In this document: piece after piece, positions 1 to 64,000 of the stretch
How the letters are laid out: each line of letters opens with the position of its first letter
Numbering within the stretch: position 1 is the first letter of the stretch
Origin: a virus
Lineage: Duplodnaviria > Heunggongvirae > Uroviricota > Caudoviricetes
DNA: 64,000 bases
Virus record (IMG/VR): IMGVR_UViG_2609459792_000007
Direction: 5' to 3' (one strand)
Notes under the pieces: generated by a model
Database searches by the model: none
The model's input: the letters and a program-made list of their open reading frames with translations, nothing else
Told to the model about the DNA's origin: nothing
Translations under genes and position numbers: made by a program

Positions 1-1
1 T

Positions 2-133
2 GGAATGATTCTTCATCACCAGATCGACCGCCTTAGTTGTCGTGCTTATTACGGCGGGATGTATCAGAAACATACGACGCATCACTTGCGTCACAGAGAC
101 TTGCTCAAGGGAGATGAGACGTGTCTGAGTTAG
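2..133 (+). CDS. C-terminal fragment of upstream gene, possibly tail assembly protein K-like
   Basis: Frame 2 is open from the window edge to TAG at 131-133; position immediately upstream of gpI-like and gpJ-like genes matches lambda K-I-J synteny. No motif recognised in the 44-aa fragment. Confidence 0.3.
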   Translation, partial: GMILHHQIDRLSCRAYYGGMYQKHTTHHLRHRDLLKGDETCLS

Positions 134-711
134 TTCATGTGCAGCTTGGCGGCCCTATGGCCAAACATTTTGGCCGCCACTGGCATCTAAAGGTGCGCAA
201 TACAAAACAGGCTCTGGATTTAATTGAGGCCAACAAGCCAGGGTTTAAAGCATGGATGAAGCGCAACATCAAAACCTATGACAGATACCACATCCAGATC
301 ACCAATAAACAGGGCCACAAGTGGTCTGTGGACGAGAGTGAATATCAGATGATGGGGCAGTCTGACAATATTGCAAAAATCCGCATTACCCCTGTTCCGC
401 GAGGAAGTGGTGGATCTGCTTTTGGATGGTTTCAGACGGTTGTTGGAGCAGTATTAATGGTTGCCTCGATATGGGTGCCCGCTCTTGCGCCTCTCGGTTT
501 GTCACTGATGATGGGCGGTATAGCGCAAATCATATCTCCGCAAGCCACTAACGAAAGTGTGAGGCAGGCGGATAACTCGAACTCTTATTACTTTGATGGA
601 CCTCAAAACACAACAAACCAGGGGAACCCTGTACAGCTTATCTATGGCGAGGAAATTTTAGTTGGCTCACAGGTCGTGAGTTCTTCTATCACCATCGACC
701 AGCTTATGTAA
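121..711 (+). CDS. tail assembly protein I-like
   Basis: 196 aa; C-terminal segment NSYYFDGPQNTTNQGNPVQLIYGEEILVGSQVVSS parallels lambda gpI (..NTYFSSLDNMVAQGNVLPVLYGEMRVGSRVVSQ..) as recalled; hydrophobic Gly/Ala-rich middle; directly upstream of J-like gene. Confidence 0.75.
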   Translation: MSELVHVQLGGPMAKHFGRHWHLKVRNTKQALDLIEANKPGFKAWMKRNIKTYDRYHIQITNKQGHKWSVDESEYQMMGQSDNIAKIRITPVPRGSGGSAFGWFQTVVGAVLMVASIWVPALAPLGLSLMMGGIAQIISPQATNESVRQADNSNSYYFDGPQNTTNQGNPVQLIYGEEILVGSQVVSSSITIDQLM

Positions 712-722
712 TCAAGGATTTT

Positions 723-3700
723 TTGGACATGGAACAGTTCAAGAAGAAAAAATTACCGCTTCTTATTGCCGGTGCTGGTGGCAAGAAAAGTAAAAGCTCC
801 AGCCGTACCCCGGTTGAAGCTGATGATACTGTCAATTCTCGTGCTATGGCAGCCATCCTCGACCTTCTTGGCGAGGGGGTTATCGGTGGCCTGGTAAATG
901 GCGCAAAGTCGATCTTCATCGACGATTTACCGATCTTGAATGAAGATGGCTCTTCCAACTTCAGCGGTATTACATGGGATTTTCGTGACGGCTCACAAGA
1001 CCAGACGCCAATGGCTGGTTTTGATTTTGTTGAAACGCCTAAGTCCGTAAATATTCAGCTTAAAAAAACACACGACGTTACGGTTTCAATCGATAACGAT
1101 GAAGCTGATCGCGTTCGTGTCATCATGAAATTCCCCTCTTTACGTAGCGTTGATAAAAGCTCTGGCGATACAAATGGCACTACGGTGAAGTACAAATTCC
1201 AGATCGCCAACGGAGACGCAACATTTTCTGATGTAGTGGCAGAAGGTGAGAAAAGCGTTGATATCACGCTAACGGCAAAGAAAACAGGCGTGTATTACCG
1301 TAGCTATGAGCTGAAACTACCTAAGCCTGGTCGTGCATACAAGGTTAGGGTGATTCGTCTTACAGATGATAACAGTAGCCAGTACCTCTACAACGACACA
1401 TGGGTTGATTCCATAGGTGAGATTGTCGACACGCCAATGAACTACCCTAACTCTGCTCTTGTTGGCTTGAAGGTCAATTCAGAGCAGTTTGGTAGCACAA
1501 TGCCTTCCCGTTCGTATTTGGTGCGCGGTATCAAAATCCGAGTACCGTCAAACTACAACGAATACACCAATACTTATGTCGGCGTATGGGACGGTACTTT
1601 TAAGCTGTTGTCTTCTTCAAACCCTGCGTGGATTCTCTACGATTTGCTTACCAATACTCGGTATGGTCTTGGGCAATTTGTGTCGGAATCCATGATTGAC
1701 CTCGGCCAGCTCTACCAGATTGGTCGATATTGTGACGAAGAGGTCGATGATGGCTTTGGGGGTAAAGAGAAACGCTTTGCAATCAATACGCAGATCACCA
1801 GTCGACAAGACGCATACCGATTAATTCAGGATATTGCCGGTGCATTCCGCGGCATGGTGTTTTGGGCTGGTGGCATGGTTAACATCATGCAGGATAGCCC
1901 ATCAGATCCGGTAATGATGTTTACCAACTCCAACGTCAAAGATGGACTGTTTACCTATAAAGGTTCTGCGCGTAAAGATCGCCCATCCGTTGCGCTCGTA
2001 ACCTACAACAACAAGGAGGACGGTTATAAGCAAAATATCGAGTACGTTGAAGATCAGGACGCAATGCGCCGTTATGGTGAGCGTAAAACAGAAGTCGTAG
2101 CATTTGGATGTACAAGCCGAGGCCAGGCTCACCGAGTTGGTTTGTGGCTTTTGTATACCGCCAGAATGGAGTCGGATGTAATTACATTTACTGCCGGCTT
2201 AGACGCCTCATTTCTGATGCCCGGTGAAACCGTTCTGATTCAGAACAAATATCGTGCAGGTAAACGTAACTCCGGTCGAATTGTGGAGTTTACCAAAAAC
2301 AGCATCACTCTCGATGCGCCTGTGTCGTTAGCTAAAAGCGGCAGCTTTATTCGGATATTGAATCAGGAAGGCAAAATCGTTGAACGTGATGTTCTTGAAA
2401 CTGGCGAAAACATAACAAAGGTTACGTTTTCAAAAGCTCTGTCGTCAGCGGAAACGCCTGTTTTGAACGGTGTCTGGACAATTACAGAACCAGATCTCGA
2501 ACCTATGCGCGTTCGCATCGTTAACATCGCGCAGGGGGAAACGCCGGGTAGCTTTGACATCACCGCTGTTGAGAACAATCCGTCTAAATATGAGGCAATC
2601 GACAATGGTGCAACGCTTATCCCGCAGAATACGACGGTATTGGACCCGACTTACTCTAAGCCATCTAATTTGCAAATCACTGAAGGGACTTATCTCTCAA
2701 GCCCGGGCAACCTGTCAGTAAAACTGACTGCAACATGGGAAGGAAAATCTCCAGAGTATTGGATCAGTTGGCGACGTTCTGATGAAAACAATGTATCGAA
2801 CTGGCAATCGGCGCGTGTAACCGAAGAGCAATACGAAATCGTTAATGTCGCGGAGAATGGACGCTACGACTTCCAACTGTATGCGGTTTCATTCAACGGT
2901 AAAAAAACAGAGATTATCAGTACCGTTTATCAGGTGTTGGGCACAATGACACCGCCGGATGCCCCAACGTCATTAACGGCCGTTGGAGACTATCGTAATG
3001 TGATACTGAATTGGGTTAATCCAGATTCGGTAGACCTTGATCACATTAATGTTTACGCATCCCAGACCAACAATCTGGATACGGCGAAACTGATCGCAGA
3101 GTCTGCAAGCACCACCTTTACACATGCTGGTCTTGGGGATAGCGAAACGTGGTATTACTGGGTTCGAGCATCGAACAAGCGAGGTATGTTAAGCCCTCCG
3201 AACTCAAACTTGGGTACAGAGGCGACAACTCGCGATGTACTGTCGTTCCTGGCTGGCAAAATTACATCTTCCGAGCTTGGTCAGGCTCTGCTTGAGGACA
3301 TCAACAGTAAAGCCTCTCAAGAAGCAGTTGACGAGTTAAATGAGCATATCAACCAGAGCGTCGAATCTTTGGAGGGGTCGGTAAACGACGTTAAGGAAGA
3401 TATAGCTGAATTAGATAAGCAGTTCAGCGATAACCTCGCGGGTTTTGAAATAAAATTCAACGAGCGTAGCGATGCTTTGGAGAACGCACAAACCGAGCTT
3501 AAAGGTGAGGTTTCGGCAACGATCGACAAGGTCAATGAAGCGTTTGAAAAAATTGATGCTACTGATGCTGCAATTGTTGAAATCGAAAACACCGTATCTG
3601 AACACGATAAAGCTCTCGCTAATACAGTCGAGGCAATAAAGGCTGCAAGAGACGAAGCGGCGGCTCTTATTGCTAAGGAAAGCGAGGCTCGTGTAGAAGG

Positions 3701-5453
3701 TGATGCCGCAAACGCTAAACAACTGGAAGTGTTGCAGTCGACGGTAGAGGAAAGTTCCGCAGCTGTTGAAGAAATGAAAAAGACGGTTGCAGAGGTCGAT
3801 CGTGCCAGTGCAGAACTGACTACGAACATTGAGGCGTTAGCCAAAACAAATATTGACCTGGCTCTTCGTCAAGATGAAGACCAGCACAAGCAGATGGTCA
3901 ATAACGCGAAGATCGCAACAACACAGAAAACCTTTGCTGATGATATGTCTGCAATGGCCACGAAGGTTGAGGAAATTCGCGTAGAAATTGGCGAAGACAT
4001 TAAGGCCAGTATTCTGGAAGAGTCCACCGCTCGTGCCGATGGCGATGAAGCGTTGGCAAAGCGTGTCACTCAGCTGCAATCTAAGTTTGAAGGAGATATC
4101 AGCGCGGCGATTAGTACAGAACAGGAGGCTCGTACATCTGCCGATGAAGCTTTGACGAAACAAATAACTCAGCTTGAGTCGAAAGTAAGCAACGATATTG
4201 TCGCAGCCATTAAGGAAGAGCAAGAAGCCCGAGCAACGGAAGATTCGGCTCTGGCAAGCCAGATCACCCAACTTCAGGCAAAAGTTGATGATGATATTTC
4301 TGCTGCAATACGCAGTGAGCAGGAGGCGCGTGCGAGCGGAGACTCTGCGTTAGCTAAACAAATAAACCAGCTTCAAGCAAAGGTTGACGGTGATATATCC
4401 GCCGCCATCACTCAGGAGCAGGAGGCCAGAGCAAGTGCTGACGAGGCGCTCTCACGAGAAATTAACAGCCTGCGGGCGCAGACCGGAACTGACATTGCCG
4501 CAGCCGTTGCTGTAGAGACAAAGGCAAGGACTGACGCCGATAGTGCATTGTCCAGCCAGATTACATCTCTTACAGCAAAAGCTAATGATCTCGAGGCGTC
4601 TCTTGCCAAAGAAACAACGGCTCGTGCAGATGGCGATACCGCTTTAACAAAAGAGGTTTCAAGTTTAAAAGCACAGACTGCGAAAGATATTAGTGCGGCC
4701 GTTGCAGTGGAAACGCAGGCTCGAACTGATGCTGACTCGGCGCTATCGTCTCAGATCACCAAGCTGACCTCTCAATACAAAGAGGATATTAAAGCGGCTG
4801 TAGCAACCGAAACGAAAACGCGTACAGAGCAAGATGCGGCACTGGCGACTCAAATCACAAACTTAGAGTCTCAAACAGCAGCCAACATTTCTGCGGCGGT
4901 CACAACTGAAACGACAGCGAGAACGCAGGCAGATAATGCACTAAGTGGGCGAATCGATACTCTGAAAGCAGAGGTGGATGGAAATACCGCGACAATTCAA
5001 CAGCAGGCAACAGCCATTGCTGATACCAACAAAAAAGTCTCAACCGCGTGGACGTTGAAAATGGAGACTTCAACGAGCGGAGGGCAGAAGTATGTTGCCG
5101 GTATTGCGCTTGGTATCGACACCACCGGTCTTTCTCAGTTTTTGGTGCAGGCGGACAGATTTGGTTTGGTCAACTCTGTTAACGGGAAGATCACCACGCC
5201 ATTTGTTATCGAAAACAGTATCGCCTATATGAATGGTGCGTATATCAAGGATGGCACAATCACCAATGCAAAAGTAGGCGATCTGCAATCTACCAATTTT
5301 GTTAGCGGTAGATCTGGATGGCGGTTCGGCAAAAATGGAACGCTTGAGATCAACGGTAATAGCGGCGGCAATGGGCGACTGGTCATAAATGGTCAGCGGA
5401 TTGACGTTTATGACGATAACAACGTCCTACGAGTAAGAATTGGCCTTCTGTGA
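723..5453 (+). CDS. host specificity protein J-like central tail fibre
   Basis: 1576 aa; N-terminal third carries lambda gpJ-like motifs (NPAWILYDLLTNTRYGLG, FRGMVFWAGGMV); central Ala/Glu-rich tandem repeat stalk; follows I-like gene. Confidence 0.85.
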   Translation: MDMEQFKKKKLPLLIAGAGGKKSKSSSRTPVEADDTVNSRAMAAILDLLGEGVIGGLVNGAKSIFIDDLPILNEDGSSNFSGITWDFRDGSQDQTPMAGFDFVETPKSVNIQLKKTHDVTVSIDNDEADRVRVIMKFPSLRSVDKSSGDTNGTTVKYKFQIANGDATFSDVVAEGEKSVDITLTAKKTGVYYRSYELKLPKPGRAYKVRVIRLTDDNSSQYLYNDTWVDSIGEIVDTPMNYPNSALVGLKVNSEQFGSTMPSRSYLVRGIKIRVPSNYNEYTNTYVGVWDGTFKLLSSSNPAWILYDLLTNTRYGLGQFVSESMIDLGQLYQIGRYCDEEVDDGFGGKEKRFAINTQITSRQDAYRLIQDIAGAFRGMVFWAGGMVNIMQDSPSDPVMMFTNSNVKDGLFTYKGSARKDRPSVALVTYNNKEDGYKQNIEYVEDQDAMRRYGERKTEVVAFGCTSRGQAHRVGLWLLYTARMESDVITFTAGLDASFLMPGETVLIQNKYRAGKRNSGRIVEFTKNSITLDAPVSLAKSGSFIRILNQEGKIVERDVLETGENITKVTFSKALSSAETPVLNGVWTITEPDLEPMRVRIVNIAQGETPGSFDITAVENNPSKYEAIDNGATLIPQNTTVLDPTYSKPSNLQITEGTYLSSPGNLSVKLTATWEGKSPEYWISWRRSDENNVSNWQSARVTEEQYEIVNVAENGRYDFQLYAVSFNGKKTEIISTVYQVLGTMTPPDAPTSLTAVGDYRNVILNWVNPDSVDLDHINVYASQTNNLDTAKLIAESASTTFTHAGLGDSETWYYWVRASNKRGMLSPPNSNLGTEATTRDVLSFLAGKITSSELGQALLEDINSKASQEAVDELNEHINQSVESLEGSVNDVKEDIAELDKQFSDNLAGFEIKFNERSDALENAQTELKGEVSATIDKVNEAFEKIDATDAAIVEIENTVSEHDKALANTVEAIKAARDEAAALIAKESEARVEGDAANAKQLEVLQSTVEESSAAVEEMKKTVAEVDRASAELTTNIEALAKTNIDLALRQDEDQHKQMVNNAKIATTQKTFADDMSAMATKVEEIRVEIGEDIKASILEESTARADGDEALAKRVTQLQSKFEGDISAAISTEQEARTSADEALTKQITQLESKVSNDIVAAIKEEQEARATEDSALASQITQLQAKVDDDISAAIRSEQEARASGDSALAKQINQLQAKVDGDISAAITQEQEARASADEALSREINSLRAQTGTDIAAAVAVETKARTDADSALSSQITSLTAKANDLEASLAKETTARADGDTALTKEVSSLKAQTAKDISAAVAVETQARTDADSALSSQITKLTSQYKEDIKAAVATETKTRTEQDAALATQITNLESQTAANISAAVTTETTARTQADNALSGRIDTLKAEVDGNTATIQQQATAIADTNKKVSTAWTLKMETSTSGGQKYVAGIALGIDTTGLSQFLVQADRFGLVNSVNGKITTPFVIENSIAYMNGAYIKDGTITNAKVGDLQSTNFVSGRSGWRFGKNGTLEINGNSGGNGRLVINGQRIDVYDDNNVLRVRIGLL
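4000..4990 (+). repeat. tandem coding repeats of about 93 bp (about 31 aa) inside the J-like gene
   Basis: About 12-14 consecutive units of the form DISAAI..EQEAR..AD.AL..QIT.L.AKV in the translation; predicted coiled coil. Boundaries approximate. Confidence 0.7.
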
Positions 5454-5546
5454 TGGTAGAAAAAAATATTTATATCGGTAAAAATAAGTAGGTACTTACT
5501 TAATGGTGGGCAAGGATAGCCCACCAAATCAAGGAGCATATTCAAC

Positions 5547-8500
5547 ATGTGGTACAGGGAAGGTACTATCACATTTACACAGGGTAGTAATACTCTGGTT
5601 GGGGTTGGGACAGCCTGGAACGTAACAGCTAATGGTGTGTTGCCGGGGATGATCGTCATTGGCCCCGACAATAAGCTGTATGAGATCAAGCGCGTAACAA
5701 GCGATACGAACATTGTTCTCTCAGAACCTTATACCGGTGAAACTCAGTCTGAAGTTCCGTGCCGAATCATTACTACCTATGAAGGCGACTTAACACAGTT
5801 TAGCGCGCGCTTTACCGCGCTAATGTCGCGTATGTCGGCTGATTCCAAGTCCATGCGTAGTTGGTTGACTGCTCTGGATGAGGTGACAATCGAGCGTGAA
5901 GACGGTACAGAAGTGACCGTTAAGCCGCTGATGCAGATCGTCAACGAGCACAACGAAAACGTTGAGTGGTATAAAAATAACACTGACGCGATTGATGCCG
6001 CTGGTGACAAAGCTCGTGAGGCGGCGGCCAGTGCTGCCGCAGCAGCAGAAAGCGCCAATACCGCTGGAGAAAAAGCATCTCAAGCGTCTCAAAGTGCATC
6101 CGCTGCGGCATCCTCACAAAGTGCCGCAAGTGCGAGTGCAACTGCTGCGAAAAAATCTGAAACGAACGCAGAATCAGCATATCTATCGGCAGCAGAATCA
6201 GCGTCTGTAGCGTCGACCAAAGCATCGGAGGCAGCAACATCTGCGTCCAGTGCCTCTGCATCTAAGGATGCAGCCAAAGCATCAGAGACTAACGCTTCAT
6301 CGAGTGCAAACGCGGCTGCATCATTTGCAACAGAAGCTGAAAATTCGTCTAAGGCAGCAAAAGCGTCAGAGACAAACGCAAAAGCATCTGAAACGGCAGC
6401 CGGGCAGAGTGCATCGTCTGCAAACAGTTCGAAATCTGCGGCAGAAGCGTCAGCAAGCGCAGCCTCAGCAAGTGCGGATAGTGCTTCATCAAGTGCAACT
6501 GCGGCAGGAAAATCTGCGGAAAGCGCGTCGTCATCAGCGACAACAGCTACCGCAAAAGCGACTGAGGCGACGAATCAGGCTACAGCTGCTAAAAATTCAG
6601 CATCGGCAGCAAAATCCTCTGAAACAAATGCAAAGGCTTCTGAAGATAATGCCGCTTCCTCTAAAGAGGCAGCTGCTGAATCTGCAAGTTCTGCGTCTGC
6701 ATCAGCCACCTCGGCATCTGCTTCAAAAGATGAGGCGACCAAGCAGGCATCAGCTGCGAAGGGGAGTGCTTCAACGGCATCCACGAAAGCAACAGAGGCG
6801 GCAGGTAGTGCGACGGCTGCATCTCAGAGCAAAGCTGCTGCTGAATCCGCTGCGACCCGTGCAGAAGCTGCCGCTGATCGTGCTGAAGAGATCGCCGGTG
6901 CAGTTGCGATGGAAGACGCAAGCCTTACCACCAAAGGTGTTGTGAAACTTAGCAGTGCTGTCGATAGCACCAGTGAATCGCTGGCCGCAACGCCAAAGGC
7001 AGTTAAAGCAGTCAATGACAATGCGAACAGCAGGGTGCCATCTAACCGAAAAATTAACGGGAAAGCACTGACTGCGGATATCACATTAACGCCGAAAGAT
7101 ATTGGTACTTTAAATTCAATAACGATGTCTTTCTCTGGCGGGGCCGGGTGGTTCAAACTGGCTACTGTTACAATGCCACAAGCGAGTTCCATCGTTTACA
7201 TCGCATTGATTGGTGGCGCTGGTTACAACGTCGGCTCCCCACATCAGGCAGGCATTTCAGAACTGGTTCTACGAGCAGGCAATGGAAACCCCAAAGGGAT
7301 TACAGGTGCTTTGTGGAAGCGTACAGCTGTCGGATTAACGAATTTCGCCTGGATCAACACATCCGGCGATACATATGATATTTACGTTGAAATTGGCAAT
7401 TATGCGACGAGTGTAAATATCCATTGGGATTGTACTGCAAATGCGTCAGTTTCTATTTATACATCGCCAACATATTCAGCGAGTAAGCCTTCCAGCGTTA
7501 CCGATGGTGTTGTTTATACGTTGTATAGCACACATCAGAAACCGACGCCGTTAGATATTGGAGCACTGCCAACAACCGGAGGAACAGTTTCAGGTCCGTT
7601 GTCTGTTACTGGTGGGATCACCGGAACATTAAATGGTAATGCAAGTACAGCAACGAAATTGCAGACGGCAAGATCTATCGGTGGAGTTGTTTTCGACGGT
7701 TCTGCAAATATTAACCTTCCAGGTGTAAACACTACGGGTAATCAGAACACCACTGGTAATGCTGCAACTGCTACAAAACTTCAGACGGCACGCACAATTG
7801 GCGGGGTAGCATTTGATGGCAGTGTCAATATCGACCTGCCGGGCGTGAATAAAGCAGGCAATCAGAGCACTACCGGCAATGCTGCAACCGCTACAAAACT
7901 ACAGACAGCGCGTACAATCAACGGTGTTAAGTTTGATGGTTCTGCGGACATAACGCTGACTCCTGCGAACCTTGACGTATACAGCAAAAGCGAAATAGAC
8001 AATAAAAAAGGGATGAGAAAATACACTTTTTCAGCGCCTGCAAATGCAGTAAGCGGTAAGTGGTATCCTATAGTCTTTCGCCGATCTGGAGGCAGTACCG
8101 ATGAATTAGCCTCACGAGTTGTGATAACTACTTATTCCTCAGCTGGCGGATACGCCATGAATAATTGTGAATTTAATGGGTTTGTTATGCCTGGCGGTTG
8201 GTCTGATCGCGGTTCATATGCGGCTGGTTTTTTCTCAATATATTCTACTGCTGAGCGAGCTATACACTCGATTATTTCAAGTGTGAAAGATGACGATTTG
8301 TGTAGTGTATTTTACGTTGAAGCCAGAGCATTCCCTATCAAGATATTTGCTGAGGAGGGCTTGAACGTAATTGTTCCAACGGCTGATTATGCAGTTGGTC
8401 AAACCACTTATAAGTGGGGGGCAACTGATCCTTTATCAGAAAGTACGAATGCACAGATAATTTTGGACTTTAAAAATGGACGAGGTTATTACTGTTCACA

Positions 8501-9704
8501 TCCATTTATTTCAAGTCTTTCAGGAAATGCTGCTACAGCAACGAAATTGCAGACTGCAAGAACTATCGGCGGCGTGGCCTTCGATGGATCTGCGAACATA
8601 AATTTGCCTGGTGTAAACACGGCAGGTAATCAGAATACAACGGGCAACGCGGCTACTGCTACGAAGTTGCAAACAGCGAGAAACATCAATGGTGTTAAGT
8701 TTGATGGCTCAGGCGATATCAACATTAATACATTGGTATCTCGTGGCCGAGTTACGGCGTTAAGCGGCTCTACTCAAGGCACTGCTGGCATTCAAATGTA
8801 CGAGGCGTACAACAATAGTTATCCGACCACGTATGGCAACGTATTGCACATGAAAGGTGCGAGTGCTGCTGGTGAGGGCGAGTTGCTTATTGGCTGGAGT
8901 GGTACGAGCGGTGCACATGCGCCGGTTTTCATTCGCTCCCGAAGAGATACCACTGATGCGGCATGGTCAGCGTGGGCGCAGGTATATACCGCTAAGGATT
9001 CAATCCCTGGTGTGAATACAACCGGTAATCAGAACACTACTGGTAATGCCGCAACCGCCACAAAATTGCAGACAGCAAGGAAAATTGCTGGTGTGGCGTT
9101 TGATGGCTCTGCCGATATTACTTTGACTGCGGCTAACCTTAATGCTTACACGAAAACAGAGGTAACAAACCTTCTAAGTTCCTATGCAAGCAGATCATCA
9201 CTGACAGGCTATAGTGGCAACCTGGATATTATTGCTGAAACACTGGTTGTCAAATCAGGCGGTAGTGGAGGGTTTGCTATATGGGATATTGGCACAACTA
9301 CTAGCGGTGCCAATATGTACATTGATCCAAACCCAGGTATCAATACAGTTTGGCGTTCAACATCTTCAAGGCGCTATAAAAAGGATATTGAAACATTACA
9401 AGATCGATATGCTGATGAACTTTTGTCATTAAGACCTGTTTGGTATCGTTCAATTTGTCGAGGTGACCGAAAGGATTGGGGGTATTACGGCCTTATTGCT
9501 GAAGAGGTTGGTGAGATTGCCCCGCAATATGTCCATTGGCGTGAACCAACAAATAATGATTCTCCAGAAGATATTTCCTCCAATGGTATGGTCGCTGAAG
9601 GAGTGATGTATGAACGTTTGGTTGTACCACTCATTCATCATATTCAGCAATTGACCAAAAGGGTTGAGGAGCTTGAAAAGAAGTTAAATTCACCTAAAGA
9701 ATAA
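5547..9704 (+). CDS. side tail fibre protein (Stf-like N-terminus, repeat shaft, C-terminal intramolecular chaperone-like domain)
   Basis: 1385 aa; Ala/Ser-rich region ending ..GSASTASTKATEAAGSA..SQSKAAAESAA..KGVVKLSSAVDSTSESLAATPKAVKAV resembles lambda Stf N-terminus as recalled; five or more copies of NAATATKLQTAR..GV.FDGS..I.LPGVNT.GNQNTTG; C-terminal about 130 aa resemble the self-cleaving chaperone domains of tailspikes and L-shaped fibres. Confidence 0.8.
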   Translation: MWYREGTITFTQGSNTLVGVGTAWNVTANGVLPGMIVIGPDNKLYEIKRVTSDTNIVLSEPYTGETQSEVPCRIITTYEGDLTQFSARFTALMSRMSADSKSMRSWLTALDEVTIEREDGTEVTVKPLMQIVNEHNENVEWYKNNTDAIDAAGDKAREAAASAAAAAESANTAGEKASQASQSASAAASSQSAASASATAAKKSETNAESAYLSAAESASVASTKASEAATSASSASASKDAAKASETNASSSANAAASFATEAENSSKAAKASETNAKASETAAGQSASSANSSKSAAEASASAASASADSASSSATAAGKSAESASSSATTATAKATEATNQATAAKNSASAAKSSETNAKASEDNAASSKEAAAESASSASASATSASASKDEATKQASAAKGSASTASTKATEAAGSATAASQSKAAAESAATRAEAAADRAEEIAGAVAMEDASLTTKGVVKLSSAVDSTSESLAATPKAVKAVNDNANSRVPSNRKINGKALTADITLTPKDIGTLNSITMSFSGGAGWFKLATVTMPQASSIVYIALIGGAGYNVGSPHQAGISELVLRAGNGNPKGITGALWKRTAVGLTNFAWINTSGDTYDIYVEIGNYATSVNIHWDCTANASVSIYTSPTYSASKPSSVTDGVVYTLYSTHQKPTPLDIGALPTTGGTVSGPLSVTGGITGTLNGNASTATKLQTARSIGGVVFDGSANINLPGVNTTGNQNTTGNAATATKLQTARTIGGVAFDGSVNIDLPGVNKAGNQSTTGNAATATKLQTARTINGVKFDGSADITLTPANLDVYSKSEIDNKKGMRKYTFSAPANAVSGKWYPIVFRRSGGSTDELASRVVITTYSSAGGYAMNNCEFNGFVMPGGWSDRGSYAAGFFSIYSTAERAIHSIISSVKDDDLCSVFYVEARAFPIKIFAEEGLNVIVPTADYAVGQTTYKWGATDPLSESTNAQIILDFKNGRGYYCSHPFISSLSGNAATATKLQTARTIGGVAFDGSANINLPGVNTAGNQNTTGNAATATKLQTARNINGVKFDGSGDININTLVSRGRVTALSGSTQGTAGIQMYEAYNNSYPTTYGNVLHMKGASAAGEGELLIGWSGTSGAHAPVFIRSRRDTTDAAWSAWAQVYTAKDSIPGVNTTGNQNTTGNAATATKLQTARKIAGVAFDGSADITLTAANLNAYTKTEVTNLLSSYASRSSLTGYSGNLDIIAETLVVKSGGSGGFAIWDIGTTTSGANMYIDPNPGINTVWRSTSSRRYKKDIETLQDRYADELLSLRPVWYRSICRGDRKDWGYYGLIAEEVGEIAPQYVHWREPTNNDSPEDISSNGMVAEGVMYERLVVPLIHHIQQLTKRVEELEKKLNSPKE

Positions 9705-9716
9705 ACAACTTCAATC

Positions 9717-9739
9717 GGGGCTGGAACTAAACCAGCCCC
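9717..9739 (+). terminator. hairpin downstream of tail fibre gene
   Basis: GGGGCTGG-AACTAAA-CCAGCCCC; weak U-tract follows. Confidence 0.4.
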
Positions 9740-9764
9740 TGCTTAAAAGTATAAGGATATATTT

Positions 9765-10019
9765 ATGAGCTATGGTGCACAGGTTTGGTCGCCATCAAGA
9801 CAGGAGATGGTCGATGCGTTGGCCCCTGTTTATTACCTCGATTATTTTACTCCCTCTGGTTCTGGAAGTAGAACATATGAGGTTGAGGCGGGATTGGGAA
9901 TCGACTATTACATAATGGACGTAACCAATGGGAAATACACAAGTCTTACGGTTTCTGGAAATACCATTTCATGGTCTGGAGCTAGTGGCAATTTAAACAT
10001 ATTGGTTTTTCAAAAATAA
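9765..10019 (+). CDS. hypothetical protein
   Basis: 84-aa ORF after the tail fibre gene; AT-rich; no motif recognised. Confidence 0.45.
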   Translation: MSYGAQVWSPSRQEMVDALAPVYYLDYFTPSGSGSRTYEVEAGLGIDYYIMDVTNGKYTSLTVSGNTISWSGASGNLNILVFQK

Positions 10020-10627
10020 TGTACGGAAGCAAGATATATCGATCTGACGGGAAGGTCTGGATGTCTCCTTCTTTGTCTCCTATCGTTTTTCAGAGAAAGC
10101 AGGTTGTTTCTTTGTCTGGCGGGACAGAGTTTAACACCCAAATATCTCCAGATCGTTCACCGATGATTTTTGTTGCCTATTCGAAAGCTGTTTCATTAAT
10201 AGCCAACAGAATAGTGCGTAACAACCAGGTGATTTACAGTTTCGGAGGTCAGGGTAGCGACTCTAGTGCCACGATATACGTATTTTCGAAAGGTATAGCC
10301 AAAAAAGAAACTTGGGGCATGAGTTTTTTCAATGCGCGAGGAGAGGAGATCTATAATACGGCAAATATCCCACTTTCATTTACCTTTCTTAATAATACGG
10401 AGTGGAACAGTTCTGGAGGGCATGTTTTTGATTACCCGCCAGCGATAATCCCAACATATGCAAATGTGTTCGCGGTTCCAGTACCGGGCGGGGCCATGAC
10501 AATGGTTTATGGATATGCGGCATATGGAAATACTGTTAGTTCCATATTCGTAAACCAACTTAATGGCGGCCATAGTTTTAGCGTAAATGGCAGAGTACCG
10601 GTAATAAATAGAAATCTGTATAACTGA
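10019..10627 (+). CDS. hypothetical protein
   Basis: 202-aa ORF, start overlaps previous stop; no motif recognised. Confidence 0.5.
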   Translation: MYGSKIYRSDGKVWMSPSLSPIVFQRKQVVSLSGGTEFNTQISPDRSPMIFVAYSKAVSLIANRIVRNNQVIYSFGGQGSDSSATIYVFSKGIAKKETWGMSFFNARGEEIYNTANIPLSFTFLNNTEWNSSGGHVFDYPPAIIPTYANVFAVPVPGGAMTMVYGYAAYGNTVSSIFVNQLNGGHSFSVNGRVPVINRNLYN

Positions 10628-10637
10628 TGAGTAAACG

Positions 10638-10868
10638 ATGAAAAGATTATTTCTAACAATAGCTGTTGTTCTCTCTCTTACTGGCTGTCAGAAATTGCCG
10701 ACACCCATATGTTATGGTGAGGCTATCATTGGTGGACAGGAGACAGTCATACCTATATATGCTGTTAAAAAGGTTAACGGCTATACCTTATACAAAGCGG
10801 GTAGCATCTATAACTGGCGATGGGTTGGAGTAGGTGCTTTCTCATCAGTGCGTTGCAATGCTGAATGA
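10638..10868 (+). CDS. small lipoprotein
   Basis: 76 aa; N-terminus MKRLFLTIAVVLSLTGCQ is a signal peptide with lipobox L-T-G-C. Confidence 0.55.
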   Translation: MKRLFLTIAVVLSLTGCQKLPTPICYGEAIIGGQETVIPIYAVKKVNGYTLYKAGSIYNWRWVGVGAFSSVRCNAE

Positions 10869-10937
10869 TAAGTAAGTACACACCTACAACAAAAGGGTGA
10901 AATGTGATATAAATCCGCCATCCCGATTTGACTTTTC

Positions 10938-11273
10938 ATGGAGGAAAACATGTCGAACGAGATGGCGGGCGTTACAACAGAGCAAGTTGAGCGTATTGCC
11001 GCGATCGTTGCTCGGGAGGTTGTTGGCAAATTAGGTAAAGAGCTACGTGAAGAAATTGGCCAGGAGGTCAATGATCAGCTGAAAACCTACTTTGGTGATA
11101 TGACCCCGGCGCAACATAGTATTCAACACTCCAATCTGGACAAACTCCTTAACCGGTTAGATTCCATCTCCAGTGGGTTCTTTGGCGGCATTGTTTCTAA
11201 AATAACGTCGTTCATTATTACCGCACTGCTTTTGGGGTTAGCCGCGTATGGCGTAAAAAATGGACTGCAATAA
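10938..11273 (+). CDS. hypothetical membrane protein (holin candidate by position)
   Basis: 111 aa with one C-terminal hydrophobic helix (ITSFIITALLLGLAAYGV); sits at the head of the putative lysis cassette. Confidence 0.4.
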   Translation: MEENMSNEMAGVTTEQVERIAAIVAREVVGKLGKELREEIGQEVNDQLKTYFGDMTPAQHSIQHSNLDKLLNRLDSISSGFFGGIVSKITSFIITALLLGLAAYGVKNGLQ

Positions 11274-11286
11274 CAGGAGATCAAGG

Positions 11287-11979
11287 ATGAAGACTCCGAG
11301 AGGCATTCGTAATAATAACCCCGGTAATCTTGATAAAGGATCACCGTGGCAAGGTCTGGTTGCGAATCCAGACGAACCGCGTTTTTGCACGTTTAAAGAC
11401 CCTGTTTGGGGGATTCGTGCGCTGGCGGTGACTCTAATTACCTACCACGACAAACGTCGCGCAAAAGACGGCTCAAGTATCGATACCATTCGTGAAGTTA
11501 TTGAACGTTGGGCACCGCCGAATGAAAACAACACTGACGCCTACATTAATGAGGTGTCTAAAGCCGTTGGTGTAACCGCAGACATGATCATCGATCTGCA
11601 TGATTACGACATCCTTCGACCTTTGGTTGAGGCAATCATTCGCCACGAGAATGGCCGGGGTCCGCTAAAAACGCTGAACACCTGGTATGCGGCAGAAGTT
11701 ATTGAGGAAGGTCTGCGTCGAGCTGGCGTTGTTAAGCCGGTGAAAACCGTGAAGGCTGTTCCTGTAACTAAAGAAACAGCAGGCGCAACTGTTACAGCAG
11801 GTATTGGTCTGGCGCAACTGGCCGATGTTATGCCGCAGGTTTCCGCTGCTATGGATAAGGCACAAGGCCATATCTCTAGCGGGGATACAGTACGCATCAT
11901 CTTCGGTATTGCCACTATTGTTGTGGCCGGATTCATTGCCTGGTCGCAGGTAAGAAAACACCAGAAAGGGATGGTCTAA
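11287..11979 (+). CDS. hypothetical protein, endolysin candidate by position only
   Basis: ORF-track start is 11260; ATG at 11287 (MKTPRGIRNNNPGN..) has an AGGAG RBS and avoids overlap. C-terminal hydrophobic helix. Lies between holin-like gene and Rz/Rz1-like pair; catalytic family not recognised. Confidence 0.4.
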   Translation: MKTPRGIRNNNPGNLDKGSPWQGLVANPDEPRFCTFKDPVWGIRALAVTLITYHDKRRAKDGSSIDTIREVIERWAPPNENNTDAYINEVSKAVGVTADMIIDLHDYDILRPLVEAIIRHENGRGPLKTLNTWYAAEVIEEGLRRAGVVKPVKTVKAVPVTKETAGATVTAGIGLAQLADVMPQVSAAMDKAQGHISSGDTVRIIFGIATIVVAGFIAWSQVRKHQKGMV

Positions 11980-11980
11980 T

Positions 11981-12232
11981 ATGCTAGGCAGCCTGATGAC
12001 AAAGCTAAAAGTTGCTTTGATTACGCTGGCTGCCGTTCTTTTCGTTCTGGTCGGCGCTTACACGATGGGCGGGAATGCAGCACGACGAGCAATGGAAGAG
12101 AAGGCAAAACAGGAAGACAGAAAACGACTTCAAAGCACAGTGGACGTCAAAAATGAAACACTTGATGAGTTACGGCGCAAGGATGCTTCTTCTGTTCATC
12201 ATGAGTTGCACAATAAGTGGTTGCGTGATTAA
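11981..12232 (+). CDS. Rz-like i-spanin (short)
   Basis: 83 aa; N-terminal TM helix (LKVALITLAAVLFVLVGAY) then charged helical region; overlaps an out-of-frame lipoprotein ORF. Confidence 0.45.
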   Translation: MLGSLMTKLKVALITLAAVLFVLVGAYTMGGNAARRAMEEKAKQEDRKRLQSTVDVKNETLDELRRKDASSVHHELHNKWLRD

Positions 12233-12383
12233 GCCTCAACCCGCTGGTGTGCTTTTCTGCGATGCGGCTACACCGCTATACATCAGCCGTGATGATCTCA
12301 TGACCGAAGAGACTGAAAGAGAGGTGCTTTTTCACAATATGATAGGGGAGCGATTGTGTGGATGGGGCAGAAAAGTACCATAA
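12153..12383 (+). CDS. Rz1-like o-spanin lipoprotein
   Basis: Internal Met of the 12075..12383 ORF gives MKHLMSYGARMLLLFIMSCTISGC (signal peptide plus lipobox I-S-G-C); starts inside and extends beyond the Rz-like gene in another frame. Confidence 0.5.
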   Translation: MKHLMSYGARMLLLFIMSCTISGCVIKPQPAGVLFCDAATPLYISRDDLMTEETEREVLFHNMIGERLCGWGRKVP

Positions 12384-12560
12384 CAGAAGAGGAGTTTTCT
12401 AACATAAAATTTGCATATTATTAGAGCACAAGGTAGATTTGGCACATGGATGTCAAGTAAATCATCCCTTGCATTAATGCTGCGACGCATACTCGTAGCC
12501 TCTAAACCCTGACAAGGGTCGCCGCTATGACATTAAGTTAATACCGGCTAAGGTGGACAC

Positions 12561-12944
12561 ATGCTGAACGAAAAACGTTCTATACAAACAATTCGCGATT
12601 GCACGAGTGTTATCGCAACTCATGTGCTGAATAAGCGCAAACTTGAGGTGCGTAAACTTAACAACGATGCGACTGCGCCAAAAGACACTCGCTTCATCGT
12701 AACTTTCAAAGACGATGTTGAGAATGCTGGTGCCAGTGTAAAACCGTTGGCTGAAGCGATTTTCCTGAACGATCGTGTTCGTTTCATTGTGAAGCCAGCA
12801 AAACAATACCCTGAATTAGCACGGTTTAGTGACCAATTCTCTGAAATTATTGAGAGTGCAATTCGCCGCTTTCTTAATACTCATGGTAGCATTGTCAGCA
12901 ATACAACTGCTGATGGTACTGCTCTAAGATGGCACCTACACTAG
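12561..12944 (+). CDS. hypothetical protein
   Basis: 127-aa ORF; no motif recognised. Confidence 0.45.
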   Translation: MLNEKRSIQTIRDCTSVIATHVLNKRKLEVRKLNNDATAPKDTRFIVTFKDDVENAGASVKPLAEAIFLNDRVRFIVKPAKQYPELARFSDQFSEIIESAIRRFLNTHGSIVSNTTADGTALRWHLH

Positions 12945-13681
12945 AACGCACATACTCTAAAAATCTTTATGAGTTTCCTCACCGTGGGGAAACTCGCGTT
13001 TCACGTTTTGGCTACCTCATCAACGAAGCATCGCTTTTCAAAATATCTGAAATAACCATTATCGAGCCTGATGATGATATCTGTCTGTATATCCTGATGG
13101 AGAAAGTTGGAGCACGAGATCAGGGTGAACTGATGGACTTCATTCTGGACAGAGGCGAAGATGGAATGTCTGATTCGGACATTATTCAAGCAATTCTGCG
13201 TTCCGACATGCTCGATCAGAGCAGAAACACGATAGCAGGCAGAATTGCATTGCGTGAATACACATTCATCGAGGATGGGGTAGAGATTGACTGCTATCAG
13301 ATTGCAGGTGTTGAAACAGAAAGAGCAATAAGGCAAAGGGGACTGTGCAACCTCACGTATCGCTTCCTCCTTCATTGGTACGAACATCTTGTCTGTGATT
13401 ACAATCAGACCATTCCTGGCGCAAAAATCTGGGCCGGTCCATTAATGCGAACAGGTGATGTAAGAATTTACAACGCAAAAACTGAGACGTTCGAGGATGT
13501 GTTAGGCGAATATGGGATGGGAAAAGAAACCGGCTTTTTGCCGTGGAACAGAGGATTGTTACTTGATCCAGAATTAAGCTCTTGGTTTCCAAATAAGGTG
13601 CAAGTTAACGTTGAGAAATTTATCGTACTTATCATCTCCCGCAAAACAAGAACCCCAGTTGGTTTATATCTAAAAGATTAA
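12929..13681 (+). CDS. hypothetical protein
   Basis: 250-aa ORF; no motif recognised. Confidence 0.5.
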   Translation: MAPTLERTYSKNLYEFPHRGETRVSRFGYLINEASLFKISEITIIEPDDDICLYILMEKVGARDQGELMDFILDRGEDGMSDSDIIQAILRSDMLDQSRNTIAGRIALREYTFIEDGVEIDCYQIAGVETERAIRQRGLCNLTYRFLLHWYEHLVCDYNQTIPGAKIWAGPLMRTGDVRIYNAKTETFEDVLGEYGMGKETGFLPWNRGLLLDPELSSWFPNKVQVNVEKFIVLIISRKTRTPVGLYLKD

Positions 13682-13686
13682 CAATT

Positions 13687-13710
13687 AGGCGACTTCTGTC
13701 GCCTTTTTTG
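13687..13710 (+). terminator. rho-independent terminator
   Basis: AGGCGAC-TTCT-GTCGCCT followed by TTTTTTG. Confidence 0.75.
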
Positions 13711-13857
13711 TTAACAGCCATTGATTCTCGCCTAAAAATTCTAAGGCAGCACCTACCATTTAACCTTTACACAGCAGCCGTAGGCATTTAGGCTATATCA
13801 CATATAAGAAAACAAGTTGTTTCAGACAATAATAATAGACGCAAAGGGAACTCTCCA

Positions 13858-14526
13858 ATGACCAAGATCTTTGTGGTTGGCGGCACAAAGGGCGGGCCTG
13901 GCAAATCCACCGTTGCCCAGCAAATTGCCGTTTGCCTGAAAGTCAAAAAGAAGAAGAAGGTTTATATCACTGATATAGATATTCAGCGCACGACAACAAG
14001 CTGGTGTGAAGACCGTCGACAGAACGAAGACCTTGAGCTGATTCCTTTTGCATACGTTCAGGATGACATCATTAAGCACCTAAAATCGCTTCAGGGTAGA
14101 GCTGAGTTTGTAGTGGTAGATGCTGGTGGCTTTGACTCCGAAATTCAGCGACAAGCGATGCTGATGGCCGACGTTATCATTATCCCGCTTCGTCCTAAGC
14201 GTCGTGATTTGAAATCTCTGCGTGACATCGATCCTATTATCGACAATGTTCGTAATGTAAACGATAAAGTGAAGGTCCGCGCGGTCATGAACCAGTGCCC
14301 GGCTTTGCCATCACAAGTGTCTCGCATTCTGGCGGCTAAAGAGATTGTCGAGACGTTTGGCATCGAGTCTGCGCCAGTCAATCTATATAACCGCAACGTC
14401 TACGATGATGCGGAAGAGTCAGGTCGTTCTATCTTTGAAATGACCGGTAGCGAGCGCGACAAAAAGGCGGAAGCCGAGTTTGAAGAATTTGTAGATTATC
14501 TGTTGAGTCTGGAGGAAGAAGAATAA
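13858..14526 (+). CDS. parA: ParA-family partition ATPase (small, type Ib-like)
   Basis: 222 aa; deviant Walker A VVGGTKGGPGKST at the N-terminus, no N-terminal HTH extension; followed by a small basic protein gene. Confidence 0.8.
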   Translation: MTKIFVVGGTKGGPGKSTVAQQIAVCLKVKKKKKVYITDIDIQRTTTSWCEDRRQNEDLELIPFAYVQDDIIKHLKSLQGRAEFVVVDAGGFDSEIQRQAMLMADVIIIPLRPKRRDLKSLRDIDPIIDNVRNVNDKVKVRAVMNQCPALPSQVSRILAAKEIVETFGIESAPVNLYNRNVYDDAEESGRSIFEMTGSERDKKAEAEFEEFVDYLLSLEEEE

Positions 14527-14885
14527 TGTCCATGAAAATGGGTGACCTAGCAAAGCGCAAAGAGCCTGATGCACCGGCTAAGAACACAACTCCTTTGCGC
14601 CAACCAGTCAGACCACAAGGACGCCCGACTCGTGGCAAAGAGAAAATTAAAAGCCGCACTATGTCACTGGAAGACGAATACTTCGAGCTTCTGGAAATGA
14701 TGAAGTTTATCCCTCGTTTCGAGAAGTTCACCCGCTCTGATGTGATTCGTGCTGCTATTTTCCATCTGGCAGAGAAGTCACCGCAGGAAATCGAGGACAT
14801 CGTGAAACTTAACGAGGCGATCACCGCTGCCGATGTCACGATGCGTACCGATGAAATCAAACGAGAGTTGATGAAGAAAGGTTAA
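14526..14885 (+). CDS. small ParB/ParG-like centromere-binding protein (putative)
   Basis: 119 aa; basic N-terminal tail and a ribbon-helix-helix-like segment; start overlaps parA stop (ATGA-type coupling). Confidence 0.5.
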   Translation: MSMKMGDLAKRKEPDAPAKNTTPLRQPVRPQGRPTRGKEKIKSRTMSLEDEYFELLEMMKFIPRFEKFTRSDVIRAAIFHLAEKSPQEIEDIVKLNEAITAADVTMRTDEIKRELMKKG

Positions 14886-14890
14886 AAATC

Positions 14891-14921
14891 ATGCATTGGC
14901 GCGTACATTGCGCCAATGCAT
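14891..14921 (-). terminator. terminator hairpin for the minus-strand GIY-YIG gene
   Basis: 12-bp stem (ATGCATTGGCGC / GCGCCAATGCAT) with 7-nt loop; the A-run upstream on + gives a U-tract for the minus-strand transcript. Confidence 0.5.
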
Positions 14922-14937
14922 AACTACAGTGTCAGCT

Positions 14938-15705
14938 TTATGCCGCGCTAACACTATGTTCAGTCCTAACCACCCCAACCTTCACAAAAGGGCTACCGTA
15001 GCTTGGTGGCTTCTTGATTAATTTGCCTACATACAGTTTTCTAATATGCTCATCGGCTATTCTGCCAACAAATTCATATCGTTTTGTGTCGGGGCCAAGA
15101 GCTATATCCCTTGTAAAGTACTGCTGAGAACCGGCTTTGACCCAGCATTCAATCTGATAAACTTCCATTATTAGCCCACCATATGTAGCGTAGGCATATT
15201 TGAGATTCTCGTCTCTTGGAACCTTTGCCCATACGCCACGCGTAGCTTCATATAATGCCAGAGCGGACATTCCTGATTTGTAGGTGCTGTTTAGCAGGAA
15301 GGCAAGACCGGCGTGCTCAGGAGCAATTTCAGTTTCCTCTTGCAGCACTAAGTGATGGTAGGCGTCCAGTGATATTCTGCCCATCATGGAACCACTTCCT
15401 CGAACCTTATTCGTAAGCTCTCCGACCCCCATAAGGTCGATGCATGTCGCCTCAACAAGTTTGGCTGTGGTTTCATCCATACCATGACGAAGAATATCTA
15501 TGCCTAATTTTTTATTAGCCAAAAGTTCTTTGATCCGCATGGATTTGGGAGAGTCATCGGGATACTTGATGTGATCGAGACAACGAGTCGATTTGCCTTT
15601 TCCTATGTAAAACGGTCTTTTCATCTTGTCTTCTGTATCATAGAGACAGTAAACATAGTATTTAGCCTTATCCAAGGATCTCGCGTATACCGATAAATCG
15701 TCCAT
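14938..15705 (-). CDS. GIY-YIG domain endonuclease with uncharacterised C-terminal domain
   Basis: 255 aa; N-terminus YYVYCLYD..PFYIGKGKSTRCLDH fits the GIY-YIG motif; one of only three minus-strand genes in the window. Confidence 0.7.
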   Translation of the reverse strand: MDDLSVYARSLDKAKYYVYCLYDTEDKMKRPFYIGKGKSTRCLDHIKYPDDSPKSMRIKELLANKKLGIDILRHGMDETTAKLVEATCIDLMGVGELTNKVRGSGSMMGRISLDAYHHLVLQEETEIAPEHAGLAFLLNSTYKSGMSALALYEATRGVWAKVPRDENLKYAYATYGGLIMEVYQIECWVKAGSQQYFTRDIALGPDTKRYEFVGRIADEHIRKLYVGKLIKKPPSYGSPFVKVGVVRTEHSVSAA

Positions 15706-15816
15706 TATTGCATCTCTTAGCTACTGACTAATGCGTTCTATTTTACACATAAGTTTTTAATCAATTTAACAGGCTCAAAGTGTAGAGCTTCTGGGCGTCT
15801 AAGACGACAAGTTATG

Positions 15817-15871
15817 CCTGCTTCTGTATATATAAATAATAAGTAACTTATTAAATATATACGGAAGCAGG
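15817..15871. repeat. long AT-looped hairpin element, copy A
   Basis: CCTGCTTCTGTATATAT..ATATATACGGAAGCAGG, 17-bp arms with one G-T pair; near-identical copy at 62065-62123; followed by T-rich tract. Confidence 0.7.
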
Positions 15872-15978
15872 TCTTTTAAAAGACACCACCAGAACAACTC
15901 CCTTCCGTTTCCACTTCCAAAAACTGCCACCAGTCGCTATCATCCGCTCATTGTGATAAGTAAGTAACTACCTACCAG

Positions 15979-16728
15979 GTGAGCCACATGAGCCAAATCT
16001 TTTTCGATACCATCGACAACGACCAGTACGACTTCATGACAGAGTGGAATACCGCTGTTATGGACAAGTGGGTCGCTGAAAACATTGGTTTGTCGCGCTG
16101 TAAAGACGAGGCTGAACTCTTCGAGACGAAGTGGTTTGATTACCGCGACATGCATCCTCTCATGGCCACCTGTCTTTTTACGGAGGCATACAAACGTCAG
16201 TACTCAAATATCATGCTGACGCACGGTCGCGAACACTTTGAAACAGCTCCGTTCACCACCGGGTTAAAACGCCTGCCTTATCAGGAGTTGTCGACTGCCA
16301 ATAAAACGTCGCTATGGAAAGCACGCCAGTTTGCGGATCGCTATTGCTGCTCATACGACTATTTTATCTCCACCGTTCTTTCCGCAGCTGCACGACGGCT
16401 GTGGGACAAGCTGCCGCGCCCACAGCATTTATGGCAGCCAGAGCTGGTTGAGATATTCGAAGAGAAATTAGCCAGACGCGCAACAACCCGTCTGGATGAC
16501 TCTCTGGTTAGTTTTAAGCATATGGGAGACATGCAGTTCAACCCGATTCAGGAAAGCTATTTTGAGTGGATTCTGGAGCGTTTACGCGCCATCCCCCGCA
16601 GCAAGCGCATACGCGCAATTTTCTCCGCTATCTGGCTAATGGAAATCGTTCCAGAGCGCCTTATTTCCGCCCACTTTCCAGAAGAACTGGAAGAAGCACG
16701 GCGGTTTATTGATCCCCTATCTAATTAA
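15979..16728 (+). CDS. hypothetical protein (first gene of the replication block)
   Basis: 249-aa ORF; no motif recognised. Confidence 0.5.
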   Translation: MSHMSQIFFDTIDNDQYDFMTEWNTAVMDKWVAENIGLSRCKDEAELFETKWFDYRDMHPLMATCLFTEAYKRQYSNIMLTHGREHFETAPFTTGLKRLPYQELSTANKTSLWKARQFADRYCCSYDYFISTVLSAAARRLWDKLPRPQHLWQPELVEIFEEKLARRATTRLDDSLVSFKHMGDMQFNPIQESYFEWILERLRAIPRSKRIRAIFSAIWLMEIVPERLISAHFPEELEEARRFIDPLSN

Positions 16729-16771
16729 CTAATACTAGAAAACAATTTGTTTAAAAAACAAAGGAAAGCAC

Positions 16772-18112
16772 ATGACCGAACTTTGCCATACAGGACGCGG
16801 GCTGTCCGAAGAGTTTGATGAAGATTTCCAGAACAGACTGACGGCATATTTTTGTCGTGATCACGAGTTTCTTACTCGTGCGGGAGATCTGGTTGTGCCT
16901 AGCCAATTTGCCAATGCGGCCAATGCCATATTGGTTAATATGGTTTCGGGCTATTACCGTATGTACAAGAGCGCGCCCTCTTCATCTGCAATTCTGGATA
17001 TGCTTAAGCGTGCGAAACGCGATAAGACTATCCGTGAGGAACTATTCGCCGATGTTGTTGCTGCGTTTAAGCGCATCCTTGCAGAAAAATTGTCCGATAC
17101 CTCGTACATGGTTGACCAGGTATCAACCTTCGCAAAAAGCGTAGCGTTTGATGATGCTCTGATTAAGGCTGCTGAACTGAAAGAGAAAGGCGACTTTCAG
17201 GGGGCGATGGCAATCATGGCCAAGGTTCAGCAGATTGGATCGAACGAAGCGACCGGAATCTATGACTACTACACCTCCGCAAGTGAGCGATTGAAAGCGC
17301 GTGAATATGAGGCTTCAGAGGAGTATGTGCCAAACAGCATTACAACTGGACTCCCTCTGCTCGATAGGTTGCTGTACCAAAAAGGCTGGGCGAAGCGTGA
17401 AATGGTGCTCTTCATGGGGTTCGCTAAATCCGGTAAATCGACCGCAATGGGTGAGTTTTCCATAAACGCAACGCTTGCTGGCTACAATGTTCTGTATCTC
17501 TCGCTGGAGGTTCACACCAACATTTTGTCCGACCGTTTTGATGCAAGATTGTCGGAGACGGAAATGTCCAAGTTGGTGGAACGGCGCGATGAAGTTCATC
17601 GTAAGTTGGCAGAGTTGGGAGCCTCTAAGGGGATTGGTAGTTTGTGGGTTGTTGAGCGTCCGTCAGGAAGTATGTCACCGGCAGATCTGGACCGTATGCT
17701 TAACAGCATGAAAGCCAACGGCATGGTGCCTGACATGGTTGTTGTCGACTACGCAGATTTGATGCGTGCCAGTTATGACCTTCGTGATGATCGCGCCAAC
17801 ATTCGTAGTATCTACACCGATTTACGTGCTCTTTATGACAAGCATAACGTTGCTGGTATCACGGCGTCGCAAACAAACCGTGAAGGTGGCGCGTCAGAAG
17901 TTGCCACAATGATGCACGCTGCCGACAACATCGAAAAAGTACGTATTGCTGACCTGGTAATAACGATCAACAAAACCGAAGAAGAAGAAGCGAAAGGAGA
18001 GGCTCGTCTCTACTTTGCTGGTTCGCGTAACCAGCAGGGAGGGATCAGCATTCGCGTTAAACAAAACCTCGAACAAATGCGCTTCATTGAGCGGATCTTA
18101 GACGTTACCTAA
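16772..18112 (+). CDS. DnaB-like replicative helicase
   Basis: 446 aa; C-terminal RecA-fold with Walker A GFAKSGKST and Walker B-like VVVDYADLM; conserved start context AAAGGAAAGCACATG. Confidence 0.7.
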   Translation: MTELCHTGRGLSEEFDEDFQNRLTAYFCRDHEFLTRAGDLVVPSQFANAANAILVNMVSGYYRMYKSAPSSSAILDMLKRAKRDKTIREELFADVVAAFKRILAEKLSDTSYMVDQVSTFAKSVAFDDALIKAAELKEKGDFQGAMAIMAKVQQIGSNEATGIYDYYTSASERLKAREYEASEEYVPNSITTGLPLLDRLLYQKGWAKREMVLFMGFAKSGKSTAMGEFSINATLAGYNVLYLSLEVHTNILSDRFDARLSETEMSKLVERRDEVHRKLAELGASKGIGSLWVVERPSGSMSPADLDRMLNSMKANGMVPDMVVVDYADLMRASYDLRDDRANIRSIYTDLRALYDKHNVAGITASQTNREGGASEVATMMHAADNIEKVRIADLVITINKTEEEEAKGEARLYFAGSRNQQGGISIRVKQNLEQMRFIERILDVT

Positions 18113-18193
18113 AAAATAAGCGTGGAGAACACCTCCACGCTTGATTCATTGGTGAAACAACTTTTCTTTTGCCAAACCACAAAAGAAAAACAC

Positions 18194-19375
18194 ATGAGCC
18201 TTTATGTTATATCAACATTTAGGTTGGTCACAATATTGCCTGTTAAAAGTGGAATTATCGTGAGCGAGCTGAAAGAGCTAATTACCGAATTAGATTTTGA
18301 ACAATGGTTGGACACTGAAGGTATCGTTTATCGACGTGGAGGCGTGAGTGCTCGCGGTCGTGAAGTGAATATCAAGGAGTGTCCGGTATGCGGCAGCTCC
18401 AACTGGAAGGTATATTTCAATCTGACCAGTGGCGTCGGCAAATGCTTTGCTGGTGATCATCCCGAAGAGATTCAGTTCAATAAGCTGGTCTTCCTCAAGC
18501 ACTACAGCGGTAAATCACGACGACAGTTCGAGGAATATGTGCAGAACGCTCTTCTTTCCCAGGGGTGGGCACCAAAGAAAGAAGAGCTAGTGCTTGCAAG
18601 CACAGTCGAGTTAGAGGGGCCAGTTGCACTCCCTCGTCATTACGAGCTTCCTATAGATGGCCGTCTTCCAGACTATCTGGTTGAACGAAACATATCACCT
18701 GAAATGGCAAAGTATTTTGACCTACGATACTGCGTCGAAGGCAAGCACGCTTATGTAGATCCGTATACAGATCAGGTAAAAGGGCAGATATTCGATATGC
18801 GAGTACTGATACCGGTTTACGATCTGGATGGGGTAATGAAGACATTTCAGGGACGAGACATTACCGGTACAGCAGAACGCCGCTACCTCTTTCCTATGCA
18901 GCTTCCAGCTTCAGGTAAATTTCTCTACAACGGCCATAATGCAGTCGGCAAACAGACTGTAGTTGTCTGTGAGGGTGCGTTCGATGTTATGGGGGTCAAA
19001 CGAGCTATTTTCGACGAAGAAACATTACGTGATTACGTGGAGCCAATAGGAACGTTCGGGATGCATCTATCTGGTAACACCACTCAGGATGCAGAAGATC
19101 AGTTAGGCGCGTTCCTGACGCTCAAGGCGCGTGGGTTACGTAATGTGATCATGATGTGGGATAGTGAAAAGCAAGCTATACGCAACACTATGGCCGCAGC
19201 CAGGCGACTGACCAGTATCGGTCTTAATGTCAAAGTTGCGTGTTTGGGTGAGGAAGGACTCGACCCGGGCGGTGCAACGCCAGAACAAATTATCAAAGCC
19301 TATTATCGGGCAAAACCGTATACCAAACAGTTGGAGTTGCAAAGCAAGGTTTTGGGCATTAAGGCGCTATCGTAA
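18194..19375 (+). CDS. DNA primase (zinc-binding, TOPRIM)
   Basis: Start moved from ORF-track 18122 to the ATG at 18194 preceded by AAAAGAAAAACACATG; CPVCGSS..C..H zinc-binding segment; TOPRIM-like VVCEGAFDVMG and MMWDSE. Confidence 0.6.
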   Translation: MSLYVISTFRLVTILPVKSGIIVSELKELITELDFEQWLDTEGIVYRRGGVSARGREVNIKECPVCGSSNWKVYFNLTSGVGKCFAGDHPEEIQFNKLVFLKHYSGKSRRQFEEYVQNALLSQGWAPKKEELVLASTVELEGPVALPRHYELPIDGRLPDYLVERNISPEMAKYFDLRYCVEGKHAYVDPYTDQVKGQIFDMRVLIPVYDLDGVMKTFQGRDITGTAERRYLFPMQLPASGKFLYNGHNAVGKQTVVVCEGAFDVMGVKRAIFDEETLRDYVEPIGTFGMHLSGNTTQDAEDQLGAFLTLKARGLRNVIMMWDSEKQAIRNTMAAARRLTSIGLNVKVACLGEEGLDPGGATPEQIIKAYYRAKPYTKQLELQSKVLGIKALS

Positions 19376-19450
19376 CAAGTGCCGCTAAAATAAGTAGATG
19401 ATTACTTATCTTTCTGTAAGAATACTTTCATCTGTTAGCTAGGAGTTGGT

Positions 19451-20233
19451 ATGAAAGACGAAATTCACAAATTAGCCTGCGACATCATTGATAAAACTGG
19501 TTTAGAAATCAGCGAGAGCAATCGACTAGACATCATTGAAAAAGCGGTAAAAACAGCAATGGATCATATCGCCACTCGTTTGGTTGAGATCCCGCTACCA
19601 GGGCTACCTTATCTGAAAGTTGAGTTACACGTATGGGGTGAACCTTCTTGTGCACGGCGTTCTGCATTAGTTGTTTTTATTAGCAAAGAAAACCCGCTCA
19701 GTCTTAAAGTGCAGGTTGGTGCATGGATGGATGGCAAAGTGATCTACACAAATACCGTTTTTTGTGCGCCAAACGACAGTATTATTGAAGAGGCTATTCA
19801 GGAATCACTTCTAACTATGCATAGCTTAGTTTTGCTGGAAGACAAGCAAAACTACGAAGAGTACTTACGGTCGATAAAAGGTGAGAGAACATTGTCACTT
19901 AGAGCCGATTTCGTTACCCCGACAAACCTGTTGGAAGTCTTGCTTAATAAAGGGGCTAATGATGCCGTAAATGTAATCAGAGAGAGTGAGTATGCGTCTC
20001 TTTGCGACATGTGCAAAAGCCAGTTGGATCTGGTGCATATCGTTATTGATGCTGGGAAGGCATGTGATGGCGTAATGGCGGAATTTGCTGGGAAGATGGT
20101 CAGGATTGCTAACGAATTACCGATGATAGAGCAAGAGGCTAAATCATACGCCACCAATCATGTCACAGAGCTTCTTGTCCCCTATCGCTTAGAAAGCAAT
20201 CAGCGCAAGATGATTAGCTGGGGAAGTTGGTAA
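19451..20233 (+). CDS. hypothetical protein
   Basis: 260-aa ORF; no motif recognised. Confidence 0.5.
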   Translation: MKDEIHKLACDIIDKTGLEISESNRLDIIEKAVKTAMDHIATRLVEIPLPGLPYLKVELHVWGEPSCARRSALVVFISKENPLSLKVQVGAWMDGKVIYTNTVFCAPNDSIIEEAIQESLLTMHSLVLLEDKQNYEEYLRSIKGERTLSLRADFVTPTNLLEVLLNKGANDAVNVIRESEYASLCDMCKSQLDLVHIVIDAGKACDGVMAEFAGKMVRIANELPMIEQEAKSYATNHVTELLVPYRLESNQRKMISWGSW

Positions 20234-20289
20234 TCTCTCCGCGCGTCGTTTTTTTACGCAAACAATGATAGGTAAGTACAAGATTATTT

Positions 20290-20772
20290 ATGGCGATAGT
20301 TGTGAAAGCTGATTTGTCAAAAATCCCCTCTATTTCAGGAAATAATGGTTATTCACTTCGTTGTGAGGAAGTAAAGATAAACGGTGAGTCGGCATATTGC
20401 AGTTACTCCGTTTGCCAGCACACCATTCTTGCCTTCAAAGAAAACCGTCTTCCTCGAACTTCTTTCCAGTCGTGCGCAACCGCTATTAAAGCAGGCAAAT
20501 GCAAGGCGTTAAAAATGATGGTTGAAGAGATTCGTAAAGGAGAATCTCTGTATTTCGAAGATATGACCGCACTCATTAAGGAGGTTGAAGAACGGAATAA
20601 ACAAGCCAGAACTATAAAACGAAAACGTGACAGTGTAACGATTAATAGCATGGTTAAGAAGAGCGCCACATCACAAACAGCGATCACTGACGTGTATGCG
20701 GCGTTGCTTGAAGAAACAACAAAAGAAACACATGAGCAAATCGATCAACATATGGAGGCAAAACAACAATGA
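20290..20772 (+). CDS. hypothetical protein
   Basis: 160-aa ORF with several Cys; no motif recognised. Confidence 0.45.
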   Translation: MAIVVKADLSKIPSISGNNGYSLRCEEVKINGESAYCSYSVCQHTILAFKENRLPRTSFQSCATAIKAGKCKALKMMVEEIRKGESLYFEDMTALIKEVEERNKQARTIKRKRDSVTINSMVKKSATSQTAITDVYAALLEETTKETHEQIDQHMEAKQQ

Positions 20773-22091
20773 AAAAGTTGATCGCACTTAAGCATAAGCT
20801 GGACGAAATGAAAGCTATGGGAACCAATGCAAAAAAAGAGGCATTGGCCAACATGGATGACTTTGAACAAAGCATGGTTTCATTGATGCTCAACCCTTTC
20901 ATCCGTTTTGGGGTAAAGAAATACAAAGTGGCAGAGCCGCTTAGTGAGTCCGTCCCAAGTGACGAAAAAGCCATTGATGTACTGAATAAGCTGGCCTCTC
21001 GCGAGCTGACGGGGAACGCAGCAATAGTTGCTGTTGAGTCTATCGTAGCGTCAATGTGCGCCGATGGGCAGGACGTGTTCCGTCGTTTCCTCTTAAAAGA
21101 CCCGAAAGCAGGTGTTGGGATTAGCCTATGCAACAAGGTTTTTGAGAATCCCATTCCGAAATTCGAGGTGCAGCTGGCGTCACCGTATAAAGAAAAAGGC
21201 GACAAATACCCCTTCAAGCCAAATCCTAAAGCAAAATGGCCGATGATTGGCAGTCTTAAGCTCGATGGTTTGCGAGTAATTTGCGAGGTTATTGTTGACG
21301 AGGAAGAGGTTAACTTCCTTTCTCGTACTGGTAATCCAATCACGTCTCTCGATCACCTAAAGCCAGCAATGCTCGAATTAGGCAAACTTTCAGGCCACAA
21401 ACACATCTTCTTCGATGGTGAAGGAACAGCCGGTTCATTTAACCAGTCCGTATCTGCATTGCGCAAAAAGAACGTGCAGGCAATTGGCGCTATTTATCAT
21501 GTTTTCGACTTCTTCCTACCGGAATGGCGGGCACAGGCTAAATCCAAAGAGTATGCAAAGACAGGTATGAAGCTGAAAGAGCGCCTGGCTATGCTGGTGG
21601 CGTTGTTCAAAAACGATCGCAGTGAAGGCTACGGACAAGACATTCACCTGCATCCGTTCTATATCATCCATAGCCACGAAGATTTCATCGAACGCTTTAT
21701 GAAACGCCTGGACGATAACGAAGAAGGGGAGATGGGCAAAGATCCGAACTCTGTTTACGAGTTTAAACGTACCCGCAGCTGGTGGAAGTTAAAAGACGAA
21801 GATTCAGAAGATGGTGAAATTATCGACTTTGAGCCGGGCGACCCGGACTCTGGTTTTGCCAACACACTTGGAAAAATTGTTATTCGTCTTGAAAACGGCG
21901 TCATCGTTCGTGCGAGCGGCATTAAGCATAAATATCTGGACGAGATCTGGAACAACAAAGAGAAGTACCGTGGTCGTATTGTTGAGGTTCATTGTCACGA
22001 GAAAACGCCGGATGGCAGCTTACGCCACCCACGACTGAAATGGCCGCGTTGCTTACGCGATACAGAAGATCGAATCGGAGATAAAGAATGA
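20769..22091 (+). CDS. ATP-dependent DNA ligase
   Basis: 440 aa; adenylation motif SLKLDGLRV (KxDG). Confidence 0.7.
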   Translation: MKKLIALKHKLDEMKAMGTNAKKEALANMDDFEQSMVSLMLNPFIRFGVKKYKVAEPLSESVPSDEKAIDVLNKLASRELTGNAAIVAVESIVASMCADGQDVFRRFLLKDPKAGVGISLCNKVFENPIPKFEVQLASPYKEKGDKYPFKPNPKAKWPMIGSLKLDGLRVICEVIVDEEEVNFLSRTGNPITSLDHLKPAMLELGKLSGHKHIFFDGEGTAGSFNQSVSALRKKNVQAIGAIYHVFDFFLPEWRAQAKSKEYAKTGMKLKERLAMLVALFKNDRSEGYGQDIHLHPFYIIHSHEDFIERFMKRLDDNEEGEMGKDPNSVYEFKRTRSWWKLKDEDSEDGEIIDFEPGDPDSGFANTLGKIVIRLENGVIVRASGIKHKYLDEIWNNKEKYRGRIVEVHCHEKTPDGSLRHPRLKWPRCLRDTEDRIGDKE

Positions 22092-22267
22092 TGCTCGGCT
22101 GGATGATTGCATTTTTAGCGGTTGGTTTTTTAATCGGTATTGTGGTGATGTCCAGTTGCATCAATGACTACATTAAAAGCGGTGTTATAGAACGACGCGG
22201 TCGTATTTATCGCATTGTAGAAATAACCCACACAGTGAAGGAGATTAAGGATGATCGTATTAAGTAA
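22088..22267 (+). CDS. small membrane protein (59 aa, below ORF-track cutoff)
   Basis: Read from sequence: MMLGWMIAFLAVGFLIGIVVMSS..GRIYRIVEITH; one TM helix then a basic tail; paralogous pattern to the two small genes that follow. Confidence 0.4.
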   Translation: MMLGWMIAFLAVGFLIGIVVMSSCINDYIKSGVIERRGRIYRIVEITHTVKEIKDDRIK

Positions 22268-22466
22268 GCGGGAGAAGGAAACGCTTCATGAAATCAGTAA
22301 GTGGCCGGAGTTCCCTGAGTACTGGAAGCCTAAAACGCGGGCTAAGTTAGAGCGGTTAGGGTTGGTTGCAAACGTTTCTGAAACGTGGTGTTCGGCCAAC
22401 TACCAGTTAACTGATAAAGGGAAAGTATTGCTACAGCAATTAGTAGAATCAGGAGCGTTAAAATGA
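22251..22466 (+). CDS. hypothetical protein
   Basis: 71-aa ORF; no motif recognised. Confidence 0.4.
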   Translation: MIVLSKREKETLHEISKWPEFPEYWKPKTRAKLERLGLVANVSETWCSANYQLTDKGKVLLQQLVESGALK

Positions 22467-22615
22467 TTCCATACATCTCATTAGCTTTTATGGGTGGCTT
22501 CCTTATTGGCTTCGGCATCTGTCGTGATTTAATTAAGCAGGAACTTAAAACCAAAACACTGTGCATCGGAAAGCGTGTGTATCGGGTAGTTCATGAAACA
22601 AAGGTTAGAAAATGA
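22463..22615 (+). CDS. small membrane protein (50 aa, below ORF-track cutoff)
   Basis: Read from sequence: MIPYISLAFMGGFLIGFGICRD..GKRVYRVVHETK; TM helix plus basic tail. Confidence 0.4.
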   Translation: MIPYISLAFMGGFLIGFGICRDLIKQELKTKTLCIGKRVYRVVHETKVRK

Positions 22616-22902
22616 GCAATTTAACTTCTTGGGACTGGTGGTTGGTCACCTATTTCTTAGCGGCTGGAGTAGCATTCGCCTTTTACGTAGGTCAGTTAGT
22701 CGTAAAACTGTTGCTGATTAAATTTGCTAGTCATAAACGTATCGATGATGGTCTGTGGCGTCTTGGCACCTTGGTGGAAACTCGCTACGGGCAACTTAAG
22801 GAGAACGAAACCATTACTATCCAAGCGAAACGATTCACTGCCACCATCACAAGAACACCTAGTCGTAGAGTGGCCTTGATCAAAAAAGTCACAACCGAAT
22901 AA
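22612..22902 (+). CDS. small membrane protein
   Basis: 96 aa; N-terminal TM helix (WWLVTYFLAAGVAFAFYVG), then ..LGTLVETRYG.. Confidence 0.45.
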   Translation: MSNLTSWDWWLVTYFLAAGVAFAFYVGQLVVKLLLIKFASHKRIDDGLWRLGTLVETRYGQLKENETITIQAKRFTATITRTPSRRVALIKKVTTE

Positions 22903-23681
22903 AAATACAATGATAAGTATTTACTTACTTATCTTATATGTATAAGATGACTTTGTTTTCGTTGAGACGCGACTGTTTGAACTTAAATACAAGTGCAAAC
23001 GAAGAAGTCTATCTGGCAGTAGCCTAATAAGCCAAACACCAGCGAGGTCAGTTTCCAGCCTCGTTACCGAAATGGGACACACTGAGCGAGTGTGATTGCA
23101 GAACGCAGGAGGGAACATTCATGTTCCCTCCGATGAAGTAACAGAATGGGCGGTTGGTATATTTTCAACTCCATATGACTCCCGGATTCTTAGCCACTGA
23201 CCGCCCATTCTGTTACGTCATTTTGTTCAATTATGTCGTTTATACTGGGTTAAAAAGCGGCGACGTAGCCCGGCTGGTATGGTCAGCCAGCACACAACGT
23301 TGAGGCCATTACATTTTTATCAATTCTAAGGTTCTATTCACAGAGATACCGGCGAGCGTTGATATGTAACATGTTGGGCAAACATTCAATCGGAGTAGTG
23401 GCCTCAACGTTGTGAAAATAGGATAGTTGTGTAGGTTTAACCACTGTTGCCATTGGTACCTGTTTTCACAACAAATGATTCCATACATCACATTGTATAA
23501 ATTACAAAGTAGGTGCTGTCCTCAGAAACATCATCTACTTAAATAATTTGCCTTCTACTATTGAGCGAAGTCGAAAGCGTCTGGCACTAACGAAAAGTGC
23601 AAGTAGCGGTGCGTTTCCTGGCAGAAACTAACACCGCCGCGATTGGCACTGTTGAGTAATAAATACTGGCAGTGCTGAATT

Positions 23682-23756
23682 GATGGTGTAGCTCAGCGGT
23701 AGAGCAGTTGGCTGTTAACCAACTGGTCGGTGGTTCGAATCCACCCACCATCGCCA
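23682..23756 (+). tRNA. tRNA-Asn (GTT)
   Basis: Cloverleaf read by hand: acceptor GATGGTG/CACCATC, D-arm GCTC-AGCGGTA-GAGC, anticodon loop CTGTTAA, T-arm GGTGG-TTCGAAT-CCACC, CCA encoded. Confidence 0.85.
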
Positions 23757-23761
23757 ATTTA

Positions 23762-23848
23762 GGGGAGTTAGTCCGTAGAGGTAGCGGGGTAGACTGTAAA
23801 TCTACTGTCATGGAGACTCGGGTGGTTCGACTCCATCACTCCCCACCA
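23762..23848 (+). tRNA. tRNA-Tyr (GTA), long variable arm
   Basis: Acceptor GGGGAGT/ACTCCCC, anticodon stem-loop GTAGA-CTGTAAA-TCTAC, long variable arm, TTCGA T-loop, CCA encoded; D-arm pairing atypical. Confidence 0.7.
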
Positions 23849-23852
23849 AATT

Positions 23853-23928
23853 GCCGGTTTAGCTCAGTTGGTAGAGCGCCTGCCTTGTAAGCAGGATGTC
23901 AGCGGTTCGAGTCCGTTAACCGGCACCA
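23853..23928 (+). tRNA. tRNA-Thr (TGT)
   Basis: Acceptor GCCGGTT/AACCGGC, D-arm GCTC-AGTTGGTA-GAGC, anticodon loop CTTGTAA, T-loop TTCGAGT, CCA encoded. Confidence 0.85.
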
Positions 23929-24142
23929 ATACAACGATAAGATCATTACGGTTAATCGTCGTTCATGTGCACAATGACTGGTCGAAAGGTAGTGATCTTA
24001 CCGTTGTGGTGGATTCGCAGACTGATGCGATAGCTTTCTTGGATGTTAGGGAAATGCGGCCGCAAATCTTCCCTTTCGCGAGCGGTGATCGTCCGTAGTC
24101 CTAATTGGCTGCACCGTATGCCGGAGATTCAGTACCGGCCAC

Positions 24143-24229
24143 CACAACGGCCGGAGAGTAGGGAGCATGGTGCTCAAGCGGTCTTGAAAACCGTCCCATT
24201 GCGCAAGCGATGATGGTTCGATTCCATTA
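24143..24229 (+). tRNA. tRNA-Ser (TGA), class II
   Basis: Acceptor GGAGAGT/ACTCTCC, anticodon stem-loop GCGGT-CTTGAAA-ACCGT, long variable arm, T-loop TTCGATT, CCA encoded; D-arm atypical. Confidence 0.65.
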
Positions 24230-24396
24230 CTCTCCGCCAGACACAGCGTTGAGCGGTTTGGCCTTTTAATCAACTCGATTAAGACTCCGCTAACATAAAC
24301 CAGACCGCTCAACGCTGTGATAGACAATTACGGCAGACGTTCTTAACCATAGCTTGCTAACATCCTAGCAACACTTTTTTTCAGCGCAAAATTCAA

Positions 24397-24418
24397 AGGG
24401 GCTTCGGCCCCTTTTTTG
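24397..24418 (+). terminator. rho-independent terminator after the tRNA cluster
   Basis: AGGGGC-TTCG-GCCCCT followed by TTTTTT. Confidence 0.8.
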
Positions 24419-24460
24419 CAACTGAAAGAGTCAAGTCTACGAACTTTGTAGGGAGAAATA

Positions 24461-24811
24461 ATGACCAGCAAAGAGAACACACCACTAAAAGTCACCCCTG
24501 AACACATTGAACAACTCATTCAAAGTGAACATTATTTCACTGCATATGATGCCAGCCACGGGGATAACTTCATCTCTGTTTACAATTCAAAAACAGATAT
24601 CGACAAAGGTCATGAGTCGTTAAAACTCTTAACGTTCTGCGTTATGGTTCTCAAAAATGGATATACCGTAACGGGAAAATCTGCGTGCGTAAGACCAGAA
24701 ATCTTCAACTTTGATGTTGGTCGTGAGTACGCTCGAAAAGATGCTATCGATCAAATCTGGCCCCTGGAAGGCTATCTCCTGAAGCAAAAGTGGCATGAGG
24801 CAAAGCAATGA
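24461..24811 (+). CDS. hypothetical protein
   Basis: 116-aa ORF; no motif recognised with confidence. Confidence 0.5.
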   Translation: MTSKENTPLKVTPEHIEQLIQSEHYFTAYDASHGDNFISVYNSKTDIDKGHESLKLLTFCVMVLKNGYTVTGKSACVRPEIFNFDVGREYARKDAIDQIWPLEGYLLKQKWHEAKQ

Positions 24812-25053
24812 CGATCACTATCTACGGACGAGATAACTGCTCATACTGCAAACGTGCGGTCGAGCTGGCGAAGCAACTAAAGGGACATGGCTACGGTGAT
24901 TATGAGTACATAGACATCACCACTGCCGGTATCGACAAGAAAAAACTAAGTGAAATTGTTGGTAAACCGGTAGAGACTATCCCCCAAGTACTGATCGATG
25001 GTCAACCGATTGGCGGATACACAGAACTGGCTGCATACGTCAGCACCCTCTGA
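24808..25053 (+). CDS. glutaredoxin (Grx1/NrdC-like)
   Basis: 81 aa; CSYC active site; GKPVETIPQVLIDGQPIGGYTELAAYV closely parallels E. coli Grx1 (GKPVETVPQIFIDQQHIGGYTDFAAWV) as recalled. Confidence 0.85.
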   Translation: MTITIYGRDNCSYCKRAVELAKQLKGHGYGDYEYIDITTAGIDKKKLSEIVGKPVETIPQVLIDGQPIGGYTELAAYVSTL

Positions 25054-25057
25054 TTTT

Positions 25058-25083
25058 AACGGCTCACAGGAGCCGTTTTTATT
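25058..25083 (+). terminator. rho-independent terminator
   Basis: AACGGCTC-ACAG-GAGCCGTT followed by TTTATT. Confidence 0.7.
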
Positions 25084-25133
25084 ACCACCAAACTCACTCC
25101 CATTTCCCTTAAAATTCAAAAAACAACGTCAAA

Positions 25134-25164
25134 ATGATTCCATACCTACTATGTATGGAATCAT
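25134..25164. promoter_or_regulatory. perfect 12-bp inverted repeat upstream of the recombinase gene
   Basis: ATGATTCCATAC-CTACTAT-GTATGGAATCAT; half-site ATGATTCCATAC also at 22463 and 23478; 17-mer ATGTATGGAATCATTAG recurs at 31181-31197. Confidence 0.5.
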
Positions 25165-25263
25165 TAGTGAAAATGAGTTACTTTTACTCTTGATCCTATA
25201 AGAATCTATGCCTAATATACTGTTTACTTATACAGTGAATCGGCGTAACTCGGTGATTGTCAT

Positions 25264-26367
25264 ATGAAAAATAGCTTTGACAGAGCACGCGCTGCGGAGA
25301 ACACCTCAAAAGAGGCGATTGAGTATCTCGAAAGAGCATCTCAAATGCAGGCCGTTATGATCTCGCAGGTTAGCATTGATATGAGATTCTCGGACGCATT
25401 CATGTTATTCACTCGCTTATCTCTGCTGATAACCAGACGTCGGCCAGAGATCGCTGTTCATTGTATTTTGATACATGTTTTGCCGCACATTGCCGATGTA
25501 AAAGTAAGTGACATTAATAGGTTCATGGTGAACCAGCTGGTCAACCCACTAATACTGGATGGCAAAATTGTTATGGGCCGCCGCGTTTTCTCTCTGATGA
25601 AACAGTTCCTTAGCTGGTGCGCCTTCCAGGGGATGATAGACGTGTCACCGTTAAACGATATGTCACTAAACAAAGTTGCCGGTGGCGCAAAGCCCACACC
25701 TCGCGAGCGGAAGCTGACCGACGCAGAGGTATGGGTGTTCTGGAATATATGGGACTACTTCAATGTGTGCGCTGGTACAAAATGGGCGGCCAGGCTGTGT
25801 CTTGTATCAGCAAGACGACCTGACGAAGTACTGCGGGCTAAAAAAAGTGAGTTCAATCTTAAGCGTGGGGTTTGGAATCAAGGCAAGAGAAACAAGTCAG
25901 CACGTGAGCATTCGCTGCCTTTAAGCACATTAATGCGCACATGCATTGAAGAGTTGTTCGAATACGGTAAAGACAGCCAGTGGCTCGTGCCTTCGAATAA
26001 AAAAATCGGGAAAGACCTTCCTATGTCTAAAGTGGCAATAGCCCAGGCATTACGTCGTATTCTGGAACGACCAGAACTGATGGAGCTTGAGCCATTTACA
26101 CCCCGAGATTTGCGCCGTACTGCGCGTAGTTACTTCCCAGCATTAGGCATAAGCCAGGAGGTATCACGCAAAATCATGAACCACAGTCTTGAGGGGATAG
26201 ATCGGGTCTACGACCGGCACGATTATATGGACGAGATGCGAGACGCCTTAGAAAGTTTCTCGACGTACATCGCATCAATCGTAGAGCAACCGGATTTAGA
26301 CGAAATTGACCACAAATTCAAGGGAGATCGTCTATCAACAGAGCTTATTCGTGTAAATTTTTCATAG
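25264..26367 (+). CDS. tyrosine recombinase / integrase (P4-family catalytic domain, atypical N-terminus)
   Basis: 367 aa; C-terminal catalytic residues in RDLRRTARSYF and NHSLEGIDRVYDRHDY; N-terminal about 60 aa do not resemble the usual arm-binding domain. Confidence 0.75.
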   Translation: MKNSFDRARAAENTSKEAIEYLERASQMQAVMISQVSIDMRFSDAFMLFTRLSLLITRRRPEIAVHCILIHVLPHIADVKVSDINRFMVNQLVNPLILDGKIVMGRRVFSLMKQFLSWCAFQGMIDVSPLNDMSLNKVAGGAKPTPRERKLTDAEVWVFWNIWDYFNVCAGTKWAARLCLVSARRPDEVLRAKKSEFNLKRGVWNQGKRNKSAREHSLPLSTLMRTCIEELFEYGKDSQWLVPSNKKIGKDLPMSKVAIAQALRRILERPELMELEPFTPRDLRRTARSYFPALGISQEVSRKIMNHSLEGIDRVYDRHDYMDEMRDALESFSTYIASIVEQPDLDEIDHKFKGDRLSTELIRVNFS

Positions 26368-26748
26368 AGACTTTATGGCCTCAACAACCTTTTGTGATGC
26401 GCCTTTCTCTTTACCGAATCGCTCGTTATACGCAGCAAGAACCTGTTTTTCGTCCTCGTTAAGAGGAGCGGTGCCTTCTTTGTATAAAAATGCTGCGAGT
26501 TCAGGTTGGCGTTCTTCCAGCACCATCATCATAAGACGACTTGGTTCAATACCCAGCGCCAGCGCCAGCGGACGAACCTTATCGATAGGCAAAGGAATTT
26601 TGCCACTTTTAATTAAAGAAAGGTTGTTGGCATTTTTATAACCAATAAGTCTGGCTATTTGGGCCTGACTCATAGGTGAGGATTCAATCAGCCCTGCGAT
26701 AAAAGCAGCATAGCGACTTTCTATAAATTCAATCTTGTTGTCAGACAT
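26362..26748 (-). CDS. HTH (XRE/CI-like) transcriptional repressor
   Basis: 128 aa; helix-turn-helix QAQIARLIGYKNANNLSLIKSG; no S24 peptidase domain; divergent from the downstream + genes across an AT-rich intergenic region. Confidence 0.65.
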   Translation of the reverse strand: MSDNKIEFIESRYAAFIAGLIESSPMSQAQIARLIGYKNANNLSLIKSGKIPLPIDKVRPLALALGIEPSRLMMMVLEERQPELAAFLYKEGTAPLNEDEKQVLAAYNERFGKEKGASQKVVEAIKSL

Positions 26749-26999
26749 TGTTACAACCTTTGCGCGTTTAATTCTCTCTGGTAAGTGCTTACCGATATTA
26801 CATCAAAGGTTAGGGTTGTAAAGCTATTATCATTTTTTTCGGCAGGCACTTGTAAGACCGAGCAAAGGTCCATGCATGGAGAAAAACTAGCCCAAAATAG
26901 GTAAGAAAATTAACTTGCATCTGATATAGATGTATTCAGTATTGATACAAATTTTAGTAGTATTCCTTACCATAGTATAAGTTAGAATGGATTGATTGA

Positions 27000-27212
27000 A
27001 TGAAAACCACTATTTCCAGCCTAATCGCTCTTGAGATCGGACACGTACAGAAATTAGCTGATGAGTGTGTAGCTGACATCCTCACCGATCTACCGAATGA
27101 GCAGATTCAGGTTGGTGTGAATGACACAACTGGCTTTATATTCGAACTTAACAACAAACGCTTCACGCTTCTCAATACCGGCTCCGGGTCTTTAGCCGTC
27201 AGAATCTGTTAA
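27000..27212 (+). CDS. hypothetical protein
   Basis: 70-aa ORF divergent from the repressor gene; no motif recognised. Confidence 0.4.
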   Translation: MKTTISSLIALEIGHVQKLADECVADILTDLPNEQIQVGVNDTTGFIFELNNKRFTLLNTGSGSLAVRIC

Positions 27213-27310
27213 CCCCTCTTCTCCCTGCGCGAATGGCTTAGTTCCCTGTTCGCGCAGTGCTACATTAAACACACTAGTAAATAATTTGTTTTCATAACAA
27301 AGGATTAGCC

Positions 27311-29419
27311 ATGTCTAAAAAACGTTCCATCAAAGAGGTTCAGGACTTCCGTGACAGTGTAAAACGAGTAGTCGCTCTCCTTTCAGGTAAAAACATCCCT
27401 GTTGCAGAACGAGGGGACGACGCTTATGTACGCTATAACGATGATGGAGAGCCAATTCTCGTAAACATCCCATCAATCCCGGATAACGCAACACCGGCAT
27501 TGATGAATGCTGTGCGCGGATTTCTCGATCATGAGGTTGCTCACATTTTGTTTACCGATATTCGTGTGTCCAACAAAATGAGAGAAAAAGGACGCGTTCC
27601 TTCCTGGTCGCTATGGAATGCCTTAGAAGACGTGTTCATCGAGCGAAAAATGGGTCAGGTCTTTAACGGAACAAGACGTAATCTGATGGCAACTCAGCGC
27701 CTTATAATCGAAAAAGTCTTTAAACCAAAGGCTTCAGAGGCTATTGCTTATTGTGGCAAAGATCAGCGCGCGCTTTTTCTAAACTTCTTTCTCTGTCCGG
27801 TTGTAAGAGCCTGGGATGGCCAAGCACCGTTCGTAGATTTCATGGATGAATATTGGCCTGTCATTGAGAAACCAATTTCATTATTAAAAGAACATGGTAT
27901 CGATGTGGCCGTGCGTAACATGTCTTGCACCGAGGATTGTGTAAAGGTGGCTGCGACCATAGCTAAGATCCTCAAAGACACTGAAAGTGAAAGCAAAGGT
28001 AAGGAGTCAGCTCCGGGAAAAACTTCCGATCCTTCAGACGCTGACCAGACGGATGCCTCTGGAGAAAACAATGAAGACAACGAAGATCATGAGACACCCT
28101 CATCGTTAGATAATCACAAATCTATTAAATCAGAGTCACATAGTAAGCACAAACATGATAATAACGACAGTGATGATTCAGATAATCCTGAATCATCAGA
28201 AACAATATTCGATGATACAGAAAATGATAAAGCGGTATCAGATTCTGATGCTTCTGATAACGCGGCGTCAGAATCATTAACCGCTGACCACGAAAAAAGA
28301 AAAACGACAGAAGACGGCTCTTCAGACATTCCAACTCCGTCAAAAATGAGTCTGGAAGAGGCTTTAGAGGAGTTGGATAGCATGGAAGATGAAGTCGGAG
28401 GCATGACAGAAGATGCGCTATCCGAAACGATTAAAAGCGAGTTAACAGAAAGCTCGAAAAGCGAATACAGGCCATACAATCGCTCATACGACTTCATCGG
28501 CTCGATTGATCAGGCAGAAGCCCATATCAAACGGCTTATTAAAACATTCTCCGATATTGATTTAGGTGGATATCCAATCAGCCGTTATCGCATCGTTCCT
28601 GAAGGCAACCAACTCTTCGACAAATATATTGAAAAGCACCTTTCGTCAGGTGTTTCGTCGACGCTGGCAAAAGACCTGGAACGTGCAATAGCAAGCAGAA
28701 ACAGAGTTCAGTTTATACCTGGCCAGCGTCGGGGGCGCATTCATGGTTCAAGTATCTACAGATTAACAATGAATGATGATCGCGTGTTTCGTAAAAAAGA
28801 AGAATCTAAAGCCGTTAACGCCTGTGTTCAACAAGTGATTGATTTATCGGGTTCAATGAGTGGCGAAACGATAAAACTAGCTCTTGCAAGTGCATATACC
28901 ATCGCCGATGCACTTGATCGAATAAATGTTCCCAACATTATCACCGGCTTCACTACATTTGGCAGTCATATGGCAGCAGGAGAACTTAAGGCTATCAAAT
29001 ATGAGTTCTCTCGCTTTGAATCTTTAATGCTACCTATCATCAAAAATTGGAATGAAAAAGCAAATTCTCGCGAAGTTCGCTCACGTATGGGGTGCGTAGG
29101 CTACACATTCCCACTTCTTAATAACGTGGATGGTGAAAGCATAGCCAGCCTTGCATCGTTATTTTCCGGTCGCTTGGAGGACAGGAAGATCATGCTTGTT
29201 CTGAGCGATGGCGCGCCGTGGGCTGTTGGGAGAGGTTTTGACGCCCATTTGCGTTCGGTTACGAAGCAAATTGAAACGCAGACTGACATTGATTTGATGG
29301 CAATTGGCATCATGACTGATGCACCGGAGAGATTTTACGCAAATCATGCCCTGGTAACTAGTGTTGATAGTCTTGGTTCATCTGTAGTTACTGAACTATC
29401 TCGTATCATTTTGAAGTAA
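27311..29419 (+). CDS. CobT-like protein with C-terminal von Willebrand factor A domain
   Basis: 702 aa; long acidic Asp/Ser/Glu-rich linker; vWA MIDAS-like motif VIDLSGSMSG near the C-terminus. Confidence 0.65.
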   Translation: MSKKRSIKEVQDFRDSVKRVVALLSGKNIPVAERGDDAYVRYNDDGEPILVNIPSIPDNATPALMNAVRGFLDHEVAHILFTDIRVSNKMREKGRVPSWSLWNALEDVFIERKMGQVFNGTRRNLMATQRLIIEKVFKPKASEAIAYCGKDQRALFLNFFLCPVVRAWDGQAPFVDFMDEYWPVIEKPISLLKEHGIDVAVRNMSCTEDCVKVAATIAKILKDTESESKGKESAPGKTSDPSDADQTDASGENNEDNEDHETPSSLDNHKSIKSESHSKHKHDNNDSDDSDNPESSETIFDDTENDKAVSDSDASDNAASESLTADHEKRKTTEDGSSDIPTPSKMSLEEALEELDSMEDEVGGMTEDALSETIKSELTESSKSEYRPYNRSYDFIGSIDQAEAHIKRLIKTFSDIDLGGYPISRYRIVPEGNQLFDKYIEKHLSSGVSSTLAKDLERAIASRNRVQFIPGQRRGRIHGSSIYRLTMNDDRVFRKKEESKAVNACVQQVIDLSGSMSGETIKLALASAYTIADALDRINVPNIITGFTTFGSHMAAGELKAIKYEFSRFESLMLPIIKNWNEKANSREVRSRMGCVGYTFPLLNNVDGESIASLASLFSGRLEDRKIMLVLSDGAPWAVGRGFDAHLRSVTKQIETQTDIDLMAIGIMTDAPERFYANHALVTSVDSLGSSVVTELSRIILK

Positions 29420-29514
29420 TTAAAACAGCCTTAATGATAAGTAACTACTTACCATAGTTAATGGTATATTTATATAAGAACTTGAACGCTCATTAGAGAA
29501 CAAAGGAAAAGCGC

Positions 29515-30750
29515 ATGACTACTACTGCACTGCAAAATGATAAAAATCCTTCTGATTACCTTGTTTGCAAGTGGTGCGGCAAATCATTTCACTATTTTAA
29601 GTCCCATGTAGCCAATGGTAATTGCGAGGGCATTCCTGAGTCAGTAAAAGATGCCGATCCTGACACCGTACTGAAAATGTACACAACGCAGTTTCCAGAT
29701 GAACCAACGCTATCGAAAAAGGCACTTGATGCAATTCAAGCTAAACGTGCCGAGCAAAAAAGCGAAATGGCGAAATCTTCTGGCTTGACCAGTAGCCCAG
29801 GCTACACAGGCACAGTTGAGTACAAGACAGATCTGGTCGCAGCTCACGAACTGCTAAACGTAACGGTGGAAGAACTCGGAACAAAACGTGGGACGCCGCT
29901 CATGGTTAGCGTCAACGTCAATACGCCGTATCCAGAGTTCGTTCCAGAAGTGAAGAAGGGCTACGTATATGGCGACTTCGAACTTATCAAAGATATTTTC
30001 ATGATGCTTGAACTTGGCATACCTGGCTATTTGTGGGGTCATGCAGGAACAGGCAAATCGTCATTGCCTACACAGCTATGTGCTTTGCTCAATCGTCCGT
30101 TGATCCGTGCCCAACATACAGCATCAATGGAAGAGGCACATGTTACGGGGCAAATTCTGGCGCGTGATGGCTCTACGTATTTCGAGCCTGGCTTGCTTGC
30201 GCTCGCAATGAAGCATGGCTGGGTTTACCTCGCGGATGAATACGACTTTGCGTTTCCACAAATTCTTGGCGTGTATCAGCCAGTGCTGGAAGGTGAGGCG
30301 TTGGTCATCAAAGAGGCAACTCCAGAATGGCGTCGCATTACTCCGCATGAACGGTTTGCTTTCATTGGCACTGGCAACACAAACGGTTCTGGTGATGAAA
30401 CCGGCTTGTACCAGGGTACAAACATCCAGAACGCCGCGAACTTTTCACGTTTTGGCATCGTTTCGAATGTGAAATACATGAGCAAAGAGGCAGAGATCAA
30501 CATGTTGATAAATGCCGGTATCGTGGATGAATACGCAGAAAAGATGGTTAAGTTTGCCGGTATCGTTCGCGATGGATACGAAGAACACCTTATCAGTCAG
30601 CCAATTGGCCCTCGTGAACTTTTGTTGTCGGCCAAGATTGGAATGATGCGAGGCGACTTTGTGACAGGTATTGAGCGTTCTTTCATTAACAAACTCCCTT
30701 CAGCTTCTGCACAAGCGGCTCGTGAAGTTGTTCAAAAAATATTTGGTTAA
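29515..30750 (+). CDS. CobS/MoxR-like AAA+ ATPase
   Basis: 411 aa; Walker A GHAGTGKSS, Walker B VYLADEYD; N-terminal Cys/His cluster (CKWCGKSFHYFKSH..C); immediately downstream of the vWA partner. Confidence 0.7.
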   Translation: MTTTALQNDKNPSDYLVCKWCGKSFHYFKSHVANGNCEGIPESVKDADPDTVLKMYTTQFPDEPTLSKKALDAIQAKRAEQKSEMAKSSGLTSSPGYTGTVEYKTDLVAAHELLNVTVEELGTKRGTPLMVSVNVNTPYPEFVPEVKKGYVYGDFELIKDIFMMLELGIPGYLWGHAGTGKSSLPTQLCALLNRPLIRAQHTASMEEAHVTGQILARDGSTYFEPGLLALAMKHGWVYLADEYDFAFPQILGVYQPVLEGEALVIKEATPEWRRITPHERFAFIGTGNTNGSGDETGLYQGTNIQNAANFSRFGIVSNVKYMSKEAEINMLINAGIVDEYAEKMVKFAGIVRDGYEEHLISQPIGPRELLLSAKIGMMRGDFVTGIERSFINKLPSASAQAAREVVQKIFG

Positions 30751-30802
30751 TCGTGCGTAAAGGATGTTTCGGCTCTCTTATCGCTGCTTCTGAAACTGGT
30801 AA

Positions 30803-30829
30803 GGCTTGTCTGGTGTGTCCAGACAAGCC
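30803..30829. promoter_or_regulatory. perfect hairpin in the cobS-dnaE intergenic region
   Basis: GGCTTGTCTGG-TGTGT-CCAGACAAGCC (11-bp stem); no U-tract. Confidence 0.4.
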
Positions 30830-30929
30830 CGATTGTCACCAATCAGCAAAAGAAGTTGCGATTTCGATGCATGGGAAGTTCGTAGGCTTCCCCAATGACA
30901 AAATCAAAAAACCAGAAAGGTAAAAACAC

Positions 30930-33900
30930 ATGAAGGCACTGATGGTTCGAACTGACTTCTCACTTGGGGAGTCGGCTCTAAAAGCAGAAAACGCGGTGAA
31001 GATTGCCAGAGAAGCTGGCTACACCGCTGTAATTTCAGCAGATAGCATGAATATTGCGAGCGTTATTCCACTACAACGTGCCGCTGGTGACGACATGGCG
31101 GTTATTTGTGGTGTGAAACTAAACATTGTTGATGATCCCACATACGAGCACCGGGCTAAACTTGCTAAAGAATCTATGAGATGTATGGAATCATTAGAGC
31201 GGGGACGTAACTACTCGTTTACCGCTCTAATTAAAAATGAGCAAGGATATCGCGACATCTGCGAACTAATGACGGCGGCCAACACACGAGAACAGTTCTA
31301 CTTTGTACCGCGTCTCTCGCTCGAACAGTTGGTTTCTACATATGCCAAAGGCAACATCATCCTGCTTACTTCCGACATCGGTAGCGTGTTCCAACGCAAC
31401 GATTTTGCAAAAATCATAAGCACACTGATTACAGCGGGTGGAAAAGACAACTTCTATAGTGTGGTTTATCCGCACCCTACCCCATTCTACGACCAGATTA
31501 ACGTCCGGGCGATGAAAGTCGCCAGCGCATTGAAAATAGAGCCAGTGGCGTTCTATCCCGCTTATTACGAATCGATCGACGATGCAGACATTAAAGACAT
31601 TGCGCACATGGTTACGAACAACATAAAAATCGACCAGCCGCATCGTCTGCGTATCCCCCACCAGCGAGATAACGCCGTCAATGGTCGCCGCCATCTCCTT
31701 GAGGCGCTTAAAGCCTTCTCCGTTCGCATGGATGTGCCGGTAACAGCTGCAATGGCCTCAACAACGCAGGACTCCATTATCGAAGCCTGTACATGGCGCT
31801 GGCATGAATTGCCACCAGCACTGCCCAAGATGGCAGACGACGAGCCTGCAACGCTGATGAAACTGGCTGTTGCAGGGCTGCGCAAACGTCTTACCACAAA
31901 AGAGTTTGGCTACACACCACCGGCTTCTGAGAACAGGGTTTATGTTGAGCGACTTAAGTACGAAATGGACACGCTTACTCGCCTGGGATTTTGTGGTTAC
32001 TTCCTGATGGTACGCGATCTGATGAATCACAGCCGTGAAACTGGCATTCCTGTCGGGCCTGGTCGTGGTTCCTCTGCCGGTTCTCTGGTGGCGTGGTGCA
32101 TAGGCATAACCAACGTCGACCCAATCCGTCACGGTCTTCTGTTTGAGCGTTTCATCAACCCTGAGCGTCTCGACTTGCCGGATGCGGACTTGGACTTCAG
32201 CCAGGCACGTCGCCATGAGGTGATCGAGTATCTGAATGAACGCTACGGCGAAGATTACGTTGCAGGCATTCCGAACTTCACCTACCTGGGCGCAGCCTCT
32301 GCACTACGTGATACCGCTCGTATTTATGGTGTGGAGTCCGCAGATATGGCGGTATCAAAAGAACTGAAGAACGCTGAGGATGATAGCCTTCCATTGGAAG
32401 AACTGCGCGAACAACTGGCAAGTCTCGACAAATACGCAACAAAATATCCTGATGCATTCAATGCAGCCTGCAAGTTACAAAGCCTTATGCGTGGCTTTGG
32501 TAGACATGCGGCAGGGATGATCGTAGCAGGTGTTCCTCTGACAGAACGTACACCGGTTGAGCGCCGTGGTGACGCGCGTTGTATCGCATTTGACAAGCGT
32601 TACTGCGAGGCTATGGGCCTAATTAAGCTGGACGTGCTTGGCCTGGCAACTCTCGATTTGCTCGATAGTGCAAAACGCTACATAAAAGAGAACACAGGTG
32701 AAGATATCAATCTTGATGCCATTTCTCTTGAAGATCGCAAGGTGCTGGATGGTTTTGCTGCTGGGTACACTCAAGGTGTTTTCCAGCTTGAATCAGGCCC
32801 AATGCGCAAGCTGCTTAAAGATTTAGGTGGTGGAATTGAGCCAATGAGCTTTAAAACGGTCGTCGCTACAACTGCGCTCTTCCGGCCGGGGCCAATTCAA
32901 TCAGGCATGTTGGATGACTATGTTTCTGTCGCCAAAGGCTTTATGACGCCGGAATCATTACACCCCGTTCTTGATGAACTTACCGCGGAAACAAATGGCG
33001 TGATTCTCTATCAGGAACAGACGATGAACGCGACTCGATTGCTTGCCGGCTTCACAATGGCTGAAGCTGACGCTGTGCGTTCCGCAATCGGTAAGAAGAA
33101 CATGGAAAAAATGAAGAGCATGGGCGAGAAGTTCATCGTTCAGGCTCAAGCTGGCTGGATAGACGTTGAGCTGGAAGATGGCACTACACAGCGCATTCAC
33201 CGTGCGGAACATTTTAAATGCGAAGACGGAACTCTGAAAACTGTCGAAGAGGCACTTGAGCACGGCGCAAAACTACCTATAAACGCAGTACGCGTTACAG
33301 CGTCACATCCAGGGCTATCAGAGATGAAAGCGAAGGAGATCTGGACCGCATTCGAAAAGAATGGTGCCTACCAGTTCAACAAATCACACTCTGTTGCTTA
33401 CTCCTTAATCAGCTATCAATCTATGTGGTTGAAAACTCATTATCCCGCAGAGTTTTTCGCTGCTGCTCTCACTATTCTTGGCGAAGATAAACACCAGGGG
33501 CTGGTTAAAGATGCGCTGACCTATGGTATTCGCGTATTGCCACCAGACGTTAACGTGTCATCTAACCGAATTGAGATCCGCACGCTTGAAGATGGCAGCC
33601 AGGTGCTGTATGCGCCCTTCTCTGCTGTGAAGGGGTGTTCTGAGAATGGCTGCCAGGCCATCATGAGAGCGCGAGAAAAGGTTGGTGGCAAATTCGAGTC
33701 ACTTGCGCAATTCGAAGAAGCTGTCGAGAAACGTGCCTGTAATAGTCGAGTGCGCGAATCGCTGCAAAAAGTAGGGGCGTTTGCATCCATCGAGCCAGGT
33801 AGTCTGCCAGCAACTGATCCAGAGCGCCTCCGCGACCAGGCAGAATTGATGGGAAACCTTGTCATAGACGCAGTTAAAGCCTCACGTCCGTTTGAGATGA

Positions 33901-34448
33901 ACCCCAAACGATCGGCTGAAATTAACGCACTCATGACACGGATGGCGGCTGAAATGGGCTTAGGTGATGAACTAATCCGCCCCAGCATTGGTATTAAGCC
34001 GAAAATCATGATCATTCTGGACAATGCAAACGGCAATGATGCTCGAACCGGTTACTTCATGGAGAACGGATACGACGATTTTAAGGCCAAGCTGTTGACG
34101 GCTGGAGATTTGCGCATGGGCGATCTCTATGTCACAGGCGTTTGCAAAAAGGTGAAAGACAAAGAAAAGGACTACACCAAAGACGAGATCGGCCAGTTCA
34201 CCGACTTTATGCGTGAAGAGATCAATCTGGTACGTCCGACCTATGTGCTGACGTGTGGCAGTCGGGCAACGGCATTGTTTAACAACAAAAACAAGCCATC
34301 CGATTTAGTCGGTAGGAAGGAGTATCTTCCAGACCTTGACGTTACAGTCTTTTACGGGTTTAACCCCAACATTCTTTACTTCAGACCTGAAGAGGGAGAA
34401 CGACTAGAAGCGATATTAGCCGACGTAGCAGAAACTATTAAGTCGTGA
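30930..34448 (+). CDS. dnaE: DNA polymerase III alpha-like (DnaE-type, N-terminal PHP domain)
   Basis: 1172 aa; polymerase core segment GFCGYFLMVRDLMNHSRETGIPVGPGRGSSAGSLVAWCIGITNVDPI and downstream DnaE-like blocks. Confidence 0.8.
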   Translation: MKALMVRTDFSLGESALKAENAVKIAREAGYTAVISADSMNIASVIPLQRAAGDDMAVICGVKLNIVDDPTYEHRAKLAKESMRCMESLERGRNYSFTALIKNEQGYRDICELMTAANTREQFYFVPRLSLEQLVSTYAKGNIILLTSDIGSVFQRNDFAKIISTLITAGGKDNFYSVVYPHPTPFYDQINVRAMKVASALKIEPVAFYPAYYESIDDADIKDIAHMVTNNIKIDQPHRLRIPHQRDNAVNGRRHLLEALKAFSVRMDVPVTAAMASTTQDSIIEACTWRWHELPPALPKMADDEPATLMKLAVAGLRKRLTTKEFGYTPPASENRVYVERLKYEMDTLTRLGFCGYFLMVRDLMNHSRETGIPVGPGRGSSAGSLVAWCIGITNVDPIRHGLLFERFINPERLDLPDADLDFSQARRHEVIEYLNERYGEDYVAGIPNFTYLGAASALRDTARIYGVESADMAVSKELKNAEDDSLPLEELREQLASLDKYATKYPDAFNAACKLQSLMRGFGRHAAGMIVAGVPLTERTPVERRGDARCIAFDKRYCEAMGLIKLDVLGLATLDLLDSAKRYIKENTGEDINLDAISLEDRKVLDGFAAGYTQGVFQLESGPMRKLLKDLGGGIEPMSFKTVVATTALFRPGPIQSGMLDDYVSVAKGFMTPESLHPVLDELTAETNGVILYQEQTMNATRLLAGFTMAEADAVRSAIGKKNMEKMKSMGEKFIVQAQAGWIDVELEDGTTQRIHRAEHFKCEDGTLKTVEEALEHGAKLPINAVRVTASHPGLSEMKAKEIWTAFEKNGAYQFNKSHSVAYSLISYQSMWLKTHYPAEFFAAALTILGEDKHQGLVKDALTYGIRVLPPDVNVSSNRIEIRTLEDGSQVLYAPFSAVKGCSENGCQAIMRAREKVGGKFESLAQFEEAVEKRACNSRVRESLQKVGAFASIEPGSLPATDPERLRDQAELMGNLVIDAVKASRPFEMNPKRSAEINALMTRMAAEMGLGDELIRPSIGIKPKIMIILDNANGNDARTGYFMENGYDDFKAKLLTAGDLRMGDLYVTGVCKKVKDKEKDYTKDEIGQFTDFMREEINLVRPTYVLTCGSRATALFNNKNKPSDLVGRKEYLPDLDVTVFYGFNPNILYFRPEEGERLEAILADVAETIKS

Positions 34449-34456
34449 TCCAATAA

Positions 34457-34484
34457 ACATGGCCTCTATGGCCATGTTTTCTCT
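34457..34484 (+). terminator. rho-independent terminator
   Basis: ACATGGCC-TCTAT-GGCCATGT followed by TTTCTCTT. Confidence 0.65.
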
Positions 34485-34573
34485 TATCCCCTCATATCCC
34501 CTATCCTCGAACTCCTTGCCTTATCATCACAATGATATAATCAATATAAGATGATAAGTAAAAAGGAAAGCAC

Positions 34574-35005
34574 ATGATCACCGATATTTACGAGAAAATA
34601 ATGTCTGATCTCGAGTTTGACCGAGACAATCTGGAGGAAGTCTGGCGTAGACAACCCCGCCTTTTAATGGAGTATGGCTCAAAACTCGCTCATGCAGAAA
34701 GAAGTGTCGCAGAGGCAAAACTTAACCTTGAAGCTGTTGAAGCAAAGCTATACGACACAGAGCGTAAGAACTTGAGTATGAACGGCATTAAGTTCAACGA
34801 GTCTGTACTGGACGCTAAGGTTAAAACGAACCCACAGTATCTATCTAAACGGCAGAAGTTGGATGAAGCACGGCACATCGCAGACATATACAAACATGCT
34901 GTCGCCGCCTTCACGCATCGCCGAGACATGATCGTTCAGGCGTCGAAGATGGCCATCGTTGAATTAGAGCGATTAGGCTCTGAACGCTTTATTACTCCCC
35001 GTTGA
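34574..35005 (+). CDS. hypothetical protein, possibly UvsY-like recombination mediator
   Basis: 143 aa, helical; weak resemblance to T4 UvsY as recalled (shared KV.T..QY segment and similar spacing); sits beside gp32-like SSB and RecA-like genes. Confidence 0.35.
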   Translation: MITDIYEKIMSDLEFDRDNLEEVWRRQPRLLMEYGSKLAHAERSVAEAKLNLEAVEAKLYDTERKNLSMNGIKFNESVLDAKVKTNPQYLSKRQKLDEARHIADIYKHAVAAFTHRRDMIVQASKMAIVELERLGSERFITPR

Positions 35006-35122
35006 TTTTTGATAGATAATAAGTAAGTACTGATCTATCATTTAACAGCTCGAAAGAGCCACGAATGAACGAAAGCCCAACGCGCATAGCGCCATCGGCC
35101 AAATCACAACAAGGAGAAACAC

Positions 35123-36151
35123 ATGTCTAAGACATTACTTGATTTGCTTAACAAAACTCGTGAAGACATTGCTGCCAAACGTGGTAACAACGTTGATCTG
35201 ACTCGCTTAAAAGACGGCGTCAACTATATCCGCATCTTCCCGAATAAAGACGACCCAAACGGTAAGTTCTTCCAGACTTTCGGTATGCACTACGTTAAGT
35301 ATCAGAACGAGGAAGGTAAAGAAGCAACCAACGCTTATATTTGTGAGCAACATACTCACGGTCGCGCTTGTCAGCTATGCGAAATGGTTATGGAAGGTCG
35401 CGCTCGTCACAAGGGTAACAAAGCAATGGAAGAACGCATCGGTCAAATGCGTGCCACTCCTCGCTACCTGGTCAACGGCATTCTTTCTGCTCGTGAGGAT
35501 TTCGCAGATGCTGAGAAATGCCAGTTAATCGAGCTACCGTCTACTGTATTCGATGATATCTGCAAAGCAATCACCGAAGACATCGCTGATGATATCGGTA
35601 ATCCACTGAGCAAAGAGGAAGGCTACGCATTCCTGATTAAACGTACTGGCTCTGGTCGCGATACCAAATATGACGTCTCGCCTAAGCGTAAAGTCTACAA
35701 AGGCGATATCGAAGATAAATTCTGGAACACCCAGCATGATCTGATCGCATACGCAAATCAGGCTGATGAAACTCGTCTTCTGTCGACAGTTCGCACTATG
35801 GGTCGTCTGATTGGCATCGCTGCACCAACTGCCGCAGCATCTGCACCAGCAATTTCCTCAACCGCGAAAACATCGGCTGCGGCACTACCTGGATTTGGCT
35901 CTGTCACTGGTCATACGGAGGGTGCGACTGCTGTAGCAACCGCTCACACCCCAGCTTCTGAACCAACCAGTCTGGTTGATGAAGAAATCCTCCGTGCCGT
36001 TGAAACTGAATTTAAACCAGAAGCAAGTTCCGCTGCCGTTGCCGTATCAGTCAAAGAGTCTGAAGCAGTCGCAGCGACATCTGTAGCAACCGCATCTGCG
36101 ACGGAAGATGAAGGTCTGGATGACCTACTGAGAGAGCTGGACTCTCTGTAA
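35123..36151 (+). CDS. single-stranded DNA-binding protein, T4 gp32-like
   Basis: 342 aa; Cys-X3-His-X5-Cys-X2-Cys zinc motif (CEQHTHGRACQLC); IRIFPNKDDPNGKFF parallels gp32 IRFLPSKNDEQAPFA as recalled; acidic C-terminal tail. Confidence 0.7.
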   Translation: MSKTLLDLLNKTREDIAAKRGNNVDLTRLKDGVNYIRIFPNKDDPNGKFFQTFGMHYVKYQNEEGKEATNAYICEQHTHGRACQLCEMVMEGRARHKGNKAMEERIGQMRATPRYLVNGILSAREDFADAEKCQLIELPSTVFDDICKAITEDIADDIGNPLSKEEGYAFLIKRTGSGRDTKYDVSPKRKVYKGDIEDKFWNTQHDLIAYANQADETRLLSTVRTMGRLIGIAAPTAAASAPAISSTAKTSAAALPGFGSVTGHTEGATAVATAHTPASEPTSLVDEEILRAVETEFKPEASSAAVAVSVKESEAVAATSVATASATEDEGLDDLLRELDSL

Positions 36152-36211
36152 TCCCATTACGTGACCAGTAAGGCGTCTACGGACGCCTTACTTTTTGGAA
36201 GGAATGTACCG

Positions 36212-37156
36212 GTGATTTATCTCTTCGTAGATGGCAATAGCCTGGGTTATTACCACCAACAATCTGACAAATTGCACAACGGCGAAATGGAAGTACAGGC
36301 TGCTTTCGGCTTTGTTAAGAACGTCCGTCGTTATGCCTCCATCCTCCATGCCCGACCTATGATTCTTTGGGATGGATTTAGTGACAAGCGTCGCGACTTT
36401 TACCCGGACTACAAAGCAAATCGCGACGACGATCCTGATATGAAAAAGATGAAGGAAGGCTTTGCTGTCCAGAAGCCATACATCCTCAAAATGATGACCG
36501 CGCTTGGTGTTAACCAAATCATTGCAAAAGATGCAGAAGCGGATGATCTGGCCGGGCTGCTGGTATCCCGCATGGCACCGCAGCCAACCGTTGAACACAT
36601 CTATCTGTTAACAGGCGATAGCGACTGGCTTCAGTTAGTTCGTGAAAACGTAAGCTGGGTAAGCCTGCGTGAAGACGCCAAAAACAAGCAGGTTAATTTT
36701 GAGCAATTTGCGGAGCTGACAGGATTCGCCACGCCTCGCGCATTTTTGGAAGCAAAAGCATTACAAGGCGATAACTCGGACAACATTAGCGGTGTTGGAG
36801 GCATTGGTGCTGGCGGTGCGAAAGAGCTGCTGCATGAATGGGGAAGTGTCGCAACGATGGTACGCGGCATCAACGACGGCTCAATCGTGGTTAATAAAGG
36901 GCGTCATAAGACCGCCTTCAACAAACTAGCGAAGAATGCCTTCAACGAGAAAACAGGCTGTCGAATGCTCGAAGCGTTCAAGAGAAACATCACGCTAATG
37001 AACCTGATTGAGACGAAGTTTCCGCCTACCGAAATCGAAACAATCAAAGGCAATCGTGACGTGAAAGCATTCGAGCAACTGTGCTACGAGCTGAATTTCC
37101 GTTCGTTCCTTGAAGACCTTGAAGTGTTTGTTCTTCCATTCGAAAGGTATTGCTAA
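36212..37156 (+). CDS. 5'-3' exonuclease / flap endonuclease
   Basis: PIN-like N-terminus VIYLFVDGNSLG and H3TH motif LQGDNSDNISGVGGIG. Start placed at GTG 36212 (RBS GGAAGGA) because the ORF-track start 36161 overlaps the upstream terminator hairpin. Confidence 0.75.
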   Translation: MIYLFVDGNSLGYYHQQSDKLHNGEMEVQAAFGFVKNVRRYASILHARPMILWDGFSDKRRDFYPDYKANRDDDPDMKKMKEGFAVQKPYILKMMTALGVNQIIAKDAEADDLAGLLVSRMAPQPTVEHIYLLTGDSDWLQLVRENVSWVSLREDAKNKQVNFEQFAELTGFATPRAFLEAKALQGDNSDNISGVGGIGAGGAKELLHEWGSVATMVRGINDGSIVVNKGRHKTAFNKLAKNAFNEKTGCRMLEAFKRNITLMNLIETKFPPTEIETIKGNRDVKAFEQLCYELNFRSFLEDLEVFVLPFERYC

Positions 37157-37422
37157 TGCTTAAATCGATTATTAATGGCGCTACAACCACCCCTACCCAA
37201 CTGGCAAAAGAGATTGTCTTTTATCACGGTGAGTACGCTGTCATCGCACTGCCGTCAATTCTAGGCGCTGCCGGAATGAAAGCGACAGATCGCGAGTTTG
37301 GATTAGTCAGCGAGCAGGTCGTAAAAATCCTCGCTCGTGTATCCAGACTCCTTAACCACGATGCGATTGTATTCGACGAATCCGCCGCTTTAAAACGAAT
37401 CAACGAAACAAAAGGAGCCTGA
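37150..37422 (+). CDS. hypothetical protein
   Basis: 90-aa ORF; no motif recognised. Confidence 0.4.
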   Translation: MLMLKSIINGATTTPTQLAKEIVFYHGEYAVIALPSILGAAGMKATDREFGLVSEQVVKILARVSRLLNHDAIVFDESAALKRINETKGA

Positions 37423-37424
37423 TC

Positions 37425-38498
37425 ATGGCAAAAGGAAAATCCGCACTGGCACTTGCTCTGAAAAAGAAAATCGGTAGCAACGACGAAATTCAGAAAGTAA
37501 CTCATTGGATTGACACAGGCTTTCCTCCGTTAAACAAAGCTATTTCCGGTCGTTACGATGGCGGTTTCCCATGTGGTCGTATCGTAGAAGTATTCGGGCC
37601 GCCAAGCGCGGGGAAAACCTTTTTGGCAACAGCAGCAATGATCTCCGCTCAGAAACAAGATGGTCTGGCGGTATTCCTCGATCATGAGAACAGTTTTGAC
37701 GTTGGCCTGGCGGTAGCCAATGGCTTGAATGCAGATGAGGATGACGGTCAGTGGGTATACAAGCAGCCAGATACCTTCGAAGACTCTGTAGAGTTGATCG
37801 GCACAATACTTAAATTGGTACGTGATGAAGAGCTTATCCCTGAATCAGCACCTATCTGTATCGTGGCTGACTCACTTGCGTCTATGGTTCCGAACTCCAA
37901 AGCCGAGAAGTTCGAAAAGATGGCTGAAGGCACTGCTAAAGACAAAGATCAGCTAAACATGAACGACAATACGGCGCTTGCTCGTGCGACGAGCGCAAAC
38001 TTCCCCACTCTGGCTTTGTGGGCACGCAAATATAACGCCTGCATTATTTTCTTGAATCAGGTTCGCACAAAAATCGGTGTAATGTTTGGCGACCCTACGA
38101 CGTCGCCAGGCGGCGATTCACCGAAGTTTTACGCTTCTGTGCGCATCCGTCTCGGTGCATCGGTGATGAAGGATGGTAAAGAGAAGATCGGTCAGGACGT
38201 AGGCGCAGAGTGCATCAAAAACAAAGTTGCACCACCGTATGGCAAGTGCACCTGGAAATTCTACTTCGATCCTACTCGTGGCCTCGACGTTATCGAATCG
38301 CTCGTCGAGTACATGCTGGAAGAAGGATACCTGCCAAAGAACGCCAGCGGTCGAGTAGAAATTGGTGACAAGAAATACACCAAATCACAGATCGTCGAGA
38401 TGTATCGGGAGAAGCCACTAGCTGAAATCATTGCGGCTTTACAGGCAATCGACGACCGGAGATCAAAAGACAATCCCACCGAGTCAGTAGAAGAGTAA
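37425..38498 (+). CDS. RecA-like recombinase
   Basis: 357 aa; Walker A GPPSAGKTF; IVADSLASMVP and FLNQVRTKIGVMFGDPTTSPGG..KFYASVRIRL parallel bacterial RecA blocks as recalled. Confidence 0.8.
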   Translation: MAKGKSALALALKKKIGSNDEIQKVTHWIDTGFPPLNKAISGRYDGGFPCGRIVEVFGPPSAGKTFLATAAMISAQKQDGLAVFLDHENSFDVGLAVANGLNADEDDGQWVYKQPDTFEDSVELIGTILKLVRDEELIPESAPICIVADSLASMVPNSKAEKFEKMAEGTAKDKDQLNMNDNTALARATSANFPTLALWARKYNACIIFLNQVRTKIGVMFGDPTTSPGGDSPKFYASVRIRLGASVMKDGKEKIGQDVGAECIKNKVAPPYGKCTWKFYFDPTRGLDVIESLVEYMLEEGYLPKNASGRVEIGDKKYTKSQIVEMYREKPLAEIIAALQAIDDRRSKDNPTESVEE

Positions 38499-38513
38499 AC
38501 ACAAGGCGTCCAC

Positions 38514-38539
38514 AGGACGCCTTTTTTATCTCTTGAAAA
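38514..38539 (+). terminator. rho-independent terminator
   Basis: AGGCGTCC-ACAG-GGACGCCT followed by TTTTTT. Confidence 0.8.
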
Positions 38540-38590
38540 TATATAAGTACTTACTTATCATTTTCACATAACAACCACATAGGAAAACAC

Positions 38591-38791
38591 ATGATCAAAA
38601 TCTATCTATTGGCAGTAGCCACAGGCCTTTCAGTGGCTCTCATCTACGGATTACTGGTTCCGTCGCTGATTTCTGCAAAGAGTGATTTGGCCGTCATGCT
38701 TGGAGTTATTGTTGGTTTTGGCGCTCCAGTAATCGGTCTTATTGGTGGTCGTAAGTTTATTAACTCATTAATCAAAGCAAAGGGGAAATAA
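38591..38791 (+). CDS. small integral membrane protein
   Basis: 66 aa with two hydrophobic helices; immediately upstream of the SPFH lipoprotein gene. Confidence 0.5.
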   Translation: MIKIYLLAVATGLSVALIYGLLVPSLISAKSDLAVMLGVIVGFGAPVIGLIGGRKFINSLIKAKGK

Positions 38792-38794
38792 GTA

Positions 38795-39625
38795 ATGAAG
38801 AAAGGTTTACTTGCAGTTGCTCTGGCGGCTATTTGCACAATGGGTCTTACTGGCTGTGATCGCGTAGAGCCTGGATACGTTGGCATCAAAGTAAACAAAT
38901 TAGGTGAAGACAAAGGGATTGGTGAAGTGGTTGGCGTTGGTCGCCAATGGACAGGTCTTAACACCGAACTTTACGTATTCCCGACCTTCAAACAAATGAA
39001 GACCTACGACGAGCCGTTCACATTCCAGATGAGTGACGGTACTGCTATTGGTCACAAAATTGGCGTTGCGTATCTGGTTAATCGTGACAAGGTAACGACG
39101 GTGTTCCAGACCTATCGCAAAGGCGTAGACGATATCACCGAATCAGATCTGCGTCAGAAAATTGCCGACTCTCTAAACCGTTTGGCCAGCCGTATGACCA
39201 CTGACTCATTTATCGACGGTGGTAAGGCACAATTGTTGGACAACGCACTGAAAGATATTCAGAAAGAGATGTCTCCGGTTGGTATTGAGGTACTGAGCCT
39301 GTCATGGGTTGGAAAGCCTGATTACCCAAAAACCGTCATTGAATCTATCAACGCCAAAGTAACGGCTAACCAGCGTACTCTGCAACGTCAGCAGGAAGTC
39401 GAACAGCGTAAAGCTGAGGCGAATATGCTGCGTGAACAGGCTAATGGTGAAGCTGATGCTATCCGTGCTCGTGCGCAAGCAGAAGCAGACGCCATTCGTC
39501 TGCGCGGTGAAGCTCTGCGTCAAAACCCGAACGTTATGGAACTGGAAGCCATCAATAAATGGAATGGCCAGTTACCGCAGTACATGACTCAAGGGGCTAA
39601 CACTCCTTTCATTACAGTGAAATAA
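38795..39625 (+). CDS. SPFH/band-7 domain lipoprotein
   Basis: 276 aa; signal peptide with lipobox L-T-G-C; central band-7-like region and C-terminal Ala/Glu/Arg-rich coiled coil. Confidence 0.6.
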   Translation: MKKGLLAVALAAICTMGLTGCDRVEPGYVGIKVNKLGEDKGIGEVVGVGRQWTGLNTELYVFPTFKQMKTYDEPFTFQMSDGTAIGHKIGVAYLVNRDKVTTVFQTYRKGVDDITESDLRQKIADSLNRLASRMTTDSFIDGGKAQLLDNALKDIQKEMSPVGIEVLSLSWVGKPDYPKTVIESINAKVTANQRTLQRQQEVEQRKAEANMLREQANGEADAIRARAQAEADAIRLRGEALRQNPNVMELEAINKWNGQLPQYMTQGANTPFITVK

Positions 39626-39643
39626 CTCTCTTTAAGAAGATCA

Positions 39644-39669
39644 GGCGTCCAGTTGGACGCCGTTTTATT
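39644..39669 (+). terminator. rho-independent terminator
   Basis: GGCGTCC-AGTT-GGACGCC followed by GTTTTATT. Confidence 0.8.
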
Positions 39670-39720
39670 CTCGTTATTATCACATACAAGAAAACAATTT
39701 GTTAAAAGGTAAAGTTAATT

Positions 39721-40545
39721 ATGCCCAACCACATTACAAACGAAATCCGAGTCATAGGTGGTACAAATAAACAACGCTTAGATTTCATACGTGCCATAAC
39801 TAACAAAAAAGGTCTAATTGACTTTAATACCATTTGCAGACGTCCGAAAAGTATAGAAATGGAAGAAAACAATCATATCAGGCGCATGGCCTCTGCAATG
39901 GCGGGCGAAACAGTTTACGACTACATGTTCGGTGAATTAAAGACTCCAGAACAGGTCGAATTAGCTATGCGTGAATCTGGAATGACACGCAAGGAAATTC
40001 GCAAAATCAAAGAGCAGGCTCTTATGCGGCTTGAGAATTATCGTCGCTATGGCTATTACTCATGGTTTGACTGGTCGCGAGCTAATTGGGGAACAAAATG
40101 GAATGCCTACAACATCGAAATGCCCGTAAAACGTATCCCTACACGTATTAAGTACGGCCATAATTTCCGCCATACACACATTCGAGCATATGCAAAACGA
40201 ATCTATAAAAAACGTCTTGCAAGACATGCCGCAACTGGTGGTGAGTTGGTGATTCGCTTTGAAACAGCCTGGTCTATGCCAAAACCAATTTATCAAGCGA
40301 TGGCTAGAAAGTTCCCGCACCTTGAGTTTGTAATACGTTATGCAGACGAAGACTTCGGCAATAACTGCGGATTCATTTTACTTCGCAACGGCAAATGGGA
40401 ATATGACTACATTGCACCGGCGAATAACGAACAATCGTCAGAAGAAAAAATCAAATGGCGCAAGTTCGCCTTTGAGTTATGTTGTCCTGGTATCACTCCA
40501 CAAGAATACGGTCTAAATGAAGAATACGAATACGCCGGATATTAA
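39721..40545 (+). CDS. hypothetical protein, possibly DUF1281/Api92-like
   Basis: 274 aa; N-terminal HITNEIRV and SRANWGTKWNAY resemble a motif pair I associate with DUF1281-type plasmid/phage proteins; recollection only. Confidence 0.4.
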   Translation: MPNHITNEIRVIGGTNKQRLDFIRAITNKKGLIDFNTICRRPKSIEMEENNHIRRMASAMAGETVYDYMFGELKTPEQVELAMRESGMTRKEIRKIKEQALMRLENYRRYGYYSWFDWSRANWGTKWNAYNIEMPVKRIPTRIKYGHNFRHTHIRAYAKRIYKKRLARHAATGGELVIRFETAWSMPKPIYQAMARKFPHLEFVIRYADEDFGNNCGFILLRNGKWEYDYIAPANNEQSSEEKIKWRKFAFELCCPGITPQEYGLNEEYEYAGY

Positions 40546-40578
40546 AGAATTGTCATTTGGCTTTACGCTCGAAGCATA

Positions 40579-41331
40579 GTGGTTAAGAAGATGAAAAGAA
40601 AAATTGAAGAACCAAAAACGACACTTAATAAACATGGGGAAAAAATTCAAACACACCCAGCGTTCGGTCTTGTGAAAACAAGCCGTGTTAGCACGACTGG
40701 CATTCGTCTATTTGATTCAGAACTGGAACATAGAGACTATATTGAAATAGGCGTTTACGAGGCTGAACTGTCCTTAGACAATGAACGAACCCGGCCACAA
40801 AGGAGTAGCAATAGACGGCCTTTAGTTGAAATTAGACTTAGCCAGGCACAATGGGCTGCTATGGTTAGCAGTTTTGGTGTGGGCGAAGGTGTGCCATGCA
40901 CTATTTCATATAAAACCATTGGCGACTCAATTAGAGTTCATGATATTGCCGAGCAAAAAAGTATTCGGCAAAAATTCAACGATCAAATAAAGGCAGCTAC
41001 GAATAGTGAGATTGATCGACTTAATCAGCAAGTTTCAGAGCTAGGTGAGCTTGTGAAAAAAGGAAGAGCTGGAAAACGTGACCTTGAAGAACTATATAGA
41101 AAACTTGCATCTGCTGTAGCTAACCTTCCTGAAAATCTGTGCTTTGCTACCGAATTAATGCAGGAGCAAATGGATGAAATTGTCTCATCTGGAAAGGCGG
41201 AGATTGAGGCGTATGTTGCAGGCACTGTTATGCGTAAAGGGTTAGCAGCATTAGGCACAGAATCATGCATTAACGATGATCCTACTGTCTCTATCACCAA
41301 AATGGAAAGCGGTAAAGAATTACTGCCATAA
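40579..41331 (+). CDS. hypothetical protein
   Basis: 250-aa ORF; no motif recognised. Confidence 0.5.
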   Translation: MVKKMKRKIEEPKTTLNKHGEKIQTHPAFGLVKTSRVSTTGIRLFDSELEHRDYIEIGVYEAELSLDNERTRPQRSSNRRPLVEIRLSQAQWAAMVSSFGVGEGVPCTISYKTIGDSIRVHDIAEQKSIRQKFNDQIKAATNSEIDRLNQQVSELGELVKKGRAGKRDLEELYRKLASAVANLPENLCFATELMQEQMDEIVSSGKAEIEAYVAGTVMRKGLAALGTESCINDDPTVSITKMESGKELLP

Positions 41332-41351
41332 ATGCATCTGAGGTACTGACA

Positions 41352-41741
41352 ATGCTTTTAATTCAACCTGGTTTCGGTTTAAAGATAAAAAAAGGGCATA
41401 TGTTTGGTGAGCGAGATTCCAAACGAAAAATTCTGTCTATTCGATTACCATTTATCACCATTCATTGGTTAAACAGAGAGTCAACCGATTATTGGTATAA
41501 ATGCGCAAGAGCAGCATTTAACGACCCTGACTGGTTTGTAGAAAATCACCACGCGGTTCGTCAGGCAAAAAGAAAGGCTAATACGACATATATGAAGGCA
41601 TATCAGGATGCCTGGGAAGAACATCGTGGCCGATACCAAAAAAACATTGAAAAACTTGAATCAGAAAATATGGACCTAAGAAGAAAACTCGGTGAAGCAC
41701 GTCGAGACATCGAAGCATATAAACGTCTTGTATCGGAGTGA
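41352..41741 (+). CDS. hypothetical protein
   Basis: 129-aa ORF; basic, C-terminal coiled coil. Confidence 0.45.
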   Translation: MLLIQPGFGLKIKKGHMFGERDSKRKILSIRLPFITIHWLNRESTDYWYKCARAAFNDPDWFVENHHAVRQAKRKANTTYMKAYQDAWEEHRGRYQKNIEKLESENMDLRRKLGEARRDIEAYKRLVSE

Positions 41742-41904
41742 ATATGACTTTACGTTGTTTTTTCAAAGGGCATAGTTTTTCACTATACAGAAACAGAAAT
41801 AATAATGGGGCATTCTACATATGTAGTAAATGTGGGAGGACAAAATATCTTCCAGATGTCAAATTTGAAGGTCCTTAAATGTTTGCATTAAATGGGCAAT
41901 ACAG

Positions 41905-42321
41905 ATGATCACAACAGACTTTTCTAAATTAAGTGATTTTGAAATTAACAGACGAGTATGTGAGGCTTTAGATATGGAGGAGTATTTCTTCATACCTGAT
42001 GACGAAGCAAATTTCGATTCGGAGATCCCCACTGACGAAAGAGGTCCTGTTTGGCAGACGTCAAAAAGGGATATTAATGGCTTCCGTGCTTCAAACGGAA
42101 ATTGCTTCAATCCTTGCAACAACCCGGCGGACGCAAAGCCTATTATCGTAGAGAACAGAATTGGCATTATTCCTGCGCCAGAAAATGGATTATGGAAGGC
42201 TGCGCATAGAAAGATTGGTAACGATAATACTCCATACCATATGACTCAAAATGTAAATCCACTCCGCGCCGCCATGATTGTCTTTCTGATGATGAAAGAA
42301 AGTGAGAGTTGTACCGATTAA
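41905..42321 (+). CDS. hypothetical protein
   Basis: 138-aa ORF; no motif recognised. Confidence 0.45.
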   Translation: MITTDFSKLSDFEINRRVCEALDMEEYFFIPDDEANFDSEIPTDERGPVWQTSKRDINGFRASNGNCFNPCNNPADAKPIIVENRIGIIPAPENGLWKAAHRKIGNDNTPYHMTQNVNPLRAAMIVFLMMKESESCTD

Positions 42322-42620
42322 TGAATATATACGATTTTTTTAAAAAACCTAACACATGTGTCAGAAAAGGGTATAGACCGTCAGTCATCGATTGCTGGTC
42401 GCTATCAGCAAATAATCTCAACAATGTATTCAAAATGCATTGGGAGTTTCTTTGTGAAGCGCGCGGCGTTCTCGACATGACAGTCAGAGAAGCAATTATC
42501 TGGATTCTTTGGTTTCCGGTAAGAACATTTATGACTCTGACGTACCCATTTATCTTCTGGATTTGGGGAACCGTCCTTTATTTCATATTAAAAGGAGAAG
42601 TAAAACATGGCAGCAATTAA
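42309..42620 (+). CDS. hypothetical membrane protein
   Basis: 103-aa ORF with Trp/Phe-rich hydrophobic segments. Confidence 0.4.
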   Translation: MYRLMNIYDFFKKPNTCVRKGYRPSVIDCWSLSANNLNNVFKMHWEFLCEARGVLDMTVREAIIWILWFPVRTFMTLTYPFIFWIWGTVLYFILKGEVKHGSN

Positions 42621-43032
42621 GAAACTCTACGATGCCGCAAACGCGGCTCTGGATGTTATTGATGATGAAGTATCAAAAGGCTTTCCTGAACCTGATTGGG
42701 CGCATCAACTACGAAATGCTATCGCCGAAATGAATCCACCAGATCCGACCACCGACGAGACAGACTGGCAGCGATTTATCCGTATGTACGCTCAGGAAAT
42801 AGGTCCAACGCCAACGGCAGAGCAAGCAATGCTGCTGAAATACTTCAAAGAGGCGGGAGAGGATTTACCAATTGATGACTCAGCATATTGGTTCCACTGC
42901 GCATGGCGTAAGTATGACGTGATATTCACACAAGGCATGGGGAGCAAAGATATGGTTGTGTGGCATCTACTCCATATAGACACAGCCGTTGACAGAGTCA
43001 TTGAACAGTTTTTCCCTAAACAAGAAGATTGA
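42607..43032 (+). CDS. hypothetical protein
   Basis: 141-aa ORF; no motif recognised. Confidence 0.45.
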   Translation: MAAIKKLYDAANAALDVIDDEVSKGFPEPDWAHQLRNAIAEMNPPDPTTDETDWQRFIRMYAQEIGPTPTAEQAMLLKYFKEAGEDLPIDDSAYWFHCAWRKYDVIFTQGMGSKDMVVWHLLHIDTAVDRVIEQFFPKQED

Positions 43033-43087
43033 TCGCCTATTCATAACTAACAAAATAAGTAAACACTAACCACAAAAGGAAAAACAC

Positions 43088-43363
43088 ATGAGAGTTTTAG
43101 TTCGAATCGTTACCAGCACTGTCTATGACGTGTTTCCGCTTTTTATGGTCAAAGCCGATGGTCTTAACGACGAAGAAACTGACGCGCTGATCCAGCGTAT
43201 TCTCGTTGAATATACAGGTCATGACGCTGATTCAGTGATGGTTGATGATGATGGTGTTTGTTGGCATAACGGCAACTGTTGGTACGTAGAAGAGACTCAA
43301 CAAATCAGTGATGAAGATGCCGCACATCTTGAGCGTATTTTAAGCATCAGCACTTTTGAGTGA
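43088..43363 (+). CDS. hypothetical protein
   Basis: 91-aa ORF; conserved start context AAAAGGAAAAACACATG. Confidence 0.5.
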   Translation: MRVLVRIVTSTVYDVFPLFMVKADGLNDEETDALIQRILVEYTGHDADSVMVDDDGVCWHNGNCWYVEETQQISDEDAAHLERILSISTFE

Positions 43364-43402
43364 GTTTACAGTAAAATTTATATAAGTTAGTATCTACCTA
43401 TC

Positions 43403-43582
43403 ATGAAGATTTTTATTGAATACTTGTTACTCATCGTGTCAATAGCTTTTGTCATCGACTGCATTTTCACTGGTGTCATTCGTAAAGTCTTTTCCCCGGT
43501 GAACGACGTAGTCATAAACGCTTTGGCTATCGTGCTCGTATTTAATTCAGCATTTGATGTAATCAAAGAGGTGGCAGCATGA
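43403..43582 (+). CDS. small membrane protein (59 aa, below ORF-track cutoff)
   Basis: Read from sequence: MKIFIEYLLLIVSIAFVIDCIFTGV..; two hydrophobic helices; stop overlaps the next start (ATGA). Confidence 0.35.
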   Translation: MKIFIEYLLLIVSIAFVIDCIFTGVIRKVFSPVNDVVINALAIVLVFNSAFDVIKEVAA

Positions 43583-43914
43583 AGGCCATCCCATTTGCGC
43601 TGTTGTTCCTTTCTTCGATCGTTGTGGCCGACACCACTGTTTATCAGTGTGAAATGTCTGTAGCCGACGTTAAGAATGGCGCTCTTACCGACGTCATAAA
43701 AGCACCATATGGAGCGATGGTCGTAGACAGCGGCGACCAGTTCTATGTTGTGCGTGACGATCGAGTGTTGTCATCCCCATATCTCACAAATCGTAATGGC
43801 AAATTAACCGGCGTCGGAGAAGACCACTTCGTATACAACAAATACAAGGGCTTCTATGGCGTTCACGCTTCTCAGCAAAGCTACCTTTTCGATGACTGCA
43901 AGGAGGTTGGATAA
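43579..43914 (+). CDS. hypothetical secreted protein
   Basis: 111 aa; N-terminal signal-peptide-like MKAIPFALLFLSSIVVA. Confidence 0.45.
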   Translation: MKAIPFALLFLSSIVVADTTVYQCEMSVADVKNGALTDVIKAPYGAMVVDSGDQFYVVRDDRVLSSPYLTNRNGKLTGVGEDHFVYNKYKGFYGVHASQQSYLFDDCKEVG

Positions 43915-44126
43915 TGGCATTAACACTGGCAGGTCTGGAAATCGAGAAAACAAGCGGCTACTGGCGTGCTAAGGGTTTCAAGCAGCCTGGCATTCTTGAG
44001 CGTCTGGAACGTGAAGATGGGTATATCGTCCACCAGCGGCGTGAATGGCGTATGTACGATCCAGAAACAGGAAAACTGACTACAAAAGCCGGAACACTTT
44101 GGGGTCTGTTGAAGAAAATACACTAA
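43914..44126 (+). CDS. hypothetical protein
   Basis: 70-aa ORF; no motif recognised. Confidence 0.4.
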   Translation: MALTLAGLEIEKTSGYWRAKGFKQPGILERLEREDGYIVHQRREWRMYDPETGKLTTKAGTLWGLLKKIH

Positions 44127-44133
44127 TAGCACC

Positions 44134-44616
44134 AACCACTGCGGTGAGTAGTCTACTCACCGCATTCGTATCCAGCTCATTATCCACTGTAGTCAGTAAC
44201 AAAACCTTCCTACATATCTGCTAACCACTGTAGCGAGTAGACAGCCTTTCATTCGCATCAAACAACCACTATGGTGAGTATTGGAGTGAGATGTCCAGCG
44301 GGTATCCACTATGGTGAGTAAGCCTTTGCTGTTTTCAGTGGATATCCACTCGCCACAGTGGATACGCTCAAAGATGAGGGCGACAACAACCACTATAGAC
44401 AGTAAATTTTCCAAGATACCCAGTGACCACTAACCTCGCAGCCCTTGTTTCATCAGTGTTAGTGATCACTAACATTTAATTCAGTATTTGCATTCTACTG
44501 CCTACAGTGGTTATCAACAGATAACGATACTCACTATAGTGGATAGCGAATTACAGATATAAGTAAGGCTCACTACAGTGGATAGTGAGTCTTACTACTA
44601 ACTACAGTGGTTGGGC
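44134..44616. repeat. iteron array downstream of repA (incA-like)
   Basis: About 10 copies of a 9-bp core CCACTRTAG in both orientations, e.g. AACCACTGCGGTGAGTA, ATCCACTGTAGTCAGTA, CACTATAGTGGATAG, AACTACAGTGGTTGG. Confidence 0.8.
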
Positions 44617-45671
44617 TATTTGCGAGTCTTTGCCTTGCGCAACTCTTCGAGAAGCGCCAGTTCTTCTTTACTCAACATGACCATTTTGCCTTCTTTTTCG
44701 TCAGGCACAACGTCGATAATGTCATCTTGATTCTCATCTGGGAGGCTATATTCCGTCTCATCATTATCGATTTTTGTTGATATTTGTGCCTGGCGTAACT
44801 TTGGCCGCCTATAGTGGATGACGAAGTAGACCGAGTTTCCGCGCTTAACTTCCGTGTAATCGAGATATCCTATCTCTCGCAGCTGTTCCATAGCCTTTCT
44901 TACCGTCGCATTCTGAGTAATAGTGCGACTTGTCAGATTAAGTCTGGCGCGTAAACGGGCTAGTGATATTGGTGCCGGATCAGGCGGCAAACTTTCAATA
45001 AAAGTATAAAGCGCCTGAGCGGATTCTTTTCTTGAGAGTTCGTTTATAGCCCGGAGTTGCAGAAGAACCTTTTTGTCGAACTGGTAGAGTTCGAAAATCT
45101 TGGGATCTGCTTTCAGTTCGACCGTATCGTGCTTGACACTATATTTTGCCGTTTGCACAAGATGCGTTACGTAAAACTCATCAGAGCCTTTGCTACGGAA
45201 CGAGATGGTATTTGTGGCAATACGGCTTAGCGAACTGTCCAGGCGTTTGCGTAACTTCGCTGATGACCTGGCGGTCGGAATGCCACACAGCCTTACAAAC
45301 TCAACGAACGGCAACGTGACAGTATCGCCAACGACCTTGTGTTTGGCAAACGCGTGGATTATTCCCACCCACGTTTTAAAGTCGTTATCCATATCAAGCC
45401 GAAGGCCAGAGATCCTTATGTCTTCGTACCCTTCGGCTTTTGCCAGAGACAGCTGTTTGAGTTCAGCAGAGGCATCCATAGAGACCATTTGCCCCTTTCT
45501 TCCTCTGGATGTCGATTTCAGCGTCGGAACGAAGAGGCCCAGACGCATCAAAGCAACAGGCTGAACAGTGTTATTAGTGTTAGGAACCAACGTAACAACT
45601 TCGCCTGTCTTTTTATCTGTTTCTGAAAATGCTTCAACGATCGCTATGTTTTTATTGCCGTTTTCGCTCAT
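44616..45671 (-). CDS. repA: plasmid replication initiator RepA (P1 RepA-like)
   Basis: 351 aa; [49 protein letters not shown] and [12 protein letters not shown] parallel P1 RepA as recalled; flanked on both sides by iterons. Confidence 0.85.
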
Positions 45672-45715
45672 TCCAAATGTCTCTTGTTATTCGACGGCTT
45701 TGGTGGCCTTTGCTG

Positions 45716-46330
45716 ATTACAGTGGATAGTAGCACTCATCACAGCGGTTATCCTACCGTCTATAGTGGTTTTTCTCCTCTCTATAGTGGTTGCTTTGCTC
45801 CCTATAGTGGATTGTTCGCTCTCTATAGTGGATATCGATCATGTCTGAAGGCAGATGGCACAACGGTTTGAGGTGGGCGGGGATCTTATTGGGTCTTTAT
45901 GGGTCTCTTTGGTTCTCTTTGTGATCTGAATTACTGGATCGGGCCTGTGGATAAAAATCAGAGAATTTCAAGAACAGGTAACTCTACTCTTCTGTGGATA
46001 TTTAAGGACATAAGAATCATGACTAAGAGTAGAGTTTAAAATATATCTATGTATATCAGTATGTTAATGAAGAATTAAGTCATTAAGTTATCCATAAAAG
46101 ACAATGTGCTCTACTCTCTACAGTGGATATATACAGCTCTCCAGAGTGGTTGTTTTACTCTTCATAGCGGTTATTCAGCTCTCTACAGAGGTTTCTTTGC
46201 TCTCCATAGTGGATGGCAACACCCTTTCAGACCAGTAACCGCAACGGCTAGAGGCGATCGGGGATCTCTTTGGATCTTCTATTTGATCTTACTTGGGATC
46301 TCTTATTTGGATCTATCCAGTGGATAACTG
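45716..46330. other. iteron-type replication origin upstream of repA (iterons, DnaA boxes, GATC cluster, AT-rich tract)
   Basis: About 11 iterons (CTCTATAGTGGTT-type) at roughly 20-bp spacing in two groups (45716-45836, 46119-46215); DnaA box TGTGGATAA at 45946-45954 and near-consensus at 45994-46002 and 46319-46327; six GATC within 46257-46313; AT-rich 46020-46100. Confidence 0.8.
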
Positions 46331-46414
46331 GGATAAGTAAAACAGGCAAATGCAGATTAAGGTATGCCTAATGAGTTATCGTAGCATCGGCCAATAACTA
46401 CTGAAAAAACGATT

Positions 46415-47059
46415 ATGGATCTAAAACGCACGCGCTGGGTTCGTCGTCTTGAGGACGGCTCCTACACTATCGAATCAAATTCCAACCTGAATAAGCAGAA
46501 GTTACTTTGTGATATCTGCGGTATAGCGGCGAAGTGCCCGATCTACGAAACCAGAATTAAACTTGATAAGGCTGGTGTGAACTTTCATTTGAATAGTTGT
46601 ATCAGGTACGTTCCATTGCTCGCATTTCGTAAACCGATCATCGGATTGGATGCGCCCTACTTCAACACACTCCGTTCAGGGGTAACGTGGCGAGATCGTT
46701 TATCACCAGACAAGCTGATTTGCCTCGTATCCGCAGACACAGGGAAAATCATCCGTTTTGGGAAAGTAGACAAGGTTTACTCAGGCCCAGTTGACGAGAT
46801 GTTGCGGAAACACAGCCGGTTTAATCACCTCTGCATGGGTGGTGAGAAAATCGAGAAGGTTGAAGAAGTGATCCGCAAATCCTACGGACACTTCCTGACC
46901 AAAGATAGCCTGCTCACTGCAATCTACATCAGACATGTAAAACGTGAGTTCGACCTTGAATACCATAGCGAAGAAGAACTGAACCTTGTCGATCCACGTC
47001 CTAAAGCTGGCGTCATAAGCATAAATGCAGCGCGTAAAAAGCCCACTGACGCGCTGTAA
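46415..47059 (+). CDS. hypothetical protein
   Basis: 214-aa ORF; no motif recognised. Confidence 0.5.
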   Translation: MDLKRTRWVRRLEDGSYTIESNSNLNKQKLLCDICGIAAKCPIYETRIKLDKAGVNFHLNSCIRYVPLLAFRKPIIGLDAPYFNTLRSGVTWRDRLSPDKLICLVSADTGKIIRFGKVDKVYSGPVDEMLRKHSRFNHLCMGGEKIEKVEEVIRKSYGHFLTKDSLLTAIYIRHVKREFDLEYHSEEELNLVDPRPKAGVISINAARKKPTDAL

Positions 47060-47313
47060 CCCTCCAGATCGTATATTGGCGTAGATAGAATCTACGCCCC
47101 CTCAAAATAGCTCTCATAGCGTTCTACAGTGATCCTGTCTTATTTTTAGTCATACAGACAAGCAAAGTTGCGCCACGATAAATAGGTATATACTTACTTA
47201 TAAATTTTGTATATTAAGGCGCTCGTTTCATTCCTAACATACCGTTATGCATAGTTGTTTACCTCCTCATTGCTCTTAGAATTTGTATCAAAATAACCAC
47301 AAAGGAAAAACAC

Positions 47314-48399
47314 ATGACTTTGCCATACGGCGTCATTTCTGACTGCCACTACCACAAATGGGATGCGTTCTCCACGACGAACGCTGAGGGGCTTAACTCC
47401 AGACTTGAAATACAGTTGGAAGCAACGAAAGAAGCAGCCATCGCCATGAAGAAGGCCGGTTGTAAGTACATGTTGGTTGCCGGTGATACATTTCACGTCC
47501 GAGGAACTGTGTCCCCTTCTGTTTTGCATTACGTAACTGAAACGTACAAGTGGATTATCAACGAGCTTGATCTGACAGTAGTAATGCTGGCCGGTAATCA
47601 CGATCTTGAAACCAACGATTCAGTATATAGCGCCAACGCAGCAGCATCGCTGAGTTCTATCGGCGTGGTAATCGTATGTGGCAAGCGCCCACACTCAATA
47701 AAAATTGGTGATGTGACTGTCCACCTGATTAGCTGGCGTAACAATCATGCGGAGCTTATCAGCGATCTGAAAGCATTACGTAAGAGCGTAGAAGGTGATA
47801 ATCATGACGTTGTTATCCATACATCCATTAACAAAGCCATTCCAACAATGCCTGACGTCGGTATCGATGCGCAGGAGTTAAAGGATATCGGCTTTCGTCT
47901 CGTGCTTAGTGGGCATTACCACAACCACAAAGAGGTCATTCCTGGAGTTATCAGTGTCGGTGCACTGACTCATCAAAATTGGGGAGATGTTGGATCTCTG
48001 GCTGGCTACATGATCGTAAACCCGGACGGCAGTTTCAGTCACTACGAAACCAGTGCGCCTAAATTCATTAACCTGGAAGATGATGTTGCTGATGACCAAA
48101 TTCGCGGCAACTACGTGCGTTTCCGCGCCTTAATTGAGAACGATGAAGAAGGCATTAAGTACCAGAACATCCTCAAAACAATGGGTGCAAAAGGTGTCGT
48201 GTGCAACTTCATCCGTAAGTCATCAATGATGGAAGGTACAGCCAGCACAACTGAAACCAGCAAAATCGATAGCCTTGGAGAGTCGGTATCTGCTTATTGC
48301 AAGATTGTCCACGATACTGACGGCGGATTTGATCTGAGCAAATTGGATATTTTGTGTCAGGAAATCCTCACCGAAGCGGAGAGTTCGGAGGCTGTGTGA
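47314..48399 (+). CDS. SbcD/Mre11-like nuclease (T4 gp47-like)
   Basis: 361 aa; metallophosphoesterase motifs VAGDTFH and LAGNHD; followed by SbcC-like ATPase gene. Confidence 0.75.
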   Translation: MTLPYGVISDCHYHKWDAFSTTNAEGLNSRLEIQLEATKEAAIAMKKAGCKYMLVAGDTFHVRGTVSPSVLHYVTETYKWIINELDLTVVMLAGNHDLETNDSVYSANAAASLSSIGVVIVCGKRPHSIKIGDVTVHLISWRNNHAELISDLKALRKSVEGDNHDVVIHTSINKAIPTMPDVGIDAQELKDIGFRLVLSGHYHNHKEVIPGVISVGALTHQNWGDVGSLAGYMIVNPDGSFSHYETSAPKFINLEDDVADDQIRGNYVRFRALIENDEEGIKYQNILKTMGAKGVVCNFIRKSSMMEGTASTTETSKIDSLGESVSAYCKIVHDTDGGFDLSKLDILCQEILTEAESSEAV

Positions 48400-48628
48400 A
48401 GCAAAGTCGTTATGGGAGCTTTCGAGACTTTGCCATCACGATGAAAAGACTTGAACGAGGCCAGACGGTGATTTTTCACAAGCCCTCCCCGCCACAAGGA
48501 AATCCCGTAGCGTTTTATCTTGGAAGGTTAACAAGAAAAGGCGTATTGAGGCGCAGATCCTTCCCGGCGCATACGGAGTTCAGATTGAAAGAAGGCCAAA
48601 AGCTAACACACGGTATCAGAGGTGTTAT

Positions 48629-50545
48629 ATGAAGTTTTTAAAGCTCCAGGTTGAGAATTTTATGGCTATCGCCAGCGCGGAGGTCGAGTTAGATCAGCGT
48701 GGTTTAGTGCTTATTCAGGGTGTTAATAGTGATGATAGTTCCGCATCAAGTAATGGCTCTGGAAAGTCAACTCTAATGAATAGCCTGATGTGGTGTCTTT
48801 ATGGCGAAACAGCTCATGGTGTGAAGGGTGACGATGTGTTGTCTACCGACCATGAAAAGAACTGTCGTGTTGCAGTAACCATCGAGGATGAAGGCAAGAG
48901 ATACGCAATCATTCGTCACCGTAAACACAAAGAGTTCAAAAATCGTCTTATCGTTCGTGGTGAAGATGGCGATATGACGAAAGGCAAAGATGCGCTGACG
49001 CAGGAGTTCGTCGAGCGTCTGATCGGTGCATCTAAAGAGGTTTTCATGGCTTCCATCTATGCGAGCCAAGAAGCTATGCCAGATTTACCTGGAATGTCCG
49101 ACAAAAACCTCAAAACCATCGTAGAAGAAGCCGCTGGCGTTGACAGACTGACACGCGCCTACGCTATTGCTCGTGAGCGAGCTAATGCAGCTGCCGCACG
49201 TATGGATGTGGTTAAAACCAAATTGGAGTCGACAATCTCGACCATTGAGGCAACACAGTCAGAAATTGAGTCAGCGAAAGCCTCCTCTGAATCATGGGAG
49301 CAAGAGCGTTCTAAACGTTATGACGATGCCCTGGCTGGGCTGGCCAGTGCCGAAGTTGAGTTAACGGAAGTTGAACTTGAGATCCGCACTCTTCCCGAAC
49401 AGATACGTGATACCGAGAAGGCAATCGAAAGTGAGCGCAAAAAGTTAGCCTCAAAAGAAGAACATGACGCCAAGTTGCTCAAAGTTCGTGGTGCGATAAC
49501 TGATATTCGGGCAAGCATCAAAGCTACAGAAAATAGTCAGGCTGATGCAATGAACCGCGCGCGTAATTTTAAGACCAAAGCAGAAGAGGTTGGTACTAAA
49601 GTGGGATCACCATGCCCTACTTGTGGCAAAGCCTACTGCGAAGAAGATCTATCAACGGTGAAGGAGAGTTTCATTGAACAAGCACGTCAGGAAATTGGTC
49701 AGGCGAAGACACTTGCAGAGGCAATGGCTAAACACAAAACGAATCTTGAGAAAGCGTTAAGCATTGAGTCTGCCCTTGTTAAAACGACACCTGATGTAAC
49801 GGCTATCATTGCCCGGATTGAAGAGCTTACGAAACAACTCTCATCTTTGCGTCATCGTGAGAAGGAGGTTGTTGCTATTGAGTCTCTTGTGACTCGTGCT
49901 CGTACTGAGGTCGATCGTATATCAAAAGAGATTAATCCGTTTATTGCTCTTATCGCCAGACACGAAGATAACTTGGTATCCAGTAAGTCTACCTTCAAGT
50001 CCTTAAAAGATGAGTTGAAGGCTATTCAGGAACAAACGTTGCTATTGGAAAAAGCTCGTCAGGTCTACTCTCCTGCCGGGGTGCGTTCTCATATTTTGAC
50101 GTCTGTTACGCCTTTCCTGAATACACGCACTGCCGAGTATCTCAATACGTTGTCTGACGGGAATATTACTGCTGAGTGGTCGACGATGGATGTCACTAAA
50201 AAAGGTGAGTATCGCGACAAATTCAACATTAGTGTGCAGAAGAAAGGTTCAAGTAAGTCGTTCCAGACCCTCTCTGGTGGTGAGAAGCGGAAGGTTCGCA
50301 TTGCGTGTTCTTTGGCATTGCAGGATCTGGTTAGTAACCGGGCGAGTAAAAACATCGATTTGTTTATCGGCGACGAAATTGACGATGCACTCGATACAGC
50401 CGGTCTTGAACGCCTCATGGGTATTCTGGAGTCCAAAGCTCGCGAGCGAGGTACTGTGCTGATTATCTCCCATAAAGAGATGAAGTCATGGTTCCGGGAA
50501 ACTATTACGCTGGAAGTTAAAGAGGGGCGCAGCTATGTCGTTTAA
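48629..50545 (+). CDS. SbcC/Rad50-like ATPase (T4 gp46-like)
   Basis: 638 aa; Walker A NGSGKST, long coiled coil with CPTCGKAYC zinc-hook-like motif, ABC signature LSGGEKRKV and Walker B LFIGDEID. Confidence 0.8.
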   Translation: MKFLKLQVENFMAIASAEVELDQRGLVLIQGVNSDDSSASSNGSGKSTLMNSLMWCLYGETAHGVKGDDVLSTDHEKNCRVAVTIEDEGKRYAIIRHRKHKEFKNRLIVRGEDGDMTKGKDALTQEFVERLIGASKEVFMASIYASQEAMPDLPGMSDKNLKTIVEEAAGVDRLTRAYAIARERANAAAARMDVVKTKLESTISTIEATQSEIESAKASSESWEQERSKRYDDALAGLASAEVELTEVELEIRTLPEQIRDTEKAIESERKKLASKEEHDAKLLKVRGAITDIRASIKATENSQADAMNRARNFKTKAEEVGTKVGSPCPTCGKAYCEEDLSTVKESFIEQARQEIGQAKTLAEAMAKHKTNLEKALSIESALVKTTPDVTAIIARIEELTKQLSSLRHREKEVVAIESLVTRARTEVDRISKEINPFIALIARHEDNLVSSKSTFKSLKDELKAIQEQTLLLEKARQVYSPAGVRSHILTSVTPFLNTRTAEYLNTLSDGNITAEWSTMDVTKKGEYRDKFNISVQKKGSSKSFQTLSGGEKRKVRIACSLALQDLVSNRASKNIDLFIGDEIDDALDTAGLERLMGILESKARERGTVLIISHKEMKSWFRETITLEVKEGRSYVV

Positions 50546-51278
50546 ATTAAGCCGCTCGCAGTTTTTGCAGGTATTTGCAGTGATGCAGTCGATAAAACTG
50601 ATCAATGGGCATACTTCCAATGGTGCGGCTCCACGTATTCTGTGGGGCAGCAACAATATTGACGGAGTACAATTCGCCGCGTTGCTTGGTCTAATATCCG
50701 AGACGCCATTGATGCAAAGTTTGAAATCACTACCACCTGGATGTATTGCGCCGATCCTGATTAATCCTTTTGTTGAGGGGGGATATCTTCCCAACGTCGG
50801 GCCTGGGTTTATTGCATCCCATGAAACTGAAGATCTTAACATTAATAGCGAAGGGTTCTTTGGGGGAATGGGTGCGCATCACTGTATGGCTTTCACGAAC
50901 CTTATTCGACTTGCCAATAAGCGGGTGGATAGTTTGGCATCGCCAGGTGATGCTTTTACTGGTTTCCTTATCCAAAGGAGGGATAAAAAGTACAGTGCGG
51001 ACAAACTACAGTTTGTTGGTAAGTATGGAGAAATGGTAGAAATCGAACTTCAGCTCCCTCATGTTTTAGCAAACGATAGTGCAGACAGTCGGAGGCTATT
51101 GGGCATCATGCGTCATTTCATAGCAAGTGGTGTTAAACATGCCGCAGATAAACGTGTCACGCAGGAAAATGAGTATTCAGACTTTGCAAACTATCCCCAA
51201 CCAACGTTGCAAACGGCAATAGTAGCCAATTCGTTGGAGGCGAGATTATTGGAAAACCCTATATGGGGAACATGGTAA
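50535..51278 (+). CDS. hypothetical protein
   Basis: 247-aa ORF; no motif recognised. Confidence 0.5.
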   Translation: MSFKLSRSQFLQVFAVMQSIKLINGHTSNGAAPRILWGSNNIDGVQFAALLGLISETPLMQSLKSLPPGCIAPILINPFVEGGYLPNVGPGFIASHETEDLNINSEGFFGGMGAHHCMAFTNLIRLANKRVDSLASPGDAFTGFLIQRRDKKYSADKLQFVGKYGEMVEIELQLPHVLANDSADSRRLLGIMRHFIASGVKHAADKRVTQENEYSDFANYPQPTLQTAIVANSLEARLLENPIWGTW

Positions 51279-51287
51279 GGAGACTAT

Positions 51288-51857
51288 ATGAGTAAAAAAA
51301 TCAGCGTAGTTGGTGTTGATCCCTCAATGAGCAACTTTGGGCTTGCTGTGGGCACTTTAGACCTTGAGACGGACGAACTTGAGATTCACGGCCTTACTCT
51401 TGTTGAGACTAAAGCGGGGAGTAACAAAAAGACCGTTCGTGTGAACAGTGACGATCTGCGCCGCGCCAGTGAAATATGGCGTGTTGCGAAGCCAATCATT
51501 GATAAGGCAAATATGGTTTTTTGTGAGCTACCGGTTGGGAGCCAAAACTCTCGTTCGCAGACGTCTTACGGTATTTGTATCGGTGTACTTGCGTGTGTGG
51601 ATAAGCCATTGATCCAGGTTACTCCAAACGAAATCAAGCATTTTGTCGGCAATAAACTTACTACATCGAAAGAAGAGATTATCCAGTGGGCTACGAAAAA
51701 ACACCCTAAAGCACCGTGGCTGCGTCGTAAGCAATCTGGACAGGATGTTCTCGTGAACAAAAACGAACATTTGGCTGATGCGGTGGCTGCCATCCATACC
51801 GGTATGCAAACAGATCAGTTCCGCCAGGTGCGCGATGTTCTTAAGTCTCTCATTTGA
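51288..51857 (+). CDS. RuvC-like Holliday junction resolvase (putative)
   Basis: 189 aa; VVGVDPSMSNFGLAV parallels RuvC ILGIDPG..TGYGV; acidic FCELP; C-terminal EHLADAVAAIHTG parallels RuvC DAADALAIAITH. Confidence 0.55.
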   Translation: MSKKISVVGVDPSMSNFGLAVGTLDLETDELEIHGLTLVETKAGSNKKTVRVNSDDLRRASEIWRVAKPIIDKANMVFCELPVGSQNSRSQTSYGICIGVLACVDKPLIQVTPNEIKHFVGNKLTTSKEEIIQWATKKHPKAPWLRRKQSGQDVLVNKNEHLADAVAAIHTGMQTDQFRQVRDVLKSLI

Positions 51858-51891
51858 TTTCATTGATAGGTAAGTGCTTATCTATTAACAT

Positions 51892-51922
51892 GGGCCACTA
51901 TATTTAGTGGCCCTCTTTATTT
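51892..51922 (+). terminator. terminator-like hairpin upstream of nrdA
   Basis: GGGCCACT-ATATTT-AGTGGCCC followed by TCTTTATTT. Confidence 0.55.
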
Positions 51923-51930
51923 GGTGATAC

Positions 51931-54246
51931 ATGATAAGCATCGTAAAACGTAACGGCCAAACAGAGCCGTTATCCGAAGAAAAATACAACCGCGTCGTAA
52001 TGTATGGCGTAGAAGGCATTCGTGGTGTAAGCGCATCCGCTGTAGCAATGGGAGCTGCGGCCAGCATTTTTGATGGGATTACCACCAGCCAGTTGCATGA
52101 GGCTTTGGTTAAATCTGCCGCTGATTTGATCTCACCAGAAGCACCAAATTACTCACAGGTGGCTGCCCGCCTGAACATTTTTAAAATCCGCAAAGATGCC
52201 TTCGGTCGTTACGACTATCCGAACTTCTACCAACACATTGTCAAGAACGTTAACAAGGGCGTTTATGACAAGGATTTGCTGACACATTATTCGTTTGAAG
52301 AGATCGAAGAACTCGGCAATTACATTAAGCCGAAACGTGACGATCTTTTTGGCTATGCAGCTACGGTGCAGTTGCAAAGCAAATACCTCGTTCAAAACCG
52401 TGTTACTGGTGAGATTCATGAGGGGCCGCAACATATCTATATGCTGGTAGGCATGTGTCTGTTCCAGAATTGGGAAGACGACTGCGCTGGCAAAACACGT
52501 ATGGAGATGGTCAAAGGTTTCTATGACGTTACAAGTACGTTCAAACTGTCTCTGCCCACACCAATCATGGCCGGCGTCCGTACTCCAACCCGTCAGTTCT
52601 CCAGTTGTGTGCTGATTGAGTCTGGCGATAGTCTGAAAGGGATTAGTGCAGCTTCAGCCGCAATTATCGACTACGTTTCACGTCGTGCTGGAATTGGTAT
52701 TGGTTTTGGCCGTATCCGTGCGCTGGGCAGCGAGATCCGCAATGGTGAAGCCACCCATACTGGAGTTATTCCATTCCTGAAGCATTTCCAGACGGCTGTT
52801 AAATCTTGTTCGCAAGGTGGTGTTCGTGGTGGCGCAGCAACAGCGTTTTACCCGATCTGGCATCTTGAAGTTGAAAGTCTGCTGGTGGTGAAAAATAACC
52901 GTGGTATTGATGAAAACCGCGTTCGCCATCTTGATTACGGCGTCATGAGTAACCGTCTAATGTACCGTCGACTCGTCAGAAGCGAGAACATCACTCTGTT
53001 CAGCCCGCATGATGTGCCTGATATGTACGAAGCCTTCTTCACAGACCAGGAGCTGTTTGAAAAGCTGTACCATAAATACGAAGCCGATGATTCAATTCGC
53101 AAGAAGTCAGTACCTGCCATTGAGCTGTTCTCATCTCTGATGCAGGAACGAGCGTCCACGGGCCGAATTTATATTGCGAACGTCGATCATATTAACGAGC
53201 ATGGCGCTTTCATTCCTGCTCTTGCACCTGTTCGCCAGTCAAACCTGTGCATGGAGATCACTCTACCCACTCGTCCACTGGCATTTACCGACGACCCGAA
53301 CGGTGAGATCGCGCTATGCACTTTATCCGCTTTTAACCTCGGAGCCATCCGTTCACTGGAGTCTCTTAAAGAGGTGGCGTTCTATGCCGTTGCTGCACTG
53401 GATTCGTTACTGGATTATCAAGACTATCCGATGGAGGCAGCCGAAGTGCCTGCCAAAGCTCGTCGTAGCTTGGGAATTGGTGTAACCAACTTTGCTTATT
53501 ACCTGGCAAAGAATGGCGTTCGTTATTCTGATACCGCTGGCAATAAACTGGTGCATGAAACGTTCGAAGCTATCCAGTATTACCTTCTTGATGCCAGCTG
53601 CCGACTTGCTGAAGCAAAAGGTGAGTGTGACTGGTTTGAGCAGACCAAGTACGCAATTGGTCAGTTGCCGATCGACCATTACCGTTCTTCATTAGACGAA
53701 AGTGGCGAAACCAACTTTGAGTTAAAGATGCCGTGGGAAGAACTGCGTGAACGTATTGCAAAATACGGCCTTCGCAACTCCACACTGACGGCACAAATGC
53801 CATGCGAGACTTCCAGCCAGATCACTAATTCCACCAACGGCATCGAACCGCCTCGTGGACCGGTGTCGGTGAAATCTTCTAAGGACGGCATCGTTAAGAT
53901 GGTCGTGCCTGAGTTTGAAAAACTGAAGGAACAGTATGAATACCTGTGGGATATGCCGGACAACCGCGGCTATCTGACAAAGGTGGCGATCATCCAGAAG
54001 TTCTTTGACCAGGCTATTTCAGCCAATACCAACTATGACCCTTCTCGCTTTGAAGGCGATAAAGTCCCAATGATGACGCTACTGTCAGATTTGCTTCTCG
54101 CCTACAAGATGGGAGTTAAAACGCTTTACTACCACAACACCAGAGATGGGGCAGGAAAGCGTGATGACGACGAACCGCAGAATCCACTGACGCAAGCTGT
54201 AGCCGTCGAGCCAGAAGATGAGTGCGACGGAGCCTGCAAAATCTGA
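51931..54246 (+). CDS. nrdA: ribonucleoside-diphosphate reductase large subunit (class Ia)
   Basis: 771 aa; near-colinear with E. coli NrdA as recalled (KYLVQNRVTGEI, SCSQGGVRGGAAT, NLC.EI, C-terminal ..CDGACKI). Confidence 0.95.
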   Translation: MISIVKRNGQTEPLSEEKYNRVVMYGVEGIRGVSASAVAMGAAASIFDGITTSQLHEALVKSAADLISPEAPNYSQVAARLNIFKIRKDAFGRYDYPNFYQHIVKNVNKGVYDKDLLTHYSFEEIEELGNYIKPKRDDLFGYAATVQLQSKYLVQNRVTGEIHEGPQHIYMLVGMCLFQNWEDDCAGKTRMEMVKGFYDVTSTFKLSLPTPIMAGVRTPTRQFSSCVLIESGDSLKGISAASAAIIDYVSRRAGIGIGFGRIRALGSEIRNGEATHTGVIPFLKHFQTAVKSCSQGGVRGGAATAFYPIWHLEVESLLVVKNNRGIDENRVRHLDYGVMSNRLMYRRLVRSENITLFSPHDVPDMYEAFFTDQELFEKLYHKYEADDSIRKKSVPAIELFSSLMQERASTGRIYIANVDHINEHGAFIPALAPVRQSNLCMEITLPTRPLAFTDDPNGEIALCTLSAFNLGAIRSLESLKEVAFYAVAALDSLLDYQDYPMEAAEVPAKARRSLGIGVTNFAYYLAKNGVRYSDTAGNKLVHETFEAIQYYLLDASCRLAEAKGECDWFEQTKYAIGQLPIDHYRSSLDESGETNFELKMPWEELRERIAKYGLRNSTLTAQMPCETSSQITNSTNGIEPPRGPVSVKSSKDGIVKMVVPEFEKLKEQYEYLWDMPDNRGYLTKVAIIQKFFDQAISANTNYDPSRFEGDKVPMMTLLSDLLLAYKMGVKTLYYHNTRDGAGKRDDDEPQNPLTQAVAVEPEDECDGACKI

Positions 54247-54352
54247 CATATGGTGGGGGATATCCCCACCTTCTCTTTGATTTGTAAGCCTTGTTTAAAC
54301 ATATAAGATAACAACTTGTTTAAACGCACCAAAAAAGAAAAAGGAAAAACAC

Positions 54353-55495
54353 ATGTCATATTCAACGTTCCGTTTGGGTGCTAATGATGCAACCAAAGAG
54401 CCTATGTTCCTCGGACAATCTGTCAACGTGGCACGTTACGATCAGCAAAAATACCGTGATTTTGAAAAGTTGATTGAACGTCAATTGTCTTTCTTCTGGC
54501 GGCCGGAAGAAGTTGATATTTCGAGCGATCGTATCGACTTCAACACGAAGCTGCGGGACCACGAACGTCACATTTTTCTGAGCAATCTCCGTTATCAAAC
54601 GTTACTCGATTCAGTTCAGGGACGTAGCCCAAATGCAACGCTGCTGCCGCTTATCTCTATTCCTGAACTGGAAACGTGGGTTGAAACATGGTCTTTCTCT
54701 GAGACTATCCATAGCCGCAGCTACACCCACATTATTCGTGGCATGGTGGACGATCCGAGCATTGTTTTTGACGGTATTGTTACGGATGAAGAAATCATCA
54801 ACCGAGCGATCAGTATCTCTGCTGAATATGACAGGCTTTATGGGATGACCTGCGAGCGCCAGTCGTTAGGTGAGAAGGAGTTTGAACGTCTGTACGTAAA
54901 TGAATATGGCTGGGAGCCATACCCTTTGCACCGTCAGCTTTTCCGCACGTTGGTGTCCATTAATGCGCTTGAGGCGATCCGTTTCTATGTAAGTTTTGCA
55001 TGTACGTTTGCCTTTGGCGAACGGAAGTTGCTTGAGGGTAACACCAAAATTATGCGCTTTATTGCCCGTGATGAAGCTCTGCATTGCGAAGGAACTGAAC
55101 GCATGATCCGCTTCATGCGTACCGGTCGCGAAGGTTTATTGTGGAAAGAGATTGCTGCTGATGAAGAAAACGTCATTTACGACACCATGAAATCAGTCGC
55201 CGAACAAGAAATGAACTGGGCAGACTATCTCTTCAAAGACGGTTCGATGATTGGTTTAAACGCGGATATTCTCAAAACCTATGTAAAATACCGCACCAAT
55301 CTGGCTATGAATCGTCTTGGCCTGAAGGCTTTATTTCCAGAGGTTACCACCGATCCGCTGGTCTGGATGAACAAGTGGTTGTTAACCGACACACTGCAAA
55401 TTGCACCACAAGAGGCAGAGCAAAGCACATATCTGGTAGGTCAGATCGATTCTACCGTGGATAAGGCTTCTCTAAGCCAGTTTGCTGACCTGTAA
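54353..55495 (+). CDS. nrdB: ribonucleoside-diphosphate reductase small subunit (class Ia)
   Basis: 380 aa; near-colinear with E. coli NrdB as recalled ([59 protein letters not shown]). Confidence 0.95.
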
Positions 55496-55572
55496 ACCGA
55501 TACAAAGCATTATGTGGCCTGGCAACGCTGGGCCACAATGGATCACAAGAATTAAGAAGGAACAAAACTAGC

Positions 55573-56442
55573 ATGAACTTTACCAAACTGACTGACCACC
55601 TGAAACTTGCCACCGATCGACTCATTGGATTTAAGCCAGAACCATATGAGTTGCATGAAGGTCATGGTGTAGCTACTGAAAGTATTTACAAGATGGTCGA
55701 TCAGTTTCATGAACTCTTCCAGCATCCGAGACGCGTTATGCCGACACCAGAGCTGCTTCGTCTCCGTGCAAGCCTGATTCATGAAGAAGCTGTAGTGGAA
55801 GGTATTCCAGCCGCAATGAATGGGGATATTGAGCAACTGCTGGATGCAATGGCCGACTTTTTATACGTTGGTGTTGGTACGATGGTCGCCATCAAAGGTG
55901 GTATTTCTACCGGCATGACCTATTACACGCAGGAACAGAGCATTGATCGCTTTATGCAGACAATTTTTGTGCCTGGTAACACTGTTTTCGATGATATGGC
56001 AATGCCATTTCAGGAAGCTCGTGAGGCGTCATGTATGCTCGAAGAGCTGGCAGATAAACTTGAGAACAAGACTGTTAAGGATTCTGAGCTGATTCAGGAA
56101 CTGCGCCGTGTCATGAACAAAATCTATGTGGCGTGCATGATGACCTATCGACTGGCTGATTTCCTCGGTATCAATGTAGTCGAGCTGGTTGGCGAAATTC
56201 ATCGGTCTAACATGACAAAATTATGGCCTGCTGATGTTGAGGAACGTCGCCAGGCTGTGGCCAACTGCAAATACGACTCTTCAGATCTGGGATTCCGCCA
56301 TGCTGATGGCACCGATAAGATGATCGGTTTTCGAATTTCCGATGGAAAGATTCTGAAGTCTCCAACCTATAGTGATGTCGATTTATCCTCCTTTGTTGAG
56401 CAAGCTAAAGCCTCGGCAATGTACGGAATGATCAAAAAATAA
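55573..56442 (+). CDS. hypothetical protein, possibly all-alpha NTP pyrophosphohydrolase (MazG-like)
   Basis: 289 aa; acidic pattern LIHEEAVVEG..DIEQLLDAMADFLYV resembles MazG-type EExxE..ExxD spacing; weak. Confidence 0.3.
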   Translation: MNFTKLTDHLKLATDRLIGFKPEPYELHEGHGVATESIYKMVDQFHELFQHPRRVMPTPELLRLRASLIHEEAVVEGIPAAMNGDIEQLLDAMADFLYVGVGTMVAIKGGISTGMTYYTQEQSIDRFMQTIFVPGNTVFDDMAMPFQEAREASCMLEELADKLENKTVKDSELIQELRRVMNKIYVACMMTYRLADFLGINVVELVGEIHRSNMTKLWPADVEERRQAVANCKYDSSDLGFRHADGTDKMIGFRISDGKILKSPTYSDVDLSSFVEQAKASAMYGMIKK

Positions 56443-56510
56443 TTGTAGGTAGTTATCTATCTGTGTATATTGCGTTGGCGCGTTAAATTTCTGAAACAAC
56501 TATTCGTTTT

Positions 56511-56537
56511 TGGTGGCCTATGGCCACCATTTTTTTA
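56511..56537 (+). terminator. rho-independent terminator
   Basis: TGGTGGCC-TAT-GGCCACCA followed by TTTTTTTA. Confidence 0.75.
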
Positions 56538-56613
56538 TCTGTCTGGTCTTGTTCTCTCAATAAATGTAAACTCACGCAATGAATAAGTGGTTACTTATCT
56601 TTGTGAGGTTTTT

Positions 56614-57717
56614 GTGTCACTCCTTTTGAATCGTGAGCATACGAACGGTCAGGTAACAAACGCATCGTATGCAAAAGTTATTGAGACGGTGCTTAAAAGC
56701 GGCGTGCAGGCTGATGATCGCACAGGCACTGGTACTTTAAGCACCTGCTACGTTCCCTCTTACTACATGCTTACTGGTGGGACTGTGCCGCTTATTTCTG
56801 GAAAGGCGGTAAATCTTAAGCCACTGCTTGTCGAACTTGAGTGGTATCTGAAAGGCACGGGCAACATCCAATTTCTCAAGGATAACGGCGTTAAGATTTG
56901 GGATGCATGGGCCGATGAGAATGGCGATTTGGGGCCGGTTTACGGTAAGCAGTGGCGTCGATGGGAAGATACCCGCATCGTGAGCCATAGTGAATATCTG
57001 AGCAAGATCGATACTTTCCGTGAACGCGGGTACAAAGTCGAGGGATACCTGGGTATCAGTGAAGATCGCGTAGTGCTGTCCCGTGAAATCGATCAGCTAC
57101 AGCGTATTGTCGATACACTGCGCACGAACCCTACCGATCGTCGCATCATGCTTAACGCATGGAACGTAGGCGAGCTTGAGGATATGAAACTGCCACCTTG
57201 CCACTTTGTCTTCTCTTTGTGGAGTCGTGAGCTTGATTTTGAAACCCGTTTAACGATGGCAACTGACATTGGTCTTCAACACAGTCGCCTCGGTTATGAG
57301 TCTATCTACACCAAGATGCTATACGATCTGGAGATGGACGGCAGTGTTACTGAAACTGAACTGGATGAACTTGGAATCCCCAAACGCATCCTCAACTCCT
57401 GCCTCGTACAGCGTAGCGTAGACACTTTTGTTGGTATGCCATTCAATATTGCTGGCTATGGCATTCTCACTCATTTTCTCGCGAAGATTACGGGTCACAT
57501 GGCCGGTGCATTTGTGCATTTTGGCTTTGACGTGCATTTATACAATAACCACATGGAAAGTGTGTGTGAGCTAATGAAACGACAGGCTCCAGAGCATTCA
57601 GATCCGGTCGTTATTTTCCCTCATGAATGGTCTGAGCTGGATGATTTCAAATGGGACGATATTCTGATTCTTGGCTATGACCCTCTACCGTGGATCAAGG
57701 TTCCAGTGGCGGTGTGA
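56614..57717 (+). CDS. thyA: thymidylate synthase (ThyA family, with insertions)
   Basis: DRTGTGT, GDLGPVYGKQWRRW, catalytic LPPCH, RSVDTFVGMPFNIAGY. Start moved to GTG 56614 (RBS GAGG) because the ORF-track start 56587 lies inside the intergenic motif. Pyrimidine hydroxymethylase not excluded. Confidence 0.8.
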   Translation: MSLLLNREHTNGQVTNASYAKVIETVLKSGVQADDRTGTGTLSTCYVPSYYMLTGGTVPLISGKAVNLKPLLVELEWYLKGTGNIQFLKDNGVKIWDAWADENGDLGPVYGKQWRRWEDTRIVSHSEYLSKIDTFRERGYKVEGYLGISEDRVVLSREIDQLQRIVDTLRTNPTDRRIMLNAWNVGELEDMKLPPCHFVFSLWSRELDFETRLTMATDIGLQHSRLGYESIYTKMLYDLEMDGSVTETELDELGIPKRILNSCLVQRSVDTFVGMPFNIAGYGILTHFLAKITGHMAGAFVHFGFDVHLYNNHMESVCELMKRQAPEHSDPVVIFPHEWSELDDFKWDDILILGYDPLPWIKVPVAV

Positions 57718-57730
57718 TATGGCAAGAGGT

Positions 57731-58132
57731 ATGTATGTCTTATGCGAAATTGAAGGTGTGCTGGCAAATACAAGCCATCGTAAATCTGTATCTGACGCGG
57801 ATGCAGGCCAGCTCATTGCCGGTGATGAACTCATTTTCCCCACCAGCCGTATGTTGCGTGGTTTTGCTCGCTCAGGGGCTGAAGTGGTGCTTATCAGTAG
57901 CCGCTCTGAAACTCTTGAAGCGCCAACTAAACGATGGCTGAAAGATTTTGGCGTTGATTATGACTGGCTTCATCTCGTACCGAATGGCACCAGTTATGAG
58001 AAGCATATTAAGCGCACATTAGCGGAGCATAAAGGCGATCTGCTTATCGCTGCGCTGGTGCACGATCCTCGACTCCGTGCCGCTTTAGCCGACTCTCACC
58101 ATCGACCGGTCATCTATGAGGTGAGCAAATGA
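57731..58132 (+). CDS. hypothetical protein
   Basis: Start chosen at ATG 57731 (RBS AAGAGG) within the 57671..58132 ORF; no confident motif. Confidence 0.4.
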   Translation: MYVLCEIEGVLANTSHRKSVSDADAGQLIAGDELIFPTSRMLRGFARSGAEVVLISSRSETLEAPTKRWLKDFGVDYDWLHLVPNGTSYEKHIKRTLAEHKGDLLIAALVHDPRLRAALADSHHRPVIYEVSK

Positions 58133-58605
58133 AGATGATCGCTGCTGTTGGCCGTAACTATGAGATCGGCATAGCGAATGAACTCCCCTGGCGTTGTTCT
58201 ACCGATCTGAAGCTATTTAAGAGACTCACCAAAAACGCCACTGTCGTTATGGGGCGTAAAACGATGGAAAGTCTCAAACGCCCTCTTCCAGAGCGTCATA
58301 ACCTCGTTTTGACGCGCTCTCATGGCTTTGTACCAAATGGATTCTACCCTGCTGGTGTGGATGATGTGTTGCGATTACCAGAGCCTGTGTGGGTGATTGG
58401 CGGGGAACAAATTTACTCGCTATTCATGCCGCATGTTGAAGAGATTTGGCTCTCCCACATCGGCGTTGATGTGCCAAACGCTGATGCATTCTTCCCGGCA
58501 AGCATGATGCGTAACTTAGGCTTTGTGCCTGTTGAAACAGCTTATACCCAACGAGCCAGCGAGGAAGAGCCTGGCTTTTCGCAGATCGTATACAGAAGGT
58601 CGTAA
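58129..58605 (+). CDS. folA: dihydrofolate reductase
   Basis: 158 aa; MIAAVGRNYEIG..LPW..DLKLFKRLT..VVMGRKT..SL.RPLPERHN and VIGGEQIY parallel E. coli FolA as recalled. Confidence 0.85.
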   Translation: MKMIAAVGRNYEIGIANELPWRCSTDLKLFKRLTKNATVVMGRKTMESLKRPLPERHNLVLTRSHGFVPNGFYPAGVDDVLRLPEPVWVIGGEQIYSLFMPHVEEIWLSHIGVDVPNADAFFPASMMRNLGFVPVETAYTQRASEEEPGFSQIVYRRS

Positions 58606-59249
58606 TGGATTACCGGATTGGGATCACTGGTGCTCAGGGCAGTGGGAAAACAACCCTGGCTAAATATATCGACAAACATTACGGAATCCCTTACGTGGAT
58701 GCTGGTGTCGGAAGTTTGATGAGCCGCCTCGGTGTTCGAGTAGGTGAGTCTATGACTCTATATGAGCGGCTTCAGATTCAAATGGAAATAGCAAAGCATA
58801 TAGAGCTACTTACGCGTGGTGTTGAAGGCTTTGTTATCGATCGCACACCTGCTGATGTTATGGCCTACACGTTGGATTTGGTCGGCCATACCAATGAAGA
58901 TCGGTGTATTGAGTTAGCCCTCGATATCGAAAAGTTTTGCCACAAAACTGCTATTTCAAACTTTAACGCCATTGCTGGCTTACGCCCGGGAGTCGCTCTC
59001 TCCGAGCGAGATTACTTGCGTTCACAACGAGCATCATTAGACCGTCTGTATGTCGCTCGTATTGATGCGTTGATGTGCGGGGAACTGACAAAAATTCACC
59101 TACATCCGCAAAGGGGAGATCTGCAAACCTTCGTCGTTTCCAACCGATATCGCACAGTTGAAGCAAGAGCCAGATCAGTAATGAGAATGCTAGATAACGC
59201 AGTAGAAAAGATAGAAAACCGCTTCTGTGGCCGAGTGACCGTTCATTAG
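58605..59249 (+). CDS. P-loop NTPase, putative (deoxy)nucleotide kinase
   Basis: 214 aa; Walker A GITGAQGSGKTT at the N-terminus; located in the nucleotide-metabolism cluster. Confidence 0.5.
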   Translation: MDYRIGITGAQGSGKTTLAKYIDKHYGIPYVDAGVGSLMSRLGVRVGESMTLYERLQIQMEIAKHIELLTRGVEGFVIDRTPADVMAYTLDLVGHTNEDRCIELALDIEKFCHKTAISNFNAIAGLRPGVALSERDYLRSQRASLDRLYVARIDALMCGELTKIHLHPQRGDLQTFVVSNRYRTVEARARSVMRMLDNAVEKIENRFCGRVTVH

Positions 59250-59310
59250 AAATTGTTCGCCTCTTCGACATTGCAACAATAAAACTCTCAAAATGGGTTA
59301 AGGATAAAAA

Positions 59311-59730
59311 ATGTTTAGTGAAATGTTGCTTGAAGATGAACTGGATCGGAAAACAACAGAGGCTTTGATTCGTGTAGCGGACGAACATTCCCGGTCGCTT
59401 ATGACCGATCGAGAGGCTCGTCTGGCTATTCGTGCCATATTCGAAACTGCGCAGGGGCTTGTTGGCGCACAAGTAGGTGAAGCCATTAACATCGCCATGT
59501 CTCAGTTCAGTGAAGACAGTAAAAAGCCTCTGTTTCCTATGCATTTGATGCTGGCTGGTGGCACGGTGCTTTATATCTCTGTTTGTCTGGATAGCAACCA
59601 AATCAATATTCTCAACACTGCGTCAGGTAAGTGGAAAGATCCGATTGTCTGTGAAACCAGTGAAGAAACTTTGAAAAAAGCGGCTCAATTTGTACGTAGC
59701 GCACTACTTAAGGGCGCTAAGAAGTTGTAA
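59311..59730 (+). CDS. hypothetical protein
   Basis: 139-aa ORF; no motif recognised. Confidence 0.45.
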   Translation: MFSEMLLEDELDRKTTEALIRVADEHSRSLMTDREARLAIRAIFETAQGLVGAQVGEAINIAMSQFSEDSKKPLFPMHLMLAGGTVLYISVCLDSNQINILNTASGKWKDPIVCETSEETLKKAAQFVRSALLKGAKKL

Positions 59731-59739
59731 GGAGTTCTG

Positions 59740-60297
59740 ATGACAACGATTGTTGCAGGCATCGATATCGAGTCTACGGGACTGGATTTCCTTGCTGGTC
59801 ATAAAATTATTGAAATCGCAATTACCCGCTATGAACTGGAGACACAGAGACATATTGATAGTCTGGAGATGCGTTTTAACCCTCGCAGAAACATAGATCC
59901 GAAAGCTCAAGCCGTTCATGGCATTTCATTGGAACAGCTCGCAGCTGAACCTTTGTTGTCAAATCATGCCAGCGAAATTGGCGCTTATATGGGGGCATGT
60001 AGTGCGTGGATTGCTCATAACGGTGAAGCGTTTGATATACCATTTATTCGACACGAGTTTTCAGGGTATGGAGTAAGACTGCCAGATGTTCCTGTTATAG
60101 ATACTATGTTATCGGGATTGTGGGCCACAGAAGACGGTAAACGTCCCCGCCTTGAAGAGTTGGCCTTCTCTCTTGGCTTTATATACGATCATGCCAAAGC
60201 ACATAGCGCCTTATATGACACAAACTTAATGATGCAATGCTTCTTTAAGGCACGTAATAAGTACGGATTTTTTAAATTACCCTCTGAAATTGTGTAA
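59740..60297 (+). CDS. DnaQ-like 3'-5' exonuclease (DEDDh)
   Basis: 185 aa; Exo I GIDIESTGL, Exo II AHNGEAFDIPFI, C-terminal H..YD. Confidence 0.7.
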   Translation: MTTIVAGIDIESTGLDFLAGHKIIEIAITRYELETQRHIDSLEMRFNPRRNIDPKAQAVHGISLEQLAAEPLLSNHASEIGAYMGACSAWIAHNGEAFDIPFIRHEFSGYGVRLPDVPVIDTMLSGLWATEDGKRPRLEELAFSLGFIYDHAKAHSALYDTNLMMQCFFKARNKYGFFKLPSEIV

Positions 60298-60303
60298 AGC
60301 AAA

Positions 60304-60341
60304 AGCCTACTTTAAAGAGAGTTTAAAGTAGGCTTTCTTTT
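60304..60341 (+). terminator. rho-independent terminator
   Basis: AGCCTACTTTAAA-loop-TTTAAAGTAGGCT followed by TTCTTTT. Confidence 0.7.
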
Positions 60342-60457
60342 AAAGAACAGTCGCCTTTCAATCATTTCCTGCCTGTATTTAATACTTTTCCGCCTGATAG
60401 GTTTAGTCAAAATGTAGCCATCGAAACGCAAATGTAACCAAACAGAAGGAGACTTAC

Positions 60458-61267
60458 ATGAGTTCGGTTGAAAATGTAATGACAAATGATGATCTGGACG
60501 AACTGACAGCTATGTTGCAATCACTTGATGAACCGGTAAAAAAAGCTGCACAGGTTGAGAATACTGATGATATTGACGATCTGCTTCTAGGCCTCGATGC
60601 TGGCGTAGCCATGAGTTCTGATGATGTTGCCGAAGAACTGTTCAATGAAGAAAAAGCAGGTGATTTCAGCTCCGCTTTAAATGAGTTGGAGTTAGCGCAT
60701 GAGCCTATAAACGTAATTAACACTGAAAGTGGTGAAGCTGCCGAAAACGAGCCAGAACAATTGGGATTTATTGAGGTTGAAGATTGTGTTGAGGTTAATG
60801 ATGAATTAAAAGTTCAACAGTCAAATGATAGCAATACAAATAAAAAAGCTCGTACTGCAAGAGGTCCTCGTTTTACTTTAAGTGATAAAGATGATTCGTT
60901 TTTCAATAAAGCAGGCTTAGAAAAAGATATTTTCTTAGACGCTTACGAAAACGCGCCTGTCAAAGCAAAGGATAAGATATTAAACCTTCTTAATTGGTTT
61001 AGCGGAGGTCCAGATATTAGTGTTTACACGGTAATTTCCATGAGACACCTTCTCACAGAAAAGAAGGCTACAAGTAATAGTATTAAGATTGCTTTAATGA
61101 GCAATCCAGAAAAACCGTATCCGCTTAACACTGCGTCAACTCAGGCTGGGCAAATGATGGCTGTATTTCCAGCTACAGGAATTGCTGTTAGAGACGGTGG
61201 AAATCTAACATTGAACGAAGAATCACCGATCGTTAAGAAGTTTGTCGCGGAGTACACTATTGGATGA
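60458..61267 (+). CDS. hypothetical acidic protein
   Basis: 269 aa; highly acidic N-terminal half. Confidence 0.5.
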   Translation: MSSVENVMTNDDLDELTAMLQSLDEPVKKAAQVENTDDIDDLLLGLDAGVAMSSDDVAEELFNEEKAGDFSSALNELELAHEPINVINTESGEAAENEPEQLGFIEVEDCVEVNDELKVQQSNDSNTNKKARTARGPRFTLSDKDDSFFNKAGLEKDIFLDAYENAPVKAKDKILNLLNWFSGGPDISVYTVISMRHLLTEKKATSNSIKIALMSNPEKPYPLNTASTQAGQMMAVFPATGIAVRDGGNLTLNEESPIVKKFVAEYTIG

Positions 61268-61343
61268 CGTTCCCCTACTGAAAATAAAGCCCATAGAGAG
61301 CTTTATAGTGCTGGGTAAGCTAACCCATACCCAGCACCACAAA

Positions 61344-61389
61344 AACGCGTCAGAGAGCTTCTCGTTTGCATTTCTGGCGCGTTTTATTT
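61344..61389 (+). terminator. terminator-like hairpin
   Basis: AACGCGTCAGA..TCTGGCGCGTT (one mismatch) followed by TTATTTG. Confidence 0.5.
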
Positions 61390-61449
61390 GATTGCCAGAC
61401 ATAAAATCAAATGCAAAAATAGGTATTTACTTACCTATCGAGAAAGAAG

Positions 61450-62043
61450 ATGATTGCAGCCGAAAAAATCAAACAGCGAAAGCGCGACAACTCTCTTCGT
61501 GACCTCTGGAGAACACCTGATTGGCTGTTTTCTGCCATTCAACGTTATCTTGGAGTGACATTTGATGTTGACGTTGCCTGCAACAAGGACAATGCAAAGC
61601 TGCCTAATTTCATAGGCGTTGAGCGTGATGCTTTGAAATCTGAATGGGGACAGCCAGGTACAATTGCCTTCCTCAATCCACCCTACTCCAAAATCTCCCC
61701 CTGGATTGATGCGGCTATACGTGAGCAGGCTCGCGGAGTTACAACAGTGATGCTAATTCCTCAATCCCTAGATACAAAGTGGTATGAGCGTGCAACAGAG
61801 TGTGCGAATGAGACGATTATTCTGTCTGGTGGCCGCGTAGCGTTTGTCGAGCCTGACGTCAATCTGGGTCAGGTAGAAGTAAACATCAACCCAGGTGGCA
61901 GTATGCTCGTTGTTTTTCGAGGATTCTGTCAGGACGCTGGGCACTCTATAAGCAAGATCCCTTTGGACGTCATGAAAAGTCTGGGAGGGTATGATCCTGC
62001 GAATGTGATCAGGAAAAAAAGACCATCAAAGAAGGCTGCTTAG
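61450..62043 (+). CDS. dam: DNA N6-adenine methyltransferase (phage Dam-type)
   Basis: 197 aa; catalytic motif FLNPPYS; size and motif fit the small phage N6-adenine methyltransferase family; target specificity not determinable. Confidence 0.7.
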   Translation: MIAAEKIKQRKRDNSLRDLWRTPDWLFSAIQRYLGVTFDVDVACNKDNAKLPNFIGVERDALKSEWGQPGTIAFLNPPYSKISPWIDAAIREQARGVTTVMLIPQSLDTKWYERATECANETIILSGGRVAFVEPDVNLGQVEVNINPGGSMLVVFRGFCQDAGHSISKIPLDVMKSLGGYDPANVIRKKRPSKKAA

Positions 62044-62064
62044 TTTGTTCTGGCGTCTGTAATT

Positions 62065-62123
62065 AGCCTGCTTCTGTATATATAAATAACTACATATTAA
62101 TTATTAATATACGGAAGCAGGCT
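62065..62123. repeat. long AT-looped hairpin element, copy B
   Basis: AGCCTGCTTCTGTATATAT..ATATACGGAAGCAGGCT; shares flanking TTCTGGCGTCT with copy A at 15817-15871; followed by GTTTTGT. Confidence 0.7.
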
Positions 62124-62204
62124 GTTTTGTATCAGAGACTCCAGACCTGAACATCACTACAGAATCCACTAGAACCCCTTCCCAGACGCTTTAAAATCGA
62201 TTTT

Positions 62205-62459
62205 ATGAATCACTTTAAGGAAACTAACATGTCATACCCGACTAATGTCGTTGCGCTCGTAGAGAGCGATTTTCTGGCCCAGGCCCGTGAAATGATGAAA
62301 GATCGCGAGCAGGCTTTCAACTTGTACGAATGGGCAATTAAGTGCTTGCATCTTGGGGAGCATCGCGAACTTGTTGAACAGCTTTTAGGTGAGTTGATCA
62401 ACGAGGTGTTTGCCTTGAATGTTCAACTACATGGTCGAGAAAATAATCAATCGAAATGA
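62205..62459 (+). CDS. hypothetical protein
   Basis: 84-aa ORF; no motif recognised. Confidence 0.45.
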   Translation: MNHFKETNMSYPTNVVALVESDFLAQAREMMKDREQAFNLYEWAIKCLHLGEHRELVEQLLGELINEVFALNVQLHGRENNQSK

Positions 62460-63043
62460 TAGATAAGTACAAACTATTCATAAAGTGAATTGTAAGTGCT
62501 AAGATCTGATAGTTTCCAGTCGTAGACTGGAGACTCGACCTGATGGGTGGGGGTAAGCGTCACTGGCGTCAGGTTTAAAAAAGCTCACTACCAGCGTAGA
62601 ACCGGTGCCGTTTAGGTGTCGGGGAAGGGGGAACCAAAGTGAGCGGAGACAAGGGTCACTTTATGATTGTCGAGTCTGGGGTGTTTCGAGAGGTTGAATC
62701 CAGTACTCCCCTTCATAAAGTGTGGGAAGATCTCGGTTCTGGGGTGCTGTCATCCATAACTTCCCAAGTCTAAGCTGGCAGTAGACTTAGGCCATAACTT
62801 TTCAGGTTATGAAACGACCAGGTTGGTGAGGGATTTTTATACTCACCTCCCTGGGAGAGTATTACCTGAAAAGACAACCTCTCACTTCGTTCGAGGTGAA
62901 CTTCACTCACTTCGTTCGTTCAGTTCAGGTTTATAAAAACCTGTTCTGGGAAGTAATTTGTTTATTTTAATAATTATTAACACGCACGCGTGTGCGCACG
63001 CGCGAGGAAAAAAATCGGCGCGGCGCTTGATTCAGGAGTTTAT

Positions 63044-63634
63044 ATGACGACGAAGACACCAGCCCGATCGCAAGAAAAAACTCGCAAAAAAGCCAAAAAC
63101 AAAACTTCTCCCCGCACCAATTCCACAACGCCTGTCGTAGAGTTCAATCCCCAGCTTAAAACCGTGAAAATCTTCAGTGATGGCTCTTGCCTTAAAAATC
63201 CGGGTGGCCCGGGCGGTTACGGTATAGTTCTCCAGTATCGTGGTGAGGAACGCGAGTTCTCAGATGGTTTTCATAGCACCACCAATAACCGCATGGAGAT
63301 GATGGGGGCACTTATCGGGCTGGAGCGTTTGAAATATCCATGCAACGTTATTTTGCACTCTGATAGCCAGTATCTGAAAAACGGCATGACACTGTGGATG
63401 AAATGGTGGAAACGCAATGGATGGATGACTTCTGACAAAAAACCGGTAAAGAATGTTGATCTGTGGAAGCGTCTGGATGAGGCCGCAAGTCGACATAATG
63501 TTCGCTGGAAGTGGGTTAAAGGCCACGCCGGGCATCGTGAAAATGAAATATGTGATCGACTCGCGAAGATCGCAGCTTTTTCCGCAGCAGATATGCCTCA
63601 CAAGAAAGATATTGGTTTTGTTTATAACAAATAG
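63044..63634 (+). CDS. rnhA: ribonuclease HI
   Basis: [69 protein letters not shown] parallels E. coli RnhA as recalled; start placed at ATG 63044 (RBS CAGGAG) rather than ORF-track 62990, which lies in a GC palindrome. Confidence 0.85.
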
Positions 63635-63782
63635 TAAGTAAGTCTTTACCTATCATTTTAAATCATGTATCTTATCGGCGTCAGGATGACAATGTGTCGG
63701 TAAGACACAGTTCCAGGATGGAACGAGAAAGGCGGCTGGCAATCGCCAGCCGCAACTCTTTCTGACACTGGATGGAGTCCAC

Positions 63783-64000
63783 ATGGCACGTCAAACCTAT
63801 TTCACTTCTGCAACTAAACGTCCTCGTTCACTACGTCAAATTTTGGCCGAATTATTTAGCGGTCGTGTTCTGTCACGTCTTGATGAACTAGAGACTGCCG
63901 TTCGGTTGCTGAATGAACGTTTAGATAAGCAAGCGTCAGTTGTTGCGAACGTGGGGGCGATTGTTACCTCTGGTTCTTCACGCGAAGCGAAAAGTACACG
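63783..64000 (+). CDS. hypothetical protein, N-terminal fragment running off the window
   Basis: ATG at 63783 (MARQTYFTSATKRP..) open to the window edge; no motif recognised. Confidence 0.35.
   Translation, partial: MARQTYFTSATKRPRSLRQILAELFSGRVLSRLDELETAVRLLNERLDKQASVVANVGAIVTSGSSREAKST

What the first reader, a model, noticed from the sequence alone, without database searches (positions are those of the whole stretch)
4000..4990. Tandem 31-aa coiled-coil repeat stalk inserted in the J-like central fibre
The J-like protein carries about 12-14 near-tandem copies of a 31-aa unit absent from lambda J as I recall it; the repeats are visible at DNA level as about 93-bp units. Such arrays can expand or contract by recombination and would change fibre length.
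Basis: seen in the sequence. Interest (0 to 1): 0.45.

Follow-up and report, generated by a model that had tools for sequence, protein, structure and literature searches.

The report
Ten-unit coiled-coil shaft in tail fibre
The central tail-fibre protein of this E. coli phage-plasmid carries ten tandem 33-residue helical units forming a roughly 50 nm shaft that phage lambda lacks; the unit number differs between relatives, and the shaft probably belongs to the recently described class of fibre shafts that refold to open the tail.

Summary
It is 10 units of 33 aa / 99 nt (nt 3996-4982), not 12-14 units of 31 aa / 93 nt. The DNA periodicity is weak and only reflects protein conservation.

The window is an SSU5-like E. 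coli phage-plasmid. The gene is its J/TipJ central fibre (729-5453, identical to WP_032203356.1). Compared with lambda J it has a 560-aa proline-free helical insert between the FNIII domains and the tail-tip domain. The array makes up 329 aa of that insert. AlphaFold2 predicts one continuous helix.

Copy number varies among relatives: 1, 4, 5, 6, 9, 10, 11, and about 21 in one metagenomic J. At least four independent in-register one-unit gains or losses exist in near-identical E. coli alleles. They are rare, and the three DNA junctions examined lie in microhomologies of 3-12 nt.

The last unit and the C-terminus are homologous to F-type pyocin central fibres. There the shaft is a trimeric coiled coil that switches to a beta-prism. 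All ten units match the published fold-switch motif in both orientations.

Verdict: a new member of a known kind, of moderate interest.

The parts
729..5453 (+). J / TipJ central tail-fibre (tip attachment) gene, 1574 aa from ATG (MEQFKK...). The mechanical ORF starts at TTG 723.
   Evidence: ORF. Pfam and PHROG (phrog_31, central tail fiber J). The exact protein is WP_032203356.1, in a cluster of 1290 members.
729..3302 (+). N-terminal hub and FNIII part (aa 1-858), collinear with lambda J aa 3-835. Pfam domains: FNIII-A_GpJ 1029-1433, Phage-tail_3 1797-2288, fn3 2958-3197.
   Evidence: Pfam. BLASTP against lambda J: 32% identity over 873 columns, E = 8e-119. PDB sequence hits 8iyk_J, 25vf_A and 9l9p_S.
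3303..3995 (+). Upstream non-periodic helical segment of the insert (aa 859-1089). It has no proline and a heptad-like hydrophobic period of 3.55.
   Evidence: Composition and Fourier analysis. AF2 covers aa 1041-1089 as helix. The rest is inferred from sequence.
3663..3749 (+). Degenerate, isolated copy of the unit (ALIAKESEARVEGDAANAKQLEVLQSTVE).
   Evidence: Unit HMM, 14.8 bits.
3996..4982 (+). The array: ten tandem units of 33 aa / 99 nt (aa 1090-1418). Consensus DISAAIxxExxARAxADxALxxQITxLxAKxxx.
   Evidence: Invariant positions are A4, E9, R13, D17, A19, L20 and L27.
3996..4094 (+). Unit 1 (DIKASILEESTARADGDEALAKRVTQLQSKFEG). It has orthologues as the first unit in relatives.
4095..4193 (+). 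Unit 2.
   Evidence: A 2N+3C hybrid in P0008 marks a one-unit deletion.
4194..4292 (+). Unit 3.
   Evidence: The junction with the end of unit 4 (CAAAGGTTGA) is used in the 9-unit variants.
4293..4391 (+). Unit 4. It is lost, or recombined with unit 5, in the variants.
4392..4490 (+). Unit 5.
4491..4589 (+). Unit 6.
4590..4685 (+). Unit 7. It is the only 32-aa unit and the most divergent one (30-45% identity to the others).
   Evidence: The same short unit is present in relatives.
4686..4784 (+). Unit 8.
4785..4883 (+). Unit 9.
4884..4982 (+). Unit 10. It has orthologues as the last unit in every relative, and it is the unit most clearly shared with the F2 pyocin fibre.
   Evidence: 28.9 bits on the F2 pyocin fragment.
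4983..5450 (+). C-terminal beta-rich domain (156 aa), always directly after the last unit. Pfam Phage_Tail_Tip (formerly DUF1983) lies at 4992-5396. It lacks the lambda LamB-binding end.
   Evidence: Pfam. The 156-aa tail is constant across relatives. The AF2 beta strands begin 5-6 residues after the helix ends. Foldseek hits to lambda gpJ fibre 8xcj/8xci and to SU10 7z4b.

Best explanation
The array is the main part of an alpha-helical, presumably trimeric coiled-coil shaft of the phage-plasmid's central tail fibre. It lies between the FNIII domains that close the tail tip and the distal beta-rich tip domain. Each 33-residue unit is three hendecads and adds about 5 nm, so ten units give about 49 nm and the whole 560-aa insert about 84 nm. 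The most likely mode of action is the one shown for the homologous F-type pyocin fibre. The shaft would be a metastable spring that refolds from coiled coil to a compact beta-prism when the distal end engages the cell surface. That change pulls the tip to the membrane and opens it. In this reading each unit supplies one beta-hairpin, so unit number sets both reach and stroke. Unit number evolves by rare in-register loss or gain of whole units and by exchange of the whole C-terminal half of J. Shown here: the repeat, the insertion relative to lambda J, the helix prediction, the homology, the motif match and the copy-number variation. Inferred: the trimer, the dimensions and the fold switch.
For: The period is 33 aa / 99 nt with 10 units. 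The 560-aa insert sits exactly between blocks collinear with lambda J, and the unit is absent from lambda J. AF2 gives a continuous helix over aa 1041-1405 (pLDDT about 70-80). In a shorter run the helix covers aa 1321-1406 with pLDDT 90-97 over most of its length, followed at once by beta strands. The insert has no proline, and the hydrophobic period is 3.65, with power 5.8 against a shuffled 95th percentile of 1.05 and no power at 3.50. phmmer of aa 1058-1574 hits the F2 pyocin fibre 25vf_A over its residues 926-1193 (E = 1e-25) and T1 gp33 9l9p_S (E = 1e-30). F-pyocin shafts are solved three-stranded coiled coils (PMC13455828; bioRxiv 10.64898/2026.02.24.707460). The F7 shaft of 163 aa converts to a beta-prism, and the published motif is SxSxxMxxLxS, with Asp/Glu at M paired with Arg at +/-4 (PMC12874032). 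All ten units satisfy the reversed motif at positions 4-14 (50 of 50 positions) and the forward motif at 19-29 (50 of 50). E9, R13 and D17 are invariant. Motif density is 7.9 per 100 aa in the array, 1.05 in the N-terminal part and 0.64 in the C-terminal domain. The array has 26 hits, against a mean of 5.7 and a maximum of 14 in 2000 shuffles. Copy number is 10 here and in phage Cyrano, 9 in PhiR41_1, 5 in SSU5, 6 in Cronobacter and Y. pestis, 4 in S. Typhi, 1 in a 1229-aa E. coli class and 11 in pCUPF07B. One metagenomic J of 2138 aa has about 21 units. Hybrid units mark four distinct one-unit events.
Against: No trimer or beta-prism state could be modelled. Both AF2 runs were monomers and returned only helix. 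Clear unit-level similarity to the F2 pyocin is limited to the last unit and the C-terminal domain; its upstream units score weakly. The array is twice as long as any shaft studied experimentally. The period here is hendecad-like, whereas the PA0641 shaft was described as a heptad register with one stutter. The fold-switch paper is a preprint, and it notes that lambda and T5 do not use this mechanism. No virion image or adsorption data for this phage-plasmid were examined.
Confidence: 0.55

Rival explanations
1. A passive spacer. The coiled coil is a static stalk that holds the distal tip domain at a set distance so that it can reach through O-antigen or capsule. Unit number tunes reach only, and there is no refolding.
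For: Both AF2 runs give only a confident helix. Copy number differs between host genera. The periodicity is that of a regular, well-packed hendecad coil.
Against: It does not explain why every unit keeps small residues exactly at the six published prism-corner positions (73% Ala, 13% Ser, 13% Thr), which are solvent-exposed in a coiled coil (PMC12874032). A fibre fixed at about 84 nm would hold the tail tube far from the membrane unless it bends or collapses.
Confidence: 0.3
2. A docking rail for side fibres. As in F-type pyocins, the shaft mainly serves as the attachment platform for the large side fibre encoded next door (5547-9704). The repeats would provide equivalent binding sites.
For: In F2 and F7 pyocins three side-fibre trimers attach to the helical shaft (PMC13455828, PMC12874032, bioRxiv 10.64898/2026.02.24.707460). 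A 1385-aa fibre gene with a Peptidase_S74 chaperone domain follows J.
Against: In the pyocins attachment is at one kinked or inserted site, not along a repeat. Relatives with one to five units keep side-fibre genes. No similarity between this side fibre's N-terminus and the pyocin attachment domains was tested. This reading is compatible with the best explanation rather than exclusive of it.
Confidence: 0.1
3. A contingency locus. The array is a fast-switching tandem repeat whose length changes at high frequency by slipped-strand mispairing or RecA recombination, producing mixed fibre lengths within a population.
For: One-unit gains and losses do exist among near-identical alleles.
Against: Units share only 51% DNA identity and the longest in-register exact run is 11 nt. 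Synonymous sites are fully randomised, and TRF finds no array. Variants make up about 4-6% of 165 plasmids, and 14 of 15 listed members of the 1290-member cluster are 1574-1575 aa. The first and last units are orthologous across genera.
Confidence: 0.03

Closest known systems
Central fibre protein of F-type pyocins (F2 PyoF10 / PDB 25vf; F7 CFP; PA0641) with its alpha-helical shaft
   Same: The architecture is the same: J-like hub, FNIII domains, long helical shaft, then a beta-rich Phage_Tail_Tip-type end. Sequence homology covers the last unit and the C-terminal domain. The SxSxxMxxLxS pattern and the Glu/Asp-Arg i+/-4 pairs are shared (PMC12874032). Neither has the lambda LamB-binding domain.
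   Different: Here the shaft contains a strict tandem array of ten 33-aa units (329 aa), against a 163-aa switching region with less regular units. The period is hendecad-like rather than a heptad register. The element is an infectious phage-plasmid of Enterobacteriaceae, not a tailocin. No experimental structure exists, and no small adhesin gene like PA0642 was looked for.
Phage lambda gpJ (tip attachment protein J; PDB 8iyk, 8xcj)
   Same: The N-terminal 858 aa are collinear (32% identity), the tail-tip domain is shared, and the gene neighbourhood is the same.
   Different: Lambda has about 5 residues where this protein has the 560-aa helical insert. It has no unit and ends in a LamB-binding domain that is absent here. 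The NCBIfam lambda_TipJ score is 530, against a cut-off of 1950.
Phage T1 central fibre gp33 (PDB 9l9p)
   Same: It is a J-like protein with tandem 33-aa units, including two identical copies (DIQASLTDIREVIATETEALSREIDQLKAQIGD), followed by the same type of C-terminal domain.
   Different: It has fewer units. Its residues 821-1172 were not resolved and were only predicted to protrude about 37 nm (PMC11945409). T1 is a lytic phage that uses FhuA.
J proteins of other SSU5-like phage-plasmids (SSU5, pHCM2, pMT1, Cronobacter plasmids, Cyrano, PhiR41_1)
   Same: They are the same gene at the same position, with the same unit family and an orthologous first unit, last unit and 156-aa end.
   Different: Unit number is 1, 4, 5, 6, 9, 10 or 11. 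Klebsiella members carry a J of more than 2043 aa with a different C-terminal half and no array.

Membership tests
Lambda-type tip attachment protein J (TipJ / central tail fibre) | N-terminal hub domains (FNIII-A_GpJ, Phage-tail_3) and FNIII domains, collinear with lambda J | tested here: met
   Pfam E = 1e-29 and 7.5e-34. BLASTP against lambda J E = 8e-119 over aa 20-858.
Lambda-type tip attachment protein J (TipJ / central tail fibre) | Phage_Tail_Tip (DUF1983) central straight fibre domain | tested here: met
   PF09327 E = 1.2e-41 over the full profile. Foldseek hits to 8xcj and 8xci.
Lambda-type tip attachment protein J (TipJ / central tail fibre) | Position after the tail-tip genes M, L, K and I | tested here: met
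   The I-like gene at 121-711 matches phrog_32. Annotated relatives Cyrano, PhiR41_1 and SSU5 show M-L-K-I-J.
Lambda-type tip attachment protein J (TipJ / central tail fibre) | Equivalence to lambda J itself, including the C-terminal LamB-binding domain | tested here: not met
   NCBIfam lambda_TipJ scores 530 bits against a cut-off of 1950. No alignment extends beyond lambda residue 931.
F-pyocin-type fold-switching central-fibre shaft | Long alpha-helical segment between the FNIII domains and the distal beta domain | tested here: met
   AF2 predicts helix over aa 1041-1405 and 1321-1406. There are no prolines in aa 859-1418.
F-pyocin-type fold-switching central-fibre shaft | Sequence homology to a solved F-pyocin shaft | tested here: inconclusive
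   The 25vf_A hit (E = 1e-25) spans its residues 926-1193. At unit level only the last unit is strong, at 28.9 bits, and the others score 1.5 bits or less.
F-pyocin-type fold-switching central-fibre shaft | SxSxxMxxLxS motif in alternating orientation, with small residues at the S positions | tested here: met
   All positions match at offsets 4 (reverse) and 19 (forward) in all ten units. The array has 26 motif hits against a mean of 5.7 in shuffles.
F-pyocin-type fold-switching central-fibre shaft | Acidic residue at M paired with Arg four residues away | tested here: met
   E9, R13 and D17 are invariant in all ten units.
F-pyocin-type fold-switching central-fibre shaft | Non-switching beta strands directly after the coil, acting as a seed | tested here: met
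   Both AF2 models place three long strands within about 45 residues after the helix end. This is a prediction only.
F-pyocin-type fold-switching central-fibre shaft | [quoted passage not shown] | not testable with these tools
   Only monomer prediction was available. This needs AF3 or CF-random trimer models, or cryo-EM/ET.
Slippage-prone tandem-repeat (contingency) locus | Near-identical DNA units that allow frequent mispairing | tested here: not met
   Mean DNA identity is 51% and the longest exact run is 11 nt. Codon sharing equals the random expectation. TRF is negative.
Slippage-prone tandem-repeat (contingency) locus | Frequent copy-number differences among close relatives | tested here: not met
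   At least 6 and at most about 10 of 165 E. coli plasmids with this allele differ by one unit. Cluster members are overwhelmingly 1574-1575 aa.

The most novel reading that the evidence does not exclude
The 33-residue unit is the quantum of a fold-switching spring: one unit is about 5 nm of coiled coil, or one beta-hairpin of about 1 nm in the prism. On this reading natural alleles with 1 to about 21 units are a graded series. Unit number would set the stroke and the stored energy of tail-tip opening, tuned to the thickness of the host surface layer. It would be adjusted in evolution by in-register microhomology events that selection filters.
Probability: 0.35. Interest if true: 0.65.

Novelty: new member of a known kind. 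Interest (0 to 1): 0.45.

Why it matters
How non-contractile tails obtain the energy to open and reach the membrane is an old question. [quoted passage not shown] SSU5-like phage-plasmids are common: they occur in 228 of 5426 complete E. coli genomes, and this family includes carriers of resistance genes (PMC9600943). Their J protein carries the clearest modular version of that shaft seen here. It comes with naturally occurring 1-, 4-, 5-, 6-, 9-, 10- and 11-unit alleles, some of them on otherwise almost identical backbones. That is a ready-made series for testing whether shaft length sets reach, stroke or host range. It would also guide engineering of fibre length in phages and tailocins. The protein itself is already in databases and the shaft type is already described, so this extends known biology and is not a new kind of system.

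Tried and rejected
- Tandem Repeats Finder at minimum score 30 found no array. This was kept as evidence that the DNA repeat is degenerate.
- A 93-nt / 31-aa period was tested and rejected.
- Recent duplication or concerted evolution was rejected by the codon-sharing test.
- I tried to obtain a beta-state prediction with two AF2 runs: a long segment, and a short segment next to the beta seed. Both gave helix. They were monomers, so the result is uninformative for the prism.
- Pfam, NCBIfam and PHROGs have no dedicated model for the unit. Pfam has no model over TTG-numbered aa 830-1423.
- The supplementary tables of the fold-switch preprint listing the 24 phages are not held. I therefore could not check whether an SSU5-like phage was among them. 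'SSU5' and 'repeat' do not occur in its main text.
- The F7 sequence itself was not available. Only fragments of F2, T1, DEV and gp24 chains recovered from printed alignments were scored.
- The antisense ORFs inside J (3837-4271 and 3317-3844, minus strand) have no PHROG hits and were dismissed.
- A Klebsiella SSU5-like relative was checked for the array and lacks it.
- An exact count of length variants among all 165 plasmids was not possible because listings are capped at 60 rows. Only bounds are given.
Full report
**Context.** The window belongs to an SSU5-like phage-plasmid of E. coli. The J gene region (723-5453) matches Escherichia phages CMS-2020a and Cyrano at 94% over its full length. 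In complete E. coli genomes it matches 228 of 5426 genomes, always on plasmids (240 of 240 places), typically about 110 kb. The ORF at 723-5453 (ATG at 729, 1574 aa) follows a tail assembly protein I homologue at 121-711 (phrog_32). A 1385-aa side-fibre gene follows it. Pfam finds FNIII-A_GpJ, Phage-tail_3, fn3 and, at the C-terminus, Phage_Tail_Tip (formerly DUF1983). No Pfam model covers TTG-numbered aa 830-1423. The exact protein is already in NCBI as WP_032203356.1, 'phage tail tip fiber protein', in a 90%-identity cluster of 1290 members.

**The observation.** The repeat is real and lies at the coordinates given, but its parameters were misread.
- Protein self-identity peaks at lag 33 (0.47) and lag 66 (0.38).
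- DNA self-identity in 3990-4990 is 0.517 at lag 99, against a background of 0.293 +/- 0.038. At lag 93 it is 0.303, which is background.
- Laid out in register, there are ten units from nt 3996 to 4982. Nine are 33 aa and unit 7 is 32 aa.
- A unit HMM finds one further degenerate copy upstream, at 14.8 bits.
- A4, E9, R13, D17, A19, L20 and L27 are invariant.

At DNA level the array is old and degenerate.
- TRF reports nothing.
- Mean pairwise unit identity is 51% (maximum 64%), and the longest in-register exact match is 11 nt.
- At positions where two units share the amino acid, they share the codon in 32.7% of cases, against 33.9% expected from codon usage.

So the '99-bp repeat' is only the shadow of protein-level conservation.

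**Insertion relative to lambda J.** BLASTP aligns window aa 20-858 to lambda J 3-835 and aa 1419-1507 to lambda 841-931. Thus 560 residues (aa 859-1418) occupy a position where lambda has about five. The unit HMM finds nothing in lambda J. The C-terminal LamB-binding part of lambda J has no counterpart here. The insert has no proline.

**Structure.** AF2 with a 41-sequence alignment predicts one continuous helix for aa 1041-1405, with pLDDT about 70-80, followed by a beta-rich domain. A second run on aa 1320-1574 gives a helix over aa 1321-1406, with pLDDT 90-97 over most of it. Three long beta strands follow directly. Foldseek relates the beta part to the lambda gpJ central fibre (8xcj, 8xci) and to the SU10 tip fibre.

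Hydrophobic periodicity in the array is 3.65 residues. Its power is 5.8 against a shuffled 95th percentile of 1.05, and there is no power at 3.50. This matches three hendecads per unit. The upstream 231 aa have a heptad-like period of 3.55. At the standard 0.15 nm rise per residue, a unit adds about 5 nm, the array about 49 nm and the insert about 84 nm. These dimensions are inference.

**Relatives and copy number.** The unit HMM gives the following counts.

| Relative | Units |
|---|---|
| This window, phage Cyrano | 10 |
| PhiR41_1 | 9 |
| A 90%-identical E. coli allele (P0001-P0008) | 9 |
| Cronobacter and Yersinia pestis proteins | 6 |
| SSU5 | 5 |
| A Salmonella Typhi protein | 4 |
| A 1229-aa E. 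coli J class | 1 |
| Plasmid pCUPF07B | 11 |

The last unit is always followed by the same 156-aa end in the close relatives. The first and last units are orthologous across genera, so changes are internal. In other lineages neighbouring units are nearly identical, which indicates recent amplification there: P0019/P0027 units 5-7 and Cronobacter units 4-5.

Among complete E. coli plasmids carrying this allele (165 records, about 96-99% identical over the array), the 10-unit form dominates. I found four kinds of one-unit change, each marked by a hybrid unit.

| Event | Carriers | Junction |
|---|---|---|
| Loss of unit 4 | 2013C-4991, PEC178, P0001-P0007 | Within CAAAGGTTGA, shared by the ends of units 3 and 4 |
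| Deletion leaving hybrid 4N+5C | AH02, AH04, CT01 | Only GAC (3 nt) shared |
| Duplication adding hybrid 5N+4C | pCUPF07B | Within the 12-nt GAGCAGGAGGCC |
| Deletion leaving hybrid 2N+3C | P0008 | Seen at protein level only (within DISAAI/KEEQ) |

That is at least 6, and by ranking at most about 10, of 165 records. Of the 15 cluster members listed, 14 are 1574-1575 aa. Expansion and contraction are therefore real but rare. The three DNA junctions examined use microhomology. Only in-register products were seen, which fits selection for an intact periodic structure.

Larger differences probably arise by replacement of the whole C-terminal half. PhiR41_1 and a second CMS-2020a record share only the first 56% of the gene at DNA level. 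A Klebsiella relative has a J of more than 2043 aa with an unrelated distal half and no array.

**How widespread is the unit?** A profile of the ten units, searched against 1.84 billion representative proteins, finds 2061 proteins at E <= 1e-3 and 197 at E <= 1e-30. Up to about 20-30 stretches match per protein. The best hit is a 2138-aa J-like protein with about 21 units spaced 33 aa apart. In the wider family the commonest spacing is 32 aa, followed by 36, 39 and 33. The window's array is therefore neither unique nor the longest.

**Comparison with known systems.** Sequence searches of the PDB with the array and C-terminus hit four chains: the F2 pyocin tail fibre (25vf_A, E = 1e-25, residues 926-1193), phage T1 gp33 (9l9p_S, E = 1e-30), a 'J central straight fiber domain' protein (9ze4) and a J-like gp24 (23gd).

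Three 2026 structural studies show that the F-pyocin central fibre has a long three-stranded alpha-helical shaft after the FNIII domains, and that side fibres dock on it (PMC13455828; PMC12874032; bioRxiv 10.64898/2026.02.24.707460). He et al. (PMC12874032) further show the following.
- Blocking this conversion by Gln at small corner residues abolishes killing without affecting assembly.
- A motif SxSxxMxxLxS recurs in each strand, in the orientation of the strand, often with Asp/Glu at M paired to Arg four residues away.
- 21 of 24 siphophage fibres are predicted to switch.

I tested this motif on the array. The reversed motif fits positions 4-14 and the forward motif fits positions 19-29 in all ten units, 50 of 50 positions each. 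E9, R13 and D17 are invariant. Turn-forming G/D/S/N residues occupy positions 15-18 and 30-3. Motif density is 7.9 per 100 aa in the array, against 1.05 and 0.64 in the N- and C-terminal parts. The array has 26 hits, against a mean of 5.7 and a maximum of 14 in shuffles. The spacing of the residues mutated in F7 (987, 995, 1010, 1017) fits two strands per roughly 33 residues. That last point is my inference from the text.

Unit-level similarity to F2 is strong only for the last unit (28.9 bits). T1 gp33 has clear 33-aa repeats, but that part was not resolved (PMC11945409).

**Conclusion.** The finding is a genuine, correctly located feature with wrong numbers and an essentially correct interpretation. 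It is the coiled-coil shaft of a J-type central fibre, built from ten ancient 33-residue modules. It belongs to the F-pyocin/T1 type of central fibre rather than the lambda type. The most likely mechanism is a metastable coil that refolds into a beta-prism, one hairpin per unit. In that case unit number sets both the reach (about 5 nm per unit) and the contraction stroke: about 49 nm collapsing to about 10 nm for ten units, which is inference. This step is not shown here, and a static spacer remains a serious alternative. The array is not a fast-switching contingency locus.

**Limits.** No multimer modelling was possible. No virion images or host-range data were examined. The count of variants is bounded rather than exact. 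The fold-switch evidence rests on one preprint plus supporting structures.

Noticed in passing
L011 (NZ_CP124394.1 pAVS0968-B) 4083-6586, corresponding to window about 4700: In the closest complete relative (99.5% identical), the J gene is split by an ISEc23 (IS66-family) insertion inside the array, near the unit 7/8 boundary. In pTW10722_119 an IS100 splits J near aa 506 (L012). Some phage-plasmids of this type are therefore probably no longer infectious.
   Followed up: partly
proteins P0070-P0114: Dozens of database J proteins are 'partial' and end between about aa 950 and 1090, just upstream of the array. Some sit on contigs of about 99-109 kb, the size of the whole plasmid. Short-read assemblies seem to break inside J. 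The cause (IS copies, co-resident J alleles) was not determined.
   Followed up: no
window 723-3376 versus 3377-5453; hits H3, H4: The J gene is mosaic. PhiR41_1 and one CMS-2020a record share only the first 56% (89% identity), and Klebsiella relatives share the first 55% (75%). Beyond that the sequences are unalignable at DNA level. The exchange point lies near the FNIII/shaft boundary.
   Followed up: partly
L013 (Klebsiella phage vB_KpnS_p4727) J ORF: The Klebsiella SSU5-like J is longer than 2043 aa. It has helical segments interrupted by globular inserts and several Ser/Thr/Asn/Gln-rich helical stretches, but no 33-aa array. It is a quite different distal fibre on the same hub.
   Followed up: partly
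window 5547-9704 (+): This is a 1385-aa side tail fibre, annotated in Cyrano as a homologue of the phage P1 S protein. It has a C-terminal Peptidase_S74 intramolecular chaperone domain and matches many different PHROG fibre families piecewise, so it looks highly mosaic.
   Followed up: no
window 9765-10019 and 10019-10627 (+): Two small genes after the fibre match an 'outer membrane protein' family (phrog_557) and a membrane-associated moron family (phrog_425). They sit where lambda carries lom and could be lysogenic-conversion or exclusion genes.
   Followed up: no
window 4590-4685: Unit 7 is one residue short and is the most divergent unit (30-45% identity to the others). It is conserved as such in Cyrano, PhiR41_1 and the 9- and 11-unit variants. 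It may be a fixed stutter or landmark in the shaft. The first AF2 model has its only low-confidence dip (aa 1242-1251) in the C-terminal part of unit 5.
   Followed up: partly
P0019 / P0027 units 5-7; P0010 units 4-5: In other lineages two or three neighbouring units are almost identical to each other. This indicates recent local amplification, unlike the fully diverged units of the window.
   Followed up: partly
representative proteins P0136-P0276: The unit family is widespread, with 2061 representative proteins. In other lineages the spacing is mostly 32 aa, and also 36 and 39 aa, differing by about one helical turn. Some proteins carry 20 or more units, and several have no recognisable Pfam domain.
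   Followed up: partly
PDB 9ze4: A 429-aa 'J central straight fiber domain' protein has three weak copies of the unit and the same C-terminal end. Its PDB code is mentioned in a paper on the N4-like podophage DEV of Pseudomonas (PMC12892993). This would place the shaft and tip module outside siphophages. The paper was not read.
   Followed up: no
L007 (NZ_CP024271.1): The J gene of plasmid unnamed2 of strain F8111-1SC3 is annotated as a frameshifted pseudogene and is 3 nt longer than the window gene.
   Followed up: no
window 3972-4001: TRF reports a 12-nt tandem (GAAATTCGCGAA x 2.5) immediately before unit 1, encoding EIRVEIGED. It is probably a trivial local duplication at the array's start.
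   Followed up: no

Follow-up and report, generated by a model that had tools for sequence, protein, structure and literature searches.

The window analysed here is a 64,000-nucleotide stretch of DNA from an SSU5-like phage-plasmid of E. coli. One palindromic sequence recurs between its genes, and the question is whether this sequence marks a phage-specific class of promoter or the operators of a single DNA-binding protein. The 20-base palindrome, with about 19 intergenic copies in the window, is real and far above chance, and most likely one phage protein uses it to switch all of the lytic genes off or on together.

A 20-bp palindrome recurs in intergenic sequence

The recurring intergenic palindrome described in the first-pass annotation was recovered by unbiased EM discovery on 45 intergenic segments (9.3 kb), where it ranked first among de novo motifs. 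EM started from every good seed in these segments led to ATAAATAAGTA(C/A)TTACTTAT, and the 22-mer consensus originally given was essentially right. The motif, designated class 1, has the frame of a single 20-mer palindrome, ATAR-GTAAG-YR-CTTAC-YTAT, with the conserved core GTAAG-nn-CTTAC; its spacing looks variable only through an internal 4-bp TA periodicity. A representative sequence of the palindrome is ATAGGTAAGTACTTACCTAT.

The window was scored by counting matches to ATARGTAAGYRCTTACYTAT. At a threshold of at least 16/20 there were 16 sites, all 16 of them intergenic, and intergenic sequence makes up 14% of the window; at 15/20 or better, 20 sites were intergenic and 2 coding. At least 14/20 matches were found at 25 intergenic positions, as compared with a mean of 3.2 and a maximum of 9 in 200 composition-matched simulations, and at 11 coding positions against 9.5 expected. 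This last comparison was the check on coding frequency that the first-pass annotation had proposed. The core GTAAGNNCTTAC with at most one mismatch occurred 8 times (1.34 expected), a number reached in 0 of 100 shuffles.

Fifteen of the 19 positions listed initially correspond to good sites (5484, 10867, 15953, 19391, 20266, 22909, 26782, 29434, 35009, 38543, 47180, 51866, 56581, 61421 and 63635), that at 26782 by virtue of a perfect 12-bp core only. Three are weak: the sites assigned to 43043 and 56451 truly lie at 43055 (15/20) and 56441 (14/20), and 62461 scores 15/20. At 34551 there is a half-site alone and no full site. A further site at 43382-43401 (17/20), absent from the original list, overlaps a start codon. 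The statement that the copies lie upstream of start codons is loosely true: the distance to the next start codon ranges from 0 to about 200 nt, it is 19 nt or less for about a third of the window sites, and in several cases the site overlaps the preceding gene's stop codon (Table 1).

Table 1. Class-1 sites of the window and the features that adjoin them (matches are to the 20-mer)
Feature	Position	Strand	Matches	Context
Class-1 site ATAAGTAGGTACTTACTTAA	5484..5503	.	18/20	between tail-tip gene and tail-fibre gene (start 5547); orthologues Cyrano 22448, SSU5 21937
Hairpin GGTGGGC...GCCCACC				after site 5484..5503
Class-1 site ATAAGTAAGTACACACCTAC	10868..10887	.	17/20	adjoins cor stop codon (10866-10868); holin/lysis cassette downstream; orthologue Cyrano 26657
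Class-1 site ATAAGTAAGTAACTACCTAC	15956..15975	.	17/20	first gene of helicase/primase operon (start 15988) 12 nt on; Shine-Dalgarno directly 3'; orthologous sites in Cyrano, SSU5, Klebsiella
Class-1 site ATAAGTAGATGATTACTTAT	19390..19409	.	17/20	3 core mismatches; 260-aa gene at 19451 downstream
Class-1 site ATAGGTAAGTACAAGATTAT	20268..20287	.	16/20	terminator tail before; upstream of gene preceding DNA ligase
Class-1 site ATAAGTATTTACTTACTTAT	22913..22932	.	18/20	tRNA cluster downstream
HTH protein, 128 aa, XRE-type	26362..26748	-		adjoins integrase gene; candidate repressor and binder
Class-1 site, perfect 12-bp core GTAAGTGCTTAC (26781-26792)	26777..26796	.		32 nt before HTH start codon
Predicted sigma-70 promoter of HTH gene	26795..26822	-		TTTACA, 16 nt, TAATAT (promoter scan)
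Class-1 site ATAAGTAACTACTTACCATA	29437..29456	.	16/20	CobS-like AAA ATPase gene downstream; orthologous position in Acinetobacter 21422
Class-1 site ATAAGTAAGTACTGATCTAT	35019..35038	.	18/20	before gp32-like SSB gene, inside predicted promoter TAGATA-17-TATCAT; orthologous position in Acinetobacter 29671
Terminator	38503-38523			ahead of site 38539..38558
Class-1 site ATATATAAGTACTTACTTAT	38539..38558	.	18/20	exactly fills 17-bp spacer of predicted TTGAAA-17-TATCAT (38533-38561)
Weak class-1 site ATAAGTAAACACTAACCACA	43055..43074	.	15/20	
Class-1 site ATAAGTTAGTATCTACCTAT	43382..43401	.	17/20	right flank TATCATG holds start codon; 59-aa gene at 43403
Class-1 site ATAGGTATATACTTACTTAT	47182..47201	.	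18/20	sbcD-like gene downstream
Class-1 site ATAGGTAAGTGCTTATCTAT	51866..51885	.	19/20	before nrdA, inside predicted promoter TTGATA-17-TAACAT
Terminator-like hairpin	51892-51913			after site 51866..51885
Weak class-1 site AATTGTAGGTAGTTATCTAT	56441..56460	.	14/20	on stop codon of MazG-like gene
Class-1 site ATGAATAAGTGGTTACTTAT	56579..56598	.	17/20	shortly before thymidylate synthase gene
Class-1 site ATAGGTATTTACTTACCTAT	61419..61438	.	18/20	dam start codon 11 nt on; predicted promoter TTGCCA-17-AAAAAT (61392-61420, upstream TG) puts site over transcription start
Weak class-1 site ATAGATAAGTACAAACTATT	62459..62478	.	15/20	on stop codon
Class-1 site GTAAGTAAGTCTTTACCTAT	63634..63653	.	17/20	on stop codon of RNase H-like gene

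The dyad is strand-symmetric. On the coding strand, mismatches of the G.T and A.C kinds number 53 and 63, respectively, and RNA folding energy is the same on either strand (33 vs 37 sites). This symmetry points to a double-stranded DNA site for a dimer and not to an RNA hairpin.

The site is conserved across related phage-plasmids

Phage Cyrano, SSU5 and a Klebsiella relative carry the class-1 motif at orthologous positions, with 25-31 copies per genome. The GTAAGnnCTTAC core is also common to the Acinetobacter and Aeromonas relatives, so that the motif is conserved over five related lineages. The Acinetobacter plasmid has the form TATTA-GTAAGCGCTTAC-TAATA (about 31 sites, 25 bits), in which TATAAT or TAATAT follows 0-1 nt after the core, and the Aeromonas plasmid has the form TCA-GTAARYRYTTAC-TGA.

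Sites overlap predicted promoter cores

Class-1 sites overlap predicted sigma-70-like promoter cores at variable register, lying either in the spacer or at the transcription start. The spacer is filled by the site in the predicted promoters at 38533, 35013 and 51863, and the start is covered in those at 61392 and, for the HTH gene, at 26822-26795. Plus-strand predictions scoring at least 9/12 overlap five window sites (predictions 38533, 35013, 43365/43377, 51863 and 61392). Between 24 and 64 kb, 6 of the 15 plus-strand predictions touch a class-1 site, far more than chance. The two readings offered by the first-pass annotation, a promoter class or an operator regulon, therefore merge, with the putative operator sitting inside promoters.

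A lenient scan of four genomes gave 34 plus-strand and 18 minus-strand predictions. Most sites have no recognisable -35 hexamer, and their flanks carry no directional -10/-35 signal beyond the palindrome itself; promoter activity at those sites is accordingly putative. Hexamers resembling a -10 element lie 0-1 nt from the core, on one side as often as on the other (40 vs 35 sites, p = 0.64). The variable register between site and promoter suits repression, not activation. In the structural, lysis and DNA-metabolism modules class 1 is the predominant motif; in the accessory, early-type region the predominant motif is of a second class, accompanied by canonical sigma-70 promoters.

Motif-linked genes are mostly at background in the lysogen

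Expression was taken from the published RNA-seq table for the LF82/Cyrano lysogen (PMC9928086). Genes behind class-1 sites are at background in the lysogen, with the sole exception of CYRAN_34, which is leaky and lies behind the site with three core mismatches (19390..19409). CYRAN_56, behind the near-consensus promoter at 38533, has a reading at the detection floor in LB and one 3.6 log2 higher in MB6; the silence of so good a predicted promoter in the lysogen points to active repression. Expression of the HTH gene is clear of the background (96 vs 9.8). Three other conserved candidates, the winged-helix (wHTH) protein CYRAN_123 and the ParB-like CYRAN_119 and 120, are at background, which leaves the HTH protein as the only conserved candidate binder expressed in the lysogen.

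Across the lysogen conditions, transcript levels changed on average by -0.3 to -1.05 log2 at motif junctions, as compared with +0.14 to +0.46 at motif-free junctions; part of these drops coincide with intrinsic terminators. One of the junctions at which the level falls in the lysogen is that at 47182..47201. Several motif-linked genes rise under stress, and in MB6 there are upward steps of 2.4 to 3.65 log2 at several motif junctions, the largest at 43382..43401. The HTH transcript did not decrease in the condition in which motif-linked genes rise.

Together, the symmetry of the site, its intergenic restriction, its conservation in five lineages, its overlap with promoters and the expression pattern of the lysogen give good support to the earlier proposal of a dyad-symmetric site, putatively bound by protein, that is tied to transcription of lytic genes.

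The HTH protein as candidate repressor

We give an even chance to the reading that the motif is the genome-wide operator regulon of a prophage repressor, for which the 128-aa HTH protein is the probable candidate. We infer that the site is bound by a protein, that this protein is the HTH protein and that its effect is repressive. The HTH protein was already named as the possible binder in the first-pass annotation, and it has gained support from the class-1 core at its own promoter, its expression in the lysogen and a number of plasmids with homologues close to the number of family members; its rapid divergence and the lack of a homologue in SSU5 and in the Aeromonas relative count against it.

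At the HTH gene, the class-1 core starts 2 nt 3' of the predicted -10 hexamer, over the predicted transcription start. The whole arrangement (TTTACA-16-TAATAT, 2 nt, core) is identical in E. coli and in Klebsiella pJN2-26, though the flanks have diverged. Extra GTAAG/CTTAC half-sites lie near the gene at 26852, 26901 and 26966. The protein showed neither a peptidase nor an obvious sensor domain. Homologues occur in about 790 plasmids, Yersinia and Salmonella included, as compared with about 800 that carry the family's CobS-like gene (at least 60% identity), and they are present in the E. coli, Klebsiella and Acinetobacter relatives. No homologue was detectable in SSU5 or the Aeromonas relative, both of which keep 16-26 good sites. 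Lack of the gene could be explained in SSU5 by descent through deletion to a virulent form, and in the Aeromonas element by its being a co-integrate, but both explanations are assumptions. Immunity repressors and their operators usually co-diverge; here the HTH protein is 57% identical to its Klebsiella homologue and 38% to that of Acinetobacter, with changes at likely base-contacting positions, and the site is unchanged.

Under the repressor reading, a dimeric DNA-binding protein encoded by the phage would use the class-1 motif as its operator. Copies would be built into or beside the core promoters of lytic transcription units, about 19 of them in the window and 25-31 per genome, which serve DNA metabolism, recombination, the tail fibre, lysis and the tRNA genes. 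By sitting on the palindrome, the HTH protein would cover the -10 region or the transcription start of every promoter and stop transcripts from reading through into the next operon, and in this way hold the plasmid-prophage in its silent state. The perfect core at the start of its own transcript would let it restrain its own production too.

Alternative readings of the site

Distinctly less probable is an activator-dependent class of middle or late promoters like the Lpa late promoters of P1, in which a phage activator, bound to the dyad beside or over a -10-like hexamer, recruits host RNA polymerase to promoters that have no -35 element. The best candidate activator is a conserved 88-aa winged-helix protein (PHROG 900, CYRAN_123) encoded outside the window, immediately before terS. 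The scarcity of -35 hexamers and the -10-like hexamer that follows the Acinetobacter core fit such a scheme, as does the constancy of the site from genus to genus, which is typical of promoter motifs. All six genomes examined carry the wHTH gene, both of those without the HTH repressor included; its product is 84-89% identical among the enteric relatives, with a conserved start to the recognition helix, T(K/R)Q(A/S)I. Its place before terS mirrors that of lpa before pacA in P1, where 11 late promoters with an Lpa-bound inverted repeat provide a precedent (PMC10695390). The division of the two motif classes between the early-type region and the structural, lysis and DNA-metabolism modules is also consistent with it.

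Against activation stand the varying register of the site relative to both predicted hexamers and the symmetry of the -10-like flank. Where a site lies within 19 nt of a start codon, a transcript starting downstream of it would exclude the Shine-Dalgarno sequence. In addition, a near-consensus promoter that contains a site is silent in the lysogen, and the one leaky gene is that behind the most degenerate core. The wHTH transcript does not track the motif-linked genes (5.6 in B6, where they are off, and 4.8 in MB1, where they are partly on). There is no Lpa homologue: in tblastn with P1 Lpa as the query, no match was better than E = 0.7 in the window, Cyrano or SSU5, and none better than 0.55 in Aeromonas or 2.6 in Klebsiella. 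We regard it as unlikely that the palindrome is a previously unrecognised middle/late promoter class, served by host RNA polymerase and the PHROG 900 protein, instead of a lysogeny operator. Were it so, the PHROG 900 factor would be the functional counterpart of P1 Lpa without detectable sequence similarity to it, conserved along with its site from Enterobacteriaceae to Acinetobacter and Aeromonas, and the second motif, GATAAT-N13-AGAAAACAAnTTGTTT, would mark early sigma-70 promoters under the lysogeny repressor.

A role at the DNA level apart from promoter control, as a ParB_N centromere or silencing site or as a replication, recombination or compaction site tolerated only between genes, is improbable. 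Two ParB_N proteins are encoded in 6 of 6 genomes, with a copy of the motif upstream of their operon in every lineage, and the motif resembles chromosomal parS in being a dispersed symmetric palindrome conserved across genera, at variable distance from start codons. However, transcripts of the ParB-like genes, which lie outside the window, are no higher than background in the plasmid (lysogen) state, when partition or silencing would be needed, and there is a separate ParA locus at 13858-14885. The proteins are short (about 222 aa), with ParB_N the one domain detected. The overlap with predicted promoter cores beyond chance and the expression steps that fall exactly at sites also argue against this role.

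An RNA hairpin in polycistronic transcripts (serving in RNA processing, in termination or in binding a translational repressor) is disfavoured and has very little probability, since the 6-11 bp A-U-rich stem that each site can form (z-scores down to -5.6 for some), the several sites that touch start or stop codons and the FljA-family protein encoded in enteric relatives are set against the lack of strand asymmetry, stems that are weak (-2 to -8 kcal/mol) and without a U-tract, conservation of the sequence itself beyond pairing alone, and the absence of the FljA-like gene from the Acinetobacter and Aeromonas relatives that keep the motif. Proteins of the FljA family are RNA-binding translational repressors. 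No Rfam family matched the motif, and Rfam found only three tRNAs.

Distribution and uses of the site

SSU5-like phage-plasmids are very common: the roughly 800 PLSDB plasmids with the CobS-like gene come from E. coli, Klebsiella, Salmonella, Enterobacter and Yersinia. As a class, phage-plasmids frequently bear antibiotic resistance genes (PMC9600943). No description of gene regulation in SSU5-like phage-plasmids was found in the searchable literature, and the putative class-1 operator system is undescribed, though dispersed operators are a known kind of system. A 20-bp site found at almost all lytic transcription units offers an experimental handle requiring one oligonucleotide and two candidate proteins, and a means to annotate operons in hundreds of plasmids. 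It is also a test case for a multi-site operator that stays constant in the face of divergence of the presumed repressor. Should the repressor reading be true, the whole family ought to be inducible by titration or inactivation of a single small protein.

Comparison with known systems

The C1 network of P1 is similar in that a plasmid-prophage has a repressor site dispersed at many promoters, that of the repressor included. The P1 record annotates operators including Olpa and Oc1a-e, with an annotated length of 17 bp. P1 C1 operators are asymmetric and control early functions only, whereas the 20-bp palindrome precedes early-type and late (structural, lysis) genes alike, and the candidate repressor is a 128-aa XRE-type protein as compared with about 283 aa for C1. 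Operators of lambdoid XRE-type repressors of the CI/Cro kind (P22 c2, 434) likewise combine a palindrome over the -10/-35 elements or the start with autoregulation, dimer binding being putative in the present case, and the P22 operator half-site contains TAAG. Lambdoid phages, however, have few operators at two or three promoters, as against 19 in 64 kb and about 26 in the whole genome here.

KorB operators (OB) of the IncP plasmid RK2 comprise a dozen or more palindrome copies at variable distance from promoters. Like these and parS, the class-1 palindrome is scattered over a plasmid at variable promoter distance, and ParB-family proteins are encoded; unlike them, its sequence is unrelated to parS or OB and the ParB-like genes are silent in the plasmid state.

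In P1, Lpa binds an inverted repeat of 9 bp at each late promoter (PMC10695390), two examples being AAGTTACTT and ATGTGACTT. Both systems have a short inverted repeat, beside the -10 element in P1 and beside -10-like hexamers here, usually with no -35 element, at many lytic operons; the Lpa half-site AAGT/ACTT resembles TAAG/CTTA of the class-1 core, and a small regulator gene immediately precedes the terminase genes in P1 and in the SSU5-like family. They differ in the dyad, which is 12-20 bp with a 2-nt centre here and 9 bp with a 1-nt centre in P1, and the class-1 site has no fixed register to the -10 element and covers DNA-metabolism genes as well.

The stoperators of Cluster A mycobacteriophages (L5 gp71, Bxb1) provide 20-30 repressor sites per genome, mostly off classical promoters in the short intergenic gaps of co-directional operons, with at least one at the early promoter and the repressor gene; the prophage is silent except for the repressor and maintenance loci (PMC6550527). 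The class-1 sites are similar in number per genome, in lying mostly in such gaps away from classical promoters, in being present at the candidate repressor gene and in the silence of the genes behind them; lysogen transcript levels on average fall across them, although several of these junctions also carry intrinsic terminators. Stoperators are 13-14 bp, have no dyad symmetry, are bound non-cooperatively, are oriented with transcription and co-diverge with their repressor into heteroimmune groups (PMC6550527). In contrast, the class-1 site is palindromic, with no strand or flank asymmetry and no orientation, and it is unchanged from E. coli to Klebsiella, with its core kept in Acinetobacter and Aeromonas.

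A conserved palindrome in intergenic DNA

Judged by sequence identity, the window is part of an E. coli SSU5-like phage-plasmid: its identity is 98% with plasmid p4_0.2 (NZ_CP023851.1), 96% with the LF82 phage Cyrano and 80% with the Salmonella phage SSU5. An Acinetobacter baumannii phage-plasmid is a distant relative whose proteins are 25-60% identical. Almost all window genes are carried on the + strand, in the order tail tip and tail fibre, lysis, partition, replication, recombination, nucleotide metabolism, then dam and RNase H.

A gene model of the window was built, and its 9.3 kb of intergenic sequence was subjected to an EM motif search, which reached ATAAATAAGTA(C/A)TTACTTAT from every good seed; the derived matrix matched about 19 loci, nearly all intergenic. 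When the window was scored against ATARGTAAGYRCTTACYTAT, all 16 sites matching at 16/20 positions or better were intergenic, the intergenic share of the window being 14%. At 14/20 or better, 25 intergenic sites were observed, where composition-matched simulations gave 3.2 on average and at most 9; coding sequence contained 11 versus 9.5 expected, which is no excess. The recurrent palindrome proposed in the first-pass annotation is therefore real in degenerate form, being recovered by discovery restricted to intergenic DNA and far above chance there, and it is not similarly frequent in genes. The exact 22-mer proposed is rare (two window matches at up to 3 mismatches, 0 expected). Fifteen of the 19 positions listed were good sites, those at 43043, 56451 and 62461 were weak, and 34551 has only a half-site; one site overlapping a start codon was absent from that list. 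Maximal-order Markov k-mer enrichment over the whole window did not reveal the motif, and an exact-pattern scan of viral contigs gave mostly single chance matches.

Inverted heptamers ATA[AG]GTA and TAC[CT]TAT seem to be separated by either exactly 2 bp or exactly 6 bp, but these two classes are an artefact of a 4-bp TA periodicity; the consensus sequences of the Klebsiella and Acinetobacter relatives show that there is one 20-mer frame. Klebsiella pJN2-26 contains perfect 20-mers ATAGGTAAGTACTTACCTAT, the top intergenic motif of the Acinetobacter element is TATTA-GTAAGCGCTTAC-TAATA (about 31 sites, 25 bits), and an Aeromonas plasmid contains TCA-GTAA(G/A)YRYTTAC-TGA. Comparison of these versions defines the invariant part as the 12-bp core GTAAGnnCTTAC, with flanks that differ by clade. 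The motif (class 1) was found in 6/6 genomes compared. Whole-genome scans of Cyrano and SSU5 each gave about 26 sites at orthologous positions, including the structural module that the window does not contain, where sites lie after terL, within the portal gene's 3' end, after the major capsid gene and ahead of the major tail, tail fibre and holin genes.

Coordinates of the motif-associated and neighbouring features
Feature	Location	Strand	Remark
Site overlapping start codon	window 43382-43401
HTH gene, predicted promoter	window 26822-26795	-	TTTACA-16-TAATAT
Promoter with dyad in predicted spacer	window 38533		TTGAAA-17-TATCAT, 10/12
Promoter with dyad in predicted spacer	window 35013
Promoter with dyad in predicted spacer	window 51863
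Promoter with dyad over predicted start	window 61392		TTGCCA-17-AAAAAT, upstream of dam
Terminator preceding a site	window 38503-38523
Hairpin after a site	window 51892-51913
Hairpin after a site	window 5505-5527
Site, then terminator	Cyrano 5470-5500
Site, then terminator	Acinetobacter 38412-38445
tRNA genes (three)	window 23682-23925		downstream of class-1 site 22913
Integrase-HTH-70-aa ORF module	window 25264-27212		missing at SSU5 42525-42761
70-aa ORF (CYRAN_46)	window 27000-27212		right of HTH gene
Putative terminator	window ~27215-27260		before cobT
Sigma70_r2 protein	NZ_CP143347.1 22792-23457		between CobS-like and DnaE genes
Class-2 copy	window 13807-13822	+
Class-2 copy	window 16737-16752	+
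Class-2 copy	window 27276-27291	+
Class-2 copy	window 39689-39704	+
Class-2 copy	window 54306-54321	+
FljA-family gene CYRAN_114	Cyrano, L005:780-1301		Pfam Flag1_repress
FljA-family gene SSU5_121	SSU5, L007:46897-47343		Pfam Flag1_repress
Inverted repeat	window 15818-15870		AAGTnACTT in loop
Inverted repeat	window 62068-62120		dyad missing
Inverted repeat	Cyrano 31171, 78095, 108353		one just upstream of terS region

Promoters, terminators and expression in the lysogen

No conserved flanking -35 or -10 element was found, and there is no information beyond about 26 bp around the site. Hexamers resembling a -10 element (TATCAT or TATCTT in the window, TATAAT in Acinetobacter) lie 0-1 nt from the core on both sides equally; a directional -10 hexamer seemed evident on inspection of the Acinetobacter and Aeromonas sites, but a paired test gave 40 versus 35 sites (p = 0.64), and the motif alone therefore cannot be called a directional promoter. 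Sigma-70-like matches were fewer than in dinucleotide shuffles (14 vs 28.5 in window 1-20000, 23 vs 32.4 in 24001-44000 and 20 vs 32.1 in 44001-64000), which suggests selection against spurious host-type promoters.

Between 24 and 64 kb, 6 of the 15 plus-strand promoter predictions touch a site, with the dyad placed in the predicted spacer or over the predicted start. A perfect core also lies 2 nt beyond the end of the predicted promoter of the gene for the 128-aa HTH protein, an arrangement that is the same in Klebsiella despite diverged flanks. This variable register of the dyad would suit an operator more than the binding site of an activator. Terminators precede some sites, for example at 38503-38523, and terminator-like hairpins follow others by 5-8 nt, including that after the capsid gene in Cyrano and Acinetobacter. 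The hairpins after several sites are GC-rich, often with a T-run, and the site-then-terminator order after the major capsid gene is kept in enteric and Acinetobacter relatives.

Per-gene RNA-seq of Cyrano in LF82 is available for five conditions (PMC9928086). In LB, the HTH gene (CYRAN_45) is expressed at 96 versus a background of 9.8, genes behind sites are at background, and CYRAN_56, behind a near-consensus promoter, is at the detection floor (PMC9928086). The exception is CYRAN_34, whose site has 3 core mismatches (expression from PMC9928086). For adjacent co-directional genes in these data, the mean log2 change across motif junctions was -0.3 in LB, -1.05 in B6 and -0.64 in MB1, as opposed to +0.14 to +0.46 at motif-free junctions; all these expression values are limited by read depth, and some drops coincide with terminators. 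In the 6-h macrophage sample, log2 rises at motif junctions were seen for CYRAN_56 (+3.6), CYRAN_60 (+3.65), CYRAN_12 (+2.5) and CYRAN_34 (+2.4). The most induced Cyrano gene across LF82 conditions is CYRAN_46, a 70-aa ORF (log2 4.3 to 10.8); transcripts drop by about 5 log2 between it and cobT, suggesting a terminator there.

Candidate binding proteins

A repressor operator regulon is the favoured reading because the near-consensus promoter is silent, the degenerate site is leaky, the register is variable and a core lies at the predicted transcription start of the HTH gene; with the HTH protein as binder, we give it an even chance. Among the candidates, only the HTH gene is expressed in the lysogen (PMC9928086 data). 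The protein is near-universal in the family's plasmids (about 790 records vs about 800 for the family), and it was the one small window protein for which Pfam and PHROG scans were informative. Within the six genomes compared it is encoded in four, being missing from SSU5 and the Aeromonas plasmid. In SSU5 the whole integrase-HTH-70-aa ORF module that separates the tRNA region from cobT is missing, which would fit a virulent deletion derivative of a plasmid-prophage. The HTH protein is fast-evolving: it shares 57% identity with its Klebsiella counterpart, while the CobS-like protein shares 78% and an 88-aa winged-helix (wHTH) protein (PHROG 900, CYRAN_123) 84%.

The wHTH protein is encoded in 6/6 genomes, immediately upstream of terS. 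In P1, pacA is preceded by lpa. A 9-bp inverted repeat occurs at 11 P1 late promoters (PMC10695390). A site for a P1-Lpa-like activator would accommodate the location of the wHTH gene just ahead of terS, the retention of the motif without the HTH gene and its invariance across genera; we nevertheless consider it unlikely. No P1 Lpa homologue was found in the window, Cyrano, SSU5, Klebsiella or Aeromonas, and PDB sequence searches with the HTH and wHTH proteins gave no significant match. Two ParB_N proteins are also encoded in 6/6 genomes, and a ParB-type reading is improbable. The Acinetobacter element (plasmid NZ_CP143347.1) encodes a divergent sigma-70-family protein, a weak match to region 2 only (E = 0.003); since it has no detectable E. 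coli-element counterpart, it cannot be the shared binder.

RNA folding is possible at every site, with weak stems (-2 to -8 kcal/mol) and no difference between the strands: of 72 sites, 33 were more stable on the + strand and 37 on the - strand. Dyad mismatches show no G.T excess (G.T 53 vs A.C 63), conservation is of the sequence itself beyond pairing, and an Rfam search of the window matched only tRNAs. These results mark the motif as a site in double-stranded DNA, presumably bound by a symmetric dimer; an RNA hairpin was rejected on strand symmetry and weak energy, and any RNA reading is very improbable. The tRNA genes are annotated as Asn, Tyr or Ser, and Thr in close relatives.

A second motif class and a long inverted repeat

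A second dispersed intergenic motif, AGAAAACAAnTTGTTT with dyad AAACAAnTTGTTT (class 2), is confined to the + strand. A -10-like element (GATAAT, TATTAT or TACATT) precedes it by about 13 nt, in many cases together with a -35-like hexamer (e.g., TTGGAC-16-GATAAT in SSU5), and the motif is followed at 15-35 nt by a Shine-Dalgarno sequence and ATG. Class 2 has the appearance of a canonical sigma-70 promoter carrying a putative operator or 5'-UTR element near +4 to +19. There are 17-19 copies in each of Cyrano, SSU5 and Klebsiella, and none in the Acinetobacter relative. Class 2 fills gaps without class 1 (parA, helicase, cobT, nrdB, terS and many small accessory genes), and constitutive step-ups occur at several of its junctions in the lysogen. 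A clear FljA family member (E = 1e-80) is encoded outside the window in enteric relatives; FljA itself represses phase-1 flagellin, acting post-transcriptionally. Confined to those relatives and absent from Acinetobacter and Aeromonas, it was rejected as the class-1 binder; it could be the class-2 binder.

An inverted repeat of about 55 bp (CCTGCTTCTGTATATATAAATAA...ATATACGGAAGCAGG) is present in two window copies and in three in relatives. In one window copy the AT-rich loop contains TATAAATA and a dyad resembling class 1 with 3 nt at its centre (ATAAGTAACTTAT); its pattern, AAGTnACTT, is that of the P1 Lpa box. The other copy has TATAAATA without such a dyad. Possible roles for the repeat are those of a terminator, an origin-like element or a special promoter.

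Comparison with known systems

The motif comes closest to two kinds of system, the dispersed operators of the P1 repressor C1 and the stoperators of Cluster A mycobacteriophages, which number 20-30 (PMC6550527). The motif departs from the stoperator definition in being palindromic, without orientation and without co-divergence with the candidate repressor. A literature search for the motif string and for SSU5-like regulation found no description, and on the favoured reading the motif is a new, undescribed case within the general kind of genome-wide prophage operator regulons.

What the first reader, a model, noticed from the sequence alone, without database searches (positions are those of the whole stretch)
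9765..10868. AT-rich accessory cassette with a small lipoprotein directly after the tail fibre gene
Three ORFs without recognisable motifs follow the side tail fibre gene and appear more AT-rich than the surroundings; the last is a 76-aa lipoprotein. Small lipoproteins next to receptor-binding genes can block the phage receptor after infection (Llp/Cor-like logic), so this may be a superinfection-exclusion or host-range cassette acquired horizontally.
Basis: inference. Interest (0 to 1): 0.5.

Follow-up and report, generated by a model that had tools for sequence, protein, structure and literature searches.

The report
Phage receptor-binding and Cor exclusion cassette
The three small genes after the tail-fibre gene are a known phage module: two likely tail-tip receptor-binding proteins plus the Cor lipoprotein, which stops further phages from infecting. 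It sits in an E. coli SSU5-like phage-plasmid, so the finding is real but largely ordinary.

Summary
The three ORFs exist exactly as described: 9765-10019, 10019-10627 and 10638-10868.

- **The lipoprotein is Cor.** It passes NCBI's curated "phage exclusion lipoprotein Cor" model (79.5 bits, cutoff 31) and is annotated as cor in current RefSeq copies.
- **The upstream ORFs are known companions.** They are homologs of N15/phi80 gp22 and gp23, which always accompany cor. The same triad sits at the same place in Salmonella phage SSU5.
- **They are probably tail-tip receptor binders, not membrane proteins.** They have no signal peptide or TM segment. J's C-terminus matches that of other cassette-bearing phages. 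The OrfB model's best structural match is the solved Oekolampad receptor-binding protein. SSU5-like elements carry one OrfA/OrfB pair at either of two loci, and Cor occurs only with the tail-locus copy.
- **AT-richness is modest.** GC is 42.1% against 45.8% for the window, roughly the 9th-12th percentile. Synonymous codon usage is the most atypical among comparable genes.
- **The cassette is variable.** It is present in 126 of about 765 related plasmids.
- **The receptor is unknown.** This OrfB clade is distinct from the FhuA, BtuB and Stx-phage clades.

Novelty is low.

The parts
9765..10019 (+). orfA, 84 aa: homolog of N15/phi80 gp22 (PHROG 557, mislabelled 'outer membrane protein'). Small beta-sandwich protein; proposed adaptor or co-receptor-binding subunit at the J tail tip.
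   Evidence: PHROG 557 E 1.3e-24. Aligns with N15 gp22, phi80 gp22, JLBYU60 gp25, Cyrano_88 and the Stx-phage homolog. No signal peptide or TM segment. AF2 core pLDDT above 85 and all-beta. The profile aligns to the OrfB N-terminal domain (hhalign 86%, E 5e-6).
10019..10627 (+). orfB, 202 aa: homolog of N15/phi80 gp23 (PHROG 425, mislabelled 'membrane associated protein'; the 'hand-like protein' of Matusiak et al.). Proposed receptor-binding protein.
10638..10868 (+). cor, 76-aa precursor of a Cor-family outer-membrane lipoprotein (superinfection exclusion).
   Evidence: NCBIfam NF047972 equivalog 79.5 bits against cutoff 31. PHROG 1119 E 7.8e-30. 42-59% identical to the phi80, N15, HK-type, Stx-phage and SSU5 Cor proteins. 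RefSeq annotates near-identical copies (96.9-99.6% nucleotide identity) as 'cor: phage exclusion lipoprotein Cor'.
10638..10688 (+). Lipoprotein signal peptide ending in lipobox L-T-G-C (Cys17). The +2 residue is Gln, implying Lol sorting to the outer membrane.
   Evidence: Pfam LPAM_1 match to residues 1-18. Regex and alignment checks show Cys17 invariant, and Cys25 and Cys73 invariant in the mature part.
9717..9739 (+). GC-rich 8-bp hairpin after the fibre gene stop, with no U-tract. A second stem (9741-9770) sequesters the orfA start region.
   Evidence: RNA fold of 9700-9770: -24.5 kcal/mol, z = -5.3 against shuffles. The terminator scan does not call it.
4839..5453 (+). C-terminal ~200 aa of the J-like central tail fibre (gene 723-5453). 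This is the proposed docking site for OrfA/OrfB.
   Evidence: 31-39% identity to the C-termini of phi80 J, N15 gp21, FritzSarasin J and JLBYU60 J, all phages with a gp22/gp23-type locus. The end is nearly invariant among SSU5-like elements.
5547..9704 (+). Side tail fibre gene (context). Its 3' end (about 9187-9704) is replaced relative to Cyrano along with the cassette.
   Evidence: Peptidase_S74 chaperone domain at residues 1273-1329. Mosaic alignment to Cyrano and SSU5. The same triad follows a different fibre end plus a separate assembly gene in pHH12_P1.
10866..10868 (+). Right-hand recombination junction. Similarity to Cyrano and PhiR41_1, which lack the triad here, resumes at 10867, within the cor stop codon.
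   Evidence: blastn boundaries.

Best explanation
The window comes from an E. coli SSU5-like phage-plasmid. The three genes are this lineage's version of the 'extended cor cassette' (N15/phi80 gp22-gp23-cor), which couples receptor recognition to receptor blockade.

Inferred: OrfA (a small beta-sandwich) and OrfB (a ~200-aa all-beta protein) are made late with the tail genes. They dock on the conserved C-terminal end of the J central fibre and form the terminal receptor-binding tip for an outer-membrane protein.

[quoted passage not shown] There it binds the periplasmic face of the same receptor and makes it unusable. This protects the infected or lysogenic cell from superinfection, and protects progeny from wasteful adsorption to debris.

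The receptor is not established. FhuA is the precedent for Cor, but this OrfB clade is distinct from the FhuA, BtuB and Stx-phage clades.

The module is exchangeable. SSU5-like elements carry one OrfA/OrfB pair, either here with Cor or at a distal locus without Cor.
For: Cor identity:
- Curated NCBIfam equivalog passed; PHROG 1119.
- 188 phage records with Cor homologs, including phi80 and N15.
- Invariant lipobox Cys and two further invariant Cys.
- RefSeq annotation of near-identical copies (96.9-99.6% nucleotide identity).

Triad conservation:
- Same gene order in SSU5, N15 and phi80. The same three genes are clustered next to J in JLBYU60 (cor on the opposite strand) and in FritzSarasin (Cor-like gene first).
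- The literature describes this cassette and its link to receptor choice (PMC13164509; PMC8594841; bioRxiv 10.64898/2026.04.02.716166; PMC12309495).

OrfA/OrfB as tail-tip receptor binders:
- No signal peptide or TM segment.
- J's C-terminus is homologous to the J proteins of other cassette-bearing phages.
- OrfA is paralogous to the OrfB N-domain.
- One pair per genome at either of two loci: pTLYA-2 and SSU5 have the tail locus only, Cyrano and PhiR41_1 the distal locus only. Across plasmids there are 256 records with 272 places.
- The pair occurs without Cor in about 130 plasmids, whereas Cor occurs only with the tail-locus triad (73 Escherichia records in both counts).

Host-range behaviour:
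- The cassette is the divergence hotspot against SSU5: Cor 57%, OrfA 69% and OrfB 75% identity, compared with holin 96% and endolysin 94%.
- Two discrete alleles partition by host genus.

The experimental paradigm of an adjacent RBP plus exclusion lipoprotein is established for T5 and for Oekolampad/Rtp.
Against: - No experiment on this element. All function is inferred by homology or fold.
- The OrfB model is only moderate (pLDDT 69). The Foldseek match is not significant (E 0.085, TM 0.30), and the family profile finds no solved relative by sequence.
- The cassette is not directly downstream of J, as it is in the classical loci. It lies 4.3 kb away, behind the side fibre gene.
- In Cyrano and PhiR41_1 the pair sits among non-structural genes (methylase, RNase H, TciA/B-like, DUF4942, Ead/Ea22), an odd place for a virion gene.
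- About 343 Klebsiella SSU5-like plasmids have no detectable OrfB, so the pair is not universally required.
- SSU5 itself is described, from my own recollection of the literature and not verified here, as an LPS-core-specific phage.
- No promoter was found for cor expression in the lysogen, unlike phi80.
Confidence: 0.62

Rival explanations
1. All three proteins form one exclusion device. OrfA and OrfB are envelope-associated partners that help Cor block the receptor. [quoted passage not shown]
For: The three genes are tightly linked and translationally coupled. The PHROG names point this way. The authors of PMC13164509 assumed an exclusion-related role after finding no structural hits.
Against: - Neither protein has a signal peptide, lipobox or TM segment.
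- The pair occurs without any Cor in about 130 plasmids, in Cyrano and in PhiR41_1. In Stx phages it is about 3.5 kb away from cor, next to the tail spike region.
- The top structural match is a receptor-binding protein.
- Membrane-affinity estimates in PMC12309495 argue against membrane insertion.
Confidence: 0.1
2. OrfA and OrfB are assembly factors or structural decorations for the side tail fibre, not receptor binders. Cor is an independent moron that happens to sit next to them.
For: Here and in SSU5 the pair directly follows the fibre gene, or the fibre plus 'adhesin/assembly' gene. In an Stx phage, cor directly follows a fibre plus adhesin pair.
Against: - This fibre carries its own intramolecular S74 chaperone.
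- The same triad follows different fibre ends.
- In N15 and phi80 the pair follows J and precedes the fibre.
- In Cyrano and PhiR41_1 the pair is about 55 kb from the fibre gene.
- No Pfam tail-fibre-assembly match.
Confidence: 0.15
3. The cassette is a decaying or silent remnant with no current role in this element.
For: It is absent from most relatives. One plasmid has an IS2 inserted in orfB. No dedicated promoter was found.
Against: All three ORFs are intact and 97-100% conserved across about 70 E. coli plasmids from unrelated sources. Between the alleles, codons differing synonymously outnumber those differing non-synonymously (orfA 30 vs 26, orfB 88 vs 51). The genes are embedded in the late operon between the fibre and lysis genes.
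Confidence: 0.05

Closest known systems
phi80 / N15 gene 22 - gene 23 - cor cassette (also reported in T1, HK022 and ES18)
   Same: Same three families in the same order. Cor is 42-43% identical, with lipobox and Cys pattern conserved. The J C-terminus is homologous.
   Different: - OrfA and OrfB are only 17-26% identical and 16-22 aa shorter, forming a separate clade.
- The cassette lies after the side fibre gene, not directly after J.
- There is no separate cor promoter or terminator: a 10-nt gap here against about 110 nt with a mapped promoter in phi80.
- FhuA use is documented for those phages and unknown here.
Salmonella phage SSU5 genes SSU5_023-025 (annotated 'Cor-like')
   Same: Orthologous and syntenic, lying between the tail fibre and the holin in the same phage-plasmid family.
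   Different: - A diverged allele: 68% nucleotide identity; Cor 57%, OrfA 69%, OrfB 75% amino-acid identity, against 94-96% for the adjacent lysis proteins.
- Associated with Salmonella, Enterobacter and Citrobacter rather than Escherichia.
- SSU5 has a separate 'tail fiber adhesin' gene before it.
Warwickvirus (e.g. FritzSarasin/Bas04) and Stx-phage / Cyrano-type OrfA-OrfB pairs
   Same: The closest non-SSU5 relatives of OrfB (21-29%) and OrfA (30-36%), with similar sizes. FritzSarasin also has a Cor-like lipoprotein.
   Different: - FritzSarasin uses BtuB (BASEL S5 table).
- The Stx-phage pair is linked in the literature to BamA.
- The Cyrano-type pair sits at a distal locus and has no Cor.
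Oekolampad RBP / Rtp44 plus Rtp45 exclusion lipoprotein (LptD-targeting small siphophages)
   Same: An adjacent RBP plus periplasm-facing exclusion lipoprotein. The RBP is the best structural match to the OrfB model.
   Different: No detectable sequence homology. One RBP gene rather than a pair. The receptor is LptD.
T5 pb5 / Llp
   Same: The same logic: an RBP gene next to a small outer-membrane lipoprotein that inactivates the receptor (FhuA) from the periplasmic side.
   Different: Cor is not a sequence homolog of Llp. The profile hit to 8a60_B has E 0.056 and covers only the signal peptide region. pb5 is a single large protein.

Membership tests
Cor phage exclusion lipoprotein (NCBIfam NF047972 / PHROG 1119) | Full-length match to the curated family model above its cutoff | tested here: met
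   79.5 bits against cutoff 31, residues 1-74 on profile positions 1-77 of 78. PHROG 1119 E 7.8e-30.
Cor phage exclusion lipoprotein (NCBIfam NF047972 / PHROG 1119) | Lipoprotein signal peptide with lipobox Cys, and a small (~60 aa) mature protein with conserved Cys pair | tested here: met
   LTGC at 14-17. Cys17, Cys25 and Cys73 are invariant across 7 family members.
Cor phage exclusion lipoprotein (NCBIfam NF047972 / PHROG 1119) | Linked to gp22/gp23-type genes in the tail/host-range region | tested here: met
   Immediately downstream of homologs of N15 gp22 and gp23.
Cor phage exclusion lipoprotein (NCBIfam NF047972 / PHROG 1119) | Expression excludes phages by inactivating the outer-membrane receptor (FhuA in studied cases) | not testable with these tools
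   Needs expression plus adsorption and EOP assays. The receptor is uncertain because relatives of the module use FhuA, BtuB or BamA.
Cor phage exclusion lipoprotein (NCBIfam NF047972 / PHROG 1119) | Independent 'moron' transcription unit with its own promoter and terminator, as annotated for phi80 cor (typical of that case, not strictly defining) | tested here: not met
   10-nt gap after orfB. No sigma-70-like site in or after orfB, and no terminator before the holin gene, in contrast to phi80.
'Bona fide RBP locus' of small siphophages and lambdoids (BASEL; N15 gp22/gp23 type) | Homology of the encoded proteins to gp22/gp23-type proteins (PHROG 557 / 425) | tested here: met
   E 1.3e-24 and 5.5e-49. 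Alignments A1 and A2.
'Bona fide RBP locus' of small siphophages and lambdoids (BASEL; N15 gp22/gp23 type) | Located directly downstream of the gpJ homolog | tested here: not met
   J ends at 5453. The 4.2-kb side fibre gene lies between it and the cassette. In related elements the pair can be about 55 kb away.
'Bona fide RBP locus' of small siphophages and lambdoids (BASEL; N15 gp22/gp23 type) | J protein ends in the short C-terminal domain shared by phages that use a separate RBP | tested here: met
   The last ~200 aa are 31-39% identical to the C-termini of phi80, N15, FritzSarasin and JLBYU60 J.
'Bona fide RBP locus' of small siphophages and lambdoids (BASEL; N15 gp22/gp23 type) | Hypervariable relative to flanking genes, with alleles tracking host or receptor | tested here: met
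   57-75% identity against 94-96% for the adjacent lysis proteins relative to SSU5. Two discrete alleles partition by host genus.
'Bona fide RBP locus' of small siphophages and lambdoids (BASEL; N15 gp22/gp23 type) | Protein is a virion component that binds an outer-membrane receptor | tested here: inconclusive
T5 Llp lipoprotein family | Sequence homology to Llp (PDB 8a60_B) | tested here: not met
   Cor profile against PDB: E 0.056, and only profile positions 1-40 covering the signal peptide and lipobox. The relationship is functional analogy only.
Known anti-phage defence systems (PADLOC) | Match to any PADLOC model | tested here: not met
   No hits for any of the three proteins.

The most novel reading that the evidence does not exclude
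The window/SSU5 clade of OrfA/OrfB is only 17-29% (OrfB) and 21-36% (OrfA) identical to the FhuA-, BtuB- and Stx-phage-associated clades. It may recognise an outer-membrane receptor not yet assigned to this module, with its Cor homolog tuned to block that receptor rather than FhuA. SSU5-like phage-plasmids would then switch terminal receptor by carrying one of two alternative OrfA/OrfB pairs at two different loci, only one of which comes with an exclusion factor.
Probability: 0.3. Interest if true: 0.5.

Novelty: new member of a known kind. Interest (0 to 1): 0.3.

Why it matters
SSU5-like phage-plasmids are common in clinical Enterobacteriaceae: about 765 plasmid records share the lysis genes, and this cassette is in 68 of 5,426 complete E. 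coli genomes. They can carry resistance genes. Knowing which genes set their host range and exclusion helps predict their spread and their interference with therapeutic phages that use the same receptor.

For specialists, the useful points are these:
- Independent comparative evidence that the gp22/gp23-type proteins are receptor-recognition components rather than Cor helpers.
- A fold-level link to a solved receptor-binding protein.
- The one-pair-at-either-of-two-loci pattern.
- A third clade of the pair with no assigned receptor.

None of this overturns current views.

Tried and rejected
- Pfam: only the lipobox, sub-threshold; nothing for OrfA or OrfB.
- PADLOC: no hits.
- PDB sequence searches with single proteins and with profiles gave nothing meaningful. 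The 'Pizza' designed-propeller hits to Cor residues 33-58 are repeat-inflated and I treat them as spurious. The enoyl-ACP reductase hit to the OrfB profile (E 0.68) is noise.
- Cor-Llp homology was rejected at the sequence level.
- The promoter and terminator scan found fewer sites than shuffles and none that would make cor a moron.
- Tandem Repeats Finder found nothing in 1-12500.
- No paralogs of the three genes exist elsewhere in the 64-kb window.
- The word-indexed homolog search with single sequences reached only close relatives. The first profile search timed out and succeeded on retry.
- A literature search for PhiR41_1 receptor data found nothing. Wietzorrek et al. 2006 is not held and is cited only through PMC13164509.
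- I initially assumed FhuA as the receptor and withdrew this after finding that the nearest non-SSU5 OrfB relative (FritzSarasin) is a BtuB phage.
- I considered that the fibre tip and the triad move as one block, because the Cyrano comparison shows both replaced. I rejected strict linkage because the same triad follows a different fibre end in pHH12_P1.

Full report
**1. What is there**

The window is part of an E. coli SSU5-like phage-plasmid.
- Region 8800-11300 is 98-99% identical to many ~110-kb non-mobilizable E. coli plasmids, such as pTLYA-2.
- The neighbouring holin and endolysin genes match phages Cyrano, PhiR41_1 and SSU5.

The gene order is J-like central fibre (723-5453), side tail fibre (5547-9704), the three ORFs of the finding, then holin, endolysin, Rz/Rz1 and ParA.

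- The orfA stop overlaps the orfB start.
- cor starts 10 nt after orfB.
- A strong GC-rich hairpin without a U-tract follows the fibre gene.
- No promoter or terminator is predicted between orfA and the holin gene.

**2. Composition**

- Cassette GC is 0.421 against 0.458 for the window, about -1.4 SD. 8.7% of equal-sized windows are as low or lower.
- Gene-wise GC and GC3 are at the 12th percentile.
- The low-GC stretch begins around 9000, within the fibre gene.
- Synonymous codon usage (+2.6 SD) and amino-acid composition (+3.6 SD) are each the most extreme among 20 comparable units.

The 'AT-rich' observation is therefore real but weak. It would not single the region out on its own.

**3. 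The lipoprotein is Cor**

- It passes NCBIfam's equivalog model 'phage exclusion lipoprotein Cor' (79.5 bits, cutoff 31) and PHROG 1119.
- tblastn finds 188 phage records with homologs. These include phi80 and N15 (42%), HK/mEp lambdoids (47%), Stx phages (58%) and SSU5 (59%).
- The lipobox Cys and two further Cys are invariant. The +2 residue is Gln.
- Current RefSeq annotates near-identical copies (96.9-99.6% nucleotide identity) as cor.
- It is not a sequence homolog of T5 Llp.

**4. The two upstream genes**

They belong to PHROG 557 and PHROG 425 and align with gp22 and gp23 of N15 and phi80. They also align with counterparts in a Dhillonvirus, a T1-like Warwickvirus, an Stx phage and Cyrano.

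The triad is a described unit. PMC13164509 calls it a conserved cor locus. Citing Wietzorrek 2006, it reports the locus in T1, HK022, N15, ES18 and phi80, all FhuA-dependent. BASEL and a 2026 preprint show that loci of this kind track terminal receptor specificity. Matusiak et al. propose the two proteins as overlooked receptor binders.

**5. My tests of RBP against exclusion helper**

a. Neither protein has a signal peptide or TM segment. [quoted passage not shown]

b. J's last ~200 residues are homologous to those of phi80, N15, FritzSarasin and JLBYU60 J. They are nearly invariant among SSU5-like phages.

c. An AlphaFold2 model of OrfB, built on a 96-sequence alignment, has pLDDT 69 and pTM 0.74 and is all-beta.
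   - Foldseek ranks the same chain first, but not significantly (E 0.085).
   - There is no sequence-level link.

e. Comparative genomics:
   - Cyrano and PhiR41_1 lack the triad at the tail locus. They carry an OrfA/OrfB pair at a distal locus next to a DUF4942 gene.
   - pTLYA-2 has the triad and an empty distal locus. SSU5 has a single copy.
   - Across plasmids, OrfB homologs give 272 places in 256 records.
   - Cor is found in 73 Escherichia records, the same number as carry this triad allele. The roughly 130 distal-type plasmids have none.

Having the pair without Cor argues against a Cor-helper role. 'One pair per genome' fits a structural function.

Counter-points:
- The distal locus lies among non-structural genes.
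- Klebsiella SSU5-like plasmids have no detectable pair.
- The structural evidence rests on a moderate-confidence model.

**6. Variability**

- The lysis genes mark about 765 plasmids. The triad is detectable in 126.
- It occurs as two discrete alleles: >=95% identity in Escherichia and Shigella, and about 68% in Enterobacter, Salmonella, Citrobacter and Kluyvera.
- Against SSU5, Cor (57%), OrfA (69%) and OrfB (75%) are far more diverged than holin (96%) and endolysin (94%).
- Against Cyrano, similarity stops inside the fibre 3' end (about 9187) and resumes at 10867, at the cor stop codon.
- The same triad follows a different fibre end in pHH12_P1.
- In complete E. coli genomes the cassette is in 68 of 5,426, always on plasmids.

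**7. Receptor**

I first assumed FhuA, but the module is not FhuA-only.
- FritzSarasin, the closest non-SSU5 OrfB relative, uses BtuB.
- The Stx-phage pair is tied to BamA in the literature.

Identity matrices show three OrfB clades:
- N15, phi80 and JLBYU60;
- FritzSarasin, Cyrano and the Stx phage;
- the window plus SSU5.

Identity between clades is 17-29%. The receptor of this clade is therefore open.

**8. Verdict**

The cassette is a new, divergent member of a known and already annotated kind. Interest is low to moderate.

Noticed in passing
L006:4717-5615 (Cyrano 81933-82831); L012:6284-7185 (PhiR41_1). The corresponding site would lie about 2.4 kb beyond the window's 3' end.: SSU5-like elements that lack the tail-locus triad carry a second-type OrfA/OrfB pair, 62-66% identical to the Stx-phage pair. 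It sits next to a DUF4942 gene among non-structural genes and has no Cor. pTLYA-2, which has the triad, has this site empty.
   Followed up: partly
window 9765-10019 versus 10019-10250: OrfA looks like a distant paralog of the N-terminal ~75 residues of OrfB (hhalign 86%, E 5e-6). They share an N-terminal M-x-YG...G...P...P motif, which may be a common J-docking domain.
   Followed up: partly
window about 3300-4900 (J residues ~880-1400): J carries a long Ala/Glu/Gln-rich, coiled-coil-like run of imperfect ~30-40-aa repeats ('ISAAI..EQEAR..AD.AL..QI..L.AKV'), with strong AT skew (0.2-0.3). About 350 aa of it have no counterpart in phi80 or N15 J, and SSU5 J is 191 aa shorter. TRF finds no DNA-level tandem repeat.
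   Followed up: no
window 5547-9704: The side fibre has a long Ala/Ser-rich low-complexity segment (roughly residues 150-470). It also has at least five copies of a ~40-aa 'GNAATATKLQTAR.I.GV.FDGS..I.L' repeat, and is mosaic relative to Cyrano and SSU5 from about 7946 onward.
   Followed up: no
window 12561-13681: Two ORFs (127 and 250 aa) lie between the spanins and parA. They occupy the place where Cyrano has a KacT-type acetyltransferase toxin-antitoxin pair on the opposite strand. This is another variable slot.
   Followed up: no
NZ_CP145681.1 around 37432-40836 (plasmid relative): An IS2-family element is inserted in orfB of an otherwise 98-99% identical cassette, leaving cor intact.
   Followed up: no
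window 10638-10868 in public records: The PLSDB gene table lists no feature over cor in nearly all E. coli plasmids, while 2026 RefSeq annotates it as cor. This is an annotation-lag artefact, not a missing gene.
   Followed up: yes
window 9741-9770: A second predicted stem pairs the orfA start codon region, leaving the AAGGA Shine-Dalgarno sequence in the loop. It may provide translational control of orfA.
   Followed up: no
window 12075-12383: An Rz1-like ORF overlaps the 3' part of Rz in another reading frame and runs past its stop (PHROG 1275). This is a typical overlapping spanin pair, and the real start is probably internal, near the lipobox.
   Followed up: no
L009:1-2476 (Stx phage phi367) and L001:4639-10108 (SSU5): In an Stx phage, cor directly follows a 'tail fiber' plus 'tail fiber adhesin' pair. 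In SSU5 the same fibre plus adhesin arrangement precedes OrfA-OrfB-Cor. The window's Cor is closest to these two (54-57%), which hints at a shared fibre-end/Cor module history.
   Followed up: no
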